Assembly (NCBI GenBank): GCA_031423255.1 | Contig: JANPFD010000022.1 | Span: 6,704 to 70,703, forward strand | Source: Myxococcales bacterium | GTDB lineage: Bacteria; Myxococcota_A; Polyangia; Fen-1088 | Reading direction: 5' to 3' | Length of the DNA: 64,000 bases | Shown: in pieces, positions 1-64,000 of the stretch | Layout: each line of letters begins with the position of its first letter | Position numbering within the stretch: the first letter of the stretch is position 1 | Position numbers and translations under genes: made by a program | The notes under the pieces: generated by a model | Told to the model about the DNA's origin: nothing | The model's database searches: none | Seen by the model: the letters and a program-made list of their open reading frames with translations, nothing else

Positions 1-156
1 GCGGCCAGTCTCCCGTGCCGTCGATGGGCGGCCCCGCCGTCGGGCCGGTCAGCGGCCCGTCCTCGATGCGGCAGTCGAGCGGCACGGCGGCTTCGAAACG
101 CGGTGCAGGCAGCGGTATCACGGATGACACCGCAAGGCCGCCGTACGAATAGACCA

Positions 157-1308
157 TCACCCATCCCGGCCGTAGCGGCGCGCGAGCTCTCCCACGCGGA
201 CGAGGGCGCTGTCCCGATCGACCACCACACCCGGAAAACGTTCGAGCAGCGCCGTCGCGATCTCGCCGTTGGTCATCCCGGACGACATCGCCGCGAGGAC
301 GTAGGCGTCCACCTGTCCGGCGTCGTTCAACATCACCCGCTGCTCGGGCGACGCTCGTCGCACGCGGGCCAGCGTCAGCTCCAGACCCTCCCAGTTCGAT
401 TGCTCGAACGCGGCCTTCTCCCGGGTCCCGGCGAATACCCGGGTCGCCCAGGCCCAGATGTATCCGCGGCCGACGAGATCCGCCCGCAGCTTCACCTCGA
501 CCCGGTCGCCCGGATCGAGCGGCACCGGATCGAGCCACGGCAGGAAGACCCGGCCGTAGACGGTCGGAGGCTCGGCCGGGTGATTCGAGAACCCGATGTC
601 GTCGGCGAGGACCGCGTCGAACCAGATCAGAAGACCCCGCGCGGTCGCAGCCCTGTCGGCGACGAGATCGAAGCGCGCGGCGACATGCGGGGAGTTGAGA
701 GTCGGGTAGTCGAGGGTCGCCCATCGAACGGGCTGGCTCATGAGCTCACGCGCCTCGATCGACGTGTCCGAGGACTGGTTGAGGAGAAGCCGCTCGGCCG
801 GACGCATGTCGAAGCCGAGGTCGTTGCCTTGCCACGGGCGGCGGGCGTGGGTGTACGCCTCCTCGGCCTCGACCACGGCGGCGAACAGGTGGTCCCGCTG
901 TCCGACAAGCACACCGTCCGGCGCGAGCAGGCGTTTCCGGATGTCGACGATGTCGACCAAATGCGTCCCGTAGAGCGGGACCGCGCCGCGCAGATCCGAC
1001 ACCACGACGTCCGCTTGCTCGGGGAGCACGACCTCGGACGAATGACGCTCGAAGAACGTCACGCGATCGGCGAAGCCGTTGGCCTTGACCACCTCGCGGG
1101 CCATCTGGATGGCGGGCAACGGCTCGATCGCGTACACGCGGCGCGCGCCGAGACGGCACGCGAGCAGAGCCATGACCCCCGTGCCTGTGCCGATGTCGAG
1201 TACGACGCTGTCTGGCCGTACGACGCTATGAAGAGCGCGGGCGAAGGCATCCATGCGGACGCGGTCCGCCATCATGCGACCGAAGCTCCGGACCGTGTAG
1301 TGCGCCAC
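157..1308 (-). CDS. Class I SAM-dependent methyltransferase, PRMT-like (protein arginine N-methyltransferase-like core with ~180 aa C-terminal extension)
   Basis: Motif I VLDIGTGTGVMALLACRLGARRVYAIE and post-I/II acidic residues resemble PRMT/PrmA-type Rossmann MTases. Long ORF in a codon-biased frame. The antisense ORF 103..1515 is Arg-rich junk. Confidence 0.7.
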   Translation of the reverse strand: MAHYTVRSFGRMMADRVRMDAFARALHSVVRPDSVVLDIGTGTGVMALLACRLGARRVYAIEPLPAIQMAREVVKANGFADRVTFFERHSSEVVLPEQADVVVSDLRGAVPLYGTHLVDIVDIRKRLLAPDGVLVGQRDHLFAAVVEAEEAYTHARRPWQGNDLGFDMRPAERLLLNQSSDTSIEARELMSQPVRWATLDYPTLNSPHVAARFDLVADRAATARGLLIWFDAVLADDIGFSNHPAEPPTVYGRVFLPWLDPVPLDPGDRVEVKLRADLVGRGYIWAWATRVFAGTREKAAFEQSNWEGLELTLARVRRASPEQRVMLNDAGQVDAYVLAAMSSGMTNGEIATALLERFPGVVVDRDSALVRVGELARRYGRDG

Positions 1309-1342
1309 CGGTCTCCGGACTCAGCACATCTTCGGGTTCATG

Positions 1343-1370
1343 TCTGGACTGAAACAGTCCGGATTGTTTT
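1343..1370. other. Second hairpin GGACTG-aaa-CAGTCC (extendable to ~9 bp) followed by T-run on + strand, in 5' region of PRMT-like gene
   Basis: Read directly. Would act as an intrinsic terminator only for plus-strand transcription. Confidence 0.25.
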
Positions 1371-1468
1371 CCCGCACGCTCCCAATGCTGCCGGCGACAA
1401 GAGCCGTGGCGCTGCCGAAGTACGTGAGTTTTGGTTTCACGTACGGCTTGCGTCCTCGTTGATCACTC

Positions 1469-1498
1469 GAGAATGGCTGAACCCCCCCAGCCATTCTC
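1469..1498 (-). terminator. 11-bp perfect stem-loop GAGAATGGCTG-(aacccccc)-CAGCCATTCTC immediately 3' of asnB-like stop
   Basis: Read directly. Overlaps the stop codon of the asnB-like gene. No U-tract follows on the minus strand. Confidence 0.3.
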
Positions 1499-3376
1499 AG
1501 TTCCTCGGTCCGTAGTCAGGGGGCGAACCGCGCGCGCGTGCCATGAAGAGGCCGAGCGCCGCCACCACACCGAGAGACTCACGCGTGTCGACGGGCCAGG
1601 TTTCTTGCGAATCGGCATGCCGAATCTGCGCTTCGAGACATGCGACGTCGACGAACGGTGCCACGTGATTTCGGGTGTACTCTAGCACACCGCGTAGCCA
1701 CGCCACATTGAGCTGGAACAGCCTGTCGCGGAATGGCTCGTGCAGCGCGGGTGCCCATCGGCGCCAGCAGACAGGGTGGGGCAAGACCCCCTCCATGCTC
1801 CGGCGCAGGAGGCTCTTGGGCCACCCCTCGCTCTCGAGGTCGGCCCACGACGAACCGACGCAGAATTCCACGACGCGGCGGTCGAGCAGAGGGTGTCGGG
1901 CCTCGACTGACTGGTGCGCGGCCGTGCGGTCGTACCGCTCGACCCCCGCCTGCAGGAAAGACGAGCAGATGAGGGCGCGTTGCACCTCGTCGGCCGAGGA
2001 TCGAATGAGCGGCGCTGGTCGGATCTGCTCCAGCGTATGCCTCAGCCGGCCGGGCACGTCGACCTGGCGTATCAGGTCCGGATGGATGAACCCGTTTGCC
2101 GATGAAGGCTGGTAGCGGGGTACTCCCGCGCGTCCACGCCACTGTCGCAGAGCGCGCCCGGCGCGGGTCTCGAGCGCGGTTTCCCTCAGCAACGACTCGA
2201 GACCGAAGCGCCACAGAACCTGGAGCGGCGTTTCACCCGACCACCGCGCCCGTCCGCTGGCCGCCTTCCAGGCGGCGCGCGCCCGTCCTTGCAGCAAGGC
2301 CTCCGAGAGTCCCTCCCCCTTGCCGAAGATCAGGTCACCGTCGATGCCGTCCAGCACGACGTCGATGCCACGCGCGCGCGCCTCCGCCCAGGCGAGGAAC
2401 TGGATGTCGTGCATTCCGAAGTCGAAGGGTTCCTCGCAGGTGCTGGCCAGGTCGCGGACCGCCGGCACGAATCGCTCGAGCTCCGATGGACGGATGTAGA
2501 CCGCAGACGTGCCGACGTGGTCGGCGACCTGCCGGATGAGCGCCGTCTCGTGACAGCCTTCGTCGTCGGAGATGCCCGACAGGGTGACGAGCGGCCTGGG
2601 CGCCAGCGCGACGATCGACGAAGAATCGATGCCCCCGCTGAGCATCGCCGCGGGGCGAGCGACATCCCGCAGGCGACAAGCGACAGCCTCGGTCAACAGA
2701 TCCCGGACGTGTTCTCGACGGTCGCCGTCGGAGCGGAACCGTAGCCCGGTGTTCACGTCGGGCCACCAGTAGCGCCGGACGGTCACGTCCTCCTCGGTGA
2801 CTGCCAGCCAGTGACCCGCCGGAAGACGGAGGACGCCACGGTAGAACGTATTGGTGGGGTCGCTGCATTCGAAGAAGCCACCCAGCAGGTAGTCCGCGAC
2901 CCGCCCAGGATCGATCGCCCCCAGGAGACCAGCTGCGCTTGCCACCACGCTGGCATCGGACGCGACGATCACGCGCGCGCGATCGACCGCGTAGCTCAGC
3001 GAGCGCACACCGAGTGCGTCCCGAGCGCACAGCAGCAGGCGCTGGTCTGCGTCCCACAGGACGAATGCAAAATCACCGAGGAGCAAGGGCACCGCGTCCC
3101 GGCCCCAGCGCCGGTAGGCGTGCAGGACCAGCGTGGCGTGATCGGGCACCTCGTCGGGCCGCAGATCGAGGCGCGACAGCAGGTCACCCGCGTTGTCGAG
3201 GCGGACGTCGGCATCGATCGCCAGCCCTCCGAGGACTGCCCCGTGACCGAGGCCCACCGGGCCGGCCGACCAGACCTTGCCCGGCCCCATGCCGCGACGG
3301 CGCATCTGCCGCGACATCGCGCCGAGCGCCGCCTCGTCCACGGGGGCGCGATCGCGTCGAAAGAGGCCGCAGACGG
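1497..3376 (-). CDS. Asparagine synthetase (glutamine-hydrolysing) family amidotransferase (AsnB / beta-lactam-synthetase-like)
   Basis: N-terminal nucleophile Cys directly after the start (VCGLF...), GDFAFVLWD glutaminase motif and PP-loop SGGIDSS. Start assigned at GTG ~3376, immediately after the upstream gene's stop. The ORF-track upstream extension is not coding. Confidence 0.8.
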
Positions 3377-3379
3377 CTC

Positions 3380-4570
3380 TCAGGAGAAGAGCCCCTGAAA
3401 CATGGGCATTCGACGCAGCTCGCGGAAAAGCGGCGCCGTGGCGAGGTCCGCAGGAGGTTCCACGCCTTCGCCTTCTAGGAAAAGTCGCAGAGCGCGCAAC
3501 GAAGGCTCGTCGGCTGCCGGCAGGCCGACCACGCTCGGTTCCCAGGCCTGACCGCCTGCCTGAAGCTTGAGCGTCAGCCGGGACAGCTCGTCGACCCACC
3601 GGACGATGGTGTCGGCGGCGGGAGCGGATATGTCGTAAGCGGCGACAAGTTCCAGGATGTGACGGCGGCCGAGCGCGTTCATCAGCAACGCCAGGAAGAA
3701 GCGGTGCCCGGGGTCCGTCACGTTGGCGCGCCGCGAGATGACGTGATCGACCCGGCGGGCCTCGTGGAGAGCCGCCCCGAAGGCATCGGCCAGCTCGGGA
3801 TCTTGCACCCGTCCGACGAGCCGCGCGAGCCGCGCCTGGTCACCGCTGCGGGCGATCCGGCGCAGACCGACGAAGCAGGTCAACGGATCGGCGCGCTCGA
3901 TGAGCGCACCTTCCAGGCTTTCGCGTTCCGGGTGCTCGCCACGTTCGAGCAGCGCGGTCAGCTGCACGATCCGTTCGCGCCACTCCTCGCGGCGCAGCTG
4001 GTTCACCGCCAGACCGGGACGGTAGTAGTTGTACTGCGGGCCGGCGCGCTCGTCGGAGTAGGTGCGCACCACGATGGTGGCGCTCGGGCGTTCCAGATGG
4101 AACAACGAGTGGATGAAGGCTCGTCCGGCGACAATCGGGCGTATGTCCCCGCGCCTCAGCAGCCCGACCTCGCGGCCGAGGAGCGATCCCAGGACCACAT
4201 CCTCGTTGACGCGGCGGCGGGGTTCGAACTCGAAGCGGGCCTGGACGCTGCTCCCCTCGAGCACCTGGAAGGCGCCGGAAAAACTGTGCTGGTGGATGGT
4301 CGTCGTGCCGTCGAGCCAGAACAGCACCATGATCGCGAAGCGGCGCCCGGCGAACACGGTCAGCGGCGGCTGCCCGAAGGTGGCGTCCACGTCGTGCTGC
4401 GCAGGCAGGGCTCGGGTCGTCAGCCCCCACCGCAAGACGTCCGTCGCCGAGACTTGCCCGGGGAGGTTGGCTGCGGCCAGCTGTTCGGCCGCAATCTGGG
4501 TGAACGCGTCCTCGGCGTGGTGTGCACGCTCCCACGCCAGCTCGACGGCGTCACCCAGCTCGACGAAGGG
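3380..4570 (-). CDS. Hypothetical protein, possible cupin-like fold (His-rich IHQHSF...E, ...FIHSLFHLE)
   Basis: Long ORF between E1-alpha and asnB on the same strand. The N-terminal 84 codons of the track ORF overlap the E1-alpha gene in another frame, so the true start is ~4570 (alternative start codon). No confident family assignment. Confidence 0.45.
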   Translation of the reverse strand, partial: PFVELGDAVELAWERAHHAEDAFTQIAAEQLAAANLPGQVSATDVLRWGLTTRALPAQHDVDATFGQPPLTVFAGRRFAIMVLFWLDGTTTIHQHSFSGAFQVLEGSSVQARFEFEPRRRVNEDVVLGSLLGREVGLLRRGDIRPIVAGRAFIHSLFHLERPSATIVVRTYSDERAGPQYNYYRPGLAVNQLRREEWRERIVQLTALLERGEHPERESLEGALIERADPLTCFVGLRRIARSGDQARLARLVGRVQDPELADAFGAALHEARRVDHVISRRANVTDPGHRFFLALLMNALGRRHILELVAAYDISAPAADTIVRWVDELSRLTLKLQAGGQAWEPSVVGLPAADEPSLRALRLFLEGEGVEPPADLATAPLFRELRRMPMFQGLFS

Positions 4571-4572
4571 CT

Positions 4573-5664
4573 TCAAGGTGCTGTCTTGGGGCTGCGCGCC
4601 TCGGCCTCCGCCTGCTGCTCCGCGAGATGCCAGGGGATGTCTGCGTAAACGTCCGAGAACATCGTCGCCAGCGGCGGCGCGGGCGGCACCTGCTCCACTT
4701 CCTTCAGCGTCGCCGTGAACTGCTGCTCGAAATCGGCGCGGAACCTGGTCTCGTCGGCCTCGCTCCAGAGGTTGCGCGACTCGAGGTACTTGCGGAAGCG
4801 GGGCAGGGGATCGTGCGGCTCCCACTCCTTGGGCTCGCTGGGGTCACGGTAGACGGAGGGGTCGTCGGACGAGCTGTGGGCGCCCCGACGATAGGTGCGG
4901 GCCTCGATCAGCGTCGGCCCGTCGCCACGGCGGGCGCGGGCTGCCGCCTCGGCAGTGGCGTGCACCATCGCCAGCGGATCGTTGCCGTCGACCAGCACGC
5001 CGGGCATGCCGTAGGCGATCGCCTTCTGCGCGAAGGTGACGGCGGCCGTCTGCACCGAGCGCGGCACCGAGATCGCCCAGCCGTTGTTGCGGCAGACGAA
5101 GATGCAGGGGGCCTTGCGGACAGCGGCGAAGTTGCAGGCGACGTGGAAGGCGCCTGTCGAGGTGGCGCCGTCGCCGAAGAAGGTCAACGCCACGTCGTCC
5201 TTGCCCGACAGCTGTGCGCCCATGGCGATGCCGACCGCCTGCGGGATCTGCGTGCCGACCGGCGAGCTGATCGACACGAAATTCAGCGATCGAACCGAGT
5301 GGTGCACGGGCATCTGGCGGCCCTTCACCGGATCCTCGGCGTTGCCGAACAGCTGGCACAGGAAGGTGCGCAGCGGGTAACCCCGGTACAGCGCCGACGA
5401 CGTCTCGCGGTACGAGGAGTAGATCCAGTCGCCCGGGCGCAGGGCCGCGGCGGCGCCGACGGCGACCGCCTCCTCGCCAGTGGAGGTCAGGTAGAACCCG
5501 ATGCGGCCCTGGCGCTGTAGCCGCAGAAGACGCTCGTCGAGCAGCCGCGACAGCAGGATGGTCTCGTACATCTTCCGGAGGGTCGCCTCCGGGAGGCCCG
5601 GATCACGGTCCGGGCGCACCACCCGGCCGTCGTCGTCGAGCACCTTGATGACCTCGAGGTTCAC
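4573..5664 (-). CDS. TPP-dependent 2-oxoacid dehydrogenase E1 component, alpha subunit (pyruvate/acetoin/branched-chain E1-alpha family)
   Basis: YLTSTGEEAVAVGAAAAL and GDGATSTGAFHVACNFAAV (GDG-x25-N TPP-binding motif), 363 aa. No E1-beta gene follows. Confidence 0.85.
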   Translation of the reverse strand: MNLEVIKVLDDDGRVVRPDRDPGLPEATLRKMYETILLSRLLDERLLRLQRQGRIGFYLTSTGEEAVAVGAAAALRPGDWIYSSYRETSSALYRGYPLRTFLCQLFGNAEDPVKGRQMPVHHSVRSLNFVSISSPVGTQIPQAVGIAMGAQLSGKDDVALTFFGDGATSTGAFHVACNFAAVRKAPCIFVCRNNGWAISVPRSVQTAAVTFAQKAIAYGMPGVLVDGNDPLAMVHATAEAAARARRGDGPTLIEARTYRRGAHSSSDDPSVYRDPSEPKEWEPHDPLPRFRKYLESRNLWSEADETRFRADFEQQFTATLKEVEQVPPAPPLATMFSDVYADIPWHLAEQQAEAEARSPKTAP

Positions 5665-5685
5665 AGGTAGACCTTACCACTCCAT

Positions 5686-6127
5686 GAAGCTGCGCTTGCG
5701 CGACGTCATCAGTTACGAGGGCAAGGACTACATCGTCGAGGGTCTCTTGACGTACAAGCTGGGCGGCAAGGTGTACCGCCTGGCCCGCGCGGTCGACGGT
5801 GTCGACGTCCGCTGGATCGAGCCGCTGACGGACGACGCCGACGACCGGATCCTCTGGTTCAGCGACGCCAAGGACCTGGACATGGCCACCCCCCCGCCGC
5901 AGACCATCTCGTACCGCGGTAAAAGTTACCTGCCGCGGCTGTCGGGCCAGGCGCAGGTGGCCGTCGAGGGCAAGGTGCCGGAGCGTTTCGCCGGCACGTG
6001 CGAGGTGTGGCGCTACCGCGCCGCTGGCGACCTGTTCCTGCAGATCGAGAAGTGGCCCGACCGCACCGTCACGCTGACCGGCGAGGGGGTTCACAAGAAC
6101 ATGATCGACGTGCTCCCGGGAGCCTAG
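5686..6127 (+). CDS. Small conserved hypothetical protein (~147 aa)
   Basis: ATG at 5686 ([31 protein letters not shown]...). The upstream part of track ORF 5501.. overlaps E1-alpha and is not coding. Confidence 0.5.
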
Positions 6128-6129
6128 CC

Positions 6130-6876
6130 ATGCACAAGCTCGTACTGCTGCGACACGGGGAGAGCGACTGGAACCGCGAGAACCGGTTCACCGGCTGGGC
6201 GGACGTGGATCTGTCCGAGACCGGCCTCGAGGAAGCGAAGGCCGCCGGCGCGTTGCTCAAGCGCGAGGGCTATGTCTTCGACCACAGCTTCACCTCCGTG
6301 CTCAAGCGGGCCATCCGGACGCACTGGCTGGCGCTCGAAGCGCTGGATCAGCTGTGGCTGCCGGTCGAGCGATCGTGGCGGCTGAACGAACGGCACTACG
6401 GCGCCTTGCAAGGGTTGAACAAGGCGGAGACCGCGGCCAAGTACGGCGACGAACAGGTGAAGATCTGGCGGCGCAGCTACGACATCCCGCCGCCGGCGCT
6501 GGACAAGAGCAGCCCGCACTATCCGGGCAACGATTCGCGCTACACGAACCTGTCGCCTTCCGAGTTGCCGACGACCGAGTGCCTGAAGGACACGGTTGCC
6601 CGGTTCCTGCCGCTGTGGCACGAGCGGGTAGCGCCGCTGGTCAAGTCGGGCAAGCGCGTGCTGATCGCTGCCCACGGCAACAGCTTGCGCGCGCTGGTGA
6701 AGTACCTGGACGACATCTCGGAGCAGGAGATCGTCGAGCTGAACATCCCCACCGGCATCCCGCTGGTGTACGAGCTGGACGACCACCTGAAGCCGATCCG
6801 CCATTACTACCTGGGCAATCAGGCCGAGATCGAGGCCAAGATGAAGGCCGTCGCCGCCCAGGGAAAAGCGAAGTAA
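6130..6876 (+). CDS. gpmA: 2,3-bisphosphoglycerate-dependent phosphoglycerate mutase
   Basis: [23 protein letters not shown]..., RHG catalytic motif and full-length dPGM similarity. ATG at 6130. Confidence 0.9.
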
Positions 6877-7347
6877 CTACTTTCGAAGCTGCTTTTCCAG
6901 CAGCTTGTAGGCCGCACCGAGCTTCTGCGAGAGCTCGTTGGCGGCCTTCTGCTTTTCGGGCGTCTGTACGTGGCGGTCGGGGTGGTACTTGCGCATCAGA
7001 GTCCGGTACGACTTGCGCACGGTCTCGAAGTTCGAACCCTGGGGCACCTCGAGTGCGGCGTAGGCGCGACGGATCTCATCGCTGTGGCTTGGGGACGGCG
7101 GCGGGGGCGCGGCGCGACTGGTGGGGCGCGGGCGTTCGGTCCGTGCGGCCTTGGCGGCCGTTTCCCGCGCCTTGCGCCGGCGCTCGAGTTCGGCCTCGAG
7201 TTGCTCGTCCGTCAGCGTGTTCATGCCGTAGCGGCGGTAAAGATCATCGTCGGGATCGTGCGCCTCCGATGAGGAACTCCCCGCACGTTCGAGCAGGTCA
7301 TTGAGCTCGGCCCGCGCGAGGTCGATGAGACGCTTCCCGATGCTCAT
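6877..7347 (-). CDS. J-domain (DnaJ-like) protein with C-terminal J domain
   Basis: C-terminal YRTLMRKYHPDRH... AAYKLLE matches the J-domain HPD motif. Pro/Ala/Arg-rich linker. Convergent with gpmA. Confidence 0.65.
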   Translation of the reverse strand: MSIGKRLIDLARAELNDLLERAGSSSSEAHDPDDDLYRRYGMNTLTDEQLEAELERRRKARETAAKAARTERPRPTSRAAPPPPSPSHSDEIRRAYAALEVPQGSNFETVRKSYRTLMRKYHPDRHVQTPEKQKAANELSQKLGAAYKLLEKQLRK

Positions 7348-7369
7348 GCCGCGTAATTTATCACTTCAG

Positions 7370-7792
7370 CTATTTGTTGTAGGGCTCGCCGCGCAACGAG
7401 GAGATGCAGCGGTAGATCTGCTCGCAGAGCACCACCCTGGCCAGCCGGTGGGGAAGGGTGAGAGGCGAGAGCGACAGGCGACGCTGGGCTTTCGCCACCA
7501 CATCGGCGGGAAGGCCTTCGGCGCCGCCGATGAGGAAGACCACCGCGCGGGACCCACGCAGCATCCGTTCGCCCAGGAAGTCGGTGAACTGCCGCGTGGT
7601 CCAGGCATCGCCGCCGGGCTCGAGCGCGATCACCTCGGCGCCGGCAGGAAGCTGCTTGACCAGCGCGGCCGCGTCGTCGACCTCGGCCACCTCGACGGAA
7701 AGGTGCCGGCGGGCCCGGTCGACGTACTCGCGGCATAGCTCGTCCAGGCGGCGGTCGCGCATCTTGCCGACCGCGCGAACGAGGATTTTCAT
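7370..7792 (-). CDS. rlmH: 23S rRNA (pseudouridine1915-N3)-methyltransferase RlmH (SPOUT)
   Basis: 140-aa SPOUT fold typical of RlmH/YbeA. Immediately downstream of rsfS, as in the conserved rsfS-rlmH arrangement. Confidence 0.85.
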   Translation of the reverse strand: MKILVRAVGKMRDRRLDELCREYVDRARRHLSVEVAEVDDAAALVKQLPAGAEVIALEPGGDAWTTRQFTDFLGERMLRGSRAVVFLIGGAEGLPADVVAKAQRRLSLSPLTLPHRLARVVLCEQIYRCISSLRGEPYNK

Positions 7793-8329
7793 CTAGAGCG
7801 CGTAAAGAGCGTCGCTCTGGTACAGCTGGGCTTCGGGAGGGATGGTCAGCGGCACCCGCGCGGCGTCGATCCACAGCCCCTCGATGTCATACACTTCGCG
7901 CACCGGGTGATAGAAGACGTGCATCACGACGTCGCCGAAGTCGAGCAGCGTCCAGCGGCCGTTGCCGCGGCCCTCCCGGCCGAGCAGGCGCCAGCCACGG
8001 CTCTGCATCGTGGCAATCACGTTCTCGGAGATGGCGTCGACCTGGCGGTCGCTCCGGCCGCTGACCACGCCGATGAAGTCGGTGTAGCTGGCGGTCGCGG
8101 AGACGTCCAGCAGCACCGGCAGCAACGCCTTTTTCTCGAGCGCGGACTCGATCGCAGCCTGCGCCGCGTCACGCGACGCGCGCACACGTGGGCCAGCTGA
8201 CGCGACGACGGGGACCGGGGCCCGGTTGACCGGCTGTTTCCGAGGCTTGGGAGAGGGGGTCTTTTTCTGGCCGGGGCGCGTCTTCGTCACGTACCTCCTC
8301 ATCGTAGCAAAGGCCCGGGGTTGCCTCAA
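7793..8329 (-). CDS. rsfS: Ribosomal silencing factor RsfS (Iojap family), with basic N-terminal extension
   Basis: LLPVLLDVSATASYTDFIGVVSGRSDRQVDAISENV...WTLLDFGDVVMHVF is Iojap/RsfS-like. Confidence 0.8.
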   Translation of the reverse strand: MRQPRAFATMRRYVTKTRPGQKKTPSPKPRKQPVNRAPVPVVASAGPRVRASRDAAQAAIESALEKKALLPVLLDVSATASYTDFIGVVSGRSDRQVDAISENVIATMQSRGWRLLGREGRGNGRWTLLDFGDVVMHVFYHPVREVYDIEGLWIDAARVPLTIPPEAQLYQSDALYAL

Positions 8330-9174
8330 TCACCGGGCGATGCGGGCGGCGCCGCGCCGACAGGCCGGTTGCGCCAATCGGTCTCGAAGCGATCCACCAG
8401 CGCTCCCAGGTAATCCTGGCCCAGGCCGGAAAGACGCTCTTCGACCAGCCGGGTGGCGCGGTCGAGCCAGCGGGCATTGACGGCGCCTTCGGGTCCCGTG
8501 CGCTCGGTCTCGTCGAGGATGACGTCCGGGTTGCCGCCGCTGGCGCCGAATCTCTGGACGGCGGCCGCCATGCGTTCGCCGATCCATCGGGGCGCCTCCA
8601 GAAGCGAACGGCCCAGCACCTTGCCTCCATCGCGGAAGACGTTCACCAGCGCGGTCTTCTCGGAGCGCTCGATGCAGGTGAGGATCAGCTTGTGCAACTG
8701 AGCGGCGTCCGGGCGGGTGATGGCACCACCGACGTGTAGCCGCGCGCAGTAGTGATCGACCAGGGTCGCGAACTGGAAGGTGGTGGCCATCTCCTCGGCG
8801 CCGCGACCGGCCGCCAGCAGCACGAAGACCTTTCGCCAGGCCAGCTTGATGGCGATCAGCGCCGCGGCGGTCAGGGTGACGTTCTTCAACGCCGAGCCCT
8901 CGCGCGGGTCGGCCAGCAGATCGGCGGACGGCTGCGGCAGGTCGACGTGGCGGGTGGCGGCCAGGCGCATGAACAGTCCGGCGCGGATCCGGCCGGCGAC
9001 GATGTCGTCCATCACCGGCAGGGGGACCAGCCCGCCGACCGCGCTGGACATGAGCGATCGACGCACGATCAGCGAGCGGTTCTCGGCAAGATGCGCCAGC
9101 CGCGCGGGATCACGCGGCGTCACGGGCTCGGCACCGATCATGGGGGGCAAGGGTCCATTCGACTGTCCGCTCAT
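8326..9174 (-). CDS. Hypothetical protein
   Basis: ORF in the operon frame. Start ATG 9174 (MSGQSNG...) overlaps the upstream stop (ATGA). The N-terminal 125 codons of the track ORF are rejected as an overlap. No NadD HxGH motif, despite the position usually held by nadD. Confidence 0.45.
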   Translation of the reverse strand: MSGQSNGPLPPMIGAEPVTPRDPARLAHLAENRSLIVRRSLMSSAVGGLVPLPVMDDIVAGRIRAGLFMRLAATRHVDLPQPSADLLADPREGSALKNVTLTAAALIAIKLAWRKVFVLLAAGRGAEEMATTFQFATLVDHYCARLHVGGAITRPDAAQLHKLILTCIERSEKTALVNVFRDGGKVLGRSLLEAPRWIGERMAAAVQRFGASGGNPDVILDETERTGPEGAVNARWLDRATRLVEERLSGLGQDYLGALVDRFETDWRNRPVGAAPPASPGD

Positions 9175-9998
9175 CGCAAGTCCTTCCCCAGAAGCGCTCG
9201 TTCGTCGAGAACCGTGCGTTGTCGCTTGCGCAGCTCTTCCGAGGCCGGGGGCGCGATCGTGGTCGTGCTGCCGATGCCGTCGAGCTGCGCCTTGACCGAG
9301 GTCTCGCCCGCCAGCAGCACGCCCTCGCGCTTGGCGGAGAACACCGACTCGAGCGAGAAGCTGACCAGCGCGCCCGACTGCTCGTCGAAGCGAGCCTCGC
9401 CGGTCAGGCTCTGCACCTCGACGCTGTCGCGCCAGCGGCGCAGGGCGGGCTCGTCGGCGCTGGCCGCCTGTGCCTGGTCGGCCTTGCCGATCTTGTACGC
9501 ACCAGGACCCGACGGCGTCACCGTGGCGAAGCGGCGGACGGTCTCCCACGCCGCCCAGGGTGCGCTGGCTGCTTCCTCCAGGAGGCGCGTCGGTTCCGGT
9601 TCCTGGGCAGGTCGGCGGATCATCCGGCCATAGCGCAGCGCGATCGCCAGCTCGCGGCCGACGAGCACCACCTCGCGCCCGCCATCCTGATCGTTGCTCT
9701 CGACCAGACGAAACTGTCCCTGCGCGTCGAGCCAGAGCTCGGTGTCCGTGGTCACCGAGTCGGGGGCGGCGGGCACCTGATTCGCCCCGGGCGGCGCGGC
9801 CGGACGCACGTGAAACCTGGCCTGACCCTTCAGATGGGCGCCGCGGAGTCCGCGCAGCTTCGCGACCAGGGCAGCGGGCCGCAGCGCGGTGTCCAGCGCC
9901 TCGTAGGGTGCCGTCAGCCGGGACGGCGTCGCCCCGTTCCCTTTGCAGGCCTCACCGGCGAGCGACATCGCGATCATTCCCAGAGCGATCCGCTTCAA
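9171..9998 (-). CDS. Hypothetical lipoprotein
   Basis: N-terminus MKRIALGMIAMSLAGEAC has signal peptide plus lipobox features. Confidence 0.5.
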   Translation of the reverse strand: MKRIALGMIAMSLAGEACKGNGATPSRLTAPYEALDTALRPAALVAKLRGLRGAHLKGQARFHVRPAAPPGANQVPAAPDSVTTDTELWLDAQGQFRLVESNDQDGGREVVLVGRELAIALRYGRMIRRPAQEPEPTRLLEEAASAPWAAWETVRRFATVTPSGPGAYKIGKADQAQAASADEPALRRWRDSVEVQSLTGEARFDEQSGALVSFSLESVFSAKREGVLLAGETSVKAQLDGIGSTTTIAPPASEELRKRQRTVLDERALLGKDLR

Positions 9999-10036
9999 GG
10001 AGCGCGGAATCTACCACTAAATGCTACCGTTGCCGG

Positions 10037-10903
10037 GTGGACGCCAGTGACTGGCTGAACTCGCCTGTCGCGGTGATCACGGCGGGGTTGTTCGGCGCGG
10101 TCTGGGGCAGCTTCTTCAACGTCTGCATCGCCCGGATCCCACTCGGGAAGTCGGTCGTGCATCCGGGGTCGCACTGCTTTGCTTGCAACCAGCCTGTGCG
10201 GGCCTACGACAACGTGCCGCTGCTGTCGTACCTGCTGTTGCGAGGGCGCTGTCGTTCCTGCGGCGTACGCTTCTCGCCGCGCTACCTGCTGGTCGAGGTG
10301 CTGTCGGGTGTGCTGGCGGCGCTGGTATTCTGGCAGTTCGTGGCGGCGGCGCCGGAGGTGCCCACGGCCATCAGGCTGGCGCGGTTTGCCGTCTACTTCG
10401 CGCTGGCCGGGGTGCTGGTCGTGCTGTCCCTCATCGATCTCGACACCAAACGGTTGCCCGACATCATCACCCTGCCGGCGGTGCCGGTGCTGTTCCTCGC
10501 CGCGTTCGGCGCGCAGGACGTGCCCTGGATCGAGCGAGGGATCGGAGCCGTCGCCGGCTACGTGGTGGTGCGGGTGATCGCCGACGGTTACTACTACCTG
10601 ACCGGGCGCGAGGGGCTGGGCCTCGGCGACGGCAAGCTCCTGGCGGTGGTGGGCGCGGTGCTGGGGTGGCGGGCGATCCCGGTGGTGATCTTCGGGGCTT
10701 CGTTCGTCGGCATTGCCGTCAGCGTGCCGCTGCTTCTCGCCCAGCGTCGGAATGCCGTCCCAGAGCCAGCGACCGCCGAGGATGCTCCGCCGGTCCGCCA
10801 CACCGAGGTGCCGTTCGGGCCCTTCCTGTCGCTCAGCGCGCTCGTCTACCTGTTCTGCCGCGACAGGCTGTGGGCGTGGGCGATGCGCCTCGTGGGGGCG
10901 TAG
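10037..10903 (+). CDS. pilD: Type IV prepilin peptidase / N-methyltransferase (A24 family)
   Basis: N-terminal Zn tetracysteine CFACNQPV...CRSCGVRF. Catalytic Asp regions LIDLDTKRLPD and GLGDGKL. Polytopic membrane profile. GTG start at 10037. Confidence 0.8.
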   Translation: MDASDWLNSPVAVITAGLFGAVWGSFFNVCIARIPLGKSVVHPGSHCFACNQPVRAYDNVPLLSYLLLRGRCRSCGVRFSPRYLLVEVLSGVLAALVFWQFVAAAPEVPTAIRLARFAVYFALAGVLVVLSLIDLDTKRLPDIITLPAVPVLFLAAFGAQDVPWIERGIGAVAGYVVVRVIADGYYYLTGREGLGLGDGKLLAVVGAVLGWRAIPVVIFGASFVGIAVSVPLLLAQRRNAVPEPATAEDAPPVRHTEVPFGPFLSLSALVYLFCRDRLWAWAMRLVGA

Positions 10904-10915
10904 TACAATTCGCCG

Positions 10916-13909
10916 GTGCGTGCTGTCGCATCGGGCGGTGCCTTGGCGCTGCTGCTCGTGGCAGGGCCAGCCCAGGCGCTGGATCCGCACAAGCGGGTGT
11001 CCCAGTACACCTACCGGACCTGGGGCGAGGAGACCGGGCTGCCCCAGCCGAGCGTCTACGCGATCGCACAGACGACGGAGGGATATCTGTGGCTGGGCAC
11101 CGAGGCCGGGCTGGCGCGGTTCGACGGCGAGACCTTCACCGCCGTCGTCCCGACGGACGGGATAGGCTCCTCCAACCAGGTAAGAGCCATCCTCATCGCG
11201 CGCGACGGTGCCTTCTGGCTCGGCACGCGCGGGGGCGAGGGTCTGCTGCGCTTCAATGGCAAGACCGTCGGCACGACCTTCGAGTCGTTCCGTGGTCGCA
11301 CCGGCCTCGCCAGCCACGGCACGCTGTCGGCTTTCGAGGACAGCCGCGGGGATCTCTGGCTGGGCGGATGGCGTGGCGTGGTGCGATTTTCGCGCGGGCG
11401 CTTCGATGCCTTCTCCGACAAGGATGGTTTGCCCTTTGGCGGGGTGCTGGCGATCGCCGAGGCCGAGGACAGCACGCTCTGGTTCGCCACGTCGACGGGC
11501 GTGGGGCGGATGCGCGCCGGCGTCTTCGACACCGTGCGCGTCGAGGGCCTGGACGGGCAACGTGTCACGGCGATCCTCGCGGACGGATCGGGCGTCTGGG
11601 CCGGAAGCTCGACCGGACTCTACCGGTTGGACGGGGATGACGGGGGCAAGGTACGGCGACTCGGCCGCGGCGACGGCCTCCCGGGGGACGCGGTCAACGT
11701 GCTGTTCCGCGATCGCGACGGGAACATCTGGGTGGGCACCGACGAAGGCATCGCCCGGATGCGCGACGGCGAGATCCAGGCGCTCACACCTGGAGCGCCG
11801 AACAACGACAGCTTCATCTCCGCGTTCGAGGACCGTGAGGGGAACCTGTGGCTGGGGACGCGCGCCGGCGGGCTGGTGCGGCTGTCGGACGGTAAGTTCT
11901 CGACGCTCACCACGGCGGAGGGACTTCCCTCGAACCTGACGACCGCCGTGCTACAGACGCGCGACGGGGCGCTGTGGATCGGCACCGAAGGCGCGGGGCT
12001 GATCCGCTTCGCCGAGGGCCGTTACAAGACGATCACCACCGCCGACGGGCTGTGCACCAATCTGGTGATCTCGCTGTTCGAGGGCGCCGACGGCAGCCTC
12101 TGGGTCGGCGGCGGCACGGGTGGGCGCTCGGCGCTCTGCCGGCTGCGGAAGGACGGGACGATCCGCTCCTACACCGAGGCGGATGGGATGCCGCGCAACG
12201 AGCACGGCCGCGTGGTGTACGAGAGTCCGAGTGGCAAGACCTACGTCGGTACCGAGCGCGTCTTCGTGTACGAGAACGACCGGATGGTCCTGCTGGATCA
12301 TCCGCGCGCCCATGCGAAGCCAGGCCCCAACGTCTTCAGCCTCCACGAGGACCGCAAGGGTGGCTTGTGGGTCGGCCTCGGCAACGGCCTGTGGCACCGA
12401 AAAAAGGGCGAGACGGCGTGGAAGGAGTACCGGACGCCAGCCGCCTCGCTGTCGGCGCACCTCGTCTATCACATCAGCGAGGATCCAGACGGGACGCTGT
12501 GGATGGGCACCAGCCGGGGGATGACCCGGTACCGCGACGGCGTCTTCCGGCCCTACATGGCCACGCGCGGCCTGTTCGATCACCAGGTATTCCATGTCCA
12601 CGACGACGGCGCGGGACTGCTGTGGCTGGCGACGTCGCGCGGCGTGTTCCGCGTGCGCAAGCAGGACTTCGACGAGTTCGACCAGGGCAAGCTGACGGCG
12701 ATCCCGTTCACCCGCTTCGGTATCGGCGACGGCATGAAGACCGACCAGTGCTCGGGCATGGGACCGTCGGGGGTGGTGCGCGCGCGCGACGGACGGTTGC
12801 TGTTCGCCACCAGCAAGGGTCTGGCGACGGTCGATCCGAACCGCCTGCCCATCAACACAGTACCGCCCAACGTCGTCGTCGAACGGGTGGTGGCTGATGG
12901 GCACGTCCTCGCCAGCGGCGCGGCCGCAACTCCCGGCACGCGATCGCTCGAGGTGCACTACACGGCGCTATCGTTCACTGCGCCCGAGAAGGTGCGCTTC
13001 AAGTACCGCCTGGAGCCCTTCGATCGCGACTGGATCGACGCCGAGGGCCGTCGTACGGCGTACTACACGAACCTGCCGCCGGGGAGCTACCGCTTCAGGG
13101 TCGTGGCCGCCAACAACGACGGGGTCTGGAATCGTCAGGGCGCCTTGATGGCCTTCGCCCTCGCGCCCTATTTCCACGAGACGGTGTTCTTCCGGGTTCT
13201 GGTGGTGCTGGGGATCGGCATCATCGGCTGGGCGATTCACAAGCGGCGCCTGGCGCAGGTGGAGGCGCGCCACGTGGCGGTGCTGGCCGAGCGCACCCGG
13301 ATCGCGCGCGAGATGCACGACACCCTGGCGCAGGGGTTCACCGGGATCTCGCTGCACCTGGAGGCGGCGGTGAAGAAACTGATCGCCGGAGCGCCGGATC
13401 GCGCGCAGTGGTGTCTGGACCAGGCGCGGTTGCAGGTGCGGGCGTCGCTGGCGGAGGCGCGGCGGGCGGTCTGGGGGCTGCGGTCACAGGTGCTCGACAG
13501 CGGCGACCTGTCGACGGCGCTGTCCCAGGTGATCGACAAGCTCCGCGGAGAGACGCCGATGCGCCTGTCGGTGTCGGGCGAGGTTCGGCCACTTCCCGAG
13601 AACCACGAGCAGACGCTGGTGCGGGTGGCGCAGGAGGCGTTGACGAATGCCGTCCGGCACGCGCGCGCCTCGGAGATCTCGGTCGAACTCACGTACGGGC
13701 CGGACGTGGTCGAGCTGCGGGTGCGGGACAACGGGGTGGGTTTCGACGTGGATGCCCAGTTCCCCGGACACTTCGGTCTGGTCGGCATCCGGGAGCGGGT
13801 AGCGGCGCTGGGCGGCGAGCTGTCCGTGCAGAGCGCGCGTGGCGAGGGTACTCTGGTGGCGGTCCGTTTGCCGGTCCCGACCGCCACCGAGCGGCCGCGC
13901 GCGGCCTGA
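10916..13909 (+). CDS. Sensor histidine kinase with periplasmic beta-propeller (two-component regulator propeller repeats + Y_Y_Y), HisKA_3 and HATPase_c domains
   Basis: Signal peptide, then ~12 repeated (D/E)GxLWxGT modules. TM segment, H-box EMHDTLAQGF and ATPase motifs VRDNGVGFD / GLVGIRERV. Confidence 0.85.
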   Translation: MRAVASGGALALLLVAGPAQALDPHKRVSQYTYRTWGEETGLPQPSVYAIAQTTEGYLWLGTEAGLARFDGETFTAVVPTDGIGSSNQVRAILIARDGAFWLGTRGGEGLLRFNGKTVGTTFESFRGRTGLASHGTLSAFEDSRGDLWLGGWRGVVRFSRGRFDAFSDKDGLPFGGVLAIAEAEDSTLWFATSTGVGRMRAGVFDTVRVEGLDGQRVTAILADGSGVWAGSSTGLYRLDGDDGGKVRRLGRGDGLPGDAVNVLFRDRDGNIWVGTDEGIARMRDGEIQALTPGAPNNDSFISAFEDREGNLWLGTRAGGLVRLSDGKFSTLTTAEGLPSNLTTAVLQTRDGALWIGTEGAGLIRFAEGRYKTITTADGLCTNLVISLFEGADGSLWVGGGTGGRSALCRLRKDGTIRSYTEADGMPRNEHGRVVYESPSGKTYVGTERVFVYENDRMVLLDHPRAHAKPGPNVFSLHEDRKGGLWVGLGNGLWHRKKGETAWKEYRTPAASLSAHLVYHISEDPDGTLWMGTSRGMTRYRDGVFRPYMATRGLFDHQVFHVHDDGAGLLWLATSRGVFRVRKQDFDEFDQGKLTAIPFTRFGIGDGMKTDQCSGMGPSGVVRARDGRLLFATSKGLATVDPNRLPINTVPPNVVVERVVADGHVLASGAAATPGTRSLEVHYTALSFTAPEKVRFKYRLEPFDRDWIDAEGRRTAYYTNLPPGSYRFRVVAANNDGVWNRQGALMAFALAPYFHETVFFRVLVVLGIGIIGWAIHKRRLAQVEARHVAVLAERTRIAREMHDTLAQGFTGISLHLEAAVKKLIAGAPDRAQWCLDQARLQVRASLAEARRAVWGLRSQVLDSGDLSTALSQVIDKLRGETPMRLSVSGEVRPLPENHEQTLVRVAQEALTNAVRHARASEISVELTYGPDVVELRVRDNGVGFDVDAQFPGHFGLVGIRERVAALGGELSVQSARGEGTLVAVRLPVPTATERPRAA

Positions 13910-13925
13910 ACCAGGGAGGAACACG

Positions 13926-14555
13926 ATGCCCGAGGCGAACCGGATCCGGGTGATGCTGGTCGACGATCACCCGATCGTCCGGCAGGGCGTGGCGTCTCTC
14001 CTGGCGGACGAGGCGGAGGTCGAGGTGGTGGGTGAGGCCCGCACAGGCGAGGAAGCCGTGGACACTTTCCGGAAGCTGAAGCCTGACGTGACCCTGATGG
14101 ATCTGCGCCTTCCGGGCATGAGCGGCGTGGAGGCGATCCAGAAGATCCGCCAGGAGTTCCCGAACGCGCGCTTCATCGTGCTCACCACCTACGACGGCGA
14201 CGAGGACATCCACCGGGCGCTGCAGGCGGGGGCGAAGGCGTACGTCCTCAAGGACACGTTCCTCGACGAGATCCTCGACACCATCAAGGCGGTGCATGCG
14301 GGCATGCGCCGCATCCCCGAGGCGGTGGCGCGCCGGCTGGAGGAGCGAATGCCCGGCCCCACACTGAGTCCCCGGGAACTGGACGTGCTCCGGCACATCG
14401 CCACGGGCGAAAGCAACAAGGAGATCGCCGCCGCGCTGGGGATCACCGAGGGGACGGTGAAGACGCACGTGGTGAACATCCTGGGCAAGCTGGGCGTGAA
14501 CGACCGGACCGCGGCGGCGACCGCCGCCCTCCAGCGCGGCTTCATCAGGCTCTGA
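13926..14555 (+). CDS. Response regulator, NarL/LuxR family (REC + HTH)
   Basis: IRVMLVDDHPIV...LMDLRLPGMSG receiver, and LuxR HTH LSPRELDVLRHIATGESNKEIAAALGITEGTVKTHV. Directly follows the kinase. Confidence 0.9.
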   Translation: MPEANRIRVMLVDDHPIVRQGVASLLADEAEVEVVGEARTGEEAVDTFRKLKPDVTLMDLRLPGMSGVEAIQKIRQEFPNARFIVLTTYDGDEDIHRALQAGAKAYVLKDTFLDEILDTIKAVHAGMRRIPEAVARRLEERMPGPTLSPRELDVLRHIATGESNKEIAAALGITEGTVKTHVVNILGKLGVNDRTAAATAALQRGFIRL

Positions 14556-14559
14556 CGCC

Positions 14560-14904
14560 TCAGTTCTCGCCGGCCCCGCGGGGATCCACGCCCGTGGCGC
14601 GCGAGCCGAGGGTGATGGCGCGGCGGCGATCGAGGAAGTCCTGCGACGAGGCGATGATGTCGGCGAGGGCGGCGGGATCGACGGGGACGTCGCCGTCGAG
14701 GCATTCGTCGCAGATGGAGACGATCGGGGTGACGTAGACCTCGGGCCGGGACTGCTTGCAGAACCAGCACTCACCCGCCTCGAGGAGTTTCTTCGTGCGC
14801 GCACGTCTCGCAGCATCGAGGCAGAGGATGCACCCGGCGCCGCCGAGTCTGGGGAGCAACTCGCACTCGTCGTCGTGAAGGCCACAGAACAGGCAACGAG
14901 TCAT
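14560..14904 (-). CDS. Small protein with two tandem ClpX-type C4 zinc-finger motifs
   Basis: CLFCG...CILCLD and CWFCKQ...ICDECLD each match the ClpX N-terminal ZnF pattern C-x-F-C...I-C-D-E-C. ATG at 14904 overlaps the PMM stop (ATGA). Confidence 0.55.
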   Translation of the reverse strand: MTRCLFCGLHDDECELLPRLGGAGCILCLDAARRARTKKLLEAGECWFCKQSRPEVYVTPIVSICDECLDGDVPVDPAALADIIASSQDFLDRRRAITLGSRATGVDPRGAGEN

Positions 14905-16268
14905 GGTTGCACCACCTCGGCCGTGATGACCCGCAGCCGTTCCTCGATCTCGCCGCGGATCGCCGCGAGCCGTTCGGCCGAATCCGCCTCGCAGCGGACC
15001 ACCAGCACCGGGCCGGTGTTCGACGCGCGGATCAGGCCCCAGCCACCCGGGAATGAGATGCGCGCGCCGTCCACCTCGACCACCGCCTGTCGTGCCTTGT
15101 AGTACGCGCAGGCGCGACGAACCACCTCGAACTTCACGTCGTCGAGGCAGGGCACGCGGATCTCCGGGGTGTTGTACAGGACGGGCAGGGTGTCCACCAG
15201 CTCGGCCAGTGTGCGGTCGCTCTGTGACAGGAGTTCGACGAGGCGCGCGGCAGCGTAGACCGCGTCGTCGAAACCGAAGTAGCGGTCGGCGAAGAACATG
15301 TGCCCCGACATCTCGCCAGCCAGGACGGCGCCTTCTTCCTTCATCTTGGTCTTGATCAGCGAGTGTCCGACCTTCCACATGATGGCGCGGCCGCCGTGGG
15401 CCGCGATGTCGTCGTACAGCGCCTGGCTGCACTTCACCTCGCTGACGAAGGTGGCGCCGGGGCGGTCCTTCAGGATCTCCCGCGCGAACAGCATCATCAG
15501 CTGGTCGCCCCAGACGATGCGGCCGCGCGGATCGACGACGCCGATGCGGTCGGCGTCTCCGTCGAGGGCAATGCCCAGCTCGGCGCCCGACTGCTGCACC
15601 CGGCCGATCAGATCGGCGAGATTCTCGGGCACGGTGGGATCGGGGTGGTGATTGGGGAAGCGCCCATCGGGCTCGCAGTAAAGCGCCTCGACGTCGAAAC
15701 CGAGGCGGCGCAGGAGCGGAAGGCAGGAGATCCCACCGGTGCCGTTGCCGCCGTCGAGCACCACCTTGAATCGCCGCGGGCCGAGGCGGATGTTGTTTGC
15801 AAGGTGGTCGATGTAGGCGGGAAGGAGATCCACGTCGCGCGCGGTGCCGGCTTCGACGGGCGCACGCATGCCGCGCTCGACCCGCTCGCGTAGCTGCTGG
15901 ATCTCAGCGCCGTAGATGGTGCCGCGGCCGCGCATGATCTTGAAGCCGTTGTCCTCCTGCGGGTTGTGGCTGGCGGTGATCATCACCCCGCCGTCCGTCT
16001 GCAGGTGGAAGACCGAGAAGTAGAGGCCGGGGGAGTGGAGCACGCCCACGTCGTCGATGACCAGCCCGGCGGCCAGCAGCTTCTCCTTCATCGTGCGGTG
16101 AATCCGCGGAGAGGAGAGGCGGCAGTCACGGCCGAGCGTGATGTGGCGGACGCCGGCCTCGCGGAAGTGCGCGCCCAGCGCCTCGCCCAGCGCGCCAATG
16201 AAAGGCTCGGTCAGATCCCGCTCGGCCATACCGCGGATGTCGTACTCGCGGAAGATGCGCGGGTTCAT
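14901..16268 (-). CDS. Phosphomannomutase / phosphoglucomutase
   Basis: MNPRIFREYDIRG..., phosphoserine loop TASHNP. Alpha-D-phosphohexomutase architecture, ~455 aa. Confidence 0.9.
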   Translation of the reverse strand: MNPRIFREYDIRGMAERDLTEPFIGALGEALGAHFREAGVRHITLGRDCRLSSPRIHRTMKEKLLAAGLVIDDVGVLHSPGLYFSVFHLQTDGGVMITASHNPQEDNGFKIMRGRGTIYGAEIQQLRERVERGMRAPVEAGTARDVDLLPAYIDHLANNIRLGPRRFKVVLDGGNGTGGISCLPLLRRLGFDVEALYCEPDGRFPNHHPDPTVPENLADLIGRVQQSGAELGIALDGDADRIGVVDPRGRIVWGDQLMMLFAREILKDRPGATFVSEVKCSQALYDDIAAHGGRAIMWKVGHSLIKTKMKEEGAVLAGEMSGHMFFADRYFGFDDAVYAAARLVELLSQSDRTLAELVDTLPVLYNTPEIRVPCLDDVKFEVVRRACAYYKARQAVVEVDGARISFPGGWGLIRASNTGPVLVVRCEADSAERLAAIRGEIEERLRVITAEVVQP

Positions 16269-16273
16269 GGCGA

Positions 16274-17362
16274 TCAAAGTAGGTCCTTTCGACCGCGGGA
16301 GGCCAGAGCGTCGACGAGCCGTCGCACCTCCTGGGCGCGGTCCTTCGGAACCACCAGGACCGCATCGGGCGTGGCGATCACCACCAGGTTGTCGACACCG
16401 ACCACACCGACCAGAGGCGCCCCCGGCTCGGACATGACCACGCTGCCGCGCGTATCGGCGATGATCGTGTCGCCCGCCAGCACGTTGCCATTGGCGTCGG
16501 CGGCGCGGATCTCGGCGAGTGCGGCCCAGCTGCCGACGTCGCTCCAGCCGAACTCGCCCGCGACGACCCGGATGCCCGAGGCGCGCTCCATGATCCCGTA
16601 GTCGATGGAGATGGCGGGCACGCGCGGGTACAGGTCGCGCATCGTCGAGGCAAGGTCGACGTCTTCGCAGGCGATCAGCCGCTCGAGGGTCTGGGCGAGA
16701 TCGGGCAGGTGACGGCTGGCTTCGGCCAGCAGGCGCTCGGCGGTGAAGAAGAACATGCCCGCGTTCCACAGATAGGTGCCGGCGGCGACGTACGCGGCTG
16801 CCTTGGCGGTGTCGGGTTTTTCGACGAAGCGCGCCACCTCGTACACTTCGTCGGCGATCGAGCGGCCGAGTTCCAGGTAGCCGAAGCCGGTCTCGGGGTG
16901 GGTGGGGCGGATGCCGATGGTGACCATCGCCTCGCCGGCATTGGCCAGGGCCAGCGCCGCGGTGGAAACAAAGCTGGCCTCGTCGCGAATAAAGTGATCC
17001 GACGGCAGGACCGCCAGGCGCGCATTCCGTCCGGCGCGGCGGGCGACCACGGCGGCTCCCAGACCGACGGCGGCGGCGGTGTTGCGGGGCGCGGGCTCGG
17101 CCACCAGGTTCTCGGGAGCCAGTTCGGGCAGGGCGCCGCGCACGGCCTCGGCCTGATCCGCGGCAGTGACGATCAACGTCCGGTCGGCGCCGACCAGACG
17201 GCTCGCGCGGCGGAAGGTTGCCGCGAGCAGTGACTCATCGCCGCCCAGCGCCAGGAGTTGCTTCGGTCGGGCACGCCGGCTCGCTGGCCAAAGCCGCGTC
17301 CCGCCGCCACCGGCGAGGATCAGCACGAACGCGTCAGAGGGGGGCATCGAGCTCGGGAACAT
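16274..17362 (-). CDS. Mannose-1-phosphate guanylyltransferase (GDP-mannose pyrophosphorylase)
   Basis: LAGGGGTRLWP nucleotidyltransferase motif and family-wide similarity. Sits upstream of PMM. Confidence 0.85.
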   Translation of the reverse strand: MFPSSMPPSDAFVLILAGGGGTRLWPASRRARPKQLLALGGDESLLAATFRRASRLVGADRTLIVTAADQAEAVRGALPELAPENLVAEPAPRNTAAAVGLGAAVVARRAGRNARLAVLPSDHFIRDEASFVSTAALALANAGEAMVTIGIRPTHPETGFGYLELGRSIADEVYEVARFVEKPDTAKAAAYVAAGTYLWNAGMFFFTAERLLAEASRHLPDLAQTLERLIACEDVDLASTMRDLYPRVPAISIDYGIMERASGIRVVAGEFGWSDVGSWAALAEIRAADANGNVLAGDTIIADTRGSVVMSEPGAPLVGVVGVDNLVVIATPDAVLVVPKDRAQEVRRLVDALASRGRKDLL

Positions 17363-17404
17363 ACCAAAAGAGCGGTATCCGAGAACTTCGGCGAGAATCA
17401 GCCT

Positions 17405-17596
17405 GTGATCGGGACGCTTCTGGTGATCGCGGGCGCGGTGCTGGTTGTCGTTGGCCTTCGGCTCGCGACGGGGAGACCACGACCTGTCGATCTGGCAGGC
17501 GGCCTGCTGGCGGCCCTGGGTCTATGCGTTGCGCTCCTGGGAGCCGAGCGGCTCGTGTCGAAGCCGGGTGCCGCTGAGCAGCATCTCCGTCGGTGA
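17405..17596 (+). CDS. Possible small membrane protein (~64 aa, two hydrophobic helices)
   Basis: VIGTLLVIAGAVLVVVGLRL...LLAALGLCVALLGA lies in the divergent ManC/ROK intergenic region. Weak. Confidence 0.25.
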   Translation: MIGTLLVIAGAVLVVVGLRLATGRPRPVDLAGGLLAALGLCVALLGAERLVSKPGAAEQHLRR

Positions 17597-17637
17597 TTGG
17601 CGACGGCGACTAAATGAGATATCCAGGAGAGCAGGTA

Positions 17638-18668
17638 TGAACGCTCCGCGCGAGCAGCTCTTCGTAGGCCTCGACATGGGCGGGACCGACATCAAGGCCA
17701 CGGTCAGCAACGGCCTGGGCGAGATCCTGGTGAACGACTGCGAGAAGGTTCTCAGCCTGGCCGCCGAGGGGCCGCGCAAGACGGTCGAGCAGCTGGCCAT
17801 GGCGGCGGACAAGGTGCTGGCGGCCGCGGGCAGCAAATGGGAACACGTGGCGGGCATCGGGCTGGACACGCCCGGCCCGGCGTCCCTGGAGGGTGTGTTG
17901 ACCCGTTCCCCGAACCTGAAGCATCCGGACTGGGAGGGCTTCCCGATCCGCAAGGTGTTCGAGCAGCGCACCGGGCGCCCGACGGTCTACGCGAACGACG
18001 GCAACGCGGCTGCGTACTGGGAGTACTACCGCCTGTTCCGCGACGACCCCGAGAAGATCATGGCCGCGGCGATCCTGGGGACGGGCTTCGGCGGTGCTCT
18101 GGTCTGGGGCGGCGAGGTGCTGACCGGCTCGCGTGGCTTCGGCGCCGAGTTCGGCCACATCCGTCTCCCGACGCACGAGATCGCCAGGGACGGCGACGTG
18201 CCCATCTGCGGCTGCACCAAGGCCGGCTGTGCCGAGGCGTTCGTCAGCGTGGCGGCCCTGGACTACTTCCTTCGCAAGGCGCTCAAGCGGCCCGAGCACA
18301 AGAGCCACCCGTTGCAGAAGGTGGCTGACGCAGGTCGCGAGCGGGCGCTGAAGCTGCTGGGGCTCGCGCAAAAAGGAGACACGCTGGCGCAAGAGCTGTT
18401 CGACGCCCAGGCCGACGCGCTCGGCCTGCTGTTCGTGCAGATCGCCAACTGCTTCGACCCCGACGTCTACATCATCGGCGGCGGGCTGACCGACAGCTCG
18501 ACCGAGTTCCGCGAACGGTACATAGGCCGCGTGCGCGCCATCTTCAAGCGCGAGACGTTCCCCGCCGTGGCGAAAGACGCCTCGATCGAGTTCGCGGCCG
18601 ATCAGGACATGGCCGGCTGTCGAGGCGCGGCGTTGCTGGCCCGACAGGCTGCTCAGAAGTCGCGCTAG
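17638..18668 (+). CDS. ROK-family sugar kinase (glucokinase-like)
   Basis: GLDMGGTDIKA ATP-binding N-terminus. ROK zinc motif GHI...CGCTKAGCAE. Confidence 0.8.
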
Positions 18669-20017
18669 CCGCTTCTGAGGTGCCAGGCCTTGGGCTGCAA
18701 GAAGGCGCGGATGCCCCAGGCCGACAGGGTCGAGCCGATGCCGGAGTGCTTGCGGCCGGTCCAGGGTAGGCGCGGGCTGACGCGGTCGCAGCAGTTCCAG
18801 TACACGCTGCCAGCGTTCGCCTGCCGCAAGATGGTTTGCGCGCGGGCTTGGTCGGGCGTGTAGACGCCAGCCGTGAGGCCGTAGTCCGTGTCGTTCATCA
18901 GCGTGACCGCCTCGTCGTCACCGTCGACGACCTGGATGCCGATGATCGGGCCGAAGCTCTCCTCGCGCATCACGGCCATCTGGTGGGTCACGTCGGTGAG
19001 CACCGTCGGCGCGAAGTAGTAGCCACGGCGATCGATGCGCTTGCCGCCGTGGAGCAGCCGCGCGCCTTTTGCCACGGCGTCCTTCACCTGGGTTTCGAGC
19101 GCGGCCAGCTGATCCTTGCGGGCCAGCGGCCCGATGTACGTGTTCTCGTCGGTCGGCTCGCCGACGACGAAGGCGCGCACCACCTCGACGAACGCCTCGA
19201 TGAAAGCGGGGGCGATCGTGCGGTGGACGTAGATGCGCTCGACGGAGCAGCAGCTCTGTCCGGTGTTGTAGAACGCGCCGTCGGCCAGGCTCTCGGCGGC
19301 GGCGCGTGCGTCGGCGTCGTCGCAGACGTACGTCGGGTCCTTGCCGCCGAGCTCGAGCTGCACCTTCACCATGCGGCCGGCGACGGTCTCGGCGATCTTG
19401 CGGCCGGTGCCATAGCTGCCGGTGAAGAAGACGCCGTTCACGTTCTGCGCCAGCAGCGCGCGCCCGGCCTCGCCTGTGCCGACGACGGCGATGAACGTCT
19501 CTTTCGGGACGCCGGCTTCATGCAGCAACGCCTCGATCCGCAGGCCGGTCATGGCTGCGTGCTCGGACGGCTTGTAGAGGACCGTGTTGCCGGTCAGCAG
19601 CGCCGGCACGAAGACGTTCGAGCCGACGAAGTAGGGGTAGTTCCAGGCCGAGATGTTGGCGATCACGCCCAGCGGTTCGTGGGTGGTCTTCTCCTCGAGC
19701 TTCCCGTCGCGCAGCACGACGTCGTCGGCCATGACCTCGGCGGTTTTCTCGAGGAAATAGTCGATCCGTCCCGCCATGGCCGCGATCTCGTTGCCCGCCT
19801 GCTTGATCGGTTTGCCCATCTCGCGCGTCAGCGTCAGCGCCAGGTCCGCCTTGTGCGTGGCCAGCAGGTCCTTGAAGCGCCGGATGGCGGCCAGGCGATC
19901 GGCCAGCGGAGCGGGACGGGCCTGACGGGCGCGCTCGTACTTCGCCGCTATCGAACCGGCGTCGTCCTCGCGCAAGTCGGCGACCACCTCCTCGGTGGCG
20001 GGATTGACGACCTTCAT
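18665..20017 (-). CDS. NAD(P)-dependent aldehyde dehydrogenase (PuuC-like)
   Basis: ELGGKDP, catalytic GQSCCSVER, ~450 aa ALDH. Start ATG ~20017 overlaps the upstream stop. Confidence 0.9.
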   Translation of the reverse strand: MKVVNPATEEVVADLREDDAGSIAAKYERARQARPAPLADRLAAIRRFKDLLATHKADLALTLTREMGKPIKQAGNEIAAMAGRIDYFLEKTAEVMADDVVLRDGKLEEKTTHEPLGVIANISAWNYPYFVGSNVFVPALLTGNTVLYKPSEHAAMTGLRIEALLHEAGVPKETFIAVVGTGEAGRALLAQNVNGVFFTGSYGTGRKIAETVAGRMVKVQLELGGKDPTYVCDDADARAAAESLADGAFYNTGQSCCSVERIYVHRTIAPAFIEAFVEVVRAFVVGEPTDENTYIGPLARKDQLAALETQVKDAVAKGARLLHGGKRIDRRGYYFAPTVLTDVTHQMAVMREESFGPIIGIQVVDGDDEAVTLMNDTDYGLTAGVYTPDQARAQTILRQANAGSVYWNCCDRVSPRLPWTGRKHSGIGSTLSAWGIRAFLQPKAWHLRSG

Positions 20018-20761
20018 CGGCGCTTCTCCACCTCGGCGAGGAATGCGGTCAGCAGCACCTCGGGATCGAGGAACCCGGGTGCGCCCGGGCTCATGAACTC
20101 GGGGTGCCACTGCACGCCGTAGGCAAACGCGCCGCCGTCGTGGCGTACGGCTTCGACGACCCCGTCGGGAACGGACCGCGCCTCGACGACCAGCCCCTTG
20201 CCCAGCTTGTTGAGGCACTGGTGGTGAACGCTGTTCACGCGGCCCCCGGCGGCATACCACTGGCCCAGCATTGCGCCTGGTTCAAATGCCACCTCGTGCT
20301 CGTGCTGGTCGTAGATCTCCCAGTTGCGGTGCATGCGCTTTTCGGGATGGAGCGTCTCGACGTCCTGGTAGAGCGTGCCTCCGAATGCGACATTCAGCAC
20401 CTGCGCGCCGCGACAGACGCCGAGCACCGGCTTGTTGCGGGCCATCGCCAGGCGAATCAACTCCATCTCGTAGATGTCGCGCGCGGGGTCGCCTTCCCAC
20501 TCGGGGCGCAGCGGCTCTTCGCCGTAATGCCGCGGGGACATGTCGGCTCCGCCCTGGAGCACCAGCCCATCGACGCCTTCGAGGAGATCGGCGGCATCCA
20601 GTTTGCCCGCCGCGCGAGGTAGCAGCACGGGCACCGCGCCGCCGGTCATCAGCCAATGAAGCATCGATTCTTCCGCGAACAGCAGCGTCTTGCCCTTGAA
20701 CAGCGGCCGTTTGGGATCCGCGTGGAGAAAACAGGCCGACACCCCGATGCGCGGGCGGATC
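20014..20761 (-). CDS. Gamma-glutamyl-gamma-aminobutyrate hydrolase family protein (peptidase C26 / class-I glutamine amidotransferase-like; PuuD-like)
   Basis: GVCRGAQVLNVAFGG (Cys nucleophile) and VQWHPE. GTG start ~20761 overlaps the ADH stop. Confidence 0.85.
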
Positions 20762-21923
20762 ACAGCGCCTGCTCGAAGATCCTCTGGAAGTCCGCCTTGG
20801 TGACCGGCTTCGGGTTGTTCGGGTGGCAGGCGTCGCCGACGGCGATGGCGACCAGGCGGTCGAGGTGCTCGCGCTTCACGCCCACCTCGCCCAGCGTTTT
20901 CGGGATGCCGATGGCGACTTTCAGCTCTTCCAGCCAGCGCACGAAGTCGGGCGTCCCGACGATCGCCGCCAGGTCGGCGAACTTCTCGGGCACCGCCGAC
21001 GCGTTGAACGCCATGGCGTACGGGATCATGATGCCGTTGGCGAGCCCGTGGTGCAGGTCGCACACCGTCGAGAGCGCGTGGGCGCACGAGTGCGTCACCC
21101 CGAGCCCTTTTTGGAAGGCGACGCCCCCCATCAGGGCTGCATTCAGCATCAGCCCGCGTGCTTCGCGGTGTGCCTCGTCGGTGAGCAACTCCTTGTCGCC
21201 CCTGTCGATGCGGCGCGCGTAGTCGACGCACTTACCGAGGTTGCGGGCGACGAGCCGCAGCCCGGACAGGGCGATCCCCTCGCACATCGGATGGAAGTCC
21301 TTGGCCAGGTACGCCTCGACCAGGTGGGTCAGCGCGTCCATGCCCGTCCCCGCGGTCACCGACGCCGGCAGGGCCATCGTCAGGTTCGGATCCACGAACA
21401 CCCGCTGCGCCAGGAGCCGCGGCGAGAAGATGATCTTCTTCACGTGCGTCTCGTCATCCGAGACCACGGTGCTGCGCCCGACCTCGCTGCCCGTCCCGGC
21501 CGTCGTGGGGATCGAGACGTAGTACGGCAGCTCCTTGTCGATCGGCCGCGCGTCGGGCTTGCCGTCCTCGTAGTCGAATAGATCGCCCGGGTGATGGGCC
21601 ATGAGAGCGATCGCCTTGGCCACATCGATGGCCGCGCCGCCGCCCAGGGCGACGACGGCATCGGCGCCGTGGTCCTTGAAGACGGCGACCCCGGCGGTCA
21701 CCTGCGACTTCACCGGGTTGCCCCACACGCCGGAGAACATCGCCACCGACAGTCCCGCAGCCTCCAGGATCTTCACGACGTCCCGGGCCGGCGGCAGGAG
21801 CGCCAGCGCCTTGTCGGTCACCACCAGCGGCTTTGCGCGGCCGGCGTCCTTCAGCGCGCCGGGTAAAAGGCCGATCGCGCCGGCACCGTACTGGATCCTC
21901 GTCGGGAAACTGAATTGAATCAT
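20760..21923 (-). CDS. Iron-containing (group III) alcohol dehydrogenase
   Basis: MIQFSFPTRIQYG..., GGGAAIDVAKAIA and metal-binding His-rich C-terminal half. Confidence 0.9.
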   Translation of the reverse strand: MIQFSFPTRIQYGAGAIGLLPGALKDAGRAKPLVVTDKALALLPPARDVVKILEAAGLSVAMFSGVWGNPVKSQVTAGVAVFKDHGADAVVALGGGAAIDVAKAIALMAHHPGDLFDYEDGKPDARPIDKELPYYVSIPTTAGTGSEVGRSTVVSDDETHVKKIIFSPRLLAQRVFVDPNLTMALPASVTAGTGMDALTHLVEAYLAKDFHPMCEGIALSGLRLVARNLGKCVDYARRIDRGDKELLTDEAHREARGLMLNAALMGGVAFQKGLGVTHSCAHALSTVCDLHHGLANGIMIPYAMAFNASAVPEKFADLAAIVGTPDFVRWLEELKVAIGIPKTLGEVGVKREHLDRLVAIAVGDACHPNNPKPVTKADFQRIFEQAL

Positions 21924-23290
21924 ATGATCTCGAAGTAGCGGGCCATCTCCCAGTTCGTGACCGCCTTGCTGAACTGCCGCCACTCCCAGTGACGGCTGGC
22001 GACGAAGTGCTCGACGAACGCCTCGCCGAACAGCTCGCGCGCCACCTGCGACTGTTCGAGCCGCACCGTGGCCTCGTGCAGGTTGCGCGGCAAGATCGGC
22101 GCGCTGGTGTCGGCATAGCCGCTGCCCGCGACCGGACCGCGCGGCAGCTCCAGCTTCTTCTCGATGCCGTAGAGGCCGCTGGCCAGCGCCGCGGCCATCG
22201 CCAGGTAGGGGTTGGTGTCCGAACCGTTGACCCGCGTCTCGAGCCGCGTCGACTTGGCGCTGCCGGGGATCACCCGCATGGCGGTGGTGCGGTTGTCGAT
22301 GCCGTAGTTCGCCCGGGTCGGAGCCCAGGCGCCCTCGACGAGGCGTTTGTAGCTGTTCACCGTCGGAGCGAAGAACGGCAGGATCTCCGGCAGGCACAGC
22401 ATCTGCCCGGCGAGGTAGCTCTTGAAGGTCGCGCTCATCTTGTGGGGATCGCGCTCGTCGAAGAACAGGTTCTTGGCGCCGCTCCTGTCCCACAGGCTCT
22501 GGTGGATGTGGCCGCTGCAACCGGGCAGGTCGGCGCTCCACTTGGCCATGAAGGTGGGCAGGATGCCGAAGCGGTGGCCGATCTCCTTGGCGCCAGTCTT
22601 GAAAAGGACGGCGCGGTCGGCGGCCTCGACAGGATGGTCGTAAAGGATCGCCGCCTCCAGGACGCCCGGGCCCGTCTCGGTGTGCAGTCCCTCGATCGGG
22701 ACACCGAAGGCGAGCATCTCGTCCATGAGCGCGTTCAAGAAAGGGCGGTTCTGGTTCATCCGCACCACCGAGTACCCGAACATGCCGGGCGTCAGCGGAG
22801 CAGGCTTGGCGTAGCCCTTGTCGGCCAGGCTCTGCGAGGTCTCACGGAAGTTGAACCACTCGTACTCCAGCGAGCTCAGCACCGAGAATCCGGCCGCGTC
22901 GAGGCGCGCCACCACCTTCTTGAGCAGCTGCCGGGGGCAGATCTCGAGCGGCGCGCCGCCCGCCCAGAAGTCGCCCAGCAGGAACGGGACCTTGTCGTCC
23001 CAGGGGACCTCTCGATAGGTCGATGTGTCCAGGCGCACTTCGGCGTCGGGGTAGCCGGTGTGCCAGCCGGTGTAGCGGGCGTTGTCGTAAACGACGTCGG
23101 CCGAGTCCCAGCCGAACACCACGTTGCAGAACCCGAGCCCGCCGTCCAGGCCCGACAGGAACTTGTCCTTGTGGATGTACTTGCCGCGCAGGACACCGTC
23201 GATGTCGGTGACCGCCACCTTCACCTTGGCGGCGCCGGCCTTCTCGACCCGCTCGACGATCTCCTTGCCGGTGAGGGCGGCCTTGCGCAT
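21920..23290 (-). CDS. Glutamine synthetase-family gamma-glutamyl-amine ligase (PuuA / gamma-glutamylpolyamine synthetase-like, GS catalytic domain)
   Basis: GS-I-like catalytic region (...HTETGPGVLEAA..., NPYLAMAAALASGLYGI), ~456 aa. First gene of an overlapping four-gene operon. Confidence 0.85.
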   Translation of the reverse strand: MRKAALTGKEIVERVEKAGAAKVKVAVTDIDGVLRGKYIHKDKFLSGLDGGLGFCNVVFGWDSADVVYDNARYTGWHTGYPDAEVRLDTSTYREVPWDDKVPFLLGDFWAGGAPLEICPRQLLKKVVARLDAAGFSVLSSLEYEWFNFRETSQSLADKGYAKPAPLTPGMFGYSVVRMNQNRPFLNALMDEMLAFGVPIEGLHTETGPGVLEAAILYDHPVEAADRAVLFKTGAKEIGHRFGILPTFMAKWSADLPGCSGHIHQSLWDRSGAKNLFFDERDPHKMSATFKSYLAGQMLCLPEILPFFAPTVNSYKRLVEGAWAPTRANYGIDNRTTAMRVIPGSAKSTRLETRVNGSDTNPYLAMAAALASGLYGIEKKLELPRGPVAGSGYADTSAPILPRNLHEATVRLEQSQVARELFGEAFVEHFVASRHWEWRQFSKAVTNWEMARYFEII

Positions 23291-23334
23291 GCACGTCGAG
23301 TATCGGTCCACCCGACGAGGGGTGCAAGGCGGGG

Positions 23335-24822
23335 TCAGCGCAGGTTCAGGCGGGCGCGCGTCGCCCAGAAGTTCCCGGTGTCGGCGATCTCGCCCAGGCC
23401 CGGGGCGGCGCGGGTGTCGATTCCCAGCGCGTCGCCCAGCGTGACCCAGAGTGAATCGATCTTCTGGCCGGCGTACACCGTTCCGGGCAGGCCGCTGCGC
23501 CCGAACAGCTCGGGCGATCCGGCATGGCCGGAGGTGCCGCCCGAGACGCGCAGGTGGCGTCCCGGTGTGATGATGCCGCCGCCACGTCCGGCCACGACGA
23601 TCGGCAGATCATGCACGTCGTGGGTGGCTCCGTGAGACATGGAGCCGGTGTAGACGGCCATGCAATTGTCCAGCAACGTGCCGCCGCCTTCGCCCGGGAG
23701 CGCCTTCAGCTTGCCCACCACACGGGCGTAGCGCTGGGTGTTCCACTCCTCGATGCAGCGCAGAGCGAGGATGCGCTCCTCGGCGGTGGCGGGGCTGTTC
23801 GGCGCCTCGCCGTCGACGGTGCCCTGGCTGTAGTGCGAAAGACCGTTGTGGTATTCGTGCGACCCCAGCACGAACTTCAGCCGGTCGCGCCTGGCAGCGT
23901 CGAGTGGCGTGCCGTCGCCGAGCGTCGCCGGTGGGGTGATGAAGCCGTACTTCATGCGCACCGTCTCGATGTCCGACTGCCAGGTGACCAGGCGGGTGAG
24001 ATCGCACTGGAACGCCAGCACCACCAGGTCGCCGATGAGATCCATCTGCTTCTCGAGGCTGCTGCCCGCCGGATAGGCGAAGGCGGCCTCCTGGTTCTTG
24101 CCACAGGTCGACGGCGGCAAGGCCAGCTGGCGCTGCACCTCCGTCAGACTCTGGAGGTATTCCGCCAGGCGCGCCTGATCCTCGCGGCCAAGCCGGGTGT
24201 TCAGGGACTTCGCCTGCGGCAGCACGAAATCCACCAGACCCTTGCGGTGGCGGATGGCGCGCGCAGCGGCTTCCATCGCCGCCGGGTCGGAGGCGCCGAA
24301 CAGGTCCAGGTACATCGCGTGCGGATCGGGGTTCTGGGGAGTGACGATGTAGTTCGTCGTCGAGGTCCAGGACATGAACATCTTCGACGCCTGGCCGTTG
24401 AGCGTCCGCCGTGTGCTCAGCTCGAGGGACTTGCGCCGTAGGCCCAGCTTGCGCAGGCGCGAGGAGAGGAACTGATCGTACGAAGGGCGGGCGACGATCT
24501 TGTCTTGCGACGTCGGACCGCCAGTCAGCATCTCGGCCTGGGGAGAGTGCGCGTCCTGCCCGGATGCTCGGTCGTGGTTGTCGATGCCCGACAGCACCAG
24601 GAGGTCCGATTTGTACGGATCGAGCGAACGGAGCGTCGGCGCGAGCGAGAACGGCATCTCCGGCACCGACGAGACCATCGATCGGCGGTAAAAGCCGTTC
24701 GGCGTGTTGAAGATCAAGAGCCGCACCGGACGGGCCTGGGCGCGTGCCTCCATGACTTCGAGGAACGGCAGCGCCAGGGACAGGCCGCCGCCGCGGAGCA
24801 TCGTCCGGCGTGAGAGCTTCAT
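23335..24822 (-). CDS. DUF1552 family protein with twin-arginine (Tat) signal - module A partner
   Basis: MKLSRRTMLRGGGLSLALPFL Tat motif. Conserved FQCDLTRLVT and C-terminal HDVHDLPIVVAGRGGG shared with three paralogs in this window. ATG 24822 overlaps the upstream stop. Confidence 0.85.
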   Translation of the reverse strand: MKLSRRTMLRGGGLSLALPFLEVMEARAQARPVRLLIFNTPNGFYRRSMVSSVPEMPFSLAPTLRSLDPYKSDLLVLSGIDNHDRASGQDAHSPQAEMLTGGPTSQDKIVARPSYDQFLSSRLRKLGLRRKSLELSTRRTLNGQASKMFMSWTSTTNYIVTPQNPDPHAMYLDLFGASDPAAMEAAARAIRHRKGLVDFVLPQAKSLNTRLGREDQARLAEYLQSLTEVQRQLALPPSTCGKNQEAAFAYPAGSSLEKQMDLIGDLVVLAFQCDLTRLVTWQSDIETVRMKYGFITPPATLGDGTPLDAARRDRLKFVLGSHEYHNGLSHYSQGTVDGEAPNSPATAEERILALRCIEEWNTQRYARVVGKLKALPGEGGGTLLDNCMAVYTGSMSHGATHDVHDLPIVVAGRGGGIITPGRHLRVSGGTSGHAGSPELFGRSGLPGTVYAGQKIDSLWVTLGDALGIDTRAAPGLGEIADTGNFWATRARLNLR

Positions 24823-26822
24823 GGCGTCCCTCCCCGGCGGGAGCGGAAGCTGCGGCCCGTCACCACCCGCCGCACCAGTTCCTTGAACGGGACGCGGTTG
24901 GCATCGGCAGACACCTGGTGCACGCCGCAGGCCTCCTGACCCGGGACCTGACGCCCGAGCGCGTAGACCATCAGACGTCGGCTGGCGCAGTTTCCGAGCG
25001 CCTGCTTGCCGGCCAGCACCTTCGCCAGCTGGGTGTGGTCCCTGAACGTCTCGCCCGTCGGCAGGTAGCCGCTGGCGTCCACCGGATTGCGCTTTGGCCC
25101 CTCGACGGTGCGGTATTTGCCCTGCGGACCGAAGTGCTCGAGACCGAAGCCGATCGGCTCCATGTTGGCGTGGCAGGAGATGCAGGTGCCCTGAGCGTGC
25201 ATCAACATCTGTTCTTTCTTTGGCAGGTCGAGGTTCCGGACCTTGTCGATGAGGGATTCCACCTCGGGCGGCGGCGGCGGTGGCGCCGAGCAGAGCAGGT
25301 TGTCGAGCACGTAGTGGCCGCGGATGACGGGCGCGGTCTCGATGTCGGGCGAGGACAGGGTGAGGAAGGCGGCCTGGGTCAGGATGCCGCCGACGCGCGC
25401 CGTACCCGCCGTCGGGACCTTGGCGAAAGCGGGGTCGCCCGCCGGCAGGCCGTAGTGCGTCCGCAGGGCGGCATCGACGAAGGTGAAGTCGGCGTCGACG
25501 AGGCGTGCGACCGGAAGCTGTGGGTTCGACAGAAGCTCCTGCATGAACAGCTCTGTCTCCTTCGCCATGCTGGTCCGCAGCGCCGGTGCGACCGTGTCCT
25601 CGTTGTCCAGCTCGCCGAGCCGCAGCCACTCGCGCGCGAATCCGCGCAGAAGCGCGCTCCGGCGCGGGCTGGCGTAGAGCCGGTCGAATTGAGCGGTCAG
25701 CACCTGCGCGTTTTTCAGCTGGCCCATGCCTGCCAGCCGGAACAGCTCGTCGTCGGGCATCGAGCTCCAGAGGAAGTAAGAGAGGCGCGTCGCCAGTTCG
25801 TGGTCGCCGAGGGCGCGTACCCCGGTGGCACCCGCGGGATCCAGCTCCACCTGGTACAGGAAGCTCGGCGTCAGCAGCACCGACTGGAACACCAGCTTCA
25901 TCCGCTCCTCGAAGATGGTGCCGAGAACGGTCTTGTCGTACTGGCCGAGCATCTCGGTCACCTCGGTAGCCGTGGCCGGCCGGCGGTAGGCACGCGGCAG
26001 GAAGCGCTCGAGGATCTCCTGCGCGCAGGCGCGCTCGTTGCCGGCAATCGGGCGCGAGCAGGCCATGGTCCTGGCGTAGGCGGCGTTGGTGGCGGCGCCG
26101 GCGAAGAAGGTGTCGACCGCGCGGATGCTGCCGTCGATCAACCCCTTGGTCAGCGTGTCGTTGATGAGATTCGAGGCCTCGTCGACGCGGGTGAAAGAAT
26201 AGGCGGTGGTCTCCGCGGGCAGCGCGGCGGCAGAGTTGAAGGTGTCGGGCAGGCCGAGCAGATCGCGTACGGTGTTGGCGTATTCGGTGCGCGTCAGGCG
26301 GCGCAGACCGTTCCAGGCGACGTCCGGCTCGCCGGGCAAGGAGTAGATCCACTCGCGGACGATGCGCAGCTCGTCGTTGGTCATGCGCGTGCCCGACGGC
26401 GGCATCTCCAGCGCCATGATCCGCTCGTCCATCCGGACCAGGCGGTCCATCTGTGCGCGCGCCGTGGCCTCATTTGCCAGGAGCTTGTCCATGGCGAACT
26501 TCCCGGACGGCGCCACACCCGAATGGCAGGTCACGCAATTGCGCACGAGGATCGGTTTGACCTGCTGCTCGAAGCTGATGGAGCTGTTGTCGACGCACAG
26601 CTTGGCCGGGACGAGCGTCGGGTTGCTCACCGGGTCGTTCGGGGGCGGAGGCATCCCGGGGCCCGGAGGGTTGAGGGGATTCAGCGGGTTCAGAGGATCG
26701 ACGGGCGGCGTCCCGTCGCTGTCGCCCGGGTCGCCTCCGATGTCGCCCACGCATGACGCAAGGATCGCTGCCAACCCCAAACAACAAAGATGGCGCACGG
26801 GCACGAGGCTCTCGTAAGGCAA
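24819..26822 (-). CDS. DUF1592/DUF1588/DUF1587/DUF1585-family protein with N-terminal CxxCH (Planctomycete cytochrome-c-like, PSCyt) - module A
   Basis: Lipoprotein-like N-terminus. CVTCHSG near the N-terminus, C-terminal CISCHANMEPIGFGLEHFG. Family hallmark ...TRTEYANTVRDLLG... and ...AYRRPATATEV.... Confidence 0.85.
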   Translation of the reverse strand: MPYESLVPVRHLCCLGLAAILASCVGDIGGDPGDSDGTPPVDPLNPLNPLNPPGPGMPPPPNDPVSNPTLVPAKLCVDNSSISFEQQVKPILVRNCVTCHSGVAPSGKFAMDKLLANEATARAQMDRLVRMDERIMALEMPPSGTRMTNDELRIVREWIYSLPGEPDVAWNGLRRLTRTEYANTVRDLLGLPDTFNSAAALPAETTAYSFTRVDEASNLINDTLTKGLIDGSIRAVDTFFAGAATNAAYARTMACSRPIAGNERACAQEILERFLPRAYRRPATATEVTEMLGQYDKTVLGTIFEERMKLVFQSVLLTPSFLYQVELDPAGATGVRALGDHELATRLSYFLWSSMPDDELFRLAGMGQLKNAQVLTAQFDRLYASPRRSALLRGFAREWLRLGELDNEDTVAPALRTSMAKETELFMQELLSNPQLPVARLVDADFTFVDAALRTHYGLPAGDPAFAKVPTAGTARVGGILTQAAFLTLSSPDIETAPVIRGHYVLDNLLCSAPPPPPPEVESLIDKVRNLDLPKKEQMLMHAQGTCISCHANMEPIGFGLEHFGPQGKYRTVEGPKRNPVDASGYLPTGETFRDHTQLAKVLAGKQALGNCASRRLMVYALGRQVPGQEACGVHQVSADANRVPFKELVRRVVTGRSFRSRRGGTP

Positions 26823-26926
26823 TCGGCATGCCCGGGAAGAGCCTGGAGATGTCGCGGATCTACCAGTGACGCCGGGATGATCGCGCCGGGCGCATGCGAT
26901 CTGGTGGATCGCACCCCGTCACCTTC

Positions 26927-27978
26927 TCAGGGAGGGGGCAGAAGCACCCGGAGGTCGGGCGGCATGTCCTTGCCGTCGCGGAGATCGCCCCAGAACACCA
27001 TCCGCCCGTCCATGGTGACTGCCACCGCCGACATGTAGTTCATGAGGACGAACCGCGCCCGCAGCCCGGCTGGCGGGCGCGCGCTGCCTCCGGCGCCCCA
27101 GCAGGTGATGCCATCATCCATCCTGACCGCGCAGGTGGCCGTGTTTCCCGTGGCGATCTCGCGTCCCTTGAGGCCCGCGGGAACGTTGATGGCGCTGCTG
27201 GCCGCGCCCCAGCAGACGACGCTGTCGTCGAGTGTGATCGCGCAAGCGTGGGAGTTGGTGCCGTCGTAGAGGCCACCGACGGCGATCCGCTTCGCCTTCA
27301 GATCGGCGGGTGGGGCCGGCGCCCCGGGGCCCCAGCAGACGACGCGGTCGTCGCTGGCGATCGCGCAGTCGAAGACGAGAGAGGCGATGCGTTTGGCCTG
27401 CAGACCGGCGGGCGGCGTGTGGCCTGCCTCGCCCCAGCAGGTGACACTCCCGGCGCGGCCCAGCGCGCAGGCGTGGACGTTCCCCGAGGTCAGCGCCACC
27501 GGATCGACCACCCGGGGAGGCCGGATCGTACCCATGAAGGCGCCCCAGCAGCGGATAGCCTGATCGGCTGCCGGTGGCTCCTTCAGGATGGAACAGGCGC
27601 CCGTGTGGTGCCCCGTGAGCGCCACTGCGTTCAAGTTCGCCGGGGCCTGATGCCGGGCCCCGCCGTTCGCGACCCCCGCTACCCGTCCGAAGCAAGTGAC
27701 CAGGGACGCGGTGTCCGCGACGCAGACCGCGAATGGACCCAGGCCGATGCTCTGGAACTGAGTGGTCGACGTGCTCGGCGGCGACTCGGGGCGATTGCCG
27801 TCGACGGGAGCCGGCGGGCGGTCGGCGCCGTCACGCCCTGCGCCCGCGCGATCCTGACCGGCGTCGTCGACAGGATCGTCCGCCGAGGCATCCGGCTCGG
27901 CGGGAGACGGGGGATCGGTCGCCCCGTTCGTGGCGCTGCAGCCCGCGATCACCAGGAGAGCCAGCAGCCCGCGCACGC
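26927..27978 (-). CDS. Lipoprotein with RCC1-like (regulator of chromosome condensation) beta-propeller repeats
   Basis: GTG start 27978, 12 bp after the kinase stop. LLALLVIAGCS lipobox. Repeated ...HACA/TCA...DG.V.CWG... units (VTCWG, VVCWG, ITCWG). Confidence 0.6.
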
Positions 27979-27989
27979 CTTCCAGGATA

Positions 27990-29984
27990 CTACTTCGCCA
28001 GCTTGAACACGCCGCTGGATTCGCTGCCCGTCCAGTAGAGAGCCCGGGCATCGACGACCACGCGGATCGGACCCCGCGTGTGGCCCACGGGCAGGTTGAC
28101 GACCTGGCCGCCGCGGCGGCTGACCCTGCTGACGGTGTGTCCCGAACGGCTCGCGAAGTAGATCCAGTCGCTGTCCAGCGCGATGCCGAGCGCCGTGTAC
28201 TGTCCGCGCGCCAGTTCGGTCGGTGGCGACAGCGGAGCGGCGCTCTTGGCGAGCATGTTGATGGTACCACCGTTGAACGTGGTCCAGAAGATCGCTTCCC
28301 GATCGACGGCGATCCCCGAGGGCCGCGATTGATTGGTCGCCAGCACCACGAACCGACCGAGGGGTTCGCGCTTGGACCATCGGCGCACCGTGCCCGCGGT
28401 GCCTCCTTGGCGCTCGGTCCAGTAGACGTTCTCGTCGTCGACGGCGATGGCGCCGGCGTCGGCGCCTGTGGCGATCGTCTCCAGCGATGTTCCGTCCTTG
28501 GTCACGCGCTTGACCGTGCCGTCGGTGCTGCTGCCGAAATAGACGTGGGTGGCGTCGGCTGCGATCTCCCAGGGTTGCGCCTGGTCGCTCACCAGCACGC
28601 GTTGCGCGCCGCCGGACTTGGAGGCGCTCACCACGCGGCCCCTTCCCCACTCGGTCCAGTAGACGTTCGTGTCGTCGAGCGCCAGGAATCTCGGGTCGCC
28701 TTCACCGCCGGAGACTTGCAACCGCGTCTTCGGGTCGCCGTTCTTGGCGATCTTCACCACCGTCTTGGCGCGCAGGTTGGTCCAGTAGACGTGGGCCTCG
28801 TCGACGGCGATGCCGTAAGGGGAACCCTGGTTGGCGGCCAGGAGGATGGGCTGGCACTGTCCACCGACGCAGGCACCTCCCAGGCAAGAGTGGTTGCAGG
28901 CGCCGCAGTGATCGGCGGCGGTCTGCAGGTCCGCCCCGCAGGGTGGAGGCGCCGGCCGCAAGGCGCGCCATCCCGTGAAGGTGGCCATCAGAGCGACGGC
29001 GCCGATCAGCAGGGGCGCTCGCCGGCGGGCGCGCGCCTTCACGCGCAACTCCGCCACGCGCATGCGGCGCTGCTCCAGCGCGGGCGCGGCAAGGTCGGCG
29101 ACGTACTCGGCCACGGCCGAGGGGTCGGCGAGCGGACCGGTCTCGGCGATGCGCCGCCGCAGCTCTTCCGCGGTGGGGCAGCGTGCGTCGACATCCTGGA
29201 TCAGCGCCGAGGCGACCGCCTCCGCGAGGGGCTTCGGTAGCGACGGATCGACGGTGCTCAACAACGGTGGCTTCTCGGTCACGACGCGCAGACCCGTGGC
29301 GATCTCCTCGTCGCCCTCGAACAGCCGCCGGCCGGCGAACACCTCCCAGGCGACGGCGCCAGCGGACCAGACGTCGGCGCGTCGATCCAGGGGAAGGCCG
29401 CGCGCTTGCTCGGGCGACATGTACGCCACCTTGCCCTTGACCGTCCCGGTGCGCGTGACCGTCAACCGGCTCGCCGCCTTGGCGATACCGAAGTCGGTCA
29501 GTCGGCAGACGCCATCGATGCCGACCAGCAGGTTCTGCGGCGAGAAATCCCGGTGCACCACACCCAGCGCGAAGCCGCGATCGTCCTTCAGCTCGTGAGC
29601 GGCGTGGAGTCCGGCCAGGCCGTCGCACAGGATCCGGCGGCCGATGTCCGGCGGGATCTTGCCGCCCGCGGCGGCGAGCAAGCCGGCCAGGCTGTCCCCC
29701 TCGATGTACTCCATGGCCAGGAAGACGCCGGCGGCCTCGTCTCCCACGTCGAGGATCGGCACCACGTTCGGATGGCGGATGCGCGCGGCGAGCTTCGCCT
29801 CCTCGATGAGGTCGGTGATCCATTCCCCCGACTCGCGCAGGTGCGGATGCACCAGCTTCAGGGCCACGTCGCGCTGGAAGCCCGCCGGCCCCGACTGCCG
29901 CGCCAGGTAGACGGTGGCCATGCCGCCCGTCGCGATCGGCAAGAGCAGCTGGTAACGACCGATCCGCTGCGGCACCTCGGGCAA
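27990..29984 (-). CDS. Eukaryotic-like Ser/Thr protein kinase with TM segment, Cys-rich module and extracytoplasmic 7-repeat YWTD (LDL-receptor class B-like) beta-propeller
   Basis: Kinase motifs HRDFSPQN, DFGIAK, YMSPE. TM LLIGAVALMATF. Cys-rich stretch CGADLQTAADHCGACNHSCLGGACVGGQC. Seven ~43-aa repeats ending VYWTN, VYWTE, VYFGS, VYWTE, IFWTT, IYFAS, LYWTG. Confidence 0.8.
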   Translation of the reverse strand: MPEVPQRIGRYQLLLPIATGGMATVYLARQSGPAGFQRDVALKLVHPHLRESGEWITDLIEEAKLAARIRHPNVVPILDVGDEAAGVFLAMEYIEGDSLAGLLAAAGGKIPPDIGRRILCDGLAGLHAAHELKDDRGFALGVVHRDFSPQNLLVGIDGVCRLTDFGIAKAASRLTVTRTGTVKGKVAYMSPEQARGLPLDRRADVWSAGAVAWEVFAGRRLFEGDEEIATGLRVVTEKPPLLSTVDPSLPKPLAEAVASALIQDVDARCPTAEELRRRIAETGPLADPSAVAEYVADLAAPALEQRRMRVAELRVKARARRRAPLLIGAVALMATFTGWRALRPAPPPCGADLQTAADHCGACNHSCLGGACVGGQCQPILLAANQGSPYGIAVDEAHVYWTNLRAKTVVKIAKNGDPKTRLQVSGGEGDPRFLALDDTNVYWTEWGRGRVVSASKSGGAQRVLVSDQAQPWEIAADATHVYFGSSTDGTVKRVTKDGTSLETIATGADAGAIAVDDENVYWTERQGGTAGTVRRWSKREPLGRFVVLATNQSRPSGIAVDREAIFWTTFNGGTINMLAKSAAPLSPPTELARGQYTALGIALDSDWIYFASRSGHTVSRVSRRGGQVVNLPVGHTRGPIRVVVDARALYWTGSESSGVFKLAK

Positions 29985-30007
29985 TCCTATATGATCGAAG
30001 GTTCACG

Positions 30008-31315
30008 ATGACGGACGAGCTGCCCACCGCGGTCGGCCCGCGGCTGGAGACCGCCGACGAGCCCGCCTCCTTCGTTCTGGTGGTCGTGGAAGGTCCCGAG
30101 GCGGGACGCACCTTCGACCTCGCCCCGCGTGCGTTCGTCGGCAAGAGCGAATCGTGCGACATCCGCCTTGGCGATCCGGAGATCTCGCGGCGCCACATCG
30201 TGCTCGACTCGACCGACGGGCGGCTTCGACTGACCGACCTCGGGTCGACGAACGGCACCGTCGTCGGCGGCGTGGCGGTCCTGGACGCTTACCTCGGCGA
30301 GGGACAGGAGGTGCGCATCGGGTCGACGCGCTTCCGTGTCGATCGACGCAGTGGCGGCGAGCCGCAGCGTCCGCCTGCACCGGGGTTCGGCAAGCTGATC
30401 GGCGGCAGTCCGGCGATGCAGAGGATCTACCCGGTCTGCGAGCGGCTGGCAGCGCACAACGTGCTGGTGTTGATCGAGGGTGAGACCGGCACTGGCAAGG
30501 AGGTGCTGGCCGAGGCGCTCCACGAGCAGGGCCCGAGGGCCGCCGGCCCTTTCGTCGTGTTCGACTGCACGGCGGTGCCGCCGAACCTCGTCGAGAGCGA
30601 GCTGTTCGGCCACGAGCGCGGCTCCTTCACCGGCGCGATGAGCTTGCGCAAAGGGCTGTTCGAGCAAGCGCATGGCGGTACGCTGCTCATCGACGAGATC
30701 GGGGATCTGGATCCGGCGCTCCAGCCGAAGCTGCTGCGGGCCATCGAGCGCGGCGAAGTGAGGCGCCTGGGCGGCGCGCAGCCCATCAAGGTCGACGTGC
30801 GGATCCTCGCGGCCACGCGGCGCGATCTGGACCGCGAGGTGCAGGCTGGGCGTTTCCGCGATGATCTGTTTCACCGCCTGGCCGTCGCGCGTATCGAGCT
30901 GCCGCCGCTGCGCCGCCGCAAGGGAGACGTCGACAAGCTGGCGCAGCACTTCTTCGCGCAGCTGGGTGGAGCCGGCAGCGTGTCGACGGCGCTTCTGGCC
31001 CGCTGGCGCGACTACCCGTGGCCGGGGAATGTGCGCGAGCTGAGGAACGCGGTGGCCCGGCAGATCGTGCTCGGCGATCTGGCCGACCAGCCCGTCGAGG
31101 CCGACCTTCCGGCGAAGGCGAGCGATGTCGTCGATCAGGTGCTCGCGATGCGGTTGCCCCTGACGCTCGCGCGGCAGAAGGTGATCGCGGACTTCGAGCG
31201 ACGCTACGTCGAGCGCGTGCTGGAAGAGCACGGCGGCAACGTGGTACGGGCCGCCCAGGCCTCCGGGATCGCGCGGCGCTACCTGCAGAAGCTGAAAGCC
31301 CGGCAGGGCAAGTAA
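30008..31315 (+). CDS. Sigma-54-dependent transcriptional activator with N-terminal FHA domain (FHA-AAA+-Fis HTH)
   Basis: FHA signature (...GRTFDL...IGKSESCDIRL...ISRRHIVLD...LGSTNGTVV). Walker A GETGTGKE, GSFTGA, FRDDLFHRL. C-terminal HTH. Confidence 0.85.
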   Translation: MTDELPTAVGPRLETADEPASFVLVVVEGPEAGRTFDLAPRAFVGKSESCDIRLGDPEISRRHIVLDSTDGRLRLTDLGSTNGTVVGGVAVLDAYLGEGQEVRIGSTRFRVDRRSGGEPQRPPAPGFGKLIGGSPAMQRIYPVCERLAAHNVLVLIEGETGTGKEVLAEALHEQGPRAAGPFVVFDCTAVPPNLVESELFGHERGSFTGAMSLRKGLFEQAHGGTLLIDEIGDLDPALQPKLLRAIERGEVRRLGGAQPIKVDVRILAATRRDLDREVQAGRFRDDLFHRLAVARIELPPLRRRKGDVDKLAQHFFAQLGGAGSVSTALLARWRDYPWPGNVRELRNAVARQIVLGDLADQPVEADLPAKASDVVDQVLAMRLPLTLARQKVIADFERRYVERVLEEHGGNVVRAAQASGIARRYLQKLKARQGK

Positions 31316-32167
31316 CTACCCGCGCGGCTTGCGCGCCGAGAACCGCCCGCCGAACATGCTCACGGGGAAGGCCCGTCCCGCGAAGTAGGTGTCGATCGCC
31401 TCCTTCACTTGCAGGAACGTCTCCTGCATCTCGGAGCCGCTGCCGACCAGATCCTTCCAGCGGGCCAGGGGACCGAACTCGATCACCGGTGCGTAGAAAA
31501 ACTCGCGGCCGCTCCGGAACACCAGCTCCCAGCCCTGCAGTTCGGCATCGACGGGTTTCCAGCCGGCGCCCTCCATGTGCAGCGCCACGGTCTCCGGCGC
31601 CGGCGGCTCGTTCGCCCGGTAGACGTCCAGCTTTGCCAGCGCTTCCTTGCGCCCGTGGCGCACCAGCACCTCTCGCAGCAGATCGAGCGGCTTGGACCAC
31701 GTGCCGCGCAGGAGCGTGGCGATCACCACCTGCGCGCCGCGCTTGGCGACGCGAAAGTAATCCGCCAGCACGGCAGCCGGATCTGGCAGCTCGCCGAACG
31801 GGAGGTTGGCGATGATGAGATCGAAGGTCTCTTCCGCGAAAGGAAGCTTGGCGCCGAGCCCGTGCGCCCGGAAGAAGACCCGACGGCCGACGTGCTCCTG
31901 ATCGTGGACGCGCACCCGCGCCAGGTCGAGCAACGCCTGCGAGGGATCGGTGGCGACGATGCGGCTGTCCCCGTCCACCCGGTGCGCGAGCTCGGCCGTC
32001 AAAGCGCCGGTGGCGCAGCCGACCTCCAGCACCATCGCCCGCGCTGGCACCGTGGCGGTACGCAGCAGCATCTCCGCGAGGCGCTGGCCCACGAGCGGGT
32101 AGACCTCGTCATCGAAGACGCGGACCAGGCGGGAGGGTGACGGCGTCGAGGGCAACGCAGGCGCCAT
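31316..32167 (-). CDS. Class I SAM-dependent methyltransferase
   Basis: VLEVGCATGALTAELA motif I and acidic motif II DLIIAN. Confidence 0.7.
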   Translation of the reverse strand: MAPALPSTPSPSRLVRVFDDEVYPLVGQRLAEMLLRTATVPARAMVLEVGCATGALTAELAHRVDGDSRIVATDPSQALLDLARVRVHDQEHVGRRVFFRAHGLGAKLPFAEETFDLIIANLPFGELPDPAAVLADYFRVAKRGAQVVIATLLRGTWSKPLDLLREVLVRHGRKEALAKLDVYRANEPPAPETVALHMEGAGWKPVDAELQGWELVFRSGREFFYAPVIEFGPLARWKDLVGSGSEMQETFLQVKEAIDTYFAGRAFPVSMFGGRFSARKPRG

Positions 32168-32188
32168 AGTACGCTAGGATGCCGAGCG

Positions 32189-32509
32189 ATGCCGCTGCCG
32201 ATCCAGCGCCTCGACATCCGGCGCTTCGACGCCGAAAAGATGCAGAAGGTGAGCCTGTTCGGCACGGCGCGCTTCTTCTGCGACGTCTATTGCCTCGAGC
32301 CCGGTCAGGCGCAGAAGCCGCACCGGCACGAGGAGGCGGACAAGATCTACGCCGTGCTCGAAGGACAGGTGCTGGCGCGGGTCGGGGCCGACAGCGCCAC
32401 CCTGCACGAGGGGGACGCGGTGCTGGCCCCTGCGGGTCTGGAGCATGGTGTAGAGAATCCGGGGCCGGGGCGCGCGGCGCTGCTGGTGTTCATGACACCG
32501 CGGCCGTAA
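32189..32509 (+). CDS. Cupin-domain protein
   Basis: HRHEEADKIYAVLEG...GDAVLAPAGLEHGVEN matches cupin motifs 1 and 2. Confidence 0.7.
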   Translation: MPLPIQRLDIRRFDAEKMQKVSLFGTARFFCDVYCLEPGQAQKPHRHEEADKIYAVLEGQVLARVGADSATLHEGDAVLAPAGLEHGVENPGPGRAALLVFMTPRP

Positions 32510-32525
32510 TATCCCGGATTCGTCG

Positions 32526-33053
32526 ATGGTCGAGGTGACCCAGCCCGGGCGAGGGCCGAGTCAGGGAAGGCGGATTGCCCTGGTGTTGCTGGGGACGGCC
32601 GCGCTCGTCGTGCTGTCCTGGGGCTCGGTGGCCCTTGGCACCCCGACGGTGATCACCCCCCACAGCGCCGTCATCTCGGTGCCCTACCAGATCGCGGGGC
32701 CCGTGGTCGCCTTCTCGATCATCCCGGCCGTGTTCTTCCTGTGGAATCTGGGCGCGATGCGCGGGCGCCGGCGGTTGCCTCGGCGATCGATGGCGCTGTT
32801 CACGGTCGTCGCCGTGTCCAGCTTGACGCTGCTGCTGATGGACTGGCAGCGGGGGGCGCAGGAGCAGGGGATGCTGCACATGATGGGCATCCTCGCCGAG
32901 AACGCTTTCTTCATCGGCTTTCTCGTGCTGCGAGCGAGCCGCTCCCGGCGGGAGCGTTCGTTCCAGAACACTTACGTTTTCCATCTGGCGCTGTTCGCGT
33001 GGATCGCCTGGTGCGCCTTCCCACACATCGGCAGCGCTCCACTCGCGAACTAG
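32526..33053 (+). CDS. Hypothetical integral membrane protein (4 predicted TM helices)
   Basis: Alternating hydrophobic segments. Stop overlaps the next gene. Confidence 0.45.
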   Translation: MVEVTQPGRGPSQGRRIALVLLGTAALVVLSWGSVALGTPTVITPHSAVISVPYQIAGPVVAFSIIPAVFFLWNLGAMRGRRRLPRRSMALFTVVAVSSLTLLLMDWQRGAQEQGMLHMMGILAENAFFIGFLVLRASRSRRERSFQNTYVFHLALFAWIAWCAFPHIGSAPLAN

Positions 33054-33808
33054 TCGCGGCCGCCGGCGACGGCGACCTTTGCCGGTACGCCGCCGATGGT
33101 CTCGGCGAGGCGGCCGGTGTCCCACGGCTTGTGTAAAGCCTTGTGCGCGCGACCCGATCGCAACGCCAGGTCCAATCGGAACGGACGCAGCTCGTCGGCC
33201 ATCACCACCCGCTGGATGTTCGGATGGTGGGCGCCGAGGAACTCCAGCACGTCGAGTCCCTGACTGGGACCGGGCGAAAGGTCCACCACCACGGTGGCGA
33301 TGCGCGCATCGGGCCGATCGAGCCACGCCAGCGCCTCGAGCGGCGTGGCCACTCCGACGGCCTGGTGGCCCAGCGCGCGCAGGTCCCGCTCGAGCGCCTC
33401 GCGGCAAGAGGCGTCGTGGTCGACGACCAGGATCGTCGCCGAGCGCCGCGTGTTCTCACGCTCGAGCGCGTTCATGATGGCTTCGTGGATGCTGTCCTCG
33501 TCCTCGGCGGACAGGTCGATGAACGAGATCGCGGTGCGGGCGCTCTTCCGGTGATGATCGTCGTTGCGGACGGTGCGCGCTTGGAGGCTGAACGGCGTCT
33601 TGCCGGGAAACTGGAGGAGCACGGTCACCCGCTCGCCACCGGGCGCGGCCATGTCGCCGACCAGGCAGGCGCCACCGGCGGACAGGTCTCGCACCAGATA
33701 CGTCCCGTGGAGGCGGTCTTCCGAGAAGACCACCGCGGTGGCCACCACTTCGCTGCGCGGATACCGGCGACGATCCAGTATGCGCGAGGGGTCGTTCGGG
33801 TTCGTCAC
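33050..33808 (-). CDS. PilZ-domain / receiver-domain response regulator (PixA-like architecture)
   Basis: N-terminal PilZ c-di-GMP motifs RRRYPR ... DLSAGGACL. C-terminal REC domain (ILVVDHDAS...VVVDLSPG...HKP). Confidence 0.7.
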   Translation of the reverse strand: MTNPNDPSRILDRRRYPRSEVVATAVVFSEDRLHGTYLVRDLSAGGACLVGDMAAPGGERVTVLLQFPGKTPFSLQARTVRNDDHHRKSARTAISFIDLSAEDEDSIHEAIMNALERENTRRSATILVVDHDASCREALERDLRALGHQAVGVATPLEALAWLDRPDARIATVVVDLSPGPSQGLDVLEFLGAHHPNIQRVVMADELRPFRLDLALRSGRAHKALHKPWDTGRLAETIGGVPAKVAVAGGRD

Positions 33809-33816
33809 GGTCTGAC

Positions 33817-35046
33817 ATGGTGTTCATCGGCGTTACCGCGGACGCTCTTGAGCGCGGTAGGCTGGGGACCGTGAGCCAGCGCAAGCTGCCCGCCACCGTC
33901 TATGCGCTGGGGGCGACCAGCTTGCTCAATGACGCGGCAAGCGAGATGATCTACCCGCTGCTCCCCGTGTTCCTGTCGGCGACGCTGGGGGCGGGCGCCG
34001 CGACGCTGGGGATCATCGAGGGCACGGCCGACGCACTGTCGAGCGTGCTGAAGCTGGCGTCGGGTTACCTGTCGGACAGGGTGGGGCGGCGCAAGCCGCT
34101 GGTGGTGGCTGGCTACGTGATCGCCTCGGCGGCGCGGCCGCTGGTGGCTTTCGCGCGCACCGGCTGGTTCGTGCTGGGCATCCGGATGGTCGACCGACTC
34201 GGCAAGGGGCTGCGATCGGCGCCGCGGGACGCGCTGATCGCCGACGCGGCGCCGCCCGAGTTGCACGGCCGCGCCTTCGGGGTACACGAGGCGATGGACC
34301 ATGCGGGGGCGGTCATCGGCCCGCTGATGGCGTACGCGCTGCTGGCGGGCGGACTGCAGATGCGGTCGGTGTTCCTGCTGGCCGTGATACCTGGGGTCGC
34401 GGCCTGTCTCGTGGCGGCGCTGGTGGTGCGCGAGGCGCCCCGACCGGTGGCGAAGCGCGTGGAGGAGGCGCCCCGGGTCGCCGGGGGTGCGCAGAATACC
34501 CCGCTGCTGTCCCGGCCCTTCCGCGGGTATCTGGCCGCCGTCGTGCTGTTCTCGCTCGGCAACTCGTCGGACGCATTCTTGCTGCTGCGGGCGCACGATG
34601 CGGGGCTGCCGATCACCGCGGCGCCTCTGCTCTGGGCGCTTCACCATGTGGTGAAGAGCGCCATCGGCGCCTGGGGTGGGGCGCTGGCGGATAGCGTCGG
34701 TCGACGCCGGGCGCTGGCGCTCGGGTGGCTGGTGTACGCGGCGATCTACGCAGGGTTCGCCTTCGTCACCGGCCTCGTCGGCATCGCCGGCCTGTTCGTG
34801 GCCTACGGGCTGCACTTCGCGCTGGTCGGAGGCGCGCAGAAGGCGCTGGTTGCCGAGATTGTCCCCGCCCACGCCCGCGCCCGTGGGTTCGGCGCCTATC
34901 ATCTGTGCGTCGGCCTGGCGGCGCTGCCGGCCAGCGTGCTGTTCGGCGTGCTCTACCAGCGGCTGGGGGCGCCGACCGCATTTCTCACCGGTGCGGCGCT
35001 GGCATTGGCGGCCGTGGCAGCGTTGCCCCTCTCGCGGACGCGATGA
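33817..35046 (+). CDS. MFS transporter
   Basis: 12-TM profile. MFS loop motif DRVGRRKPLV between TM2 and TM3. Confidence 0.8.
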   Translation: MVFIGVTADALERGRLGTVSQRKLPATVYALGATSLLNDAASEMIYPLLPVFLSATLGAGAATLGIIEGTADALSSVLKLASGYLSDRVGRRKPLVVAGYVIASAARPLVAFARTGWFVLGIRMVDRLGKGLRSAPRDALIADAAPPELHGRAFGVHEAMDHAGAVIGPLMAYALLAGGLQMRSVFLLAVIPGVAACLVAALVVREAPRPVAKRVEEAPRVAGGAQNTPLLSRPFRGYLAAVVLFSLGNSSDAFLLLRAHDAGLPITAAPLLWALHHVVKSAIGAWGGALADSVGRRRALALGWLVYAAIYAGFAFVTGLVGIAGLFVAYGLHFALVGGAQKALVAEIVPAHARARGFGAYHLCVGLAALPASVLFGVLYQRLGAPTAFLTGAALALAAVAALPLSRTR

Positions 35047-35630
35047 CCATGCGACGACTCCTTTACCTGGCGCGCCACGGGGAGACCGAATGGAACCGCC
35101 TCGGCCGGTGGCAGGGGCAGACGGACATCGTGCTGTCCGACGTGGGACGAGCGCAGGCGCGCGTGATGGCCGAGCGTCTGCGCGGCGTGGGGTTGTCGCG
35201 GATCGCGGCCAGCCATCTGGCGCGGGCGCGCGAGACGGCCGAGATCGCTGCCGGGGTGCTGGGGCTGGGTCCAGTGGAGCTGGATCCGGATCTGTGCGAG
35301 CGCGCCTTCGGCTGCTTCGAGGGGCTCACGCGCGAGGAATGCGCGGTGCGATTCCCCGAAGCCTGGGCCCGGTACCACGCCGACGCCCGCATCTGCCCGC
35401 CGGGCGGCGAGGCGCAGGAGGCCGTGGTCGCCCGCATGCGCGCGGCGGTCGGCCGCGCCGCGGCCACGCTGGGTGACGGCGAGGCGACCCTGCTGGTGAC
35501 TCACGGCGGGGCGATGCGCGCCTTCATCGCGTCGGTGACCGGCACGGCGCCCCCGCCGGTGGAGAACGGTGCCGTCTTCCGCGTGGTCGCGCTCGCTGAC
35601 GGCTACGGCGAGATCGAGCGGATGGTCTAG
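35043..35630 (+). CDS. Histidine phosphatase (phosphoglycerate mutase superfamily) protein
   Basis: LARHGETEWN...HGG. ATG overlaps the MFS stop (ATGA). Confidence 0.8.
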   Translation: MTMRRLLYLARHGETEWNRLGRWQGQTDIVLSDVGRAQARVMAERLRGVGLSRIAASHLARARETAEIAAGVLGLGPVELDPDLCERAFGCFEGLTREECAVRFPEAWARYHADARICPPGGEAQEAVVARMRAAVGRAAATLGDGEATLLVTHGGAMRAFIASVTGTAPPPVENGAVFRVVALADGYGEIERMV

Positions 35631-36364
35631 GTCGGCTCGTCCACCGGGCGCACGAACAGGCGGCGCACCGCGGGCGGCACCTGGATCCACAGTTCGACGC
35701 GCGCCCCGGTCAACGCCAGGCGCGTGTGCCCGATGGTGAGGCTGTCGGACGGTTCCTCGAAGGGGACTCCGTGGTGCTCGGCGAGCTGTCGGGCCAGCGA
35801 GCGGAACAGGCGGTGGGCATGATCGGCGTTCAGGCCGTCCACCTGACGCAGCAGGCGGCCGTCCTCGCCCTCGGGCAGCTTGGGCGGCACGCCGAGCAGC
35901 AGCAGTTCGAGCAGCCCGACCCGCCCCGGATCTCCCGCGGCCGGCGGCGTTCCGAGCGCGCGCGGGGCCGGCACGGGACGCAGATCGTACTGTGGTTCGA
36001 TGCCCGCGCTTCGCAGCCAGGACAGCGCCTCCTCCAGGAGCGCGGCGCGGTTCCGCGCCTGCCAGCGGACGCGCAGGTCGGGGTAGGCGGCGACGGCCCA
36101 GCGAAACAGGAAGAAGGCATCCTGGTGGTCCAGCGCCAGCGACAGGCGCGCGCGCGCCTCTGCGTCACCGACGGACGCCGTGAAGGACTGCATCAGCAGG
36201 CGGCCGGCGGCCAGATCGCGCTGCGGCACCTCCAGCTGGCGGTCTTCGTCATCCGGCGACAGGTTGATGCGGCCGCTCTCCAGGTCCAGATCGAAGCGGG
36301 CGCCCGGATGGTGAGTATCCATGGCGTCCAGCAGGCCGTCCATGTCCACGTAGGCCGTGCGCAT
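35627..36364 (-). CDS. Hypothetical protein
   Basis: Long ORF with genome-typical codon bias. No recognisable motifs. Confidence 0.4.
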   Translation of the reverse strand: MRTAYVDMDGLLDAMDTHHPGARFDLDLESGRINLSPDDEDRQLEVPQRDLAAGRLLMQSFTASVGDAEARARLSLALDHQDAFFLFRWAVAAYPDLRVRWQARNRAALLEEALSWLRSAGIEPQYDLRPVPAPRALGTPPAAGDPGRVGLLELLLLGVPPKLPEGEDGRLLRQVDGLNADHAHRLFRSLARQLAEHHGVPFEEPSDSLTIGHTRLALTGARVELWIQVPPAVRRLFVRPVDEPT

Positions 36365-36422
36365 GGGCCCATCATAAGGGCCACCGGCACCACGGCGATC
36401 GCTCGGTTATATTAGCGACGGT

Positions 36423-37364
36423 TTGACGATGGAGCCCGCGCCCACACCGTTGGTCGTCCTGACCGGGTTCCTCGGGGCGGGGAAGACCACGTTGCTCAAC
36501 CGGGTGCTCGGCAGCCAGCAGCGGTGGCGGCTGGCCGTCATCGTCAACGAGCTGGGTCGCATCGACATAGACGGCAAACTGCTGCGCGCGCGCGCCGGCG
36601 ACATGGTCGAGTTGACGGGCGGCTGCGTCTGCCACGAGGTGCGCACCATGGAGGAGCTGTGGAGCGGCCTCGACGAGGTGCTGGCGCGTTCGCGGCCCGA
36701 GCGGATCGTGCTCGAGACGACGGGAATCGCCGAGCCGCAGGCGATCCTCGAGGGTCTGGCGGCGCGCCCCGGACGCGTGGTGGTGACGGGCGTGGTGACC
36801 GTGGTCGACGCCGACGCCGGGGTCGACCAGCTCGAACGCCATCCGGAGGCGCGGGCGCAGGTCGAGGTCGCCGATGCGATCCTGCTGACGAAGATGGATC
36901 TGGCGCGGCCCGCGGCCGTGGCGGCGCTGCACCGGGCGCTGGACGCCTTGAACGCGAACGCCCCGCGTGCCGCTTTTCCACCGACGCCCGAGGCGACGGC
37001 CGAGCTCGTCCCGTGGCTGCTGGATCGAGCGGCGACCATGCGACCCGCCCGCGGCAGCCGCCCTCACGCGCACGGCCAGCTCGTGGCTGCTTCGTTCGTG
37101 GATGACGTTCCCCTGCTGGCCGAGCCGCTGGTCGCGCTGTGCGACCGGATGGGGTCGGCGCTGGTGCGGGTCAAAGGGTTCGTCCACCTGGCGGGCGAGG
37201 AGCGGCGCGGGTTCCTGGAGCGCGCCGGGAACCAGACCGGCCTGCGCCTCGGCGATCCCTGGCCGCCCGGCGCGCGTCGCAGCGAGCTGGTGTTCATCGG
37301 CGAGGGGCTCGACCCGGGCGATCTCCGGCGCGCGATCTGGGCCTGCCGTGCGAGGCAGCCGTGA
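36423..37364 (+). CDS. CobW/HypB/UreG-family (COG0523) metallochaperone GTPase
   Basis: Walker A GFLGAGKTTLLN and metal-binding GCVCHE (CxCC-like) motif. C-terminal CobW_C-like region. Confidence 0.8.
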   Translation: MTMEPAPTPLVVLTGFLGAGKTTLLNRVLGSQQRWRLAVIVNELGRIDIDGKLLRARAGDMVELTGGCVCHEVRTMEELWSGLDEVLARSRPERIVLETTGIAEPQAILEGLAARPGRVVVTGVVTVVDADAGVDQLERHPEARAQVEVADAILLTKMDLARPAAVAALHRALDALNANAPRAAFPPTPEATAELVPWLLDRAATMRPARGSRPHAHGQLVAASFVDDVPLLAEPLVALCDRMGSALVRVKGFVHLAGEERRGFLERAGNQTGLRLGDPWPPGARRSELVFIGEGLDPGDLRRAIWACRARQP

Positions 37365-38224
37365 CTGCCATCATCCGGATCTCGCCCGACGGCCAGCAGG
37401 CCGAGGCCTGGGCGTTCGTGCTCGAGGCGGTGGGCGTACCTCACCAGGTGATGTCGATGACCAACGGATGGGCGGTGCTGGTCGATCCGGCCGACGCTGC
37501 GCGTGCCTCGGCCGCGCTCGAGGCCCACGATCGCGAGGCTGCCGAGCCGGCGAGCGACCATCCCCCGCCGGATCACGGCGCCTCGCCCGTGGCGCTTCTG
37601 GTGCCCGCCGCGCTGGTCGCCTTCTTCTTCATCACCGGGCCGCGCGGGCCCGGCCCATGGTTTTCCGCCGGCAGCGCCGTGGCCGATCGCATCGTCGCCG
37701 GCGACCTGGCCCGGGCCGTCACCGCCCTGACCCTGCACGCGGATCTGGCGCACGTCGCGGGGAACGCGCTGTCGCTCGCCATCTTCCTCTCGGCACTCTG
37801 CCGCTGGCTCGGCGCCGGGCTGGCCATGTCGCTGGTGCTTGCCTCCGGCATCGTCGGCAACCTGGTCACCGCGTTCGTCCACGGCGCCCATCACGACTCG
37901 GTCGGCGCCTCGACGGCTGCGTTCGGCGCCATCGGCATCCTGGGCGGGCTGCAGTTCGTACGGCGCTTCCGTGTCACGACCCGCGTCGATCGCCGTCGGC
38001 GCGCGCTGACTGCCATTGCCGCCTGTCTGGGGTTGTTCGCCATGCTGGGCGTGGGCGAGCGCAGCGACGTGCTGGCGCATCTGTTCGGCCTCGGCGCTGG
38101 TCTCGTGCTGGGGCTGGTGGCCGGGCTGGTCGTGCGGCGGCCTCTGACGGCGTGGGCGCAGGTGGCTCTGGGGCTGGGGGCCGCGGGCACCGTCGCCGGC
38201 GCGTGGATCCTGGCGCTGGGTTAG
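37364..38224 (+). CDS. Rhomboid-family intramembrane serine protease
   Basis: GASTAAFGAIG (GxSG) and downstream AHLFGLGAGL (catalytic His). GTG start overlaps the CobW stop. Confidence 0.7.
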   Translation, partial: TAIIRISPDGQQAEAWAFVLEAVGVPHQVMSMTNGWAVLVDPADAARASAALEAHDREAAEPASDHPPPDHGASPVALLVPAALVAFFFITGPRGPGPWFSAGSAVADRIVAGDLARAVTALTLHADLAHVAGNALSLAIFLSALCRWLGAGLAMSLVLASGIVGNLVTAFVHGAHHDSVGASTAAFGAIGILGGLQFVRRFRVTTRVDRRRRALTAIAACLGLFAMLGVGERSDVLAHLFGLGAGLVLGLVAGLVVRRPLTAWAQVALGLGAAGTVAGAWILALG

Positions 38225-38269
38225 CTGCGCCTTTACGCACCCCTCGCCCCCGTTGTAAACCACGGGATC

Positions 38270-38809
38270 ATGCGCGTGCGTCTCCTGGCTTTGTCTGGTC
38301 TGGCCTTCGTTCTTGTCGTCGGTTGCCGGGACGACGGACTCGGCAAGAAGTGTGGGTTCACACGGGACTGCCTTGCGGGCCTGGTGTGTGACCTTTCCGG
38401 GGCGACCGACGGCAGCTTCGGGGTGTGCAAGAAGCCACGGGACGTCACGCCCTTCGACGCCGGCCTGGATCGTCGGACGGTGCCGCAGAAGCCGGATGCG
38501 GCGCCGGATGTGGCCTCCGATGGCGACGAGACCGACTCGGGCGGCACGCCGGCGGACGCCATGCCCGACCGCGCTCCCGACCGCGCCGCCGACATGACTC
38601 CGGCCGACGGGTTTGCTCCCGACATGGAGAGCCCCGAGGACGCAGCGGCCGATTCGTCGGCGCAGCCTGATTCCGCCCCGCCGGCCGACGCCGCCCAGGA
38701 CAGGGCCGTCGATGCGGTGACCTCGCCCGACGTCTCTGCCGACGGCATTCCTCCCGACGCGACTGCCGGCTCGACCGACACGGGGGCCTTCGAGGCCAGC
38801 GTCGACTGA
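38270..38809 (+). CDS. Acidic low-complexity lipoprotein with small N-terminal 4-Cys module
   Basis: LAFVLVVGC lipobox. CGFTRDCLAGLVCDLSG...GVC, then a D/P/A-rich disordered tail. Confidence 0.5.
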   Translation: MRVRLLALSGLAFVLVVGCRDDGLGKKCGFTRDCLAGLVCDLSGATDGSFGVCKKPRDVTPFDAGLDRRTVPQKPDAAPDVASDGDETDSGGTPADAMPDRAPDRAADMTPADGFAPDMESPEDAAADSSAQPDSAPPADAAQDRAVDAVTSPDVSADGIPPDATAGSTDTGAFEASVD

Positions 38810-38865
38810 GCGATTCACCTCCAGAGCCCGCGCGTCCGCTGCTTTCGCGCGGCTTCGTCGCCCTG

Positions 38866-39957
38866 ATGGCGATGCAGCTGGCGTACGGCTTCTCGTTCTC
38901 GGTCTTCCTCCTGTTGCCGAAGTTCATGGCGGTGGCGCTGCACGCCGGGCCGCTGGCGATCGGCGTGGTGTCGGCGATGCTGGGCGTCGGCTGCGTTGCC
39001 GCCGTGCCGCTGCTCGGCACCCACCTCGAGCGACGGGGCGTGCGGGCGCCGATTCTGATCGGCAACCTGATGCTGGCGGTGGGCGCGCTGGGGTTCGCCT
39101 TCGTCGACTCGGTCGGGCCGCTGGCGGCGTTGCTGCGCGGCCTGCACGGCATGTCCTGGACGCTGGTGTTCAACGCGGGGATGACCCTGACGACGATGAT
39201 CGCCCCGCCCGGCAGGATGGCGCAGGCGATTGGCATCTACGGCAGCACGAACCTGATCTCGAACGCGTTGGCGCCCGCCGTGGCGGAACCGCTGATGAAC
39301 GTCGTCGGGTACCGCCCGGTGTTCGCGGGCGCCGCCGCCGTGGCCCTGGTCGCCTGGTGGCTCGGCCTGCGCCTGCAGGTGCCGCCGCGCGAGCCCGGCC
39401 CGCGCCAGCCGGTGTCTCTGGTGGGGCTGCTGCGCCGGCCGCATGTGCGCGCGCTGACCATCGTGGTGGCGCTCTCGGGGGTGGCCCTGGGAGTGATGTT
39501 CACCTTCCATCAACCGTTCGCGCTGCAGCTGGGCATGACCCACGTGAGCGGTTTCTTCATCGGCTACACGGCGGGGGCGCTGCTCGTCCGCATCGGAGGC
39601 GGCCGGCTGGTGGACCGGATCGGGCACCGCCGCGCGATGGTCTGGTCGCTGGTCCTGTATGGCGCGGTCACCGCTGCCATGAGTCTGCTGACGCCGGGCC
39701 GCCTGGCGCCGCTCGGATTCCTGTTCGGGCTCGCGCACGGGACATTTTTCCCGGCCAGCCTCGCGCTGGCCGTCAGCGGGACCGAGCCGGTGGCGCGCGG
39801 CCACGTGCTGGCCCTGCTGAACGGCGCCCTGATGGGCGGGATGATGCTGGTGCCGGCCGTGGGAGCTGCTGCGGGCGCCGTGGGCTACCCGGCGATCTTC
39901 CTGGTCAGCGGGGCGGTCGTTTTGTCGGCGCTGTTGTTCATCCCGCGCGGCCGGTGA
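38866..39957 (+). CDS. MFS transporter
   Basis: 12 hydrophobic helices. The antisense ORFs across it are rejected. Confidence 0.75.
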   Translation: MAMQLAYGFSFSVFLLLPKFMAVALHAGPLAIGVVSAMLGVGCVAAVPLLGTHLERRGVRAPILIGNLMLAVGALGFAFVDSVGPLAALLRGLHGMSWTLVFNAGMTLTTMIAPPGRMAQAIGIYGSTNLISNALAPAVAEPLMNVVGYRPVFAGAAAVALVAWWLGLRLQVPPREPGPRQPVSLVGLLRRPHVRALTIVVALSGVALGVMFTFHQPFALQLGMTHVSGFFIGYTAGALLVRIGGGRLVDRIGHRRAMVWSLVLYGAVTAAMSLLTPGRLAPLGFLFGLAHGTFFPASLALAVSGTEPVARGHVLALLNGALMGGMMLVPAVGAAAGAVGYPAIFLVSGAVVLSALLFIPRGR

Positions 39958-40199
39958 AGCGGAAGTCCCGGACCAGCAGCGCCGGGCAGCGCACCGAGCC
40001 CGGGCCGACGGTCCAGCGCAGAGGTGACGCTGCCAGCTCGCGCCCGACGCCGATGCCGCGCGAGGCATTCCGTTGCAGCCGCTCGATCTCCTCGAAGCGC
40101 ACCGCGCTCGCCTCGCGTTCCAGCTCGACCAGGCGGGCCTCGCCGTGCGACGCCCCCGCGCGCGCCAGCTCGCCCAGCGCAGCCTCCAGCACCCCGAAC

Positions 40200-41225
40200 A
40201 TGACGCAGACATATATACTGCGCCGCATGCGCTCATCAGTGGTGGCCCTGGCGTTCGTCGCCACCGGATGCACCGGCTTGAAATTGCAGATGGTGGACAA
40301 GTCCGTGCAGCGGCCGTCGAACATCGCCGTCTACTTCACCGTCGACACCACGCGCGGCGATCCCGTCCCCGATCTCAAGCCCTCCGACTTCCGCATCTAC
40401 GAGGACCACGGTCCGGTCTCGGTCTTCGAGAGCAAGCAGACGATCCTGCAGCCCGAGGTGGCCGCCGTACACTACACCCTCCTGCTCATGGACATGAGCG
40501 GCAGCGTGGTCAGCTCGCCGGACCTGCCGCGCCTGATCGGCGCCGCCTCTTCGTTTGCCGAACGTGTCGGCAAGCACCAGAAGCTGGCGGTGTACGCCTT
40601 CGATGGCAGCCCCCATCTGACGCCCATGGTCGGCTTCGGCGGCAACGCCCAGGCTGGCATCCAGGGGCTCGGCACCTATCAGCCGCGCGATCCCTCGACG
40701 AACCTGAACGGCGCCATCGTCGAGGCGCTCAAGGCGCTGGATAAGCAGCTCGAGAACGCGTCCGTGCCGCTGCGCTTCGGGACGCTGGTGGTGTTCACCG
40801 ACGGCTCGGACCGCGCCCACCGCGTCTCCACCGAGACGATGCGCAAGGCCATCGCCGACACCGATCTGGACGTCTATGCCATCGCCGTCGGCGGTGAGAT
40901 CAACGACGGCGAGGTGCGCGCCATCGGCCGCTCGGGCACCTTCGCCTCGAAGAACCGCGAGGACATCGCCACGGGCTTCGAGCAGATCGCCCGCCGCATC
41001 GAAGGCTTCTCCAAGCGCTACTACCTGCTGTCCTACTGCAGTCCGGCGCGCGCCGGCCACCACGAGGTGGAGATCGAGGCGGTGCAGGGCAGCAAGCGCG
41101 GCCGCCTGAAGTACGAGTTCAAGGCCGACGGCTTCGGCCCGAACTGCGACCCCAACCAGAAGCCTGCCTTCAACGTCCACCGCCCGCGCATGCGGCCCGC
41201 GCCCACGAAGGCCGGCGGATCCTGA
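40200..41225 (+). CDS. von Willebrand factor A (VWA) domain lipoprotein
   Basis: Signal/lipobox ALAFVATGC. MIDAS LLLMDMSGS (DxSxS) and downstream T/D ligands. In-frame ATG at 40200. Confidence 0.75.
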   Translation: MTQTYILRRMRSSVVALAFVATGCTGLKLQMVDKSVQRPSNIAVYFTVDTTRGDPVPDLKPSDFRIYEDHGPVSVFESKQTILQPEVAAVHYTLLLMDMSGSVVSSPDLPRLIGAASSFAERVGKHQKLAVYAFDGSPHLTPMVGFGGNAQAGIQGLGTYQPRDPSTNLNGAIVEALKALDKQLENASVPLRFGTLVVFTDGSDRAHRVSTETMRKAIADTDLDVYAIAVGGEINDGEVRAIGRSGTFASKNREDIATGFEQIARRIEGFSKRYYLLSYCSPARAGHHEVEIEAVQGSKRGRLKYEFKADGFGPNCDPNQKPAFNVHRPRMRPAPTKAGGS

Positions 41226-41830
41226 GAGCGGCCCTTCTCCTCGTCGCTGCGCTGGCCGCCTGTTCGACCACCCGTGTGCGACCGCTCGGCCGCGGGAACG
41301 CCGTCGCGGACGCCAGCCTCGGTGGCCCGATGCTGCAGGCGCTGGGCCTGACCATCCCCACGCCGATCCTGATGGCCGGGACCGCCTACGGGGTACGTGA
41401 CGATCTGGAAGTCGGCGTGCGCGGTGATGCCACTGCTTCCGCCTACGGGGTCGCGCACGTCGAGCCCGGGGTGGCGTGGCATCCGATCCCGACCGTGACC
41501 CTCGCTGGATCGCTGCACCTGCTGTCGGACTTCCAGGCATTCCGTGCGGCGCCGCTGGTGACGGGGGTTCACGCCTGGAGGCTCGGGCATCATCTGGTCT
41601 ATGCCGGCGCCGACGTGGCCGTCGCCTTCGGCAACCCCACGCGCGTCGTCGCCGGGCCCCTGGCTGGCACCGAGCTGCGCCTTGGCCGCTGGGGCCTGGC
41701 CCTGGAGCTGAAGTGGCTGGCCCCCTACCACGACGTCGAGCCGCTGGCCCCCACCTGGATCTCGCCCGCGCACCACGGTTACCTCTCGGCGATCGTCGGC
41801 GTCAGCCGCTACGTCGGAGAGGTGCGATGA
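41222..41830 (+). CDS. Hypothetical lipoprotein (start codon uncertain)
   Basis: In-frame RAALLLVAALAACST signal/lipobox precedes track ORF 41276... There is no canonical ATG nearby, so a CTG/GTG start is likely. Confidence 0.4.
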   Translation: MRAALLLVAALAACSTTRVRPLGRGNAVADASLGGPMLQALGLTIPTPILMAGTAYGVRDDLEVGVRGDATASAYGVAHVEPGVAWHPIPTVTLAGSLHLLSDFQAFRAAPLVTGVHAWRLGHHLVYAGADVAVAFGNPTRVVAGPLAGTELRLGRWGLALELKWLAPYHDVEPLAPTWISPAHHGYLSAIVGVSRYVGEVR

Positions 41831-42624
41831 GCAGGGTGCTGCTGCTGATTCTGCTCGCCGGGTGCCAGTCGCTGGACGGCTTCCTGTACGATCCGCTCGA
41901 GGCGGACGGTCACGATCTTTCGACGGCGGTGATTCCATCGCACGAGGACCTGACGATTCGAACCCCCGACGGTGAGACCCTGCACGCCGTCTTCGTGCCC
42001 TCGTCGGGACGACGGCCGGAGGTGACGCTGATCTATTTGCACGGCCAGAGTCACCACATCGGGAAGTCCTGGCCTCGCATCGAGTACCTGTACCCGCTCG
42101 GCTACAACATCGTCGCCCTCGACCCGCGCGGCTACGGCAAGTCGACCGGTACCCCGACCGAGAAGGGCTTGCAGATCGATCTTGCGGCGACGCGCGCTTT
42201 CTTGCTCGACCGGCCCGACGTCGACGCCAAGCACCTCGTCTACTACGGTCGGTCCTTCGGCGGCGCCCTGGCCATCGAACTTGCGGCCCAAGCTGCGCCC
42301 GCCGCTCTCATCACGGAGAGCACCTTCACCTCCGTGGCGGCCATGGTGAAGGATGGCGCCTACGTCGACCTGCCGAGGTCGTTCGTGGCCAACGACCGCT
42401 GGGACAGCATCGGCAAGATCCGCGACATCGCCGCGCCGTACCTGGTGCTCCATGGCACCGCGGATCCCTACGTGCAGTTCAAGTACGCAGGCGAGCTGGT
42501 CGCCGCCCACCGCGGTCCGCACCAGCTGGTCGCGGTTTCCGGCGCCGACCACGGCAACCTGCCTGAAGTGATGGGGCAGGTCGAGTACCGGCGGTCGATC
42601 GCTTCCTTCGTCGACGCGTTCTAG
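41827..42624 (+). CDS. Alpha/beta-hydrolase lipoprotein (esterase/peptidase S9-like)
   Basis: MSRVLLLILLAGC lipobox. Nucleophile elbow GRSFGG, downstream D and H. ATG overlaps the upstream stop. Confidence 0.8.
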   Translation: MSRVLLLILLAGCQSLDGFLYDPLEADGHDLSTAVIPSHEDLTIRTPDGETLHAVFVPSSGRRPEVTLIYLHGQSHHIGKSWPRIEYLYPLGYNIVALDPRGYGKSTGTPTEKGLQIDLAATRAFLLDRPDVDAKHLVYYGRSFGGALAIELAAQAAPAALITESTFTSVAAMVKDGAYVDLPRSFVANDRWDSIGKIRDIAAPYLVLHGTADPYVQFKYAGELVAAHRGPHQLVAVSGADHGNLPEVMGQVEYRRSIASFVDAF

Positions 42625-42663
42625 CGTCAACGCCGGGGCAGGGTGGCGTGGTATTGACGGGTC

Positions 42664-43854
42664 ATGCGCGTCCTTCTCATCCTCGTCGCTCTCGCCTCGC
42701 CGGCCGTCGCCCAGGAGCTCACGCCCGTGTCGTTGCACGCAGCGCTTGCCGGCAGGCCGACGGGGCCGGCGGCCACGCAGCTCGCGGAACGGATCCGCAA
42801 GTGGCTGGGCAAGGATCTCGCGGCGGGCACGGCCGCGCGGGTCGAGGGGCTGGACGCCGCCTGGGCGATCGAGGCGCCAGGGGCGAAGCAGGTGGAGGCT
42901 GTGTCCGTCGAGGGCAACTACAAGCTGTCGCTCCAGCCGGTGGGCGACACCGGGGTCTTCGCCAACGCCGCCTCGCTCTCCGACGGTACGGCGATGCGCT
43001 GGACCTTCGAGGTCGACGGACAGAGCCGCGGCGGCGGCAAGCTGGAGGCGTACGCCGTTCACCCGGACAGCCTCGCCCGCGGCGGCGTTCCGCGCGGCGT
43101 CGTCACCCAGCAAAAGCCGTGGAAGTCGACGCGCGTCTTCGCTGGCACCGAGCGCGACTGGTGGATCTACGTGCCAGCGCAGATCAAGGCCGGGACGCCC
43201 GCGGCGCTGATGGTGTTCCAGGACGGCGGCGGCTACGTGAAGTACGTGCCGACGGTATTCGACAACCTGATCGCCAAGGGGGACATGCCGCCGACCGTCG
43301 GTGTGTTCATCAACCCAGGCGCGTTCGCCGACGGCCGCAAGAACCGATCGTTCGAATACGACACGCTCTCCGATCAGTACGTCCGCTTCCTGCTCGAGGA
43401 GATCCTCCCCGAGGTCGGCAAGACGGTGAAGCTGCGCAACGACGCTGCCAGCCGCGCCATCATCGGCGCCTCGTCGGGCGGCATCTGCGCCTTCACGGCG
43501 GCGTGGCAGCGCCCGGATCAGTTCGGCAAGGTGCTGTCGATGATCGGCAGCTTCACCAACATCGCCGCCGGCAAGACGATGCAGGAGGGCGGTCACAACT
43601 ACCCGGCGCTGATCCGGAAGATCCCGCGCAAGGCGATCCGCGTTCTGCTCCAGGACGGTAAAAACGATCTCGACAACGCCCACGGCAACTGGCCGTTGGG
43701 CAACGAGCAGATGGCCAAGGCGTTGGCCTTTGCCGGGTATGATTCTCGCATCATCTGGGGCAATGGGTTCCACAGCCAGAACCACGGCCGGGCCATCCTC
43801 CCCGATGCATTGCGTTGGCTCTGGCGGGACCATACAGGTGTCAGCGCGAGGTAG
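42664..43854 (+). CDS. Secreted esterase (putative esterase / enterochelin-esterase-like family)
   Basis: Signal peptide. N-terminal beta-sandwich followed by an alpha/beta-hydrolase with GASSGG. Confidence 0.7.
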   Translation: MRVLLILVALASPAVAQELTPVSLHAALAGRPTGPAATQLAERIRKWLGKDLAAGTAARVEGLDAAWAIEAPGAKQVEAVSVEGNYKLSLQPVGDTGVFANAASLSDGTAMRWTFEVDGQSRGGGKLEAYAVHPDSLARGGVPRGVVTQQKPWKSTRVFAGTERDWWIYVPAQIKAGTPAALMVFQDGGGYVKYVPTVFDNLIAKGDMPPTVGVFINPGAFADGRKNRSFEYDTLSDQYVRFLLEEILPEVGKTVKLRNDAASRAIIGASSGGICAFTAAWQRPDQFGKVLSMIGSFTNIAAGKTMQEGGHNYPALIRKIPRKAIRVLLQDGKNDLDNAHGNWPLGNEQMAKALAFAGYDSRIIWGNGFHSQNHGRAILPDALRWLWRDHTGVSAR

Positions 43855-44875
43855 ACAGGCGCTCGCGGTCGCCGTCCTCCTGCTGGTGGCCGCTCCCGCC
43901 AGCGCGACCGTCGTGTGGCGGGGCGACTTCGAGACCGGCACCACGAAGCAATGGACCAGCCTCCTCTTCGGTCCGCACATCACGGTCGTCGGCACGCCCG
44001 TGCGCCACGGCAAGTTCGCCGCCCGGTGCGAGGTACACAACGAGGACAAGTGGGGCAACGGCCTGCGCCGGGTCGAACTTTCCTACACGCCCACCGCGGC
44101 CACCTTCGAGAACTCCGAGCGCTACTACGCCTTCAGCGTCATGCAGGCGCCGGACATGCCGCTGTCGCAGACGTACCGGACTCACATCGGATACTGGGAG
44201 TCGTACCCGCTCTACAAGCAGGTGATGGACTTCAGCGTCGACAAGAACCAGCTGGTCTTCAGCGCCTGGCTGAACAAGCCCGACGGCAGGCCGGGCGGCA
44301 CGCTGTTCCGGGGCTCGTTCGCGCCCGGCCGATGGCACGATTTCGTGCTGCACGTGAAGTGGTCGACGGACCCCGGCGTCGGTTTCATCGAGCTCTGGTA
44401 CGACGGCGTCCGCGTGGTCAACAAGATCGCCATCCAGACCATGCACCTCGAGGCGGGCACGAAGTATCCGAGTTTTTTCCACATCGGCGTGCTGCGCGGA
44501 GATTTCGAGGCCGAGCCCGTGGCGGTGTTCGTCGACAGCGTGATGGACGCGACCACCTTCGATGACGTCGCCCTCTTGGCCGTTCCGCCCGACGGGGGCG
44601 CGCCGATGCCCGACGCCGGCGCCTCTCGCGCGGACGCCAGCAGCACACCTCCACGCGACGCTGTTTCCGGCGCCGAGGTCCGCCGCCCACCCGACGGCAG
44701 CAACCCGACCTACAACTTCGACACGGGAGGGACATTCGGCGATGACCCGCTGACCCCGCTCGACGACAAGCCGTACACCATCAAGACCGGCTGTTCCTTC
44801 GGGGCGGGATCGCCCGGCGGGTGGTTGTTCCTGCCCCTGGCCTTCGCGTTGTTGTTGCTACGGCGCCGACGCTGA
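43838..44875 (+). CDS. Secreted protein with C-terminal MYXO-CTERM / GlyGly-CTERM-like sorting tail
   Basis: Signal peptide LAVAVLLLVAAPASA. C-terminus TGCSFGAGSPGGWLFLPLAFALLLLRRRR (Cys, GG, TM helix, Arg cluster). GTG start 43838, in frame with track ORF 43730... Confidence 0.6.
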   Translation: MSARGRQALAVAVLLLVAAPASATVVWRGDFETGTTKQWTSLLFGPHITVVGTPVRHGKFAARCEVHNEDKWGNGLRRVELSYTPTAATFENSERYYAFSVMQAPDMPLSQTYRTHIGYWESYPLYKQVMDFSVDKNQLVFSAWLNKPDGRPGGTLFRGSFAPGRWHDFVLHVKWSTDPGVGFIELWYDGVRVVNKIAIQTMHLEAGTKYPSFFHIGVLRGDFEAEPVAVFVDSVMDATTFDDVALLAVPPDGGAPMPDAGASRADASSTPPRDAVSGAEVRRPPDGSNPTYNFDTGGTFGDDPLTPLDDKPYTIKTGCSFGAGSPGGWLFLPLAFALLLLRRRR

Positions 44876-44914
44876 CACCATCCCGCGGAGCGCGGCCTGC
44901 TACACTTCGCGCGC

Positions 44915-46045
44915 TTGGAAGCGCACCGTCGGTTGCTCGCGGCCCTGCTCACCCCGCCTTCACCCGCGGTGCTGATCGCCTATCAGGAGCCGCTGGCAGT
45001 CCTTGAGCTGCCGGAGGAAGGAACCGGCCTCGTGGTGCTGGACGAAGCCGGCGCGACGCCCGAGGAGTTGCGGCAGCGGCTGGATCGCGTCTTCGCCGCG
45101 CACCAGGGCGGCGTACTCATCGCCGTGGTCACCGGCGGAGGACCCGAGCTTCGCCCCGTGCTCGAGCAGGCGGACAGGGAGGCCCACAACCGGAACCGCC
45201 TCGGCCTTTATCACCTCGACCGTCTGGCCCAGCTGACCCGGGTCGCGGGCCGACGCCTGAAGCTGCTGGAGAAGGCGAACCTCGCGGGCGTCGCTCCGTT
45301 CTCCGCGGCCGACGCTGCCGCTCTCATCGAGCGCGGTCGAAAAGAGCGCGAGGAGGCCGCCGCGTTCGCACAAAGGCTGCACGCTCGCTTTCCGCACGTG
45401 ACCACGATCCTGCTCGCCGCCTGCGTGGTGATGTACGGGCTGACGTTGCACTGGCGGGCAGGTGGGGAGGCCATGGGCGCGAACAGCGCCTCCCTCGTGC
45501 GCGAGGGACAGGTCTGGCGCCTCCTGTCTCACGCCTTCCTGCACGGCAACAACGCCCACCTGATCATGAACATGATCGGGCTCCACAGCTTCGGCGGGTT
45601 TCTCGAACGCATGCTCGGTTGGCGGCGTTACCTGGTGCTGTATGGCCTGTCGGCGCTCGGTGGCGGCATCGCCAGCGCGCTCGTCGCCAACAATCCGGCA
45701 TCGGTCGGCGCCTCGGGTGCGCTGTGGGGGCTGATGCTGGCAGGGTTTGCGGTGGCGCGTCAGCGGCAGAGCGCCATCCCTGCGCGCATCGCCGCGGGCC
45801 TGCGACAGCGGTTGCTGGTCGTGCTGGGGATAAACACGCTGCTGTCATTCATCCCCGGCATCGATTTTTCCGCCCACTTCGGTGGCGGCATCGTCGGGTA
45901 CCTGCTGGTCCGGACGGGGCTACCCCCGGAGGGAATCGCCCTGCGGCTGGCTGCCCCCGTGGTGGCCTTGATGCTCGCCGGCTCCGTGTTTCTGGCCCTG
46001 GCAACGGGTCAACCTTGGGCTCAAGGTTCTCACCCGTTCGGGTGA
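44915..46045 (+). CDS. Rhomboid-family intramembrane protease with ~150-aa N-terminal cytoplasmic domain
   Basis: GASGALWGLM (GxSG) and FSAHFGGGIVG (His). TTG start. Begins 39 bp after the sorting-tail protein. Confidence 0.7.
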   Translation: MEAHRRLLAALLTPPSPAVLIAYQEPLAVLELPEEGTGLVVLDEAGATPEELRQRLDRVFAAHQGGVLIAVVTGGGPELRPVLEQADREAHNRNRLGLYHLDRLAQLTRVAGRRLKLLEKANLAGVAPFSAADAAALIERGRKEREEAAAFAQRLHARFPHVTTILLAACVVMYGLTLHWRAGGEAMGANSASLVREGQVWRLLSHAFLHGNNAHLIMNMIGLHSFGGFLERMLGWRRYLVLYGLSALGGGIASALVANNPASVGASGALWGLMLAGFAVARQRQSAIPARIAAGLRQRLLVVLGINTLLSFIPGIDFSAHFGGGIVGYLLVRTGLPPEGIALRLAAPVVALMLAGSVFLALATGQPWAQGSHPFG

Positions 46046-46163
46046 TGTAAGGGGGTAGCGTGCAGCTGTCTCATCGTGCCGGACACTTTTGTGTCATAAA
46101 AACGTTCTCACATTGGGGTTTTCGCGGGCTTACGGCTTGCATCCCTGAGCCCGCGGAGGCGCC

Positions 46164-47885
46164 ATGACAGTACGTACCTTCTGTCTCGGAGTTCTGGCGC
46201 TGGCCGCTGGCTGCACCGGCGTGGTCGGCGGCGGTGGCGGAGGTGATGAACCAGGGGGCGATGTAACGAATCCTCCTCCCGGGGGTGGTGGCAGCGGCGG
46301 CAGCGGTCCCGATGGCGTCAAGCCGCCCGACGTCGTCAACCTGTGCAAGGGCGTGACCACGCAGGCTGCGCCCGCTCCGGTTCGACGCTTGACCCGCCGC
46401 GAGTACAACAACGCCATTCGCGACCTCCTGAACGACACCGCGGTCCCGACCCCGGCCCGCGACTTCGCGCTGGATGACCACCTCGGCCTGTTCGAGAACA
46501 ACGCCGGCTCTCCCGCGACGGTCCTCACCACCACCCAGTACGCCGAGACGGCCGAGACGCTGGCGCGCAACGCCGTGACGAGGAAGCTCGCCATGATCGT
46601 GCCGTGCGCGAACGCCGCCGGCGACGACACCTGCGCCCGCGACTTCATCAAGAACTTCGGCAAGCGCACTTACCGCAGGCCATTGACCGACGTCGAGGTG
46701 AACCGCCTGTTCAACGTGTACAACGTCGCCAAGGGCACCGGCGGCTATGCGAACGGTGTGCGCCTGGCGCTGCAGACGATGCTGCAATCCCCCGTCTTCC
46801 TGAACCACATCGAGAAGGGCGTCGCGCCTGCGGTGGGCGCCACGGTGGCGGCGCTCACCCCCTACGAGATGGCCTCGCGGCTGTCGTTCTTCCTGTGGAG
46901 CACGATCCCGGATACGGCGCTGATGACCGCGGCGGACGCCAACCAGCTCGGCACCCCGGCCGAGATCGAGGCTCAGGTCACGCGCATGCTCGCCTCCGAC
47001 AAGGCCAGGTCGGGCGTCTACACCTTCTTCTCGCAGTGGCTGGAACTGGACAAGCTGGGAGCCGCTGACCGCAATGCCACGATGTTCCCGATGTGGACCA
47101 ACGCCCGGAAGTTCGTCCGCGCCGAGACCGACATGTTCATCAACGAGACCATCTGGAAGGGCGACGGCAAGCTGACGACGATGCTGCTGGCCCCGTACTC
47201 GTACGTGAACAGCACGCTGGCGGCGCTCTATGGCGTCCAGGGCGTCACCGGCGATCCGCTGGTCAAGACCGATCTCAACCCGATGCAGCGGGCCGGTCTG
47301 TTGACGCAGTCGTCGGTCCTCGCGACCACCGCCGCCTTCGACAGCACCTCGCCGGTGCATCGCGGCCTCCTCGTTCGCGAGCGCTTCCTGTGTCAAGTGA
47401 CGCCGTCGCCGCCGCCGGACGTCGACGTGAACATCCCGCGCGCCGATCCGAAGATGACCACGCGCGAGCGGTACGCCAGGCACCAGAGCGAGCCGTACTG
47501 CGCGGGCTGCCACAGGCTGATGGACTCGATCGGCCTCGGCTTCGAGAGCTACGATGCGATCGGCAAGTTCCGGACGATCGAAAATGGGAAGACCATCGAC
47601 GCCACCGGTGAGGTCGTGGCCTCTCGCGACGTGGACGGCCCGTTCAACGGCGCCGTCGAGCTGGCGAACAAGGTGGCGAAGAGCAGCGAGGTCCGCGAGT
47701 GCATGACCCAGATCTGGCTGTCCTACGCCACGGCGAATCTCACCTCGGACCTCGCCTGCACGGTGGCGCGTCTCACCACGGACTTCAACAACGCAGGCTC
47801 CGACTTCCGCAAGCTGATCCTGGCCATCGCGAAGAGTGACGCCTTTCGCAGCCGGCGAGCCCTCTCGAAGGAGGTGTGCCAATGA
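46164..47885 (+). CDS. DUF1592/DUF1588/DUF1587-family lipoprotein (short form, no N-terminal CxxCH) - module B
   Basis: LALAAGC lipobox, Gly-rich linker. RRLTRREYNNAIRDLL, KRTYRRPLTDVEV. C-terminal CAGCHRLMDSIGLGFESYD. Confidence 0.8.
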   Translation: MTVRTFCLGVLALAAGCTGVVGGGGGGDEPGGDVTNPPPGGGGSGGSGPDGVKPPDVVNLCKGVTTQAAPAPVRRLTRREYNNAIRDLLNDTAVPTPARDFALDDHLGLFENNAGSPATVLTTTQYAETAETLARNAVTRKLAMIVPCANAAGDDTCARDFIKNFGKRTYRRPLTDVEVNRLFNVYNVAKGTGGYANGVRLALQTMLQSPVFLNHIEKGVAPAVGATVAALTPYEMASRLSFFLWSTIPDTALMTAADANQLGTPAEIEAQVTRMLASDKARSGVYTFFSQWLELDKLGAADRNATMFPMWTNARKFVRAETDMFINETIWKGDGKLTTMLLAPYSYVNSTLAALYGVQGVTGDPLVKTDLNPMQRAGLLTQSSVLATTAAFDSTSPVHRGLLVRERFLCQVTPSPPPDVDVNIPRADPKMTTRERYARHQSEPYCAGCHRLMDSIGLGFESYDAIGKFRTIENGKTIDATGEVVASRDVDGPFNGAVELANKVAKSSEVRECMTQIWLSYATANLTSDLACTVARLTTDFNNAGSDFRKLILAIAKSDAFRSRRALSKEVCQ

Positions 47886-49156
47886 AAATGGTCCGTCGCT
47901 ATTCGCCCCGACGTGAGTTTCTCCAGGGCGTGGGCCTCGGCGCCTTCGCGTTGCCGTTCCTGCGCGCGACCGAGGGGCGCGCCCAGACGCAGCCCAAGCG
48001 CCTGGTGGTGTTCTCCAGCCCGAACGGCACGGTGATGAACGACTTCTTCCCGGTGACGGGGAACGTGTACGGACGCATCCTCAAGCCTCTGGAGCCGCTC
48101 AAGAGCAAGATCGCCGTCCTGCGCGGCATCAACATGGAGACGGCCTACAAGACGCCGATCCCCAAGGACCACAACCCGGATTACCGGAACATGCTCACGG
48201 CGCGCCAGCCGACGGGTGATGGCACCAATTTCCGGGTCGAGGGCATCTCCATCGATCAGCACATCGCCAACGCCATCGGCACGAGGACCAAGTTCGCCTC
48301 GCAGCAACTGGGGGTGCTGGCCGTCTCGTATCAGATCTCCAGCCGTGGGGTCGGCCAGCCGATCAGCCCCGAGAACAGCCCGTACAAGGCGTTCACCCGC
48401 CTGTTCGCGGGAGTGACCGCATCGCCCACCGAGCTGGATCGCCTCCGCCGCGAGAAGAAGAGCGTCATCGACGCGCTGATTGGCGAGACGACCGACCTGC
48501 GCTGCGCGCTCGGCCGCGAAGAGAAGCCGAAGTTCGACCTCCACCTCGAGTCGCTGCGCGAGCTGGAGCGTAGCCTGGACATCCCCGTGGGTGCCGGCTG
48601 CCGCGCACCGGATCAGGGCGCGCCCGTCCCCGTCGACACCGCCAATGCCCAGCAGATCATGAAGCTGCAGATTGACATCCTGGCAGCGGCCATCGCCTGT
48701 GATCTCACCCGGGTCTTGACGCTCCAGCACGGTCAGGGCCGCCTGCCATACAGCTGGCTCGGCATCAATCAGAGCCATCACGGCATCTCGCACGGCAGCG
48801 AGGGGGTCACCGCGACCCAGGCGCAGCGCACCGAGTGGCTGGTCCTGATCGAGACCTGGATAGCGTCGCAGTTCTTCTATCTGCTGCAGAAACTGGACGC
48901 CATTCCCGATCCGCGCGGCACCGCGCTCGACAACACCGCGGTGCTATGGGCCCACGAGCAGTCGAACGGCGGCAGCCACCAGCGCAAGGACATGCCGTAC
49001 GTGCTGGCCGGTGGCCTCTTCCAGGGCGGACGCGCCGTCAACTTCGGCGGCAAGGCCCACAACGGCCTGCTCATCAGCCTGGCCAACGCCGTCGGCGTCC
49101 CCACGGCGGAGTTCGGCGACCCGGACTTCTCCCGGGGGCCACTGGCCGGGCTCTAA
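47876..49156 (+). CDS. DUF1552 family Tat-signal protein - module B partner
   Basis: SPRREFLQGVGLGAFALPFL Tat motif. IACDLTRVLTLQ. Start overlaps the upstream gene by 10 bp. Confidence 0.85.
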   Translation: MPMKMVRRYSPRREFLQGVGLGAFALPFLRATEGRAQTQPKRLVVFSSPNGTVMNDFFPVTGNVYGRILKPLEPLKSKIAVLRGINMETAYKTPIPKDHNPDYRNMLTARQPTGDGTNFRVEGISIDQHIANAIGTRTKFASQQLGVLAVSYQISSRGVGQPISPENSPYKAFTRLFAGVTASPTELDRLRREKKSVIDALIGETTDLRCALGREEKPKFDLHLESLRELERSLDIPVGAGCRAPDQGAPVPVDTANAQQIMKLQIDILAAAIACDLTRVLTLQHGQGRLPYSWLGINQSHHGISHGSEGVTATQAQRTEWLVLIETWIASQFFYLLQKLDAIPDPRGTALDNTAVLWAHEQSNGGSHQRKDMPYVLAGGLFQGGRAVNFGGKAHNGLLISLANAVGVPTAEFGDPDFSRGPLAGL

Positions 49157-49158
49157 CC

Positions 49159-50454
49159 TTAGACCAGCCCCGCCAGCCGGCCGGTGCTGTCGCCGAACGT
49201 ATCCACCGGCACACCGATCCGGTCCAGCAGGGAGACGTACAGGTTGTTCAGCGGGAGCTTCTCGTACCTGAGATGGCGGCCCGGCTTGACGGTGCCGCCG
49301 CCGCGCCCGGCCAGGACCACGGGCAGGTCGTCGTGGTTGTGGCGGTCGCCGTCGCCGATGCCGCTGCCGTAGACGATCATCGAGTTGTCCAGCAGCGTGC
49401 CGTCCCCCTCGCCGATCGACTTCAACTTCTCCAGCAGGTAGGCCAGTTGCGTGGCGTGGAAGCGGTTGATGCGCGAGATCTTCTGCAGCTTCTCGGGGTT
49501 GCGGCCGTGGTGGGACAGCTCGTGGTGCCCCTCGGGGATCTCCAGGTGCGGGTAGCTCTTGTTGCTGCCGGCGTTCGCTACCAGGAAGGTGGCGATGCGG
49601 GTGATGTCGCTCTGGAACGCCACCACCAGCAGATCGCACATCAGGCGGATGTGTTCCTGGTTGTCGCTCGGGATCTCCTCCGGCCGCCCGAAGGCAGGCG
49701 CGTCGACGGGCGGCATCTGCCCGAAGCGCGCGATTCGCTGCTCGATCTCGCGCACCGCCGTCAGGTACTCGTCCATCTTGCGGTTGTCGGTCTTGCCCAG
49801 CCGAGGCTTGAGGGACTCGAGATCCCGGGCCACGAAGTCGAGGATGCTGCGCTTCTGGCGATCGCGCTTGGGGTCCACACCCATGCCGAACAGGCGGTCG
49901 AACACCAGCGACGGGTCCACCTCCTTCGCCAGCGGCATCGTGTCTGACTTCCATGCCAGGTTCGACGAGTAGGCGCAGGAGTAGCCCGAGTCGCAGTTCC
50001 CGGACTGCGCGCCGCGATCGACGCCCAGCTCCAGAGACGGCAGGCGCGTCAGATGGCCCAGCTTCTGCGCCGCCACCTGGTCCGCCGAGATCCCGTTCTT
50101 GATGTTCGCGCCGTTGGTCTTGTGGGGGTGCGCGCCGGTCAGGAACGCGCCCAGAGCCCGCGCGTGGTCGCCCGGTCCGTCGCCGAGCGCGAAGGCATTC
50201 CGTTGCTCGAGGCCCGTGAGGACGGTGATCTCGTCCCGGACACTGCGCAGCGGCTCCAGGATCGACGGCAACGTGAAGTCCGTCCCCGCCTTGCTGGGCG
50301 TCCAGTCCGGCATGTGCACGCCATTCGGGACGTAGAGGACGGCGAAACGCAGCGGCGCCCTGGGACGCTTCGGCGCTGCCATCGCCTCGAGCCACGGCAA
50401 CGAGACCCCGATTCCCACCCCACGCAGCAATGTCCGTCGGGATAGCGACTTCAT
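49159..50454 (-). CDS. DUF1552 family Tat-signal protein - module C partner
   Basis: MKSLSRRTLLRGVGIGVSLPWL. FQSDITRIATFL. HDDLPVVLAGRGGG. ATG 50454 overlaps the upstream stop. The N-terminal 171 codons of the track ORF are rejected. Confidence 0.85.
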   Translation of the reverse strand: MKSLSRRTLLRGVGIGVSLPWLEAMAAPKRPRAPLRFAVLYVPNGVHMPDWTPSKAGTDFTLPSILEPLRSVRDEITVLTGLEQRNAFALGDGPGDHARALGAFLTGAHPHKTNGANIKNGISADQVAAQKLGHLTRLPSLELGVDRGAQSGNCDSGYSCAYSSNLAWKSDTMPLAKEVDPSLVFDRLFGMGVDPKRDRQKRSILDFVARDLESLKPRLGKTDNRKMDEYLTAVREIEQRIARFGQMPPVDAPAFGRPEEIPSDNQEHIRLMCDLLVVAFQSDITRIATFLVANAGSNKSYPHLEIPEGHHELSHHGRNPEKLQKISRINRFHATQLAYLLEKLKSIGEGDGTLLDNSMIVYGSGIGDGDRHNHDDLPVVLAGRGGGTVKPGRHLRYEKLPLNNLYVSLLDRIGVPVDTFGDSTGRLAGLV

Positions 50455-52709
50455 GGTGTGACCTCTCCGCGCCTCTTCAAGAATGGATCGCTGGTGACGA
50501 TCGCCAGCACCAGGCTGGAGAAGCTGTCCCCAGCCTCGAGCGTGCGATCCGCGATGTCGTCGATGGCCGCCCGGTCGAACGGCTCGGTGCCGCGGCCCGT
50601 GGCGTAGGTCAGCATCTTCTGCGCGAACGAGCGCCGGAACGCCGCCTCCTTGGTCTTCAGGACCGCCTTCAGCTCGGTCGGGCCGCGGAACGACTGGCCG
50701 TTTGGCAGCACCCCCGACGAATCGACCGGTGTGCCGCTCTCGTCCTCTTCCGTGCGCCACCCGCCGACGGCGTCGAAGTTCTCGAGACCGAAGCCGAGGG
50801 GATCCATCTTGCGGTGGCAGACGGCGCAGTTCGGGTCGGCGCGGTGCTGCTCCAGTTGCTGGCGCATCGTTCCCGCCAGCTGCTTCTTCTTCGTGTCCTC
50901 GATCAGGTCCGGGACGCCGGGTGGCGGTGGCGGTGGTGGCGTCCCGAACAGTTGCTCCAGCACCCACTTGCCCCGTTTCACCGGCGACGTCCGCGTCGGG
51001 TTCGACGTCACCGTCAGCACGCTGGCCTGGGTCAGCACGCCGCCGCGGGGCGTTCCCGCCGTGGAGACGCGACGGAACTCCGATCCCTCGACACCGTCGA
51101 TGCCGTAGTGGCGCGCCAGGCGCTCGTTCAGATAGGTGAAGTCCGCCTCGAGGAACGTGCCGAGGGGCAAGTCCTCGCGCATCACCGCTTCAAAGAAGAG
51201 CTCGGTCTCCTTCATCATCGACGCTCGCAGGTTGTCGTCGAACCCGGGGAAGCGCCGCCGCGACGGCCTGATGCTCGACAGGTTCCGGACCTGCAGCCAC
51301 TGGGTGGCAAAGTTCTCGACCAGGGCGTGGGCCTTCCGGTCCTGCAGCATCCGCTTGACCTGCGCACCCAGCACCTCGGGCTGGTGCAGGCTGCCGTCGG
51401 CGGCCTGCCGGAAAAGTTCGTCGTCCGGCATTCCGCTCCACAGGAAATACGACAGCCGTGAAGCCAGCTCCCAGTCGTTGATCGGGTGCGCTTCGCCGGC
51501 CGGATCGCCCGGATCCAGCTCGACCCGGAAGACGAAGTGCGGCGAGACGAGGATGGCCCGCAGCGCCACCTGCATCCCGCGCTCGAAGGTGTCGCCCTCC
51601 TCGACCGCCTGCTCGACGAACGTCACCAGCCGGTCCAGTTCCGGGCGGGCGACGGGACGCCGGTAGGCGCGCGTCGCCAGGGTCGCCAGGAATTCCCGCG
51701 CGTCGTCGCGGTAAGTCTCGGCGCCGGGGTGTCGAGGGATGATCCGGGTGTGACTGTCGGGCAGCGCGCGCGCCTTCACCCTCAGTGGCCCCTCGATGCG
51801 CAAAAAATCGATCGAAACCTGGCGCTTGGGCGCCGGATTCGCGAACGCCAGCTCGATCCGGTGCCGCCCCCCGTCGACGGCGAACTTGGTCGTGTACACC
51901 GACGAGCCGCGCACCTCGATGGTCTTTTTCTCCTGGCCATCCACCTTCAGGACAAGCCGCGCCCCGCGCCCCGCGGCCTTCACCTTGAACATGTACTCGG
52001 CCTGGGTCGGGAACTCGTGATGCGCGCGCACCGAGCCGGCGGCACTCATCACCAGCTTGCCGTTCTTGATCGCGCTGCCGGCGGGGGTTGGCGCCAGCTT
52101 CTCCACCTCGATCGTGTCGCCCCGGAACTTCGGGTCGATATCGGCGACGATCACCTTCTCGGCGATCCGGTCGGCGGCCGCGAGATAGCGCTCGACGAGC
52201 AGCGGCGGCATCGATAGCACGTCGCCGATGTTGTCGAAGCCGTAGCCGACGTCGTCGGAGGGAAACTGGTTCGCGGGCTTGAGGTCGACGCCCAGCAGAT
52301 CGCGGATGGTGTTGTTGTACTCGGCGCGGTTCAGCCGCCGGATGGTCACCCGACCCGGGTCGCGCTTGCCGTCCGCCGCGGCGCGGCTCTGCGCCCAGTC
52401 GATCCAGGCCATCAGGCTTTGGACCTCGGCCGCGGTCGGTTGCGGCTTCTCCTCGGGCGGCATCTCGCGTGCCTCCAGCCGCTCGGCCACGGTCTGCCAG
52501 ACGTGGATGTTCTTGAGCAACGCCGTCTCGTCCGCCCCGCGGAACGCCTCGAAGCTCAGGTCCCCTTTCTTTTGGTCACCCCCGTGGCAGGACCCGCAGT
52601 ACTTGTCGAGCAGGGGGACCATCTCGCGACCGAAGTCGGCCGCCTGGGCACTGCCACCGGCGAGCACCACAGACGCTACGCGGCACAAAGAAGCAGCCAG
52701 GCGAATCAC
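50451..52709 (-). CDS. DUF1592/DUF1588/DUF1587/DUF1585-family protein with N-terminal CxxCH (PSCyt-like) - module C
   Basis: Signal peptide. CGSCHGG at the N-terminus. RRLNRAEYNNTIRDLLG, AYRRPVARPELDRL. C-terminal CAVCHRKMDPLGFGLENFD. Confidence 0.85.
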   Translation of the reverse strand: MIRLAASLCRVASVVLAGGSAQAADFGREMVPLLDKYCGSCHGGDQKKGDLSFEAFRGADETALLKNIHVWQTVAERLEAREMPPEEKPQPTAAEVQSLMAWIDWAQSRAAADGKRDPGRVTIRRLNRAEYNNTIRDLLGVDLKPANQFPSDDVGYGFDNIGDVLSMPPLLVERYLAAADRIAEKVIVADIDPKFRGDTIEVEKLAPTPAGSAIKNGKLVMSAAGSVRAHHEFPTQAEYMFKVKAAGRGARLVLKVDGQEKKTIEVRGSSVYTTKFAVDGGRHRIELAFANPAPKRQVSIDFLRIEGPLRVKARALPDSHTRIIPRHPGAETYRDDAREFLATLATRAYRRPVARPELDRLVTFVEQAVEEGDTFERGMQVALRAILVSPHFVFRVELDPGDPAGEAHPINDWELASRLSYFLWSGMPDDELFRQAADGSLHQPEVLGAQVKRMLQDRKAHALVENFATQWLQVRNLSSIRPSRRRFPGFDDNLRASMMKETELFFEAVMREDLPLGTFLEADFTYLNERLARHYGIDGVEGSEFRRVSTAGTPRGGVLTQASVLTVTSNPTRTSPVKRGKWVLEQLFGTPPPPPPPGVPDLIEDTKKKQLAGTMRQQLEQHRADPNCAVCHRKMDPLGFGLENFDAVGGWRTEEDESGTPVDSSGVLPNGQSFRGPTELKAVLKTKEAAFRRSFAQKMLTYATGRGTEPFDRAAIDDIADRTLEAGDSFSSLVLAIVTSDPFLKRRGEVTP

Positions 52710-52752
52710 GCAATCTTACTACCGGCCCGGGCGATCCGCCGCTGAACCTCTT

Positions 52753-54036
52753 CTAAAGAGGCCGCTCGACCAGCCGGTACAGCCCTGGCGGGGCGTCCAG
52801 AATGACAATCGTCGTGACCTGGACGGCGAAAGCCGATATCCCATCCTTGACGACCTCGTACGGTTGTCCCTCCTCCCTCGTCGCTTCGACGGCGTAACGC
52901 TTGCCCGGGACCAGGACCGTTCGCAGCGTGAGCGTACCGTCCGTATACGTGAAGCTCGATCCCCACGGCTGGGCCAGAGGTTCGCCGATGAACAACCCTT
53001 CACCGGGCCAGAGCACCGTCTTCCAGTACGCTTCGACGATGGTCGCTCCGCGCAAATAGTGCGACAGCAGCACGCCGGCGTTGGGAAACTTCGTCGGGAA
53101 AGCACAAGGCTCCACGACCGTTCCGTAGCTGGCCGTGACGCCCGCCTCCAGCCAGCGCACCGCGCTCATCTGAGAGCTACTCGGCACGCGTCCACCGAAA
53201 GAGGTCATGTGATCCGCGACGGCACCCGGCAGATAGCTGTTCGTGCCGATGGCGTCGACGCTGGCCAGTGAGGTGAAATAGAAGAGCACGTCCGTCTTGT
53301 CACGAACATGGTTGGCTCCGTTTCCCATGGAGTTGTCGATGTAGTCCAGACTGAGCGACATCTGGCCGTTCCACGTCGTGACGGTCTGCTTGAACTCCGG
53401 CCACCGGGCGCTGCGGGCTGCATCGTTGGTCCTGATGAAGTACCCGTTCCCTCCCGGATAGGTCGCATCGGCCGCGACCCCCTTGTCGACGAGGCGCCGG
53501 GCGTCGTCGACGGACGCGGCCGCCAGCATCATCGCAGGGCGAATCCCGAGGTCGTCATGCGGACGCGTCGAGCTCGAGTCGTAGTAGGCCACCGGGGCCG
53601 TCGCGCTGCAGGTCCCTGTGCCTACCTTGCAATATTTGGCGTCGAAGCCCAGCGCCACCGCGGAGGTCATGGACATGCAATCGACCCGGTAGGGAGTGGT
53701 CCAGGTGATCGCATAGGCCTGAACCTCGGGCGGAGTGGCCGCGTCGATCTGGGCCTTGAGGGGAGCGAAACCATCTCGCGCAAGTACGGCGCCCGAAGGG
53801 TCGAACGCCAGGCGGATCACATTCTGTGGAGGAATTCTTCGCTTCTCCTGGTAGTACGCCGCCACCGCCACGGATTGCGGGTCGTTCGTGTTGACGAGGA
53901 TCGCAAGCTCTGCCGAGGTCACCGCCTGGCGTGGGAAGAGCACCCGCACCGACCCCGCAGCGCCATCGCTTTCGCTTTCGCGCACGCATCCCCCGAGGAG
54001 GAGGAGAACCATGATGGGCGTTCGCAAGCCGGTCAC
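52753..54036 (-). CDS. Hypothetical secreted lipoprotein
   Basis: MVLLLLGGC lipobox. 427 aa, no assignable catalytic motifs. Confidence 0.5.
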   Translation of the reverse strand: MTGLRTPIMVLLLLGGCVRESESDGAAGSVRVLFPRQAVTSAELAILVNTNDPQSVAVAAYYQEKRRIPPQNVIRLAFDPSGAVLARDGFAPLKAQIDAATPPEVQAYAITWTTPYRVDCMSMTSAVALGFDAKYCKVGTGTCSATAPVAYYDSSSTRPHDDLGIRPAMMLAAASVDDARRLVDKGVAADATYPGGNGYFIRTNDAARSARWPEFKQTVTTWNGQMSLSLDYIDNSMGNGANHVRDKTDVLFYFTSLASVDAIGTNSYLPGAVADHMTSFGGRVPSSSQMSAVRWLEAGVTASYGTVVEPCAFPTKFPNAGVLLSHYLRGATIVEAYWKTVLWPGEGLFIGEPLAQPWGSSFTYTDGTLTLRTVLVPGKRYAVEATREEGQPYEVVKDGISAFAVQVTTIVILDAPPGLYRLVERPL

Positions 54037-54039
54037 CTG

Positions 54040-56796
54040 CTACTCCCGGATGAGCTCCACAGGTCCTATCAGGCCAGCGGGCGGCGGGTCTTTGGTGACT
54101 TTCTTCTCCTGCGGGTCGGGAAACCGATTTCCGTAGGCAGCGCGGAGAGGACGGAGGTCCTCGTCGGGCAGGCCGAGGAGACGATTGAGCATCAGGTTGC
54201 CCACGGTCACTTTCACCGTGTTTTTGCCCTGTTTCAGCAGCGGACCTATCTCCACGTCGTAAGGAGGCAGCCAGACTCCGCCGGCCAGCTTGTCGTTCAC
54301 CCAGACCTCGCCCGCTTCCCGCACCTCGTGGAAACGAAGCTTGATAGACCCTCCCGCCGGCTCGTCCCAGGCGAAGGTCGTCTCGTAGGTCGCCTGGCCC
54401 GAGAAGGCTTTCCCGCCGGGCCATTGAATCCAGGACACCAGGTCGCCCGTCAGCACGGGGCGCGGCGCATCGGGGCCACTGAAGGTGACCTTCCACTCCG
54501 CGCCGTCCCATTTGCGGACCGATTCGCGGGACGACACGTCGGTTGCATCGAGGCGAACAAGTCTCGACCGAGATTCTGCTGTCGCACGTCGAGGGTAGAG
54601 CAAGAACGTGGAGCCGCGCGCGGCCAGATGGACTGGCAAGGGCCTGGCCGTCCCCCCGGGAGCAAGCCTCACACGGTGTTCGCCCGTTGCGGGATCGAGC
54701 TGGAGCACCGGCGTCTTCTGATGACCGAAGGTGAAATCGGCGGGGACGTCGGCGGTGTTGGCGACGAAGACGATGTCGTAGTCGGAGGTCCTTCGTTGCA
54801 CCGAGGCAACGCTCGGCTCCGATCTCAGCGGCGCAATGTGCGCGTTGCGGGCCCCCTCGGTGAAAACTGCGGAGGACGTGACGTCCGTTGCTGCGCCAAC
54901 GAAGGCGGTCTTCCCGCGTCCGACGTATGAGCCGCCAAAGAGTTCCCGGGAAAGTTGCTTCAGCCGAAGATCACGCGCCCGGTTCCCCGAAGCGCCACCG
55001 AACGATCTGTCCGGCGTGCGGCCCGTGGCGATGAGCGTGCCGCCTTGCCTCACGAACTCCGCGAGCTTCTCCAGAGCCTCCAGTTCCATCCCCTCCACGT
55101 CCGGCAGGATGACGACGGAATAGGCCCCGTCGCCACAGATCAGCTTGCCGCCCTTGATACTCGCCTGCCGGATGAGCGTCCAGAAGTCGATTCCGTCGAA
55201 GTTGTAGCCCCGAGTCACCAGCGTGTGGATGAGATCGGAGCGGTGCTTGCGGGCATTGACCAGGCTGAACTCACCGGTCTTCTCGCCGGTCACGAAATGG
55301 TCGCGCAGGAGAAAGTCGAGGGGCATCTGGGCCACGGGGCCGCGCGCAAACGCCTGCTCGACCGGAAGGTAGAGCGCGATCTGCGCGATGGGCTTGCCCT
55401 GTCGAAGCAGCCACTGGCTCCGGTTGACGTACTGAACGAGATACTTGAAGAAGGGCCACTGCGGGTTGTTCTGGTTCATCACCGGGCCGAAGTAGGGCAG
55501 CCAGCCGGGCGGCGCGACGCTTGGCGGAGAGTATGAGAAACCCACTCCGGTCAGGTCGTTGATGCCTGCAAGGAAATGAAAGTCCGAGGCGAGTTTCAGG
55601 TCGCGCAGGCTATCGACGAGACGGTTCGGGATCCCGGTCCAGGTCCACGCCTCCGCCCCGATGACGCGCTTTGCGGCGAGGTGTCCGCCCGAGGATGCGT
55701 AACGCGAGAAGGAGAAGCCCATCCACTCGTACTGCTCTCCGGTCGGGACGTCGATGTGGCGGAACGAGGTGAGAGGGCTGGGTGGCGTGCCGTAGGCCTC
55801 CATTTCCAACTTCACGCCGTGCTTGCCGGACCACGCGCCGAGCGGCTTCGTGAAGCGTTCCTCGTTCAACTCGGCCAGGGTGCGCCAGAAGTCGAAACGG
55901 AGGTCGGGTGACGTCACGCCTTTGTCGTCGAACAGTTCGACAAGGCGAGAGACAAGGTCGTAACCACGGCGCTTCAGGAACACCTGAGGCAGGTCGTGGG
56001 TCCAATTCGCGTTGTAGACCTCAAGGCTGTCGCAGAAGATCGACTCCACCAGCCCCGGCGCGGCCCGGAGCAGTGGGCTCACGTTCGCCTCCAGCCATCG
56101 CTCGAGCGCGGGCGTGTTGTAGTGATCGAGCACGTAACCGTCCGCCCCGAGGGCTGCGCGCTTGACCTTCATATAGGTCGGGCCCGTCACGAAAAGCGTG
56201 AGTGGTTCGTTGCCATGTGGCCGTTCATCCCCGATGGCGGGCAGGTCGATCCGTCGCTGCTGACGCCACGCCGCCAGGATCCGCTCGCCCTCCTGAAGCG
56301 TCGGCATCGCATACGCGGTGCCATCGGCTGTGGGAGGCACCGCCACCCGGCGGATACGCTGGGCGGCGTCCTGCAATCTGACGGTCGGTCCGCCGAACGG
56401 CCACCCGGTCCCGCCTTCCACACTGAATCGCAGTCCCAATGACTTCGCCTTCTTCGCGGCATACGCGAAGTTGTCCAGGAATTCCCTCGATAGAAAAGCC
56501 TGGTTCTTGATTCCCCTCGCCGGATCGTCGATTGCGACGGGATAGAACGGTATGAGCGTCACGCCACCCACACCGGCCTGCCTCAGCAACGTCAGTTGAT
56601 GGTCGATGCCCTCATGGTTCCACGCCGGTCCGAATACGTGCCAGTACATGCGCATCCGCGCCTCGGGCGGCGGGTTCAGGAAGCCCTCGAGCAGGGGATC
56701 GGCCTTCTGCTGCGCGTGTGCGTTCGGCTGGGCGGCCTGGGTGGCCAGCCATGCGGTCAGGAGAAGACCCCGACGACCGGCGTTTGATGTTGTCAC
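54040..56796 (-). CDS. Large secreted glycoside-hydrolase-like protein with C-terminal galactose-binding-like (GH2 sugar-binding type) domain
   Basis: Signal peptide. N-terminal (beta/alpha)-barrel-like region (MRMYWHVFGP...GVGGVTLIPFYP). C-terminal ...LKQGKNTVKVTVGNLMLNRL... resembles GH2 N-terminal jelly-roll. Family assignment is tentative. Confidence 0.55.
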   Translation of the reverse strand: MTTSNAGRRGLLLTAWLATQAAQPNAHAQQKADPLLEGFLNPPPEARMRMYWHVFGPAWNHEGIDHQLTLLRQAGVGGVTLIPFYPVAIDDPARGIKNQAFLSREFLDNFAYAAKKAKSLGLRFSVEGGTGWPFGGPTVRLQDAAQRIRRVAVPPTADGTAYAMPTLQEGERILAAWRQQRRIDLPAIGDERPHGNEPLTLFVTGPTYMKVKRAALGADGYVLDHYNTPALERWLEANVSPLLRAAPGLVESIFCDSLEVYNANWTHDLPQVFLKRRGYDLVSRLVELFDDKGVTSPDLRFDFWRTLAELNEERFTKPLGAWSGKHGVKLEMEAYGTPPSPLTSFRHIDVPTGEQYEWMGFSFSRYASSGGHLAAKRVIGAEAWTWTGIPNRLVDSLRDLKLASDFHFLAGINDLTGVGFSYSPPSVAPPGWLPYFGPVMNQNNPQWPFFKYLVQYVNRSQWLLRQGKPIAQIALYLPVEQAFARGPVAQMPLDFLLRDHFVTGEKTGEFSLVNARKHRSDLIHTLVTRGYNFDGIDFWTLIRQASIKGGKLICGDGAYSVVILPDVEGMELEALEKLAEFVRQGGTLIATGRTPDRSFGGASGNRARDLRLKQLSRELFGGSYVGRGKTAFVGAATDVTSSAVFTEGARNAHIAPLRSEPSVASVQRRTSDYDIVFVANTADVPADFTFGHQKTPVLQLDPATGEHRVRLAPGGTARPLPVHLAARGSTFLLYPRRATAESRSRLVRLDATDVSSRESVRKWDGAEWKVTFSGPDAPRPVLTGDLVSWIQWPGGKAFSGQATYETTFAWDEPAGGSIKLRFHEVREAGEVWVNDKLAGGVWLPPYDVEIGPLLKQGKNTVKVTVGNLMLNRLLGLPDEDLRPLRAAYGNRFPDPQEKKVTKDPPPAGLIGPVELIRE

Positions 56797-56804
56797 GTGT
56801 AAAT
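56788..56804. promoter_or_regulatory. Related imperfect palindrome TGTTGTCACGTGTAAAT overlapping the start of the glycoside-hydrolase gene
   Basis: Shares the CACGTGTAAA core with the 58695 site. Overlaps the GTG start at 56796. Confidence 0.3.
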
Positions 56805-56818
56805 CCCCGGCGGCACAG

Positions 56819-57874
56819 TCACGGCCGCGGGCGGCGCCGAGGCCGCTCGACCGGGGCGCCGGTCGACTCGCGCTCCACCAGCTCGACGGGCAGGATCTGG
56901 TGCCGGGGACGGAAGGGGACCTGACTGGAGGCCTGCTCGAGCACGCGCAGCACCGCCTGCGCGCCCAGCTGGGCTTTCGGCTGGCGTACGGTCGTCAAGG
57001 AGGGGGACAGGAACGGCGCGAATGAATCGTCGTCGTAGCCCACCAGCAAGACGTCGCGCCCCACCTGAAGGCCGCGCTCGGCGAACGCCCGCATCGCGCC
57101 GAGCGCGTGCAGATCGTTGGTGCAGAAAAGTCCGCGCGGGGCAGGGTGAGTCTCGAGGTACGCAAGCACGGCGGCATGGCCGTAGGCCTCGGGACGGGCG
57201 TGCAGGGTGCGATCGCCAGGGATGAAGCACGGGCGCCGCTTGTGCCGTTGGATGGCGCGGATGTAGCCCGCGCGGCGGGCTGCTACCGCGCTGTGGTCCG
57301 GCGAGGCCGACGCCTCCAGCAGGGCGGCGTCTACGCCGCGCGCCAGCAGATGATCGGTGGCGGCTGAAGCTCCCGCTTCGTGGTCCGCGATGACGAAGGT
57401 GTCTCGCGTCGTGAAGTGGTGGTCGACGAAAACCACCGGTCGCCGATCGGACACCCGGCGCCATAGCGCGAGATTCAGCCGGGTCACCACCGGTGTGGCG
57501 ACCACGCCGACGACGTCCAGACTGATCAGGTGTCGCAACATCTGCGCCTCGAGTCCCGGGTCGTCCCCGGAGCAGCGGTAGACGAGATCGTGATCGTGAC
57601 GTAGGGCCTCGCGCTCGGCCGCCTCCACGATCTCGGCGTAGAAGGCATTCGTCAGCGACGAGACCAGGAGGCCGATGGTGCGGCTGCGGCCCGATACCAG
57701 CTTGCGTGCGTAAAGGTTGGGAACGTAGTCGAGCCGCTCGCACGCCGCCTCGATGCGCCGGCGCACCCCAGGCGAGCCCGCCGATGGATCGTTGAGCACC
57801 TTGGAAGCCGTGACACGCGACACGCGCGCGAGGCGCGCCACGTCGGACATGGTGACGCGGGCGGAGCGGATCAT
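56819..57874 (-). CDS. LacI-family transcriptional regulator
   Basis: HTH VTMSDVARLARVSRVTASKVLN and periplasmic-binding-protein-like sugar-binding core. Confidence 0.85.
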   Translation of the reverse strand: MIRSARVTMSDVARLARVSRVTASKVLNDPSAGSPGVRRRIEAACERLDYVPNLYARKLVSGRSRTIGLLVSSLTNAFYAEIVEAAEREALRHDHDLVYRCSGDDPGLEAQMLRHLISLDVVGVVATPVVTRLNLALWRRVSDRRPVVFVDHHFTTRDTFVIADHEAGASAATDHLLARGVDAALLEASASPDHSAVAARRAGYIRAIQRHKRRPCFIPGDRTLHARPEAYGHAAVLAYLETHPAPRGLFCTNDLHALGAMRAFAERGLQVGRDVLLVGYDDDSFAPFLSPSLTTVRQPKAQLGAQAVLRVLEQASSQVPFRPRHQILPVELVERESTGAPVERPRRRPRP

Positions 57875-57916
57875 GACCCGAGCATCTTACAAGAGCGCCT
57901 GTCGTCGCCCCCAGTT

Positions 57917-58693
57917 TCATCGGGCGCAGTAGCCTCCATCGACCAGCAGCGACGCTCCGGTGATATAGGACGCCTCGTCGGATGCCAGGAACAGGGCCGC
58001 AGCGGCGATTTCCTCCGGCTCGCCTATGCGACCGAGCAGGATCTTCGGGCATTCCTCGGCGAGGAAGGCGTCATGATCGATGCCGTTGTCGGCGATCACC
58101 TTGCGCAGCGCCGGCGTCCACACTGCGCCGGGGCACAAGCAATTGGCGCGGATCCGGTGGGGCGCGAGGTCCATCGCCATGTTGCGGGTCATCTGGACCA
58201 CCGCCGCCTTGGTCGCGCTGTACGTCGTGAGCCGGGGTTGCGCGACGAAGGCCGAGATGGAGCCCAGGTTGACGATGGCCCCCCCGCCTCGCCGCTTCAT
58301 CTGGCGAACCGCGTGCTTGCTGGTCAAGGCCGTGCCCGTCACGTTGACCACCAGCGAGCGATGCCAGTCGTCCGCCGTCGCTTCCAGATCCTTCATGACG
58401 AACACGGCGGCGCAGTTGACCAGCACATCGATGCCGCCATATCGTGCGGCCGCCGCGTTACAGGCGCGCTCCACCGAGGTCTCGTCGGCGACATCGATGC
58501 TGGCGAAGGACGCCTCGCCGCCGGCGGCAGCGATCGCATTGCACACGCGCTCGCCGTCTGCGTCGTTGCGGTCTGTCACCAGCACCCGCGCCCCTTCACG
58601 GGCGAATCGTCGGGCTATGGACTCGCCGATCCCTGAAGCCGCGCCGGTGACGAGAGCGATCTTGCCTTCGAGGCGTCGTGTGAGTTCTTGCAT
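57917..58693 (-). CDS. Short-chain dehydrogenase/reductase (SDR) family oxidoreductase
   Basis: TGAASGIG cofactor motif, NCAAV, catalytic YSATKAAV (YxxxK). Confidence 0.9.
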   Translation of the reverse strand: MQELTRRLEGKIALVTGAASGIGESIARRFAREGARVLVTDRNDADGERVCNAIAAAGGEASFASIDVADETSVERACNAAAARYGGIDVLVNCAAVFVMKDLEATADDWHRSLVVNVTGTALTSKHAVRQMKRRGGGAIVNLGSISAFVAQPRLTTYSATKAAVVQMTRNMAMDLAPHRIRANCLCPGAVWTPALRKVIADNGIDHDAFLAEECPKILLGRIGEPEEIAAAALFLASDEASYITGASLLVDGGYCAR

Positions 58694-58694
58694 C

Positions 58695-58710
58695 CCGGAA
58701 GGTACTTTAC
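58695..58710. promoter_or_regulatory. Perfect 16-bp palindrome CTTTACACGTGTAAAG in divergent SDR / DUF1592-module-D intergenic region; candidate LacI-family operator
   Basis: Read directly. Left half CTTTACAC is the exact reverse complement of GTGTAAAG. It sits 0-50 bp from both start codons, with the LacI gene adjacent. Confidence 0.4.
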
Positions 58711-58740
58711 ACGTGTAAAGCCACCGAGTATAGTGGCTCG

Positions 58741-60375
58741 ATGGTCAGCAGTCGTCTCGCGCTCCTGATCCCCGCCTTGTTCCTGTCGGCGGCATCGTGC
58801 ATGGGCCAGATCGCCGGCGGCGATGACGGTGAAACCAGCGTCGAGCGAGCGACGCCCGGATCGATCCGTGTCTGGCGTCTCACGACCCAGCAGTACGACA
58901 ACACCGTTCGCGATCTTTTGGGGGACACCAGCAGGCCGGCTCGCCTTTTCACGCCGGACATCGGCGGCACCGGCTTCACGAACAACGCCGATCTGCTCGG
59001 AGTCAATCCGGCGCAGGCGGCCGAGTTCGCGGCAAGCGCGGCGCGACTCGCTTTCGATGCGGTCACCTCCAGGCTCGGCCGCATCTTCCCTTGCCCCGCC
59101 TCCCAGCTGACCGATGCCGGGTGTGCGCGCCAGTTCATCGAGACCTTCGGCCTTCGCGCTTTCCGGCGCCCGCTGGGCGCGGACGAGGTGGCCGCTTACC
59201 TCGGGCTCTACGCCCAGGGTTCACAGACGATCGACGCGACAGCGGGGCTGTCGCTGGTCATCGAAACGATGCTGCAGTCCCCGCACTTCCTCTACCGGAG
59301 CGAGATTGGCGATGGCCGCCCGGACTCTGGCGGTGAAGTGCGTCTCACCCCCCACGAGCTCGCCAGCGCTCTGTCGTATCACTTCGTGGGCAGCATGCCC
59401 GACGAGATCCTGTTCGCGGCGGCCAGCAGTGGCAGCCTGAGCACACCGGCGGGCCTGGGCGCGGAGGTCGAACGGCTGGCGGCCAGGGACGATGCACGCG
59501 CCCCGATGCTCGACTTTTACCGACAGCTCCTGGACTACGACGACGTCGGAAGTGTCACCCGCGACCCGAAGCTGTTCCCGAAGTTCGACTCGGTTCTGGC
59601 GAGCATGCAGCGTGAGACGCAAACGTTCATCGAGAAGAACGTCTTCGAGGGTGATGCTCGACTCGATACGTTGCTGACGGCGCCGCACAGCTACATCGAC
59701 GCCAACCTCGCTCCCATCTACCGGCTGCCCAAGCCGAACGGAACGACGATGGTGCGGGTCGACCTCGATCCCGGCCAGCGCGCCGGACTGCTCACCCAGC
59801 CCGGTTTCTTGACCATCCACTCCCTGCCCGACGAGACGTCGCCGCCGCGCCGGGGCAAGTCAGTGCTGGAGAAGATTCTCTGCCTGCACATCCCGCCACC
59901 GATCGACAACATTCCCGATCCGCCGTCTCCCGCGGGCAAGGAGAGCACCCGGCAGAAGTTCGAGCGCCTCACCGGTCCTCCTGTGTGCATGGGGTGCCAT
60001 CGGCTACTCAACCCCGCCGGCTTCTCCTTCGAAGCTTATGACGTCGTCGGGGCGTGGAGGACGGTCGACAACACGCTCCCCGTCGACACCCGGGTCGACC
60101 TGACTGGCATTCCCGGTGTCGACGGCCCGGTGGCCGGCGCCGTGGACCTGGTCAGGAAGATCGCCCAAAGCCGCGAGGCGGGGGAGTGCCTTGCGCGCCA
60201 GACGGTGCGGCATGCCTTCGGCCGCGAAACGGGCAGTGACGACGACGGACTCGTCTCAAAGATGTTAGCGCGCTTTCAAGCGACTGGCGGCAATGTGCGC
60301 GAACTGTTCGCGTCCGTGGCCGGCACCCGGGCCTTTACCCACCGGCGTATGGGGTTTTCGGCAGGTGTGCAATGA
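58741..60375 (+). CDS. DUF1592/DUF1588/DUF1587-family protein (short form) - module D
   Basis: Signal/lipobox LFLSAASC. WRLTTQQYDNTVRDLLG, AFRRPLGADEV. C-terminal CMGCHRLLNPAGFSFEAYD. Confidence 0.8.
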   Translation: MVSSRLALLIPALFLSAASCMGQIAGGDDGETSVERATPGSIRVWRLTTQQYDNTVRDLLGDTSRPARLFTPDIGGTGFTNNADLLGVNPAQAAEFAASAARLAFDAVTSRLGRIFPCPASQLTDAGCARQFIETFGLRAFRRPLGADEVAAYLGLYAQGSQTIDATAGLSLVIETMLQSPHFLYRSEIGDGRPDSGGEVRLTPHELASALSYHFVGSMPDEILFAAASSGSLSTPAGLGAEVERLAARDDARAPMLDFYRQLLDYDDVGSVTRDPKLFPKFDSVLASMQRETQTFIEKNVFEGDARLDTLLTAPHSYIDANLAPIYRLPKPNGTTMVRVDLDPGQRAGLLTQPGFLTIHSLPDETSPPRRGKSVLEKILCLHIPPPIDNIPDPPSPAGKESTRQKFERLTGPPVCMGCHRLLNPAGFSFEAYDVVGAWRTVDNTLPVDTRVDLTGIPGVDGPVAGAVDLVRKIAQSREAGECLARQTVRHAFGRETGSDDDGLVSKMLARFQATGGNVRELFASVAGTRAFTHRRMGFSAGVQ

Positions 60376-61808
60376 CCACCAGCCGTCGTGCCTTCTCGAG
60401 AATCCTGGGTACGGGCGCCTTCGCCGTGCCCCTGCTCTGGCGCTATGGCCGAACGATCGCCGCCGGTCCCTCCCCGTCGGGTCCCAGGCGGCTGCTGATC
60501 TTCTGGAACCCGCAAGGGAACTGCTCCGGTCTGCCCGTGAATGGCGTCGACGCATTCTGGCCCACCGGTACCGAGAAGGACTTCAAGCTCAGCCGGATCC
60601 TCGCTCCGCTCGAGCGCCACAAGAAGGATTTGCTGCTGCTCAAGGGGTTCAACGACTGGGCGACCATGGCCAGGCCGTTGTGCTCACCGATCGTGAGCGA
60701 TGGCGAGCACGGGTTTGGCACCATGTGCCGCCTGACGAACACGTGCCCGACGACGGCGAGCGTTGGTGGAGCGGCACCTCGCCAGTGGGGAGGCGGCATC
60801 TCCATCGACCAGGCGATCAGCCAGACCGTGGGTGCGGATACGCCCAGGCCGTCGCTCGAACTGATCGGCAGTGCCAACAAGAACTCCAACCACCGCGGGT
60901 TCATCAGCTACTCGGGCGCGGGCCGCCCCGTCATTCCGCAGGCGAGTCCGCTCGGCGCCTACGATTCTCTCTTCGGCGGCAGCACCGGGCTGGCCGGCGA
61001 TCCCGCGAGGGTGAAGGCATTGCGGGCGATGCGCAAAAGCTCCCTCGACCACATTCTCTCGGAGATCGCGCGCGTGCGCAGCCGGTTGCCCGCCTCCGAA
61101 CGAGCGAAGATGGACGGCCATTTCGAGGCCGTCCGCGTCCTCGAGCGCGACCTCGACGACCGGGCGCCGACCGTCTCCTGTGACCGCCAGCGGCCGCCTT
61201 TCCCGGCCGATCCCATCCCAACCTTCCCCACCCGGCATGAGTTGCACTTCCGAACCATCGCCGCTGCCTTCGCCTGCGATCTCACGCGTGTGGCCACGTT
61301 CATGGCCGCGTCCGGGGGAGGAGACACAGCCCCGGACCTCCGGGCGTTCATGCCGGACTGGCAGACGAACTATCACTCCACCGGACACGCGTCGGGCGGC
61401 AACTCCGACGGCGGCGGGAACAACGCTGCGGTTCGCGACCGCGCGCTCGAGGTGATGATCCGGGTCAGCACCTACTACGCCGACCAGCTGGCAAAATTCG
61501 TCGACGCATTGAAGGCCATTCCAGAAGGCGCCGGTACGGTGTTCGACAACACCGTGATCCTATGGTGCAGCGAAATGTCGCACGGGAACCACGGCAACAG
61601 CTCCGTGCCCTACGTCGTCATCGGCGGCGGCTGGCACCTCCGCACCGGGCGCTTCTTGGACCTGCCCACGTACAGCAAGTACGACTTCAGCAACAAATCC
61701 GGCACGCCGCTGGTGTTGATGGCGAACGCCATGGGGCTGCCAATCAGCAGCTTCGGGCGCGCCGACTGGTGCGACGGTCCCGACAAACTGACTGCAATCC
61801 GCGGCTAG
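60372..61808 (+). CDS. DUF1552 family Tat-signal protein - module D partner
   Basis: MTTSRRAFSRILGTGAFAVPLL Tat motif. FACDLTRVATFM. ATGA overlap with the upstream gene. Confidence 0.85.
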   Translation: MTTSRRAFSRILGTGAFAVPLLWRYGRTIAAGPSPSGPRRLLIFWNPQGNCSGLPVNGVDAFWPTGTEKDFKLSRILAPLERHKKDLLLLKGFNDWATMARPLCSPIVSDGEHGFGTMCRLTNTCPTTASVGGAAPRQWGGGISIDQAISQTVGADTPRPSLELIGSANKNSNHRGFISYSGAGRPVIPQASPLGAYDSLFGGSTGLAGDPARVKALRAMRKSSLDHILSEIARVRSRLPASERAKMDGHFEAVRVLERDLDDRAPTVSCDRQRPPFPADPIPTFPTRHELHFRTIAAAFACDLTRVATFMAASGGGDTAPDLRAFMPDWQTNYHSTGHASGGNSDGGGNNAAVRDRALEVMIRVSTYYADQLAKFVDALKAIPEGAGTVFDNTVILWCSEMSHGNHGNSSVPYVVIGGGWHLRTGRFLDLPTYSKYDFSNKSGTPLVLMANAMGLPISSFGRADWCDGPDKLTAIRG

Positions 61809-61825
61809 AGAAGGAGGCCTCACCA

Positions 61826-64000
61826 TGAACCGACTGTTTGTGTTCCATGCCGCTCTGGTCACGATGACAATCGGGGGTTGCGACGCGCAACGACCAGAAG
61901 ATCTCACCACGCTCCTGAGCCACGCAACCGCAGCGCCCGTCATCTATCAGCTCTCGCGCTATGATTTCAACTACGCGTTCAGTTACCCGGTCACCATCAG
62001 AGGCGCCAATCTGACGGGAACATCCACGGTGACCGCGGACGGCCATGCGTGCACCGGTCTGGTCGTTGTCGACGACTCCACCGTCACGTGTCAATCGCCG
62101 CTGAACCCCAACTACAGGATCTTCGACCTGGTCGACCTCATTCTGACGACGCCGAATGGGCAGTTCAATCTGGCAAAATCCGTCTACTGGTACGGCCAAA
62201 GTGGGGCCGGAGTCACGGCAGTCGCGAAGGACTATTCCGTCCCCATCGAGGTGTCAGTAACGACGAGTCCGCCGTCCACCGCCCTGACGTGGCCATCGGA
62301 AGGCGCGGCCACTAGCTACGAAATTTCCCGAAAAGCGCGCGCGAGTCATACATGGACTCCGCTTGCGACAATCGACGCTGCCAATGCTCCAAGGGCAACG
62401 TCATGGCAAGACACCAACGTCGTCGTCGGCGCCGCCTATGAATACAGGGTCAAGCGGACCTCGACGATCCTGGCGGCATTCATCGATCCAGTCATTCCAC
62501 AAAAACCCGCGCCGGTCACGAGCTACGGCTACGTTTATGCGGGCATCAACGTCTCACCCGTGGACCACCGCGGCACGGTCGTTCTCATCGTCGATCAGAA
62601 CATGGCTCCCGCCCTCGGTCCCGAACTCACGATGCTCAAAAGCGATCTCGAGGGTGACGGTTGGTCCGTCATCCGGCACGACGTTCGGCGAGGCAGCGTC
62701 ACCAATGAGAAGGGACCGGTTCCGTACGACCCCACGGGCGCATTGGCTGTGAAACAACTCATTGTGGCCGATTATCGCAAAAACCCGAAGGAAGTTAAGG
62801 CGGTGCTCCTCGTCGGACATGTCCCGGTGCCGTACTCGGGAAATTTCTTCCCGGCTGGGCATTCGAATGAACACCAGGGCGCCATGCCGGCCGACGTCTT
62901 CTATGGCGACATGGACGGCGTCTGGACCGATAGCGTGGTGAATGAGCAGACACCACACAAGATCTGGTTCTCGGCCTGGAACGTCCCGGGCGACGGAAAG
63001 TTCGACCAATCGAAGGTGCCGACGGAGGTCGAGCTCGAAGTGGGACGCGTTGACCTATGGGCGTTCAAAGGAGCCGGGGAAATCGCGTTGCTGAAACAAT
63101 ACTTCGCCAAGAACCACAATCATCGCCACGCTCTGACAGTCTTGCCGCGACGAGCTCTCATGGAAGAGGGAAGAGAGTCCGTCAAGGATGGAAGGGTCCA
63201 GAGCGGGCGTCGTTCATGGGCTCCGTTGGTCGGCGCCGCAAACATCGTCGGTGATACCTTCGCAAATGCCATAGGACAAAGGAAAGAGTCGTATCTCGGC
63301 TTCTGTATCTGGCATACGGGTTCCAATCAATATACCGGTAGCGTCAGCACCTACGGCTCTGTCGATCCCGATGGGGCGGGCCCCCGCCGCGGAAGTGACG
63401 GCCTGATATGGCCGAATGCGGCGGACGAGCCGAACATTGCCTTCTTCATGACATACGGAAGTCATCACGGCGATTGGGATCATGAATCGAACTTTCTGAG
63501 AGCTCCTCTCGCGACCAAGACCTATGGTTTGACCAACACCTATGGAAGCACCTACCTACACACCCTCGGCGTCGGTGGAACTTTTGGGGAGTCGATTCGA
63601 CTGAAACAGAACAACTCGACGACCTATGCCCCCTATGACGCAATCAACGGCGGCGGCGTTCATGAGGTGTTGATGGGTGATCCGACCCTTCGCATGTTTG
63701 CGGTCAAGCCGCCATCGGGGTTGGCGTCGAGCCTTGCCGGCAGTCACCCCAGTTTGACCTGGCAGGCCTCCCAGGACAGTTCCCTCCTTGGGTACTACGT
63801 CTATCGATCGACGAACCCAAGCGGTCCGTTCACCCGTTTGACGGCCGATCCCGTCACGCAGACGACGTGGACCGACAGCAGCGTTTCGTCGGGAACATTC
63901 ACCTATCAGGTCAAGGCGGCAAAGCTGGAGACGACGGCCAGCGGAACCTACGTCAATACCAGCCAGGCGATTACAGATACCGTGGCCATCGCCGCGAATG
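61826..64000 (+). CDS. Large secreted lipoprotein, 5' partial (continues beyond window), lower-GC composition
   Basis: ATG 61826. MTIGGCDA lipobox. My manual translation found no stop through position 64000, which would explain its absence from the ORF track. Frequent A/T-ending codons, unlike the rest of the window. Confidence 0.5.

Follow-up and report, generated by a model that had tools for sequence, protein, structure and literature searches.

Gene content and boundaries of the locus

The window analysed here, a 64-kb stretch of DNA from a Myxococcales bacterium, carries at its left end (positions 1–4576, minus strand) most of a lasso-peptide RiPP cluster, the remainder of which lies just off the window (Table 1). 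An earlier note on this DNA had described an operon of four large minus-strand ORFs, i.e. an E1-alpha gene without E1-beta, a cupin-like gene, an AsnB-type amidotransferase and a PRMT-like methyltransferase, and had proposed that they form a small tailoring or biosynthetic unit rather than a housekeeping PDH. All four ORFs were found at the coordinates given there, and measured gaps and overlaps confirmed the tight packing: the TGA that ends E1-alpha runs into the TTG at which the cupin gene starts (TTGA, 4576–4573), the precursor ATG follows 2 nt after the cyclase stop and is preceded by GAGGA, the GTG of the methyltransferase comes 12 nt after the precursor stop, and at position 157 the last base of the methyltransferase stop (TGA) is also the first of the kinase start (ATG). 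Two genes had escaped that list, namely the 57-codon precursor ORF, which lies inside the 190-bp 'gap' that separates cyclase from methyltransferase, and the gene that starts at position 157 and runs off the window. The locus is indeed biosynthetic, a lasso-peptide cluster of ~6 kb that includes three of the four flagged genes and leaves E1-alpha outside.

Table 1. Genes at the left end of the 64-kb window, with the evidence for each assignment.
Feature	Position	Strand	Basis and remarks
TPP-dependent E1-alpha	4573..5664	-	Pfam E1_dh, TIGR03181; flanking core gene
Thiol-dioxygenase-like cupin + C-terminal helical domain	3380..4576	-	398 aa, TTG start
Probable lasso cyclase (C protein, Asn-synthetase homologue)	1497..3341 (or 3383)	-	NF033535 best family, Asn_synthase
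Lasso precursor peptide (A)	1321..1494	-	57 aa ORF, leader motif alignment
PRMT-fold SAM methyltransferase	157..1308	-	383 aa from GTG 1308; PRMT2 profile, Foldseek
HprK-related peptide kinase (K), first 52 codons	1..157	-	ATG at 157; 303-aa gene runs off window

The public contig L087, 100% identical to window positions 1–4104 (a 4104-bp overlap), supplies the rest of the kinase gene, followed by genes for the B2 leader peptidase and then the B1 PqqD chaperone. Window positions 1–4576 and ~1.5 kb past the left edge constitute an island of ~6.1 kb, inserted between two conserved core genes, E1-alpha and a Ser/Thr protein kinase gene, with the cupin gene as its first member. The gene after B1 shares 71% identity with the Pkinase located two genes after E1-alpha in a relative (L084), and the right flank of the island is colinear with relatives. 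All seven island ORFs are intact and tightly coupled, and no ABC exporter or immunity gene was seen adjoining them. Co-conservation, the absence of which the earlier note had named as evidence against its proposal, was found for the cupin, cyclase and methyltransferase genes, which are also found as a group in further genomes (L039, L040 and L054), but not for E1-alpha.

Precursor peptide and lasso cyclase

The precursor consists of a leader (…YVKPKLTYFGSATALVA) and a predicted core (GSIGSVRENNPDCFSPDMNPKMC) that starts with Gly1 and carries Glu8, as expected of lasso precursors (Gly/Ala/Ser/Cys start, Asp/Glu at 7–9), and is predicted to form a Gly1–Glu8 macrolactam. The leader displays a YxxPxL motif at −17 to −12 and Val at −2. 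The core begins G-S-I-G-S, with Ile at position 3 and Ser at positions 2, 5 and 14 only; it also holds Arg7, Lys21 and two Cys, one of them the terminal residue. Homologous precursors adjoin a cyclase gene in four other loci (L003, L002, L005 and L021), and Y(−17), P(−14), L(−12) and G1 were invariant in an alignment of the window precursor, BsfA and four Polyangia/Myxococcota precursors.

The closest described system is the bsf cluster of Bradymonas sediminis FA350, comprising bsfA, B1, B2, C, D, K and N (Duan et al., 2023; PMC10368454). Both systems have split B1/B2 proteins, an Asn-synthetase-type cyclase, an HprK-like kinase, the YxxPxL motif at −17 to −12, an aliphatic residue other than Thr at −2 and closure (predicted for the window core) of Gly1 onto an acidic residue 8; the motif positions reported for the experimentally studied BsfA (PMC10368454) are those of the window precursor, and the bsf leader, YKKPQLTYHSTLAAIIR, is very similar to the leader described here. 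The two differ in that bsf encodes an ABC exporter (D) and a nucleotidyltransferase (N), neither of which was seen in the window cluster, while the PRMT-fold methyltransferase and the thiol-dioxygenase-like cupin of the window cluster have no counterpart in bsf. The cores also differ, with phosphorylated Ser3 in BsfA replaced by Ile3 and two Cys present in the window core.

The gene flagged as an AsnB-type amidotransferase with an intact N-terminal Cys does belong to the Asn-synthetase family (Asn_synthase, 3.9e-44), with a visible SGGIDS ATP-binding motif, and its best NCBIfam match is the lasso peptide isopeptide bond-forming cyclase NF033535 (6.9e-96), whose cutoff of 525 bits it misses with a score of 322. 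The N-terminal Cys, however, does not stand, since the codon that precedes it is GTC (3374–3372), which is no start codon. This Cys aligns with Val5 of homologues beginning M-S-G-I-V-G-I, away from the position of the AsnB nucleophile, and likeness to solved Asn synthetases starts only at residue 81; the N-terminal Cys nucleophile of the AsnB Ntn glutaminase domain was not found. Two starts are usable, GTG at 3341 (614 aa), which is the one called on the identical Logan contig, and a rare CTG at 3383 that would be colinear with homologues. Judged by its sequence, the product is most likely a lasso cyclase, and it is devoid of the N-terminal Cys.

Kinase, B1 and B2

The two proteins encoded outside the window on L087 provide the transglutaminase-like leader peptidase and the PqqD-like RRE of a lasso cluster. 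B2 matches NF033537 (55.8 bits; cutoff 33) and Transglut_core3 (63.6 bits) and retains the catalytic Cys and His, while B1 matches Pfam PqqD (55.3 bits; cutoff 23.4) and, below the cutoff of 80, NF033536 (46 bits). The kinase (303 aa, from L087) matches HprK_rel_A below cutoff (7.9e-11) and contains the expected His, Lys and Asp-Asp residues in its LHGS, P-loop GESGAGKST and LSDD motifs. An adjacent HprK-like kinase and an aliphatic residue (Val), not Thr, at −2 are both features of the Bsf type. The Ser/Thr that BsfK targets at core position 3 is absent, Ile standing in its place. This substitution of the phosphorylated Ser3 of BsfA counts against the explanation proposed below; Ser2, Ser5 and Ser14 remain.

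HprK-like kinases also occur in paeninodin/pseudomycoidin-type systems, in which PadeK, ThcoK and PsmK work on the still linear, leader-bearing precursor and B1 is a shared recognition element (PMC9266682). Their kinases, which come from other phyla and, unlike the window kinase, have no methyltransferase partner, modify a conserved Ser at the C-terminus, where the window core has Cys.

The thiol-dioxygenase-like cupin

The gene that follows E1-alpha encodes not an E1-beta but a cupin domain of ~190 aa, the fold of which is closest to the CDO family, joined to a C-terminal all-helical domain of ~200 aa. Three His residues in an H-x-H…H pattern (H95, H97 and H156), a candidate metal site, are invariant together with H160 in 30 homologues. 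An HMM alignment to CDO was weak and covered the H-x-H region only, no Pfam or NCBIfam match (CDO_I included) was obtained, and sequence similarity to the thiol dioxygenases (CDO, 3-mercaptopropionate dioxygenase, ADO and plant cysteine oxidases) was not significant (best PDB E = 1). The cupin further differs from these enzymes in its fourth invariant His, its helical domain and the absence of the Ser-His-Tyr triad of CDO, in place of which V169, the invariant R171 and a non-conserved residue 173 were found, judged by eye on the homologue alignment from the spacing to the third His.

Most likely, the cupin would oxidise or otherwise modify a Cys of the two-Cys core. It lies in an inserted block between two core genes, no more than 38 nt from the cyclase gene, and beside lasso genes in varied gene orders in at least five Myxococcota-type loci (the window, L002, L003, L005 and L021) as well as in Acidobacteriota (L039, L040, L054 and others). 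Exactly two Cys occur in four of the five Myxococcota-type cores adjoining it, and its commonest neighbours elsewhere are peptide-modification genes, encoding PqqD-domain proteins with Cys-rich tails, HprK-like kinases and NTP_transf_5. These associations speak against the alternative that the cupin is a passenger, i.e. a thiol (or other) dioxygenase of general cytoplasmic function that neighbours RiPP genes without acting on the lasso peptide. That alternative draws on the breadth of the family, which has at least 1500 members: a cyclase gene was found within 10 kb in 20 of 83 cupin-family loci (in several gene orders) but not within the available sequence of the other 63, the cupin was present in only one of 80 methyltransferase-anchored clusters, and the acidobacterial lasso cores adjoining it (L039, L040 and L054) contain no Cys. 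Since some three quarters of the loci show no cyclase within reach, some cores lack Cys and only one of the 80 clusters has the cupin, the link between cupin and lasso peptides is statistical, not obligatory, and we consider a passenger role somewhat unlikely.

The PRMT-fold methyltransferase

The methyltransferase has a full type-I PRMT architecture, with a Rossmann SAM domain and a beta-barrel, as indicated by a family profile search (PRMT2, 1.4e-44 over residues 5–271), Foldseek (2e-27, TM up to 0.83) and Pfam PRMT_C (27.8 bits). The description of this enzyme as PRMT-like is accordingly right for the fold, but the arginine-binding residues are gone: in an alignment of 120 homologues, both the double-E and the THW loops of PRMTs were absent. 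In the double-E loop, Asp (D94) replaces the first Glu in 119 of the 120, the second position is Q (46), G (28, as in the window enzyme), E (19) or R (17), and conserved R96 and H105 are added; the THW loop is replaced by (I/V)-Y-G. The enzyme is a PRMT fold with a remodelled substrate pocket, in which the acidic arginine-binding loop has given way to conserved Asp, Arg and His. A linker and an extra three-helix domain follow at the C-terminus, modelled by AF2 as a disordered linker and three helices without beta-sheet; considered as a possible fused RRE, for which a PqqD-like fold of three strands and three helices would be expected, this domain gave an hhalign probability of 36% over 27 columns against B1 proteins, and no Pfam PqqD match was obtained in the methyltransferase.

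The methyltransferase gene is tied closely to that of the kinase. Of 80 metagenome loci, 61 carried the pair, in every case with both genes on one strand, and the median gap was 26 bp; among the 35 methyltransferase-anchored loci of at least 7 kb, a kinase was present in 31, a cyclase in 28 and B1 in 24. This strict pairing suggests action on, or next to, a phosphorylated site, and the reversal of charge in the pocket argues against guanidinium binding. The methyltransferase would most likely methylate an anionic group, be it the installed phosphate or a carboxylate.

Both observations weigh against a true arginine (or lysine) N-methyltransferase acting on core Arg7 or Lys21. Such an activity would be in keeping with the complete PRMT catalytic and beta-barrel fold, with the two basic residues of the window core and with the Lys or Arg (K-T or R-T) found close to the C-terminus of many methyltransferase-cluster cores; given the changes in the double-E and THW loops, we judge it unlikely. 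SAM-dependent tailoring of lasso peptides is known from the C-terminal carboxyl O-methyltransferases StspM and LasF and from the PIMT-type TceM and LihM (aspartimide). These enzymes belong to other fold families, whereas the window enzyme combines the type-I PRMT architecture with a three-helix domain and is coupled to a kinase. No paper linking a PRMT-like enzyme to lasso peptides was found in the literature searched.

Proposed pathway

Taken together, the observed gene identities, island boundaries, precursor motifs and co-occurrence statistics make it probable, in our view, that the whole locus is explained by a lasso island with a kinase, a methyltransferase and a cupin, merely flanked by E1-alpha. 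The order of the steps is inferred from the Bsf system. By this analogy, the PqqD chaperone B1 would bind the 57-aa precursor through its YxxPxL leader, the HprK-like kinase would phosphorylate a core Ser, the B2 cysteine protease would cleave after Val(−2)-Ala(−1) and the Asn-synthetase-like cyclase would form the ring as the Gly1–Glu8 macrolactam. The methyltransferase, genetically coupled to the kinase, would methylate the installed phosphate or a carboxylate, and the thiol-dioxygenase-like cupin would oxidise or modify a core Cys. A more speculative joint reading, which we offer with considerable doubt, is that the kinase and methyltransferase pair might install a methylated phosphate or other O-methylated anion on lasso peptides, and that the cupin might be a new RiPP Cys oxidase mainly serving undescribed acidobacterial precursors, in which a PqqD domain, a Tat-like signal segment and a Cys-rich tail are found in one polypeptide.

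That the cluster is instead a decaying remnant without a product appears quite improbable. No canonical cyclase start exists at the position colinear with homologues, the cyclase scores under its curated family cutoff and no exporter was seen, but the seven intact and coupled ORFs keep both the precursor motif and their catalytic motifs, with SGGIDS retained by the cyclase, the Cys and His by B2, and the P-loop and DD by the kinase.

The flanking E1-alpha gene

E1-alpha has an intact E1_dh domain (Pfam, 2.6e-93), as in PDH/BCKDH operons, with a visible GDG…NN TPP motif, and falls just short of the equivalog score of TIGR03181 (402.5 bits; cutoff 411). Unlike in those operons, no E1-beta or E2 gene adjoins it. 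Its orphan status, as first described, was borne out by a tblastn search of the 64-kb window, in which E1-beta and E2 taken from an ordinary operon (L028) had no homologues. Orthologues in four relatives (68–80% identity) lie in the same DUF4178/gpmA/DnaJ/RlmH/RsfS neighbourhood, in which E1-alpha and the DUF4178 gene form a conserved divergent pair; none of the four has E1-beta or E2 alongside, the downstream gene is different and unrelated in each, and the other genes of the flagged unit are missing. This shared synteny, the lack of E1-beta and the varied downstream gene identify E1-alpha as a lineage-wide orphan gene of housekeeping type, conserved and flanking, and not a member of the cluster. 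Its proposed membership of the unit also fails in the anchored loci, as it was adjacent in none of the 83 cupin-anchored loci (one of which, L028, has an unrelated E1-alpha/E1-beta/E2 operon 6 kb away) and found in none of the 80 methyltransferase-anchored ones.

The idea that E1-alpha, cupin, amidotransferase and methyltransferase serve one small-molecule pathway, in which a 2-oxo acid would be decarboxylated with TPP and the product then amidated and methylated, may appeal to their common strand, the E1-alpha/cupin overlap and the missing E1-beta, but is largely refuted, and very improbable, given equally orphan orthologues in relatives without the other genes, the anchored loci, and a lasso precursor flanking the 'amidotransferase' with B1 and B2 completing the set. 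Because its stop overlaps the next start, E1-alpha is probably co-transcribed with the cluster and, lying upstream of the island by chance, probably supplies it with read-through transcription.

The lasso peptide cluster

The minus strand of the window from 1 to 5664 consists of a tightly packed gene row with a GC content of ~69%, listed together with the related features in the table below. The four genes named in the earlier note all belong to this row, but the 57-codon ORF and the last gene, with its ATG at 157, had been overlooked. A scan of positions 1–6200 revealed no sigma-70-like promoter or convincing terminator above chance, and no Rfam family was matched in positions 1–8000.

Coordinates and properties of the features discussed in the text.
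Feature	Contig	Position	Strand	Remarks
E1-alpha/DUF4178 pair	window	4573–6127		start codons 19 bp apart; pair also at L084, L086 and L168
E1-alpha	window	4573–5664	minus	
Cupin (398 aa)	window	3380–4576	minus	TTG start; overlaps the E1-alpha TGA as TTGA
Asn-synthetase homologue (predicted lasso cyclase)	window	1497–3341 or 3383	minus	
57-codon ORF (predicted precursor)	window	1321–1494	minus	ATG 2 nt past the preceding stop
Methyltransferase	window	157–1308	minus	GTG start, 12 nt after the 57-codon ORF; GGAGA upstream
Further ORF (kinase start)	window	from 157	minus	ATG start, one base common with the methyltransferase TGA; continues off the window
HprK-related kinase, complete (303 aa)	L087			P-loop GESGAGKST, LSDD; HprK_rel_A 7.9e-11
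B2 leader peptidase	L087		opposite to kinase	NF033537, 55.8 bits (cutoff 33); Transglut_core3
B1 PqqD chaperone	L087			Pfam PqqD, 55.3 bits
DUF4178 gene, gpmA, DnaJ-domain gene, rlmH, rsfS	window	5684–8329		
Prepilin peptidase and adjoining 997-aa protein	window	10100–10903; 10916–13909	plus	A24_N_bact, Peptidase_A24 (peptidase)
Kinase with PqqD-like segment	L002	8605–9822	minus	
Kinase with PqqD-like segment	L003	2543–3562	minus	
Second methyltransferase paralogue	L054	14565–15779		404 aa
Second methyltransferase paralogue	L040	19585–20733		
Second methyltransferase paralogue	L135			
PqqD–Cys-rich genes	L053	11364–11894; 11956–12471; 12921–13430	minus	
PqqD–Cys-rich genes	L075	1674–2174; 2261–2779; 3188–3745		
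PqqD–Cys-rich gene	L010	11380–11907		

The Asn-synthetase homologue is a predicted lasso cyclase and the 57-aa ORF its predicted precursor. The top NCBIfam match of the former was NF033535, 'lasso peptide isopeptide bond-forming cyclase' (E ~1e-95; 322 bits, short of the curated cutoff of 525), which far outscored true asparagine synthases. The ORF, MAGGVQPFSSDQRGRKPYVKPKLTYFGSATALVA followed by GSIGSVRENNPDCFSPDMNPKMC, has Tyr, Pro and Leu at −17, −14 and −12 (counted back from Gly), Val at −2 and Glu at position 8. Tyr, Pro, Leu and Gly1 were invariant when it was aligned with BsfA, the precursor of the bsf lasso-peptide cluster of Bradymonas sediminis, and with four precursors encoded beside cyclases in related Polyangia/Myxococcota contigs. 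BsfA has a YxxPxL leader, its Gly1 cyclises onto Asp8 and its −2 residue is Ile, not Thr (PMC10368454); the window precursor is in exactly the same YxxPxL register.

An exact-sequence look-up with the methyltransferase retrieved Logan contig L087 (5970 bp), which is 100% identical to window positions 1–4104, reaches 1866 bp beyond and encodes the complete kinase, the leader peptidase (B2) and the PqqD chaperone (B1). Between them, the window and this contig thus carry the full minimal lasso machinery of precursor, B1, B2 and predicted cyclase, and a kinase in addition. At the cluster neither an exporter nor a nucleotidyltransferase was seen, nor was one matched in the window by tblastn, and neither B1, B2 nor the PqqD–Cys-rich proteins described below had a tblastn match in the window.

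The earlier note had credited the amidotransferase with an intact N-terminal Cys, a reading that fails because the preceding codon is GTC, not a start codon. The cyclase could start at GTG 3341 (as called on L087; 614 aa) or at CTG 3383; a start at the CTG would overlap the cupin stop and be colinear with homologous cyclases, whose N-termini read M-S-G-I-V-G-I. Alignment puts the window Cys opposite Val5 of these homologues, which have Ser at the position of the AsnB nucleophile, and likeness to solved asparagine synthetases begins only at residue 81. AsnB-type glutaminase activity via an N-terminal Cys was ruled out by this codon and alignment analysis; we see no evidence for a glutaminase function in the predicted protein, as would be expected of a lasso cyclase.

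In related Polyangia-type clusters (L002 and L003) the HprK-like kinase carries an in-frame N-terminal PqqD-like segment. The L003 gene call has a Pfam PqqD match, and the L002 segment, judged by eye, lies only in an N-terminal ORF extension beyond the called 338-aa gene; unlike these, the kinase of the window cluster is unfused and B1 is separate. Among predicted cores of kinase–methyltransferase clusters (loci L088–L167), 16 of 19 contain Met, which makes up 11.7% of residues (Gly ~20%), and C-terminal K-T, R-T or K-T-G is frequent. The window core contains D-M and K-M-C. This Met/Gly richness and the basic core ends may be relevant to the target of the methyltransferase or kinase, or to metal binding.

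E1-alpha as a flanking core gene

The E1-alpha gene is a flanking core gene and lies outside the lasso cluster. It has very close homologues (identity up to 80%), and its orthologue forms a divergent pair with a DUF4178 gene in four relatives (P0122, P0156, P0166 and P0230), preceded in three of them by gpmA (His_Phos_1), a DnaJ-domain gene and the genes for the SPOUT methyltransferase RlmH and for RsfS, the same order as in the window. None of the four has E1-beta beside E1-alpha. The downstream side differs in each: a 180-aa hypothetical protein and then DapA/DapB, a 212-aa membrane protein with a Pkinase after it, a Big_3_5 protein in opposite orientation, or an F5/8 type C protein. A partial gene follows B1 on L087 and shares 71% identity with the Pkinase gene two genes past E1-alpha in contig L084. 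This match therefore places the ~6.1-kb block from cupin to B1 between two conserved core genes, where it occupies the position of the 212-aa gene. The downstream side of this lineage-wide orphan E1-alpha looks like a variable insertion spot.

No E1-alpha was found in 80 methyltransferase-anchored loci, nor in 83 cupin-anchored loci except for an ordinary E1-alpha/E1-beta/E2 operon 6 kb off in L028. The description of E1-alpha as an orphan holds to the extent that no E1-beta or E2 homologue was detected within the 64-kb window, but this is a trait of the lineage and unconnected with the adjacent genes; that the gene heads a novel pathway is unsupported. The locus is a cautionary case: because the stop codon of a core gene overlaps the first start codon of an inserted island, a housekeeping-type E1-alpha was mistaken for a pathway member. 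Farther right in the window, the prepilin peptidase, at least, is colinear with relatives, consistent with an ordinary core-genome context; the adjoining 997-aa protein resembles, by eye, a beta-propeller/Y_Y_Y-type histidine-kinase sensor.

A PRMT-fold methyltransferase coupled to the kinase

A profile of 30 methyltransferase homologues matched PRMT2, PRMT1, PRMT6, PRMT8 and CARM1 (E 1e-44 to 1e-35) over the SAM domain as well as the beta-barrel, and the AF2 model (pLDDT 88.6) matched PRMTs in Foldseek (E 2e-27; TM up to 0.83). Judging from the alignment of 120 homologues, this family of > 1100 members has lost the defining residues of arginine methyltransferases: in the double-E loop, Asp takes the place of the first Glu in 119 sequences and the second position holds Q, G, E or R (Gly in the window), while (I/V)-Y-G stands in for THW. 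Newly conserved loop residues are Arg96 (104/120) and His105 (112/120). At the C-terminus the model shows a disordered linker and then a three-helix domain kept across the family. An LN..G...EI pattern had raised the suspicion of a second RRE here; in hhalign the domain showed only a weak likeness to the helical half of PqqD (probability 36%), and the model contains no beta-sheet.

The kinase is present in 61 of the 80 methyltransferase-anchored metagenome loci, always on the same strand (61/61), nearly always upstream (59/61) and with a median gap of 26 bp. Of the 35 loci of at least 7 kb, 31 contained the kinase, 28 the cyclase, 24 B1 and 23 NTP_transf_5. We therefore regard the methyltransferase as devoted to lasso tailoring and coupled to the kinase. 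Given this coupling and the change of the acidic pocket to Asp/Arg/His, we infer that its target would be anionic, either a kinase-installed phosphate or a carboxylate. Some acidobacterial lasso clusters encode a second, diverged PRMT-fold paralogue (L054, L040 and L135), that of L054 sharing 31% identity with the window enzyme across 282 residues.

A thiol-dioxygenase-like cupin

The cupin had no Pfam or NCBIfam match, although it has at least 1500 homologues, chiefly in Acidobacteriota and Myxococcota. Its AF2 model (pLDDT 91.3) comprises a cupin domain at the N-terminus and a helical domain at the C-terminus, and the top Foldseek matches were all thiol dioxygenases (CDO, ADO, 3-mercaptopropionate dioxygenase, plant cysteine oxidase and ergothioneine dioxygenase). 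This fold rules out a diverged E1-beta. H95, H97, H156 and H160 are invariant, compatible with a three-His site; unlike CDO, the protein lacks the conserved Ser-His-Tyr triad and has an invariant Arg171 in its stead. The family profile gave only a marginal CDO match among PDB sequences (E = 1).

Elsewhere the commonest neighbours of the cupin are tandem genes for PqqD proteins with a Cys-rich tail (48 of 81 loci), followed by NTP_transf_5 (28 loci), HprK-like kinases (19 plus 12 loci) and a MauE–thioredoxin protein (12 loci). Of 83 cupin-anchored loci, 20 have a cyclase within 10 kb, in varying gene orders: the cupin is divergent from B1 in L002 and L005, 6 kb off in L003 and directly upstream of B1-B2-C-A in L054, and the window order differs again. 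Four of five Myxococcota-type lasso cores beside the cupin contain exactly two Cys. These peptide-modification neighbours, the two-Cys cores and the position of the gene inside the inserted island lead us to favour a role for this modelled dioxygenase-like protein in modifying Cys of ribosomal peptides. That the cupin is instead a passenger beside the lasso genes appears rather unlikely, and yet this reading keeps substantial weight because about three quarters of the cupin-family loci show no cyclase, the acidobacterial lasso cores beside the cupin have no Cys and only one of 80 methyltransferase-type clusters contains it.

Comparison with known lasso systems

Among characterised systems the bsf cluster (PMC10368454) comes nearest; it has in common with the window the leader architecture, an aliphatic −2 residue, the pairing of Gly1 with an acidic residue 8, split B1/B2 and an HprK-like kinase. 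The window cluster differs in having no Ser3, no exporter or nucleotidyltransferase genes seen, a two-Cys core and two extra enzymes. Lasso methyltransferases are already known (StspM/LasF and the PIMT-type TceM/LihM; PMC9266682), but these have other folds than the window enzyme. A review of lasso modifications from June 2026 names neither a PRMT-like enzyme nor this type of dioxygenase, and targeted literature searches combining lasso with arginine methyltransferase, thiol dioxygenase or cupin returned nothing relevant. Lasso peptides are a familiar class of RiPP, which makes the cluster as such an ordinary one; its two accessory enzymes are uncharacterised and widely distributed. If the chemistry proposed for them holds, they would represent new RiPP modifications, one enzyme methylating a phosphorylated or anionic site and the other oxidising Cys.

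PqqD–Cys-rich proteins beside the cupin family

The tandem genes neighbouring the cupin occur in groups of one to three, mostly in Pyrinomonadaceae/Blastocatellia. They encode proteins of ~165–190 aa that begin with a PqqD domain (PF05402, 28 bits); a segment resembling a twin-arginine signal comes next (S/T-R-R-x-x-x-R, then hydrophobic residues and A-Q-A), and the hypervariable tail of 30–45 aa contains about six Cys. By their domain layout these proteins look like an undescribed type of precursor that would carry its recognition element in cis.

Follow-up and report, generated by a model that had tools for sequence, protein, structure and literature searches.

The four-gene cluster at 18665-23290 of the window, the whole 64-kb stretch of DNA that was analysed, probably encodes a gamma-glutamylation route for a primary amino alcohol, and the most likely conversion is that of ethanolamine to glycine. 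Ethanolamine, set free from phosphatidylethanolamine, serves as a major source of carbon and nitrogen. Its textbook catabolism depends on the B12-dependent EutBC, usually in a microcompartment. To our knowledge, only a handful of papers, on Streptomyces, Chromohalobacter and Phaeobacter, deal with a gamma-glutamyl route for ethanolamine.

The cluster comprises four open reading frames, all on the minus strand: a glutamine synthetase (GS)-like ligase (21920-23290, 456 aa, ATG start), an iron-containing alcohol dehydrogenase, Fe-ADH (20760-21923, 387 aa, ATG start), a Peptidase_C26 hydrolase (20014-20763, 249 aa, GTG start), and an aldehyde dehydrogenase, ALDH (18665-20017, 450 aa, ATG start). 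The junctions are ATGA, GTGA, and ATGA, and every one is a 4-bp start/stop overlap. This is the head-to-tail layout described in an earlier, sequence-only reading, to which the strand is now added. The four enzyme classes named in that reading are also all present, with Pfam matches and, in alignments, intact catalytic residues in all four proteins. The GC3 of the genes is 0.83-0.93 in a genome of 68% GC, which is consistent with real genes, and the recurrence of this gene order in 25 or more further species-level genomes, spread over several phyla, argues against a chance arrangement. The four genes would form one transcription unit, co-transcribed and translationally coupled through their overlaps. 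The Pfam and neighbour survey of the 64-kb window found no transporter or regulator adjoining the operon.

Upstream of the ligase lies a promoter-like element, TTGCAC-N17-GATACT (23299..23327, minus strand), recognised by motif match. Only 8 nt separate its end from the ligase ATG, so the 5′ leader would be very short or absent, and no obvious Shine-Dalgarno sequence precedes this ATG. The form TTGCRC-N17-GATACT has a single match in the 64-kb window, against 0.01 expected, and elsewhere in the 90 loci it occurs only at the equivalent site upstream of the orthologous ligase, in the Myxococcota loci L001/L006, L002, and L003. A generic sigma-70 scan did not report the element. The cluster is probably driven by its own promoter.

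The ligase contains a Gln-synt_C domain (Pfam, 2e-93). It reaches no NCBIfam equivalog cutoff and scores far below them, with 222 against 470 bits for gln_synth_III, 198 against 429 for GlnA (TIGR00653), and 190 against 650 for GGputSyn (NF045547). Bona fide GSs were defined by the GlnA model cutoff and the ammonium-site residues D50, Y179, N264, and E327, and GS-like gamma-glutamyl-amine ligases by the GS domain, the conserved ligands, and an aromatic or hydrophobic residue in place of the flap residue E327. In the alignment to GS, W322 stands at the position of E327, F171 at that of Y179, and P256 at that of N264, while the metal, ATP, and glutamate ligands E142, E144, E205, E212, H261, H263, R316, R334, R339, E351, and R353 are kept. 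W322 aligns with W, F, or Y of PuuA, IpuC, the GlnA4-like protein, 5dm3, and GMAS. The protein is thus predicted to be a GS-like gamma-glutamyl-amine ligase at the superfamily level. A genuine ammonium-assimilating glutamine synthetase with three unrelated neighbours would agree with the Gln-synt_C domain and with the public annotation of homologues as 'glutamine synthetase', but its probability is negligible. The three ammonium-site residues are exchanged, the GlnA score falls short, E. coli GlnA aligns over only 191 residues and is a distant outgroup in the tree, and the four overlapping genes stay syntenic from phylum to phylum.

In the phylogeny, the ligase belongs to a clade of its own with 100% bootstrap, apart from PuuA, IpuC, the GlnA4/Csal clade, GMAS, and GlnA. 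It is not placed among the bona fide GSs, the position that the sequence-only reading had named as contrary to its claim, and it does not cluster with PuuA or IpuC, both of which branch outside. The characterised ethanolamine ligases (5dm3, the GlnA4-like protein, and the ligase of L086, a Rhodobacteraceae SC52 plasmid locus) are 44-70% identical among themselves, while the window ligase is 35-38% identical to them and their clade is linked to the window clade with 28% bootstrap only. Membership of the GlnA4 / Csal_0679 / MED193_10046 clade was rejected on this identity range and on the separate, fully supported clade. The protein 5dm3, which we take to be Csal_0679, is 70% identical to the TRAP-linked ligase of L086, and this supports the equation. 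In the literature searched, biochemical or genetic data on members of the window-ligase clade were not found.

The Fe-ADH contains the Fe-ADH (PF00465, 7e-45) and ADH_Fe_C (PF25137, 9e-40) domains, the motif GGGA94, and the metal ligands D196, H200, H278, and H292. Both domains, the GGGS/A motif, and the Asp/His3 ligands predict a group III iron-containing alcohol dehydrogenase. Its best NCBIfam match is 4-hydroxybutyrate dehydrogenase, at 298 against a cutoff of 500. The ALDH has an Aldedh domain (4e-131) with the catalytic residues N126, E222, and C256, is proposed to be an NAD(P)-dependent aldehyde dehydrogenase, and reaches no NCBIfam equivalog cutoff. As both dehydrogenases stay below all equivalog cutoffs, their substrates are not predictable by sequence. 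The hydrolase matches Peptidase_C26 (PF07722, 2e-59) with 201.7 bits against a cutoff of 20.5, and its triad C117, H220, and E222 coincides with the PuuD triad in the alignment. Its PDB matches are 3fij, 7d4r, and PuuD 6vtv. The GTG start is supported by the N-terminus IRPRIGVSAC, which aligns with PuuD and other C26 hydrolases. A Peptidase C26 / PuuD-like class-I glutamine-amidotransferase-like gamma-glutamyl hydrolase is predicted, although the PuuD equivalog is not reached (109 against 266 bits).

The co-located components are thus a ligase, an alcohol-oxidising dehydrogenase, an ALDH, and a gamma-glutamyl amidohydrolase. Using ATP, the ligase would link the amino group of ethanolamine to the gamma-carboxyl group of glutamate, giving gamma-glutamylethanolamide. 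The Fe-ADH would then oxidise the free hydroxyl to the aldehyde, gamma-glutamyl aminoacetaldehyde amide, the ALDH would convert this to gamma-glutamylglycine, and the C26 hydrolase would release glycine and regenerate glutamate. The net reaction would be ethanolamine + ATP + 2 NAD(P)+ -> glycine + ADP + Pi + 2 NAD(P)H, and the route would proceed without a B12-dependent ammonia-lyase, a microcompartment, or free acetaldehyde. We infer ethanolamine as the substrate, the order of the steps, co-transcription, and the promoter. Oxidation of a gamma-glutamylated amino alcohol by ADH and then ALDH, followed by release by the hydrolase, was also the suggestion of the sequence-only reading, and it gains support from the four enzyme classes, their intact residues, the non-GS ligase, and the published ethanolamine parallels.

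The order ligase-ADH-hydrolase-ALDH recurs in Myxococcota, Bdellovibrionota, Burkholderiales, Bacteroidota, and Acidobacteria. Cultured strains with the orthologous operon include Chitinophaga niastensis DSM 24859, Pedobacter rhizosphaerae DSM 18610, and Kriegella aquimaris DSM 19886. Downstream sequence of 4.6 kb or more is available for 55 loci, and 32 of these have both ADH and ALDH. From locus to locus, sequence identity declines in parallel for all four proteins. Ethanolamine is proposed as the substrate because an ethanolamine permease is linked to orthologous ligases. Of the 69 orthologous loci whose sequence reaches far enough upstream, 28 have its gene immediately before the ligase, often with an overlap, and these 28 belong to Bacteroidota, Bdellovibrionota, and one proteobacterial MAG. 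Scores of 453 and 443 bits exceed the cutoff of 381.75 of the TIGR00908 ethanolamine permease equivalog. Neither the window nor any of the fetched loci contains EutB or EutC, so the permease does not serve an ammonia-lyase there. The ligase clade, with 27 members, is invariant at 120 of 456 positions, among them the pocket residues F171, P256, C258, and W322. These four are the same in the window protein and in the permease-linked members, which supports a transfer of specificity.

Several observations count against ethanolamine. The ligase lies outside the characterised ethanolamine-ligase clade, its pocket differs (F171 against E/Q/V, W322 against F), and at 39% identity it is as close to IpuC as to those ligases. 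The ethanolamine permease is absent from the window and from all Myxococcota orthologous loci, and the Burkholderiales cassette follows genes for a 2-aminoethylphosphonate-type ABC transporter and PhnW, or a different APC permease. Together with 13 of 32 clade-signature residues common to IpuC and none to the ethanolamine-ligase clade, these points favour the identical mechanism acting on another primary amino alcohol (L-alaninol, 3-aminopropanol, 4-aminobutanol, serinol), or a broad-specificity ligase, with the corresponding amino acid as product. This is rather unlikely, as no substrate-specific neighbour other than the TIGR00908 permease is seen repeatedly across phyla, and the Ipu-type P450 monooxygenase is absent from the window and the orthologous loci. 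Ethanolamine is also by far the most abundant free amino alcohol.

The Burkholderiales loci bear on a further role. Seven of them have PhnT2, PhnU2, and PhnW upstream of the cassette and a HAD-IB phosphatase downstream, and PhnW also lies near a sister-clade ligase on a Rhizobium plasmid. The cluster could accordingly serve the detoxification or salvage of phosphonate- or phosphoethanolamine-linked 2-aminoethyl head groups, or the biosynthesis of a gamma-glutamyl compound. Either is improbable, since neither the window nor most other lineages have phosphonate genes, and the removal of the glutamyl group by a hydrolase points to a carrier in catabolism. A feed from phosphoethanolamine to ethanolamine would merge with the conversion of ethanolamine to glycine and not compete with it.

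A wider reading that joins these observations is possible but tentative. The ligase clade might represent an independent third lineage of amino-alcohol gamma-glutamylases, and the cassette a widespread ethanolamine-to-glycine route free of B12 and microcompartments, by which predators of soil and freshwater (Myxococcota, Bdellovibrionota), and also Bacteroidota, would consume phosphatidylethanolamine head groups. The Burkholderiales version would be fused to a module of 2-aminoethyl-phosph(on)ate uptake, PhnW, and a HAD phosphatase, and so belong to a general salvage of lipid head groups; or else the true substrate may be an amino alcohol not yet tied to gamma-glutamylation. If the ethanolamine assignment is true, the route is far more widespread than reported, reaching Myxococcota, Bdellovibrionota, Burkholderiales, Bacteroidota, and Acidobacteria. 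Evolution would also have put it together repeatedly out of non-orthologous components: an Fe-ADH or an SDR, a C26 or an FGase-family hydrolase, and at least two ligase lineages. Hundreds of genes now annotated 'glutamine synthetase' would be named more aptly, and ethanolamine use and B12 dependence would be predicted better from genomes, although no concept would change.

The nearest relative of the window clade is a sister ligase clade with 47-51% identity (joint clade with 100% bootstrap), found for example on the Legionella lytica plasmid pLlyPCM2298_1 and on B. vietnamiensis G4 pBVIE01. The Legionella locus has the same four components, GS, ALDH, Fe-ADH, and a GATase-like gene, but in a different order. 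In other members, the partner of the ligase is a GMC oxidoreductase, or else an aminotransferase together with a Pot-type ABC transporter. These varied partner genes indicate that the substrates of the sister clade are probably heterogeneous.

The E. coli Puu pathway shares the carrier logic, in which the amine is glutamylated, the far end oxidised, and the product hydrolysed, and it shares the ligase, ALDH, and C26 classes. In contrast, the flavin oxidase PuuB acts there on a second amine, whereas an ADH would act on an alcohol in the window. The labels PuuA-, PuuC-, and PuuD-type in the sequence-only reading hold as functional analogies, but not as closer assignments, because identities to the E. 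coli proteins are 29%, 33%, and 36% and the NCBIfam scores are far below cutoff. The ligase was rejected as PuuA for its 29% identity, its 190 against 650 bits on the gamma-glutamylputrescine synthetase model, the lack of an oxidase in the window, and the position of PuuA outside the clade. A Puu/Pau-like pathway for polyamines such as putrescine, to which the shared classes and the Pot-type transporters and aminotransferase of some sister-clade loci would lend themselves, is very improbable. In addition to the distance from PuuA, the window has an alcohol dehydrogenase in the place of the PuuB oxidase or aminotransferase that would turn the terminal amine into an aldehyde, and a polyamine transporter was not found in window-clade loci.

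The Ipu clusters for isopropylamine and alaninol, annotated on the Paenarthrobacter aurescens TC1 plasmids (L087), likewise contain a GS-like ligase (39% identical), C26-type amidotransferases, an ALDH, and a dehydrogenase. They require a P450, a ferredoxin, and a reductase to hydroxylate the glutamylated alkylamine, none of which is in the window, and their dehydrogenase is an SDR and not an Fe-ADH. The identity, the branching of IpuC outside the clade, and the lack of a P450 system led to the rejection of the ligase as IpuC.

GlnA4 (SCO1613) of S. coelicolor is a demonstrated gamma-glutamylethanolamide synthetase, and a dehydrogenase, an ALDH, and an amidotransferase adjoin it in the cluster SCO1610-1615 (PMC6529630). 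The GlnA4-type cluster was represented here by a plasmid locus of S. viridifaciens (L084). It resembles the window in its GS-like ligase, ALDH, and class-I amidotransferase or C26-type hydrolase (the hydrolases are 36% identical, as is E. coli PuuD), and an APC permease adjoins its ligase, a neighbour that many orthologues of the window ligase also have. The window ligase, however, is 37.5% identical and belongs to another clade, the alcohol step is carried out by an SDR in Streptomyces and would be carried out by the Fe-ADH here, and the GntR/FCD-type regulator EpuRI has no counterpart in the window.

Phaeobacter MED193 and C. salexigens are described in PMC10132767 (citing Vetting et al. 2015) as having ethanolamine gamma-glutamylation clusters (MED193_10026-10056 and a Csal_0678-type TRAP cluster) that contain a GS-like ligase, an ALDH, a dehydrogenase, an amidohydrolase, and an ethanolamine-binding TRAP SBP. 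Their annotated equivalent, L086, carries an Fe-ADH. The window matches this type in that a GS-like ligase, an Fe-ADH, an ALDH, and a terminal amidohydrolase are clustered together, and the same chemistry is proposed for it, from ethanolamine through gamma-Glu-ethanolamide, the aldehyde, and gamma-Glu-glycine to glycine. The ADH, over its full length, and the ALDH are each 41% identical to their L086 counterparts. In contrast, the window ligase is 35-37% identical and of another clade, the hydrolase is a Peptidase C26 and not a member of the N-formylglutamate-amidohydrolase family, the TRAP transporter and RpiR regulator are missing, and the gene order differs. The pathway type is already described in Chromohalobacter, Phaeobacter, and Streptomyces. 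What is new here is the combination of an Fe-ADH and a C26 hydrolase around a different ligase lineage, which is an uncharacterised variant.

The operon at 18665-23290 comprises four minus-strand genes. They encode a GS-like ligase (21920-23290; 456 aa, ATG start; Pfam Gln-synt_C, 2e-93), an Fe-ADH (20760-21923; 387 aa, ATG start; Pfam Fe-ADH, 7e-45, and ADH_Fe_C, 9e-40), a hydrolase (20014-20763; 249 aa, GTG start; Pfam Peptidase_C26, 2e-59), and an ALDH (18665-20017; 450 aa, ATG start; Pfam Aldedh, 4e-131). Stop and start codons overlap by 4 bp at each of the three junctions, which read ATGA, GTGA, and ATGA. The ORF coordinates, junction sequences, and Pfam domains thus confirm the four overlapping genes described by the sequence-only reading. 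The window has a GC content of about 68%, and the third-position GC of the four ORFs is 0.83-0.93. This matches the expectation for such a genome and suggests that the ORFs are real genes.

The ligase scores below every NCBIfam equivalog cutoff, including those for type III GS (222 against 470), GlnA (198 against 429), and gamma-glutamylputrescine synthetase (190 against 650). Aligned with E. coli GlnA, it keeps all of the metal, ATP, phosphate, and glutamate ligands (E142, E144, E205, E212, H261, H263, R316, R334, R339, E351, and R353). The ammonium-site residues of GlnA are changed, with E327 replaced by W322, Y179 by F171, and N264 by P256. PuuA, IpuC, the GlnA4-like protein, PDB 5dm3, and glutamate-methylamine ligase likewise have an aromatic residue where GlnA has E327. 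Since the catalytic ligands are kept and the ammonium site is replaced, the alignment predicts that the ligase should still form gamma-glutamyl phosphate, yet take an organic amine as acceptor instead of ammonia. Matches to solved GS-like structures are strong at the sequence level. The best of these, PDB 11zs (273 bits, 35% identity), is named only 'Glutamine synthetase, catalytic domain'. It groups with the ethanolamine-ligase clade and is 55-56% identical to 5dm3 and to the ligase of L086, a TRAP-linked ethanolamine cluster on a Rhodobacteraceae plasmid.

The ligase has more than 8000 homologues, and the closest, at 70-81% identity, come from Polyangia/Myxococcales MAGs. Together with neighbouring genes typical of the group, they make a Myxococcota origin of the window probable. 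Pairwise identity is 58-75% with orthologues in other phyla, 47-51% with an uncharacterised proteobacterial sister group, 39% with IpuC, 38% with a Streptomyces GlnA4-type protein, 37% with the L086 ligase, 35% with PDB 5dm3 and 11zs, and 29% with PuuA. The reference set consists of annotated plasmids, E. coli K-12, and PDB alignments. In a neighbour-joining tree with 100 bootstraps, the window ligase lies inside a 27-member clade with 100% bootstrap, and this clade and the sister group are also joined at 100%. The link to the GlnA4/5dm3/TRAP-linked clade has 28% bootstrap. IpuC and PuuA branch outside the window-ligase clade, with methylamine ligase and GlnA much further out. No characterised member of the clade was found in the literature searched. 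A total of 120 of the 456 positions are invariant in the 27 members, including the pocket residues F171, P256, C258, and W322.

Two other roles for the ligase were considered. Clustering with bona fide glutamine synthetases had been named beforehand as evidence against the pathway; the tree places the ligase outside them, and it can be all but excluded that the ligase is a true GS. The earlier label 'PuuA-type' stands as a functional analogy, but not as kinship, as PuuA branches outside the clade and its model is missed by a wide score. A Puu-like polyamine role is unlikely, since the operon has no oxidase or aminotransferase and the identity to PuuA is only 29%. Within the sister clade, a Legionella lytica plasmid locus contains GS, ALDH, Fe-ADH, and a GATase-like gene. 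Other sister-clade loci contain a GMC oxidoreductase, or an aminotransferase and a Pot-type ABC transporter. Because these partner genes differ, the wider ligase group is probably heterogeneous in its substrates.

None of the four operon proteins reaches an NCBIfam equivalog cutoff. The best score of the ADH is to 4-hydroxybutyrate dehydrogenase (298 against 500), and that of the ALDH is to a succinic semialdehyde dehydrogenase model (363 against 521). The hydrolase scores 109 against 266 on PuuD. The ADH has a GGGA motif and the ligands D196, H200, H278, and H292, the hydrolase triad Cys117-His220-Glu222 lines up with that of PuuD, and the ALDH has the catalytic residues N126, E222, and C256. 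Orthology of the ADH and ALDH with the Csal/Phaeobacter enzymes was rejected as evidence, because identity is 41% and generic family members such as 4-hydroxybutyrate DH and SSADH are at least as near.

In the proposed route, the ligase would glutamylate ethanolamine at the cost of one ATP. The Fe-ADH would then oxidise the free hydroxyl to an aldehyde, the ALDH would convert the aldehyde to gamma-glutamylglycine, and the C26 hydrolase would free glycine, with glutamate being recycled. By analogy with the published pathway and general chemistry, glutamylation would mask the amine, so that the reactive amino-aldehyde would never be free. Such a route would need no acetaldehyde, B12, or microcompartment. 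An amino-alcohol pathway of this kind, as the sequence-only reading proposed, is supported by the conservation of the operon and the presence of the four enzyme classes. The operon is real and conserved, and it probably encodes a functional gamma-glutamyl amino-alcohol pathway. As to the general mechanism, a gamma-glutamyl carrier pathway acting on some primary amino alcohol is highly likely.

The cassette survey covered one genome per GTDB species and returned 80 loci with ligases 57-77% identical. The taxa include Myxococcota, Bdellovibrionota/Bacteriovoracaceae, Burkholderiales, Bacteroidota (Chitinophaga, Pedobacter, Olivibacter, and Kriegella), Acidobacteria, and others, and this version of the operon is widespread in environmental bacteria. 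Cultured strains with the orthologous operon are Chitinophaga niastensis DSM 24859, Pedobacter rhizosphaerae DSM 18610, Olivibacter sitiensis DSM 17696, Kriegella aquimaris DSM 19886, and Ideonella sp. A 288. The context counts come from tblastn with the four window proteins, since simple ORF calling gives too many long spurious ORFs in high-GC loci. The order ligase-ADH-hydrolase-ALDH on one strand is found in most sufficiently long loci. Of the 55 loci that extend 4.6 kb or more downstream, 32 have both ADH and ALDH. All three downstream genes pass the strict filter in 25 of those 32, and several more have a shorter hydrolase match, as the length filter undercounts short hydrolase matches in Bacteroidota. 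The identities of the four proteins drop in parallel, for instance from 75/71/62/70% in a Polyangia genome to 58/45/41/56% in Pedobacter. This fits a cassette that may have been inherited or transferred as a unit. The flanking genes are not conserved between loci, and thus the four genes make up the functional module.

Some loci depart from this composition. Three (L012:9913-12383, L015:9365-11853, and L021) have the ADH followed directly by the ALDH, with no local C26 hydrolase. Bacteroidota loci L020, L022, L026, L031, L032, L041, L042, L047, L050, L052, L058, and L062 have an ethanolamine permease and the orthologous ligase only, and the ADH, hydrolase, and ALDH genes are missing downstream. 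In five of them, a divergent ALDH of distant kinship (about 27% identity) lies upstream. In these Bacteroidota, either other parts of the genome encode the remainder of the pathway, or the ligase acts on its own, for example in detoxification or gamma-glutamylethanolamide storage. The cassette is also conspicuous in predatory lineages, namely Polyangia/Myxococcota, Bacteriovoracaceae, Halobacteriovoraceae, and Bdellovibrionales (spread of the orthologous loci L002-L081). A speculative source of ethanolamine in these predators is the phosphatidylethanolamine of the prey.

The window itself offers no transporter clue, and the known ethanolamine ligases are no nearer to the window ligase than IpuC. 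Both points favour the main rival, in which the substrate is another amino alcohol or the ligase has broad specificity; this reading is possible and rather doubtful. The orthologous loci point to ethanolamine. Among clustered neighbouring ORFs, the commonest extra gene encodes an APC permease and immediately precedes the ligase gene (33 loci). The NCBIfam equivalog TIGR00908, 'ethanolamine permease' (cutoff 381.75), gives 453 and 443 bits for two of these permeases. By tblastn, this permease adjoins the ligase in 28 of the 69 loci that have 1.5 kb or more of upstream sequence. The gap to the ligase start is commonly no more than 45 nt, or the two genes overlap there. The permease-linked loci belong to Bacteroidota, Bdellovibrionota, and one proteobacterial MAG. 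Neither EutB nor EutC occurs in the window or in any fetched locus, so the permease pairs with a GS-like ligase and not with an ammonia-lyase. The pocket residues F171, P256, C258, and W322 are the same in the permease-linked members and the window ligase, which makes a transfer of ethanolamine specificity to the latter reasonable, though indirect. The ethanolamine-to-glycine route is the best explanation of the operon, and ethanolamine itself is somewhat favoured as the specific substrate.

Another APC permease, of the TIGR00907 subfamily (188 bits, below cutoff), occurs near the ligase in L013, L014, L016, L017, L048, and L070. Five of these loci belong to Betaproteobacteria/Pseudomonadota and one (L048) to a Myxococcales MAG. 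Some have an SDR gene between permease and ligase, and L017 has a D-amino-acid dehydrogenase-like gene nearby.

Seven Burkholderiales loci (L071:3960-13399, L079, L029, L049, L054, L069, and L076) have the cassette directly after PhnT2/PhnU2 and PhnW. PhnT2/PhnU2 are an ABC transporter of the 2-aminoethylphosphonate (AEP) type and score above equivalog cutoffs, and PhnW, the AEP-pyruvate transaminase, scores 567 bits against a cutoff of 296. A HAD-IB phosphatase follows the cassette in at least two loci (L071 and L079). PhnX, PhnY, and PhnA were not seen near these cassettes. Together, these genes may serve to salvage 2-aminoethyl-phosph(on)ate head groups, with phosphoethanolamine converted to ethanolamine. 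PhnW is also found near a sister-clade ligase in R. leguminosarum (L083:1-43, a Rhizobium plasmid). No report linking gamma-glutamylation to AEP or PhnW was found in the literature searched.

The end of the upstream DUF1552 gene is separated from the ligase ATG by 44 nt. An alignment of Myxococcota orthologues reveals a common element, TTGC(A/G)C-N17-GATACT, upstream of the ligase. In the window it lies at 23299-23327 on the minus strand, 8 nt before the ligase ATG, and is the sole match in 64 kb (0.01 expected). In the fetched loci as a whole, its only occurrences are at the equivalent place in L001/L006, L002, and L003. Its distance from the start codon is 8-13 nt across loci, and there is no clear Shine-Dalgarno sequence. 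These features suggest that the operon probably has its own candidate sigma-70-type promoter, with a very short or absent leader. A generic sigma-70 scan of 18000-27200 returned no promoter. An intrinsic-terminator scan over the same range gave one terminator-like match, which falls within the ligase gene and on the wrong strand. The stop codons of the ALDH gene and a convergent ROK-family kinase gene overlap on a CTAG palindrome (18665-18668), which lies midway in an 8-bp inverted repeat, CTCAGAAG / CTTCTGAG (18652-18679). The hairpin is weak, with a non-significant fold z of about -1.5 to -1.65, and the case for the repeat as a bidirectional terminator is weak.

Downstream of the operon are genes for the ROK kinase, mannose-1-phosphate guanylyltransferase, and phosphomannomutase. 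Upstream are a DUF1552/DUF1592 pair, an RCC1-repeat protein, a Ser/Thr kinase, and a sigma-54 activator with an FHA domain. These neighbours and the remaining window genes are functionally unrelated to the operon, and no ethanolamine permease, eut genes (EutB/EutC), or paralogues of the four genes were found elsewhere in the window. The DUF1592/DUF1552 two-gene module is typical of Planctomycetes and Myxococcota. Four copies are present within the 64 kb, at 23335-26750 (minus), 46221-49156 (plus), 49159-52667 (minus), and about 58684-61808 (plus; the Pfam scan covered the DUF1552 gene at 60426-61808). The DUF1592-family members contain PSD/PSCyt domains and, in some cases, a cytochrome c motif, and DUF1552 corresponds to HXXSHH. 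The four copies are a paralogous expansion of the module.

Two known systems resemble the operon. GlnA4 of S. coelicolor is a demonstrated gamma-glutamylethanolamide synthetase, and its neighbours, an SDR dehydrogenase, an ALDH, and an amidotransferase, are proposed to give glycine and glutamate (PMC6529630; review PMC9397018). In Phaeobacter sp. MED193, phosphatidylethanolamine induces one operon with a TRAP transporter, whose binding protein has a Kd of about 8 uM for ethanolamine (PMC10132767). The same operon encodes an 'ethanolamine gamma-glutamylase', two dehydrogenases, and a gamma-glutamylglycine amidohydrolase (PMC10132767). According to that paper, C. salexigens and A. tumefaciens have a closely related pathway, which has been demonstrated there (PMC10132767). 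The L086 cluster is an annotated copy of the MED193 type and contains an RpiR regulator, an N-formylglutamate-amidohydrolase-family hydrolase, TRAP genes, a GS-like ligase, an ALDH, and an iron-containing ADH. The GlnA4-type cluster L084, from an S. viridifaciens plasmid, is annotated with an FCD regulator, an APC permease, a GS-like ligase, a C26 hydrolase, an ALDH, and an SDR. The window cassette shares its Fe-ADH with L086 and its C26 hydrolase with L084, whereas its ligase is a third lineage. In contrast to the TRAP genes and RpiR of L086 and the APC permease and FCD regulator of L084, it has no adjoining transporter or regulator. The main value of the operon lies in annotation and in showing how far the B12-independent route extends. 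Pathways of this type are known already, and the window operon is an uncharacterised version, with a different ligase lineage and mixed accessory enzymes.

Follow-up and report, generated by a model that had tools for sequence, protein, structure and literature searches.

Four clustered copies of the PSCyt3/PSD-DUF1552 gene pair in a probable Myxococcota genome, with a predicted heme-c motif in every large partner

The function of PSCyt/PSD proteins and of their DUF1501 and DUF1552 partners has stayed unsolved ever since the domains received their names in 2004 (Studholme et al., 2004; cited in PMC2754498 and PMC3542564), and few unknown gene families of Planctomycetota and Verrucomicrobiota are as strongly expanded as these proteins and their partners. 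In Planctomycetes and Verrucomicrobia, the pairing of PSCyt3/PSD proteins with DUF1552 proteins has been described as Group III, a module present in up to 17 copies per genome whose function is given as unknown in the supplement to that work (He et al., 2017; PMC5615132, Text S1). A further module, composed of DUF1501 and PSCyt1/PSCyt2/PSD1 (DUF1549/DUF1553) proteins, is expanded in PVC bacteria and has been proposed to play a role in electron transfer (Kamneva et al., 2012; PMC3542564).

The stretch of 64,000 nucleotides analysed here (the window) contains four copies of the first of these modules, known yet of unsolved function, and places PSCyt3/DUF1552 pairs in a probable Myxococcota genome too. 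A GC3-based gene model combined with Pfam searches called four co-oriented gene pairs, A to D (Table 1), at the positions given in the original prediction. Firstly, A1, B1, C1, and D1 each carry the domains PSD3-PSD5-PSD4-PSCyt3-PSD2 (DUF1587, DUF1595, DUF1592, DUF1588, and DUF1585, respectively) in the same order, all five models scoring above their gathering thresholds (E 1e-9 to 6e-49), while A2, B2, C2, and D2 all match PF07586 (DUF1552/HXXSHH; E 1e-48 to 3e-104); the profile searches thus bear out the domain identities and order proposed earlier. Secondly, the overlap reported for the paired genes proved to be a 4-nt ATGA start/stop overlap on the same strand at all four junctions, each with a GGAGG-like (SD-like) motif 7-10 nt upstream. 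Two subtypes coexist in the window, one with an N-terminal cytochrome c domain in the large protein (pairs A and C) and one without (pairs B and D). The original description of the system as uncharacterised holds in that no published biochemical function was found; the module itself had been described in 2017, in the supplement to PMC5615132.

The window pairs share with the Group III pairs the same domain set and order, a DUF1552 gene directly downstream, occurrence several times in one genome, and a CBM inserted into some of the large proteins. They differ in the unusual clustering of three to four pairs and in their host, probably a Myxococcota MAG to judge by the named relatives of B2. Pairs B, C, and D span 15.6 kb, and the clustering of pairs in the window exceeds chance; the tail-to-tail stop codons of B2 and C2 are 2 nt apart, not 3 bp as first stated. 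The GH106-like and TIGR03790 genes adjoining pair C were considered as a fifth pair and ruled out by their identities. Among the 49 window ORFs that the scan covered, all but five short ones at 7-8.3 kb and 13.9-14.9 kb, Pfam detected no DUF1501, DUF1549, or DUF1553 gene, no NCBIfam model matched any of the eight pair proteins, and Rfam and tRNA scans of the window returned no match.

Table 1. Positions of the four gene pairs, their domains and motifs, and adjoining genes in the window.
Feature	Position	Strand	Basis or remark
A1, large subunit, 667 aa; ILASC (lipobox-like); cytochrome c-like domain at the N-terminus, its CXXCH at residues 96-100; further CXXCH at residues 547-551 (25170-25184)	24819..26822	-	Pfam, motifs, alignment
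A2, DUF1552, 495 aa, Tat-like MKLSRRTMLRG	23335..24822	-	Pfam E 1.3e-48
Pair A context: GS-like ligase, Fe-alcohol dehydrogenase, Peptidase_C26 (PuuD-like), aldehyde dehydrogenase	18665..23311	-	Four genes, each with a 4-nt overlap with the next; 23 nt behind A2
B1, large subunit, 573 aa; lipobox LAAGC; CXXCH at residues 446-450 (47499-47513)	46164..47885	+	Pfam, motifs, alignment
B2, DUF1552, 424 aa, Tat-like SPRREFLQG	47882..49156	+	Pfam
Pair B context: alpha/beta hydrolase, esterase, polysaccharide lyase (PF14099), rhomboid	41827..46045	+	
C1, large subunit, 752 aa, Sec signal	50451..52709	-	NCBI start 52670 gives 739 aa
C1 PSCyt1/cbb3-type cytochrome c domain, CXXCH + MPP	52371-52634	-	
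C1 inserted CBM36-like module, predicted beta-sandwich	51777-52124	-	After PSD3
C1 invariant CXXCH, in helical PSD5-PSD4-PSCyt3-PSD2	50814-50828	-	
C2, DUF1552, 431 aa, Tat-like MKSLSRRTLLRG	49159..50454	-	
Pair C context: LacI-family regulator	56819-57874	-	
Pair C context: GH106 alpha-L-rhamnosidase-like	54040-56796	-	
Pair C context: TIGR03790 protein	52753-54036	-	
D1, large subunit, 544 aa; SAASC (lipobox-like); CXXCH at residues 416-420 (59986-60000)	58741..60375	+	Pfam, motifs, alignment
Sigma-70-like site	58706-58734		Immediately upstream of D1
D2, DUF1552, 478 aa, Tat-like MTTSRRAFSR	60372..61808	+	Pfam
Pair D context: IPT/TIG-domain ORF	61825..63999	+	16 nt behind D2; extends past window end

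The proximity of the pairs, including the 2-nt junction between B and C, had been taken to indicate recent local duplication, and proximity is all that speaks for a recent tandem duplication in this genome. Protein identity between the copies lies at 30-39% among the large proteins and at 26-32% among the DUF1552 proteins, with A2 the longest and most divergent of the latter, and DNA matches between copies are confined to motif-sized stretches of 41-156 nt, with no long similarity. Far closer relatives of pairs B and C are found elsewhere: B2 is 77% identical to a protein of another MAG, and its named relatives are Myxococcota, while for C2 a protein on a different NCBI contig reaches 73% identity and Isosphaeraceae/Singulisphaera proteins reach 60-64%. 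In a neighbour-joining tree the four copies occupy four deep branches, and the closest readable orthologue contigs (n = 2) carry single pairs and no cluster. The identities, the tree, and the DNA comparison together refute recent duplication, which we regard as highly improbable, and by the same sequence comparisons the four copies are ancient paralogues. Because the copies are old, the window is silent on how the family expands. Clustering of this kind is rare elsewhere: at loci with a C-type DUF1552 gene in other genomes, a second DUF1552 gene lies within 6 kb in only 2 of 80.

The pairing itself is conserved across genomes, as had been proposed: in a sample of 80 loci drawn from Planctomycetota, Verrucomicrobiota, Chthonomonadia, and Poribacteria, PSCyt3/PSD and DUF1552 genes are adjacent at 64-68. 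The identities of the two subunits correlate weakly across loci (r = 0.34), over too narrow a range to be informative. For about 10 of the 80 C-type DUF1552 genes, the surrounding 6 kb contain housekeeping genes but no PSCyt3 gene, indicating that a partner in cis is not always required. A search of the 80 loci for a conserved third gene found none. Several genes near the pairs are related to glycans (GH106, polysaccharide lyase, and esterases), and the LacI, GH106, and TIGR03790 genes share their strand with pair C at successive gaps of 22, 3, and 43 nt. The neighbour genes of the window were not found at the orthologue loci, so the link to glycans is a local one. Pair A lies directly upstream of a gamma-glutamyl-amine (amine or amino-alcohol) catabolic gene set. 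A metagenome scan with A2 gave no match, and the one related contig found for A2 stops right behind that gene.

Analysis of the large proteins, which are mostly helical, revealed features that are new here: an invariant CXXCH in every large partner, a class-I cytochrome c domain predicted in A1 and C1, and a CBM36-like module in C1. The first of these, a predicted heme-c attachment motif, lies at the border of PSCyt3 and PSD2 in all four proteins, one such motif in each, and its residues C615, C618, and H619 are invariant in an alignment of 29 sequences. Alignment of the region surrounding this motif revealed no obvious sixth heme ligand. The assignment of the N-terminal domains of A1 and C1 to class-I cytochrome c follows from a CXXCH and a distal Met; in C1 this domain scores 32.8 bits against PSCyt1 (cutoff 22) and 27.2 bits against Cytochrome_CBB3 (cutoff 27), in A1 the score of 25.3 bits falls slightly below the Pfam cutoff, and the CxxCH and MPP columns are at least 90% conserved in the alignment. 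The CBM36-like module, a putative member of the CBM36/CBM60 type found in C1 only among the four large proteins, may bind carbohydrate. When C1 and C2 were compared with solved structures, both as single sequences and as profiles, no sequence match was obtained save a weak one to cytochrome c. Support for the extracytoplasmic location originally suggested can be found in the predicted export signals of both partners, lipobox-like in A1, B1, and D1 and of the Sec type in C1, together with the twin arginines of the DUF1552 proteins.

The DUF1552 family, which comprises 27,564 clusters at 50% identity, is marked by a twin-arginine motif together with four histidines that hardly vary, a signature likewise new here. 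In a set of 156 diverse members, mostly less than 50% identical to one another, H97, H311, H315, and H372 (numbered as in C2) are each kept in 99-100% and the twin arginine in 94%. The near-invariant residues of C2 are H97, H310/H311, H315, and H372, along with S123-x-D125-Q126 and D283-x-T285-R286, and some 15 polar residues in all, the four histidines included, are near-invariant across very diverse members. SRRxxL-type motifs are N-terminal in all four window proteins, and the start of C2 is the ATG at 50454, a placement by which its Tat-like N-terminus, MKSLSRRTLLRG, is regained; the Pfam TAT_signal model matches 6 of 28 homologues, and Tat export of DUF1552 proteins is predicted from the twin-arginine motif.

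The fold predicted for C2 is the alpha/beta fold of the alkaline-phosphatase (AP)/sulfatase superfamily. By secondary-structure co-linearity, the conserved residues N44, H97, H311/H315, D368 (replaced by H or N in paralogues), H372, and H394 fall in line with the AP/NPP ligands; on the same basis, we infer that the i,i+4 spacing of H311/H315 equals that of AP D327/H331 and that 'D-H-x8-LTG' occupies the place of the sulfatase CxPxRxxxLTG. In Pfam, DUF1552 matches none of Sulfatase, Phosphodiest, and DUF1501 at E up to 10, and alignment of the DUF1552 profile to an approximate Pseudomonas arylsulfatase sequence with hhalign paired only 14 columns at an insignificant 0.7% probability (LLDNSMIVYGSGIG with ELDNTFVLFMSDNG), no more than a lead. 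The characterised structural neighbours of DUF1552 are all hydrolases or transferases, and its LTG and (S/G)-(D/H/N)-G motifs are like sulfatase signatures. It is thus possible, if somewhat unlikely, that DUF1552 is itself a hydrolase or transferase, acting on phospho-, sulfo-, or phosphono-esters through an unusual His/Asp nucleophile, and that the role of the large protein lies outside redox chemistry, in anchoring, substrate binding, or activation, its heme being structural or regulatory. The CBM of C1, the GH106 and polysaccharide lyase neighbours, and a number of paralogues per genome that recalls sulfatase and GH expansions would suit such an activity, and the amine/amino-alcohol catabolic set behind pair A fits the cleavage of an ester of such a compound. 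However, the nucleophile position, where the helix following strand 2 starts, holds no conserved Ser, Thr, or Cys and instead carries D/E-H, with H97 at 99%; the CxPxR (C/S-x-P-x-R formylglycine) motif is absent from all four window copies; the putative ligand set is rich in His, not Asp; and the invariant CXXCH, with a cytochrome c domain added in many members, is hard to square with a plain hydrolase.

A different division of labour would place catalysis in the large heme protein, perhaps as a c-heme enzyme of the peroxidase or oxygenase kind whose coordination site is open, and leave DUF1552 as a non-catalytic accessory for substrate binding or complex stability. PbgA/YejM is a non-catalytic protein of the AP fold and provides a model for such a role. 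We consider this arrangement decidedly unlikely: the near-invariant polar residues, four histidines among them, and the predicted Tat export argue for a cofactor-bearing active site in DUF1552, and some DUF1552 genes have no PSCyt3 neighbour.

The reading that we favour, tentatively and at somewhat less than an even chance, is that the pairs encode an extracytoplasmic two-subunit metalloenzyme connected to a c-type heme, and that the paralogues serve different substrates, probably glycans. Each pair would be self-contained and translationally coupled, the four copies having diverged anciently, and the large protein and DUF1552 would form a 1:1 extracytoplasmic complex. DUF1552 would be the catalytic subunit, its AP scaffold bearing a metal centre rich in His that is presumably loaded in the cytoplasm, hence the Tat export. 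The large subunit, in turn, would anchor the complex, target it to substrate through a CBM, and connect the metal centre with a periplasmic electron-transfer chain by means of its heme c; the invariance of this heme partner is suggestive of catalysis-linked electron transfer, short of proof. Paralogues may represent substrate-specific variants, probably for glycans or ester/amine substituents of glycans, brought together in a neighbourhood for polymer degradation rather than born there by local duplication. More specific, and in our estimate unlikely, is the proposal that DUF1552 constitutes the catalytic subunit of an unrecognised enzyme class, in which the nucleophile and Asp ligands of the AP fold are replaced by a four-His transition-metal centre, loaded in the cytoplasm, that exchanges electrons with a dedicated c-heme subunit.

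We know of no redox enzyme on the AP scaffold, a point against the favoured reading; if the four-His redox reading were true, this would be the first. Tens of thousands of PSCyt3/DUF1552 pairs would then represent unexplored oxidative enzymes, directed by CBMs and acting on glycans or glycan substituents, a repertoire spanning Planctomycetota, Verrucomicrobiota, Myxococcota, and others, and by analogy possibly extending to PSCyt2/DUF1501 pairs. The predicted AP fold, the four-His signature, the conserved motif for Tat export, and the partner's invariant heme motif together yield a short list of testable chemistries, and the window offers local handles in pair C, with its own CBM36-like module behind the LacI/GH106/TIGR03790 set, and in pair A, ahead of the gamma-glutamyl-amine catabolic set.

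Comparison with known systems places the pairs among several partial counterparts. Members of the AP superfamily (type I sulfatases, NPP/ENPP, PafA, and phosphonate monoester hydrolase) are only 9-14% identical to DUF1552, with no sequence match in Pfam, NCBIfam, or PDB; DUF1552 differs from them in lacking a Cys/Ser/Thr nucleophile and CxPxR, in having His apparently in place of the usual Asp ligands, in an inserted helical hairpin of about 100 residues (residues 195-281), and in its predicted Tat export and obligate-looking heme-motif partner. The DUF1501 module is similar in that a large CXXCH-bearing, sometimes CBM-bearing protein adjoins a Tat-signal protein without known function, and different in the Pfam families of both partners; DUF1501, too, presumably belongs to the alkaline-phosphatase clan. 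SorAB sulfite dehydrogenase and FAD glucose/glucoside dehydrogenases combine a Tat-exported catalytic subunit with a Sec-exported cytochrome c subunit. Such periplasmic two-subunit dehydrogenases resemble the window pairs in their export routes, adjacent co-transcribed genes, and c-type heme partner, whereas the cofactors of their catalytic subunits are Moco, FAD, or FeS, on unrelated folds, making the likeness one of functional analogy only. Finally, Cbp2D of Cellvibrio japonicus (Branch et al., 2021; PMC8981238) is an extracellular protein in which a CBM, cytochrome c domains with a single CXXCH, and Pfam DUF1587 (PSD3) occur together, and it is a putative electron donor for LPMO. While PSD3 is the sole domain in common, with no PSD4, PSCyt3, and PSD2 core or DUF1552 partner described, Cbp2D sets a precedent for heme proteins that a CBM directs to the oxidation of glycans.

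Pfam searches on a gene model based on codon-position G+C, which places 54 genes in the window, bore out the original prediction of four two-gene modules, pairs A to D. Each large protein carries, in order, PSD3 (DUF1587), PSD5 (DUF1595), PSD4 (DUF1592), PSCyt3 (DUF1588), and PSD2 (DUF1585), all five above gathering thresholds in all four copies, while the partners match DUF1552/HXXSHH with E-values of 1e-48 to 3e-104. Raw ORF lists are crowded because the window has a G+C content of ~68%; the true start of C2 is the ATG at 50454, with which a Tat-like N-terminus is regained. The expected same-strand overlap of the two genes takes the form of an ATGA start/stop junction in 4/4 pairs, each preceded by a GGAGG-like motif, a predicted translational-coupling signature of the classic kind. 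Pairs B and C do lie tail-to-tail, their stop codons being separated by 2 nt rather than the 3 bp first given. A candidate fifth pair at 52753-56796 was rejected, its 918-aa product being a GH106-like rhamnosidase (54040-56796) and its 427-aa product a TIGR03790 protein (52753-54036).

Coordinates of the paired genes, as assigned with Pfam
Gene	Product	Position	Strand	Source
A1	large protein	24819-26822	-	Pfam
A2	DUF1552/HXXSHH	23335-24822	-	Pfam
B1	large protein	46164-47885	+	Pfam
B2	DUF1552/HXXSHH	47882-49156	+	Pfam
C1	large protein	50451-52709	-	Pfam
C2	DUF1552/HXXSHH	49159-50454	-	Pfam
D1	large protein	58741-60375	+	Pfam
D2	DUF1552/HXXSHH	60372-61808	+	Pfam

Recent local duplication, proposed originally as the source of the four copies, is contradicted by these data. 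Pairwise identity is 30-39% among the large proteins and 26-32% among the DUF1552 proteins, DNA-level matches are only motif-sized (41-156 nt), and closer relatives are found elsewhere: C2 is matched at 73% identity by a protein on another NCBI contig and at 60-64% by Isosphaeraceae and Singulisphaera proteins, while B2 has relatives at 66-77%; its named relatives, at 38-47%, belong to Myxococcota MAGs, which also points to a Myxococcota origin for the window. A neighbour-joining tree places the DUF1552 proteins on four deep branches, A with C and B with D. This split parallels that of the large partners, in which an N-terminal cytochrome c domain is present in A1 and C1 and absent from B1 and D1, and the genes of a pair therefore diverged together. 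The closest contigs examined, L081 (orthologous to C) and L083 (orthologous to B), hold one pair each among unrelated neighbours. Judged from sequence, the four copies are old paralogues rather than recent duplicates.

A scan of species-representative genomes yielded 80 loci with a C2-like (C-type) DUF1552 gene, two of them cut, mostly from Planctomycetota with some from Verrucomicrobiota, Chthonomonadia, and Poribacteria. As anticipated, the pair is kept together across genomes: DUF1552 is immediately preceded by the end of a C1-like gene in 64/80 loci under a strict test and in 68/80 by clustering. Around the pair, the 80 loci show no third conserved gene family and no recurrence of the window neighbours. 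Approximately 10 of the 80 genes lack a PSCyt3 gene within 6 kb (L012, L021, L037, L038, L050, L051, L064, L065, L071, and L073); these orphans, 55-60% identical to C2, adjoin housekeeping genes (rpoD, an hrpA-like helicase, pseudouridine synthase, Ldh_2), and their partner, if any, would be encoded elsewhere. Since a second DUF1552 lies within 6 kb in only 2/80 loci, the density of pairs in the window is unusual. In one of these two, from a Planctomycetota MAG (L080, 3192-12456), two PSCyt3/DUF1552 pairs converge tail-to-tail as B and C do, there with 193 nt between them. The family is large, with more than 8000 word-sharing homologues for each of C1 and C2, and 27,564 (E up to 1e-3) or 18,002 (E up to 1e-10) clusters at 50% identity in a DUF1552 profile search, the best 150 matches of which are all single-domain proteins of ~340-510 aa without fusions.

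Sequence searches matched DUF1552 to nothing in the PDB, NCBIfam, or other Pfam families. Among 156 aligned members, mostly below 50% mutual identity, conservation (C2 numbering) extends to R6-R7 (94%), P20 (97%), H97 (99%), H310 (92%), H311 (99%), H315 (99%), and H372 (100%), as well as G45, S123, D125, Q126, D283, T285, and R286. H97 stands at the N-terminal end of the helix that succeeds strand 2, with LTG after it, and (S/G)-(D/H/N)-G...H372 comes after a strand. Sulfatases carry CxPxRxxxLTG at the position matching H97-LTG, the DHG/DNG motif likewise follows a strand, and the alkaline phosphatase (AP) D327/H331 and NPP D210/H214 metal-ligand pairs share the i,i+4 spacing of H311/H315. From this co-linearity we infer that H97, H311/H315, and H372 correspond to AP-superfamily sites; hhalign of DUF1552 against an approximate arylsulfatase sequence gave an insignificant alignment. 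The 156 members share no conserved Ser, Thr, or Cys at the nucleophile position, and DUF1552 thus fails the defining test of a type I sulfatase or canonical AP/NPP. That DUF1552 is an ordinary esterase whose partner plays no redox role is a rival reading, somewhat less likely than the complex favored below. A conserved ALP(F/W)LE lies just after the twin arginines of all DUF1552 N-termini (C2 residues 15-25). Such conservation of P20 is unusual for a simply cleaved signal peptide, suggesting that this region may be retained or contact the partner protein.

Each large protein has one CXXCH at the PSCyt3/PSD2 border, invariant in 29 sequences; the additional N-terminal CXXCH...MPP cytochrome c domain exceeds Pfam cutoffs in C1 and falls just below them in A1. 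It is conceivable, if improbable, that this heme protein is itself the catalyst and DUF1552, with its near-invariant histidines, an accessory. By inspection, A1, B1, and D1 bear lipobox-like signals and C1 a Sec-type signal, which together with the conserved RR of DUF1552 agree with the extracytoplasmic location originally predicted. The structure model of C1 (pLDDT 84.9) comprises the cytochrome domain, the PSD3 region, an inserted beta-sandwich (approximately residues 183-298 in 739-aa numbering) that appears CBM36-like in the model, and a ~430-residue helical region.

Gene contexts in the window hint at polymer or substituent catabolism, but the orthologue loci examined do not share these neighbours. 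Beginning 23 nt past pair A, four genes, each sharing 4 nt with the next, encode a GS-like ligase (whose best NCBIfam matches, both sub-threshold, are type III GS and gamma-glutamylputrescine synthetase), an Fe-alcohol dehydrogenase, a Peptidase_C26/PuuD-like hydrolase, and an aldehyde dehydrogenase. These four resemble a gamma-glutamyl-amine type catabolic set, and with pair A (18665-26822, -) look like a six-gene operon tied to gamma-glutamyl-amine or amino-alcohol catabolism. The genes immediately upstream of pair A (26927-29984, -) encode a Ser/Thr kinase-beta-propeller fusion (Vgb_lyase/DUF5050-like) and an RCC1-repeat protein, an arrangement also seen in the near-identical Logan contig L084 (611-3659). 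Between pairs A and B, genes for an MFS transporter, a histidine phosphatase, a UPF0158 protein, and a CobW-family GTPase (33817-37364) bear, as far as can be seen, no relation to the modules. Upstream of pair B are an alpha/beta hydrolase, an esterase, a PF14099 polysaccharide lyase, and a rhomboid. Of the two rhomboid protease genes in the window (37361-38224 and 44933-46045), one lies 118 nt upstream of B1, and rhomboids also adjoin the closest C-type pair in L081 (6597-7802) and L082 (2515-3720); as only 1/80 other loci has this arrangement, the link may be coincidence. On its own strand, pair C is preceded by a LacI regulator, then GH106, then TIGR03790; the successive gaps measure 22, 3, and 43 nt. 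The best sigma-70-like site in 44.8-64 kb by consensus match (TTTACA-17-TATAGT, 10/12; 58706-58734, +) stops 7 nt short of the D1 start codon and would imply a leaderless or near-leaderless mRNA. An IPT/TIG-domain protein begins 16 nt after pair D; its ORF (61825-63999) leaves the window and includes a stretch of lower G+C (0.59 at 62001-64000, vs. ~0.66-0.70 elsewhere).

The pairing was already on record, as originally noted, and its multiplicity is published too: up to 17 copies per MAG are reported, with function given as unknown (He et al., 2017, PMC5615132). Full-text searches to mid-2026 under every DUF/Pfam name of the module turned up no functional or structural study. The window is thus a further case of a known module, new and unusually dense, probably in Myxococcota. 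The family is a real and long-standing puzzle, which this locus alone, with old paralogues in an uncultured organism, makes little easier to test. New here are the AP-superfamily assignment, the signature of four histidines (H97, H311, H315, H372) and RR, the CBM36-like insert, and the rejection of recent duplication. An electron-transfer role was proposed for the sister DUF1501/PSCyt2 module (Kamneva et al., 2012, PMC3542564) and repeated by He et al. (2017, PMC5615132); our proposal of a heme-wired DUF1552 extends that idea.

The module is a self-contained two-gene unit encoding two co-translated proteins, predicted to be exported, and combines a partner of predicted AP fold bearing the four histidines and conserved RR with an invariant CXXCH and optional cytochrome c/CBM modules. 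We tentatively favor a heterocomplex in which DUF1552 would be the catalytic subunit, loaded with metal in the cytoplasm and exported by Tat, while the large subunit would anchor the complex, target the substrate, and, via its heme c, link the metal center to an electron-transfer chain. SorAB-type periplasmic oxidoreductases are composed of an exported catalytic subunit and a cytochrome c subunit, and the layout proposed for PSCyt3/DUF1552 would be the same.
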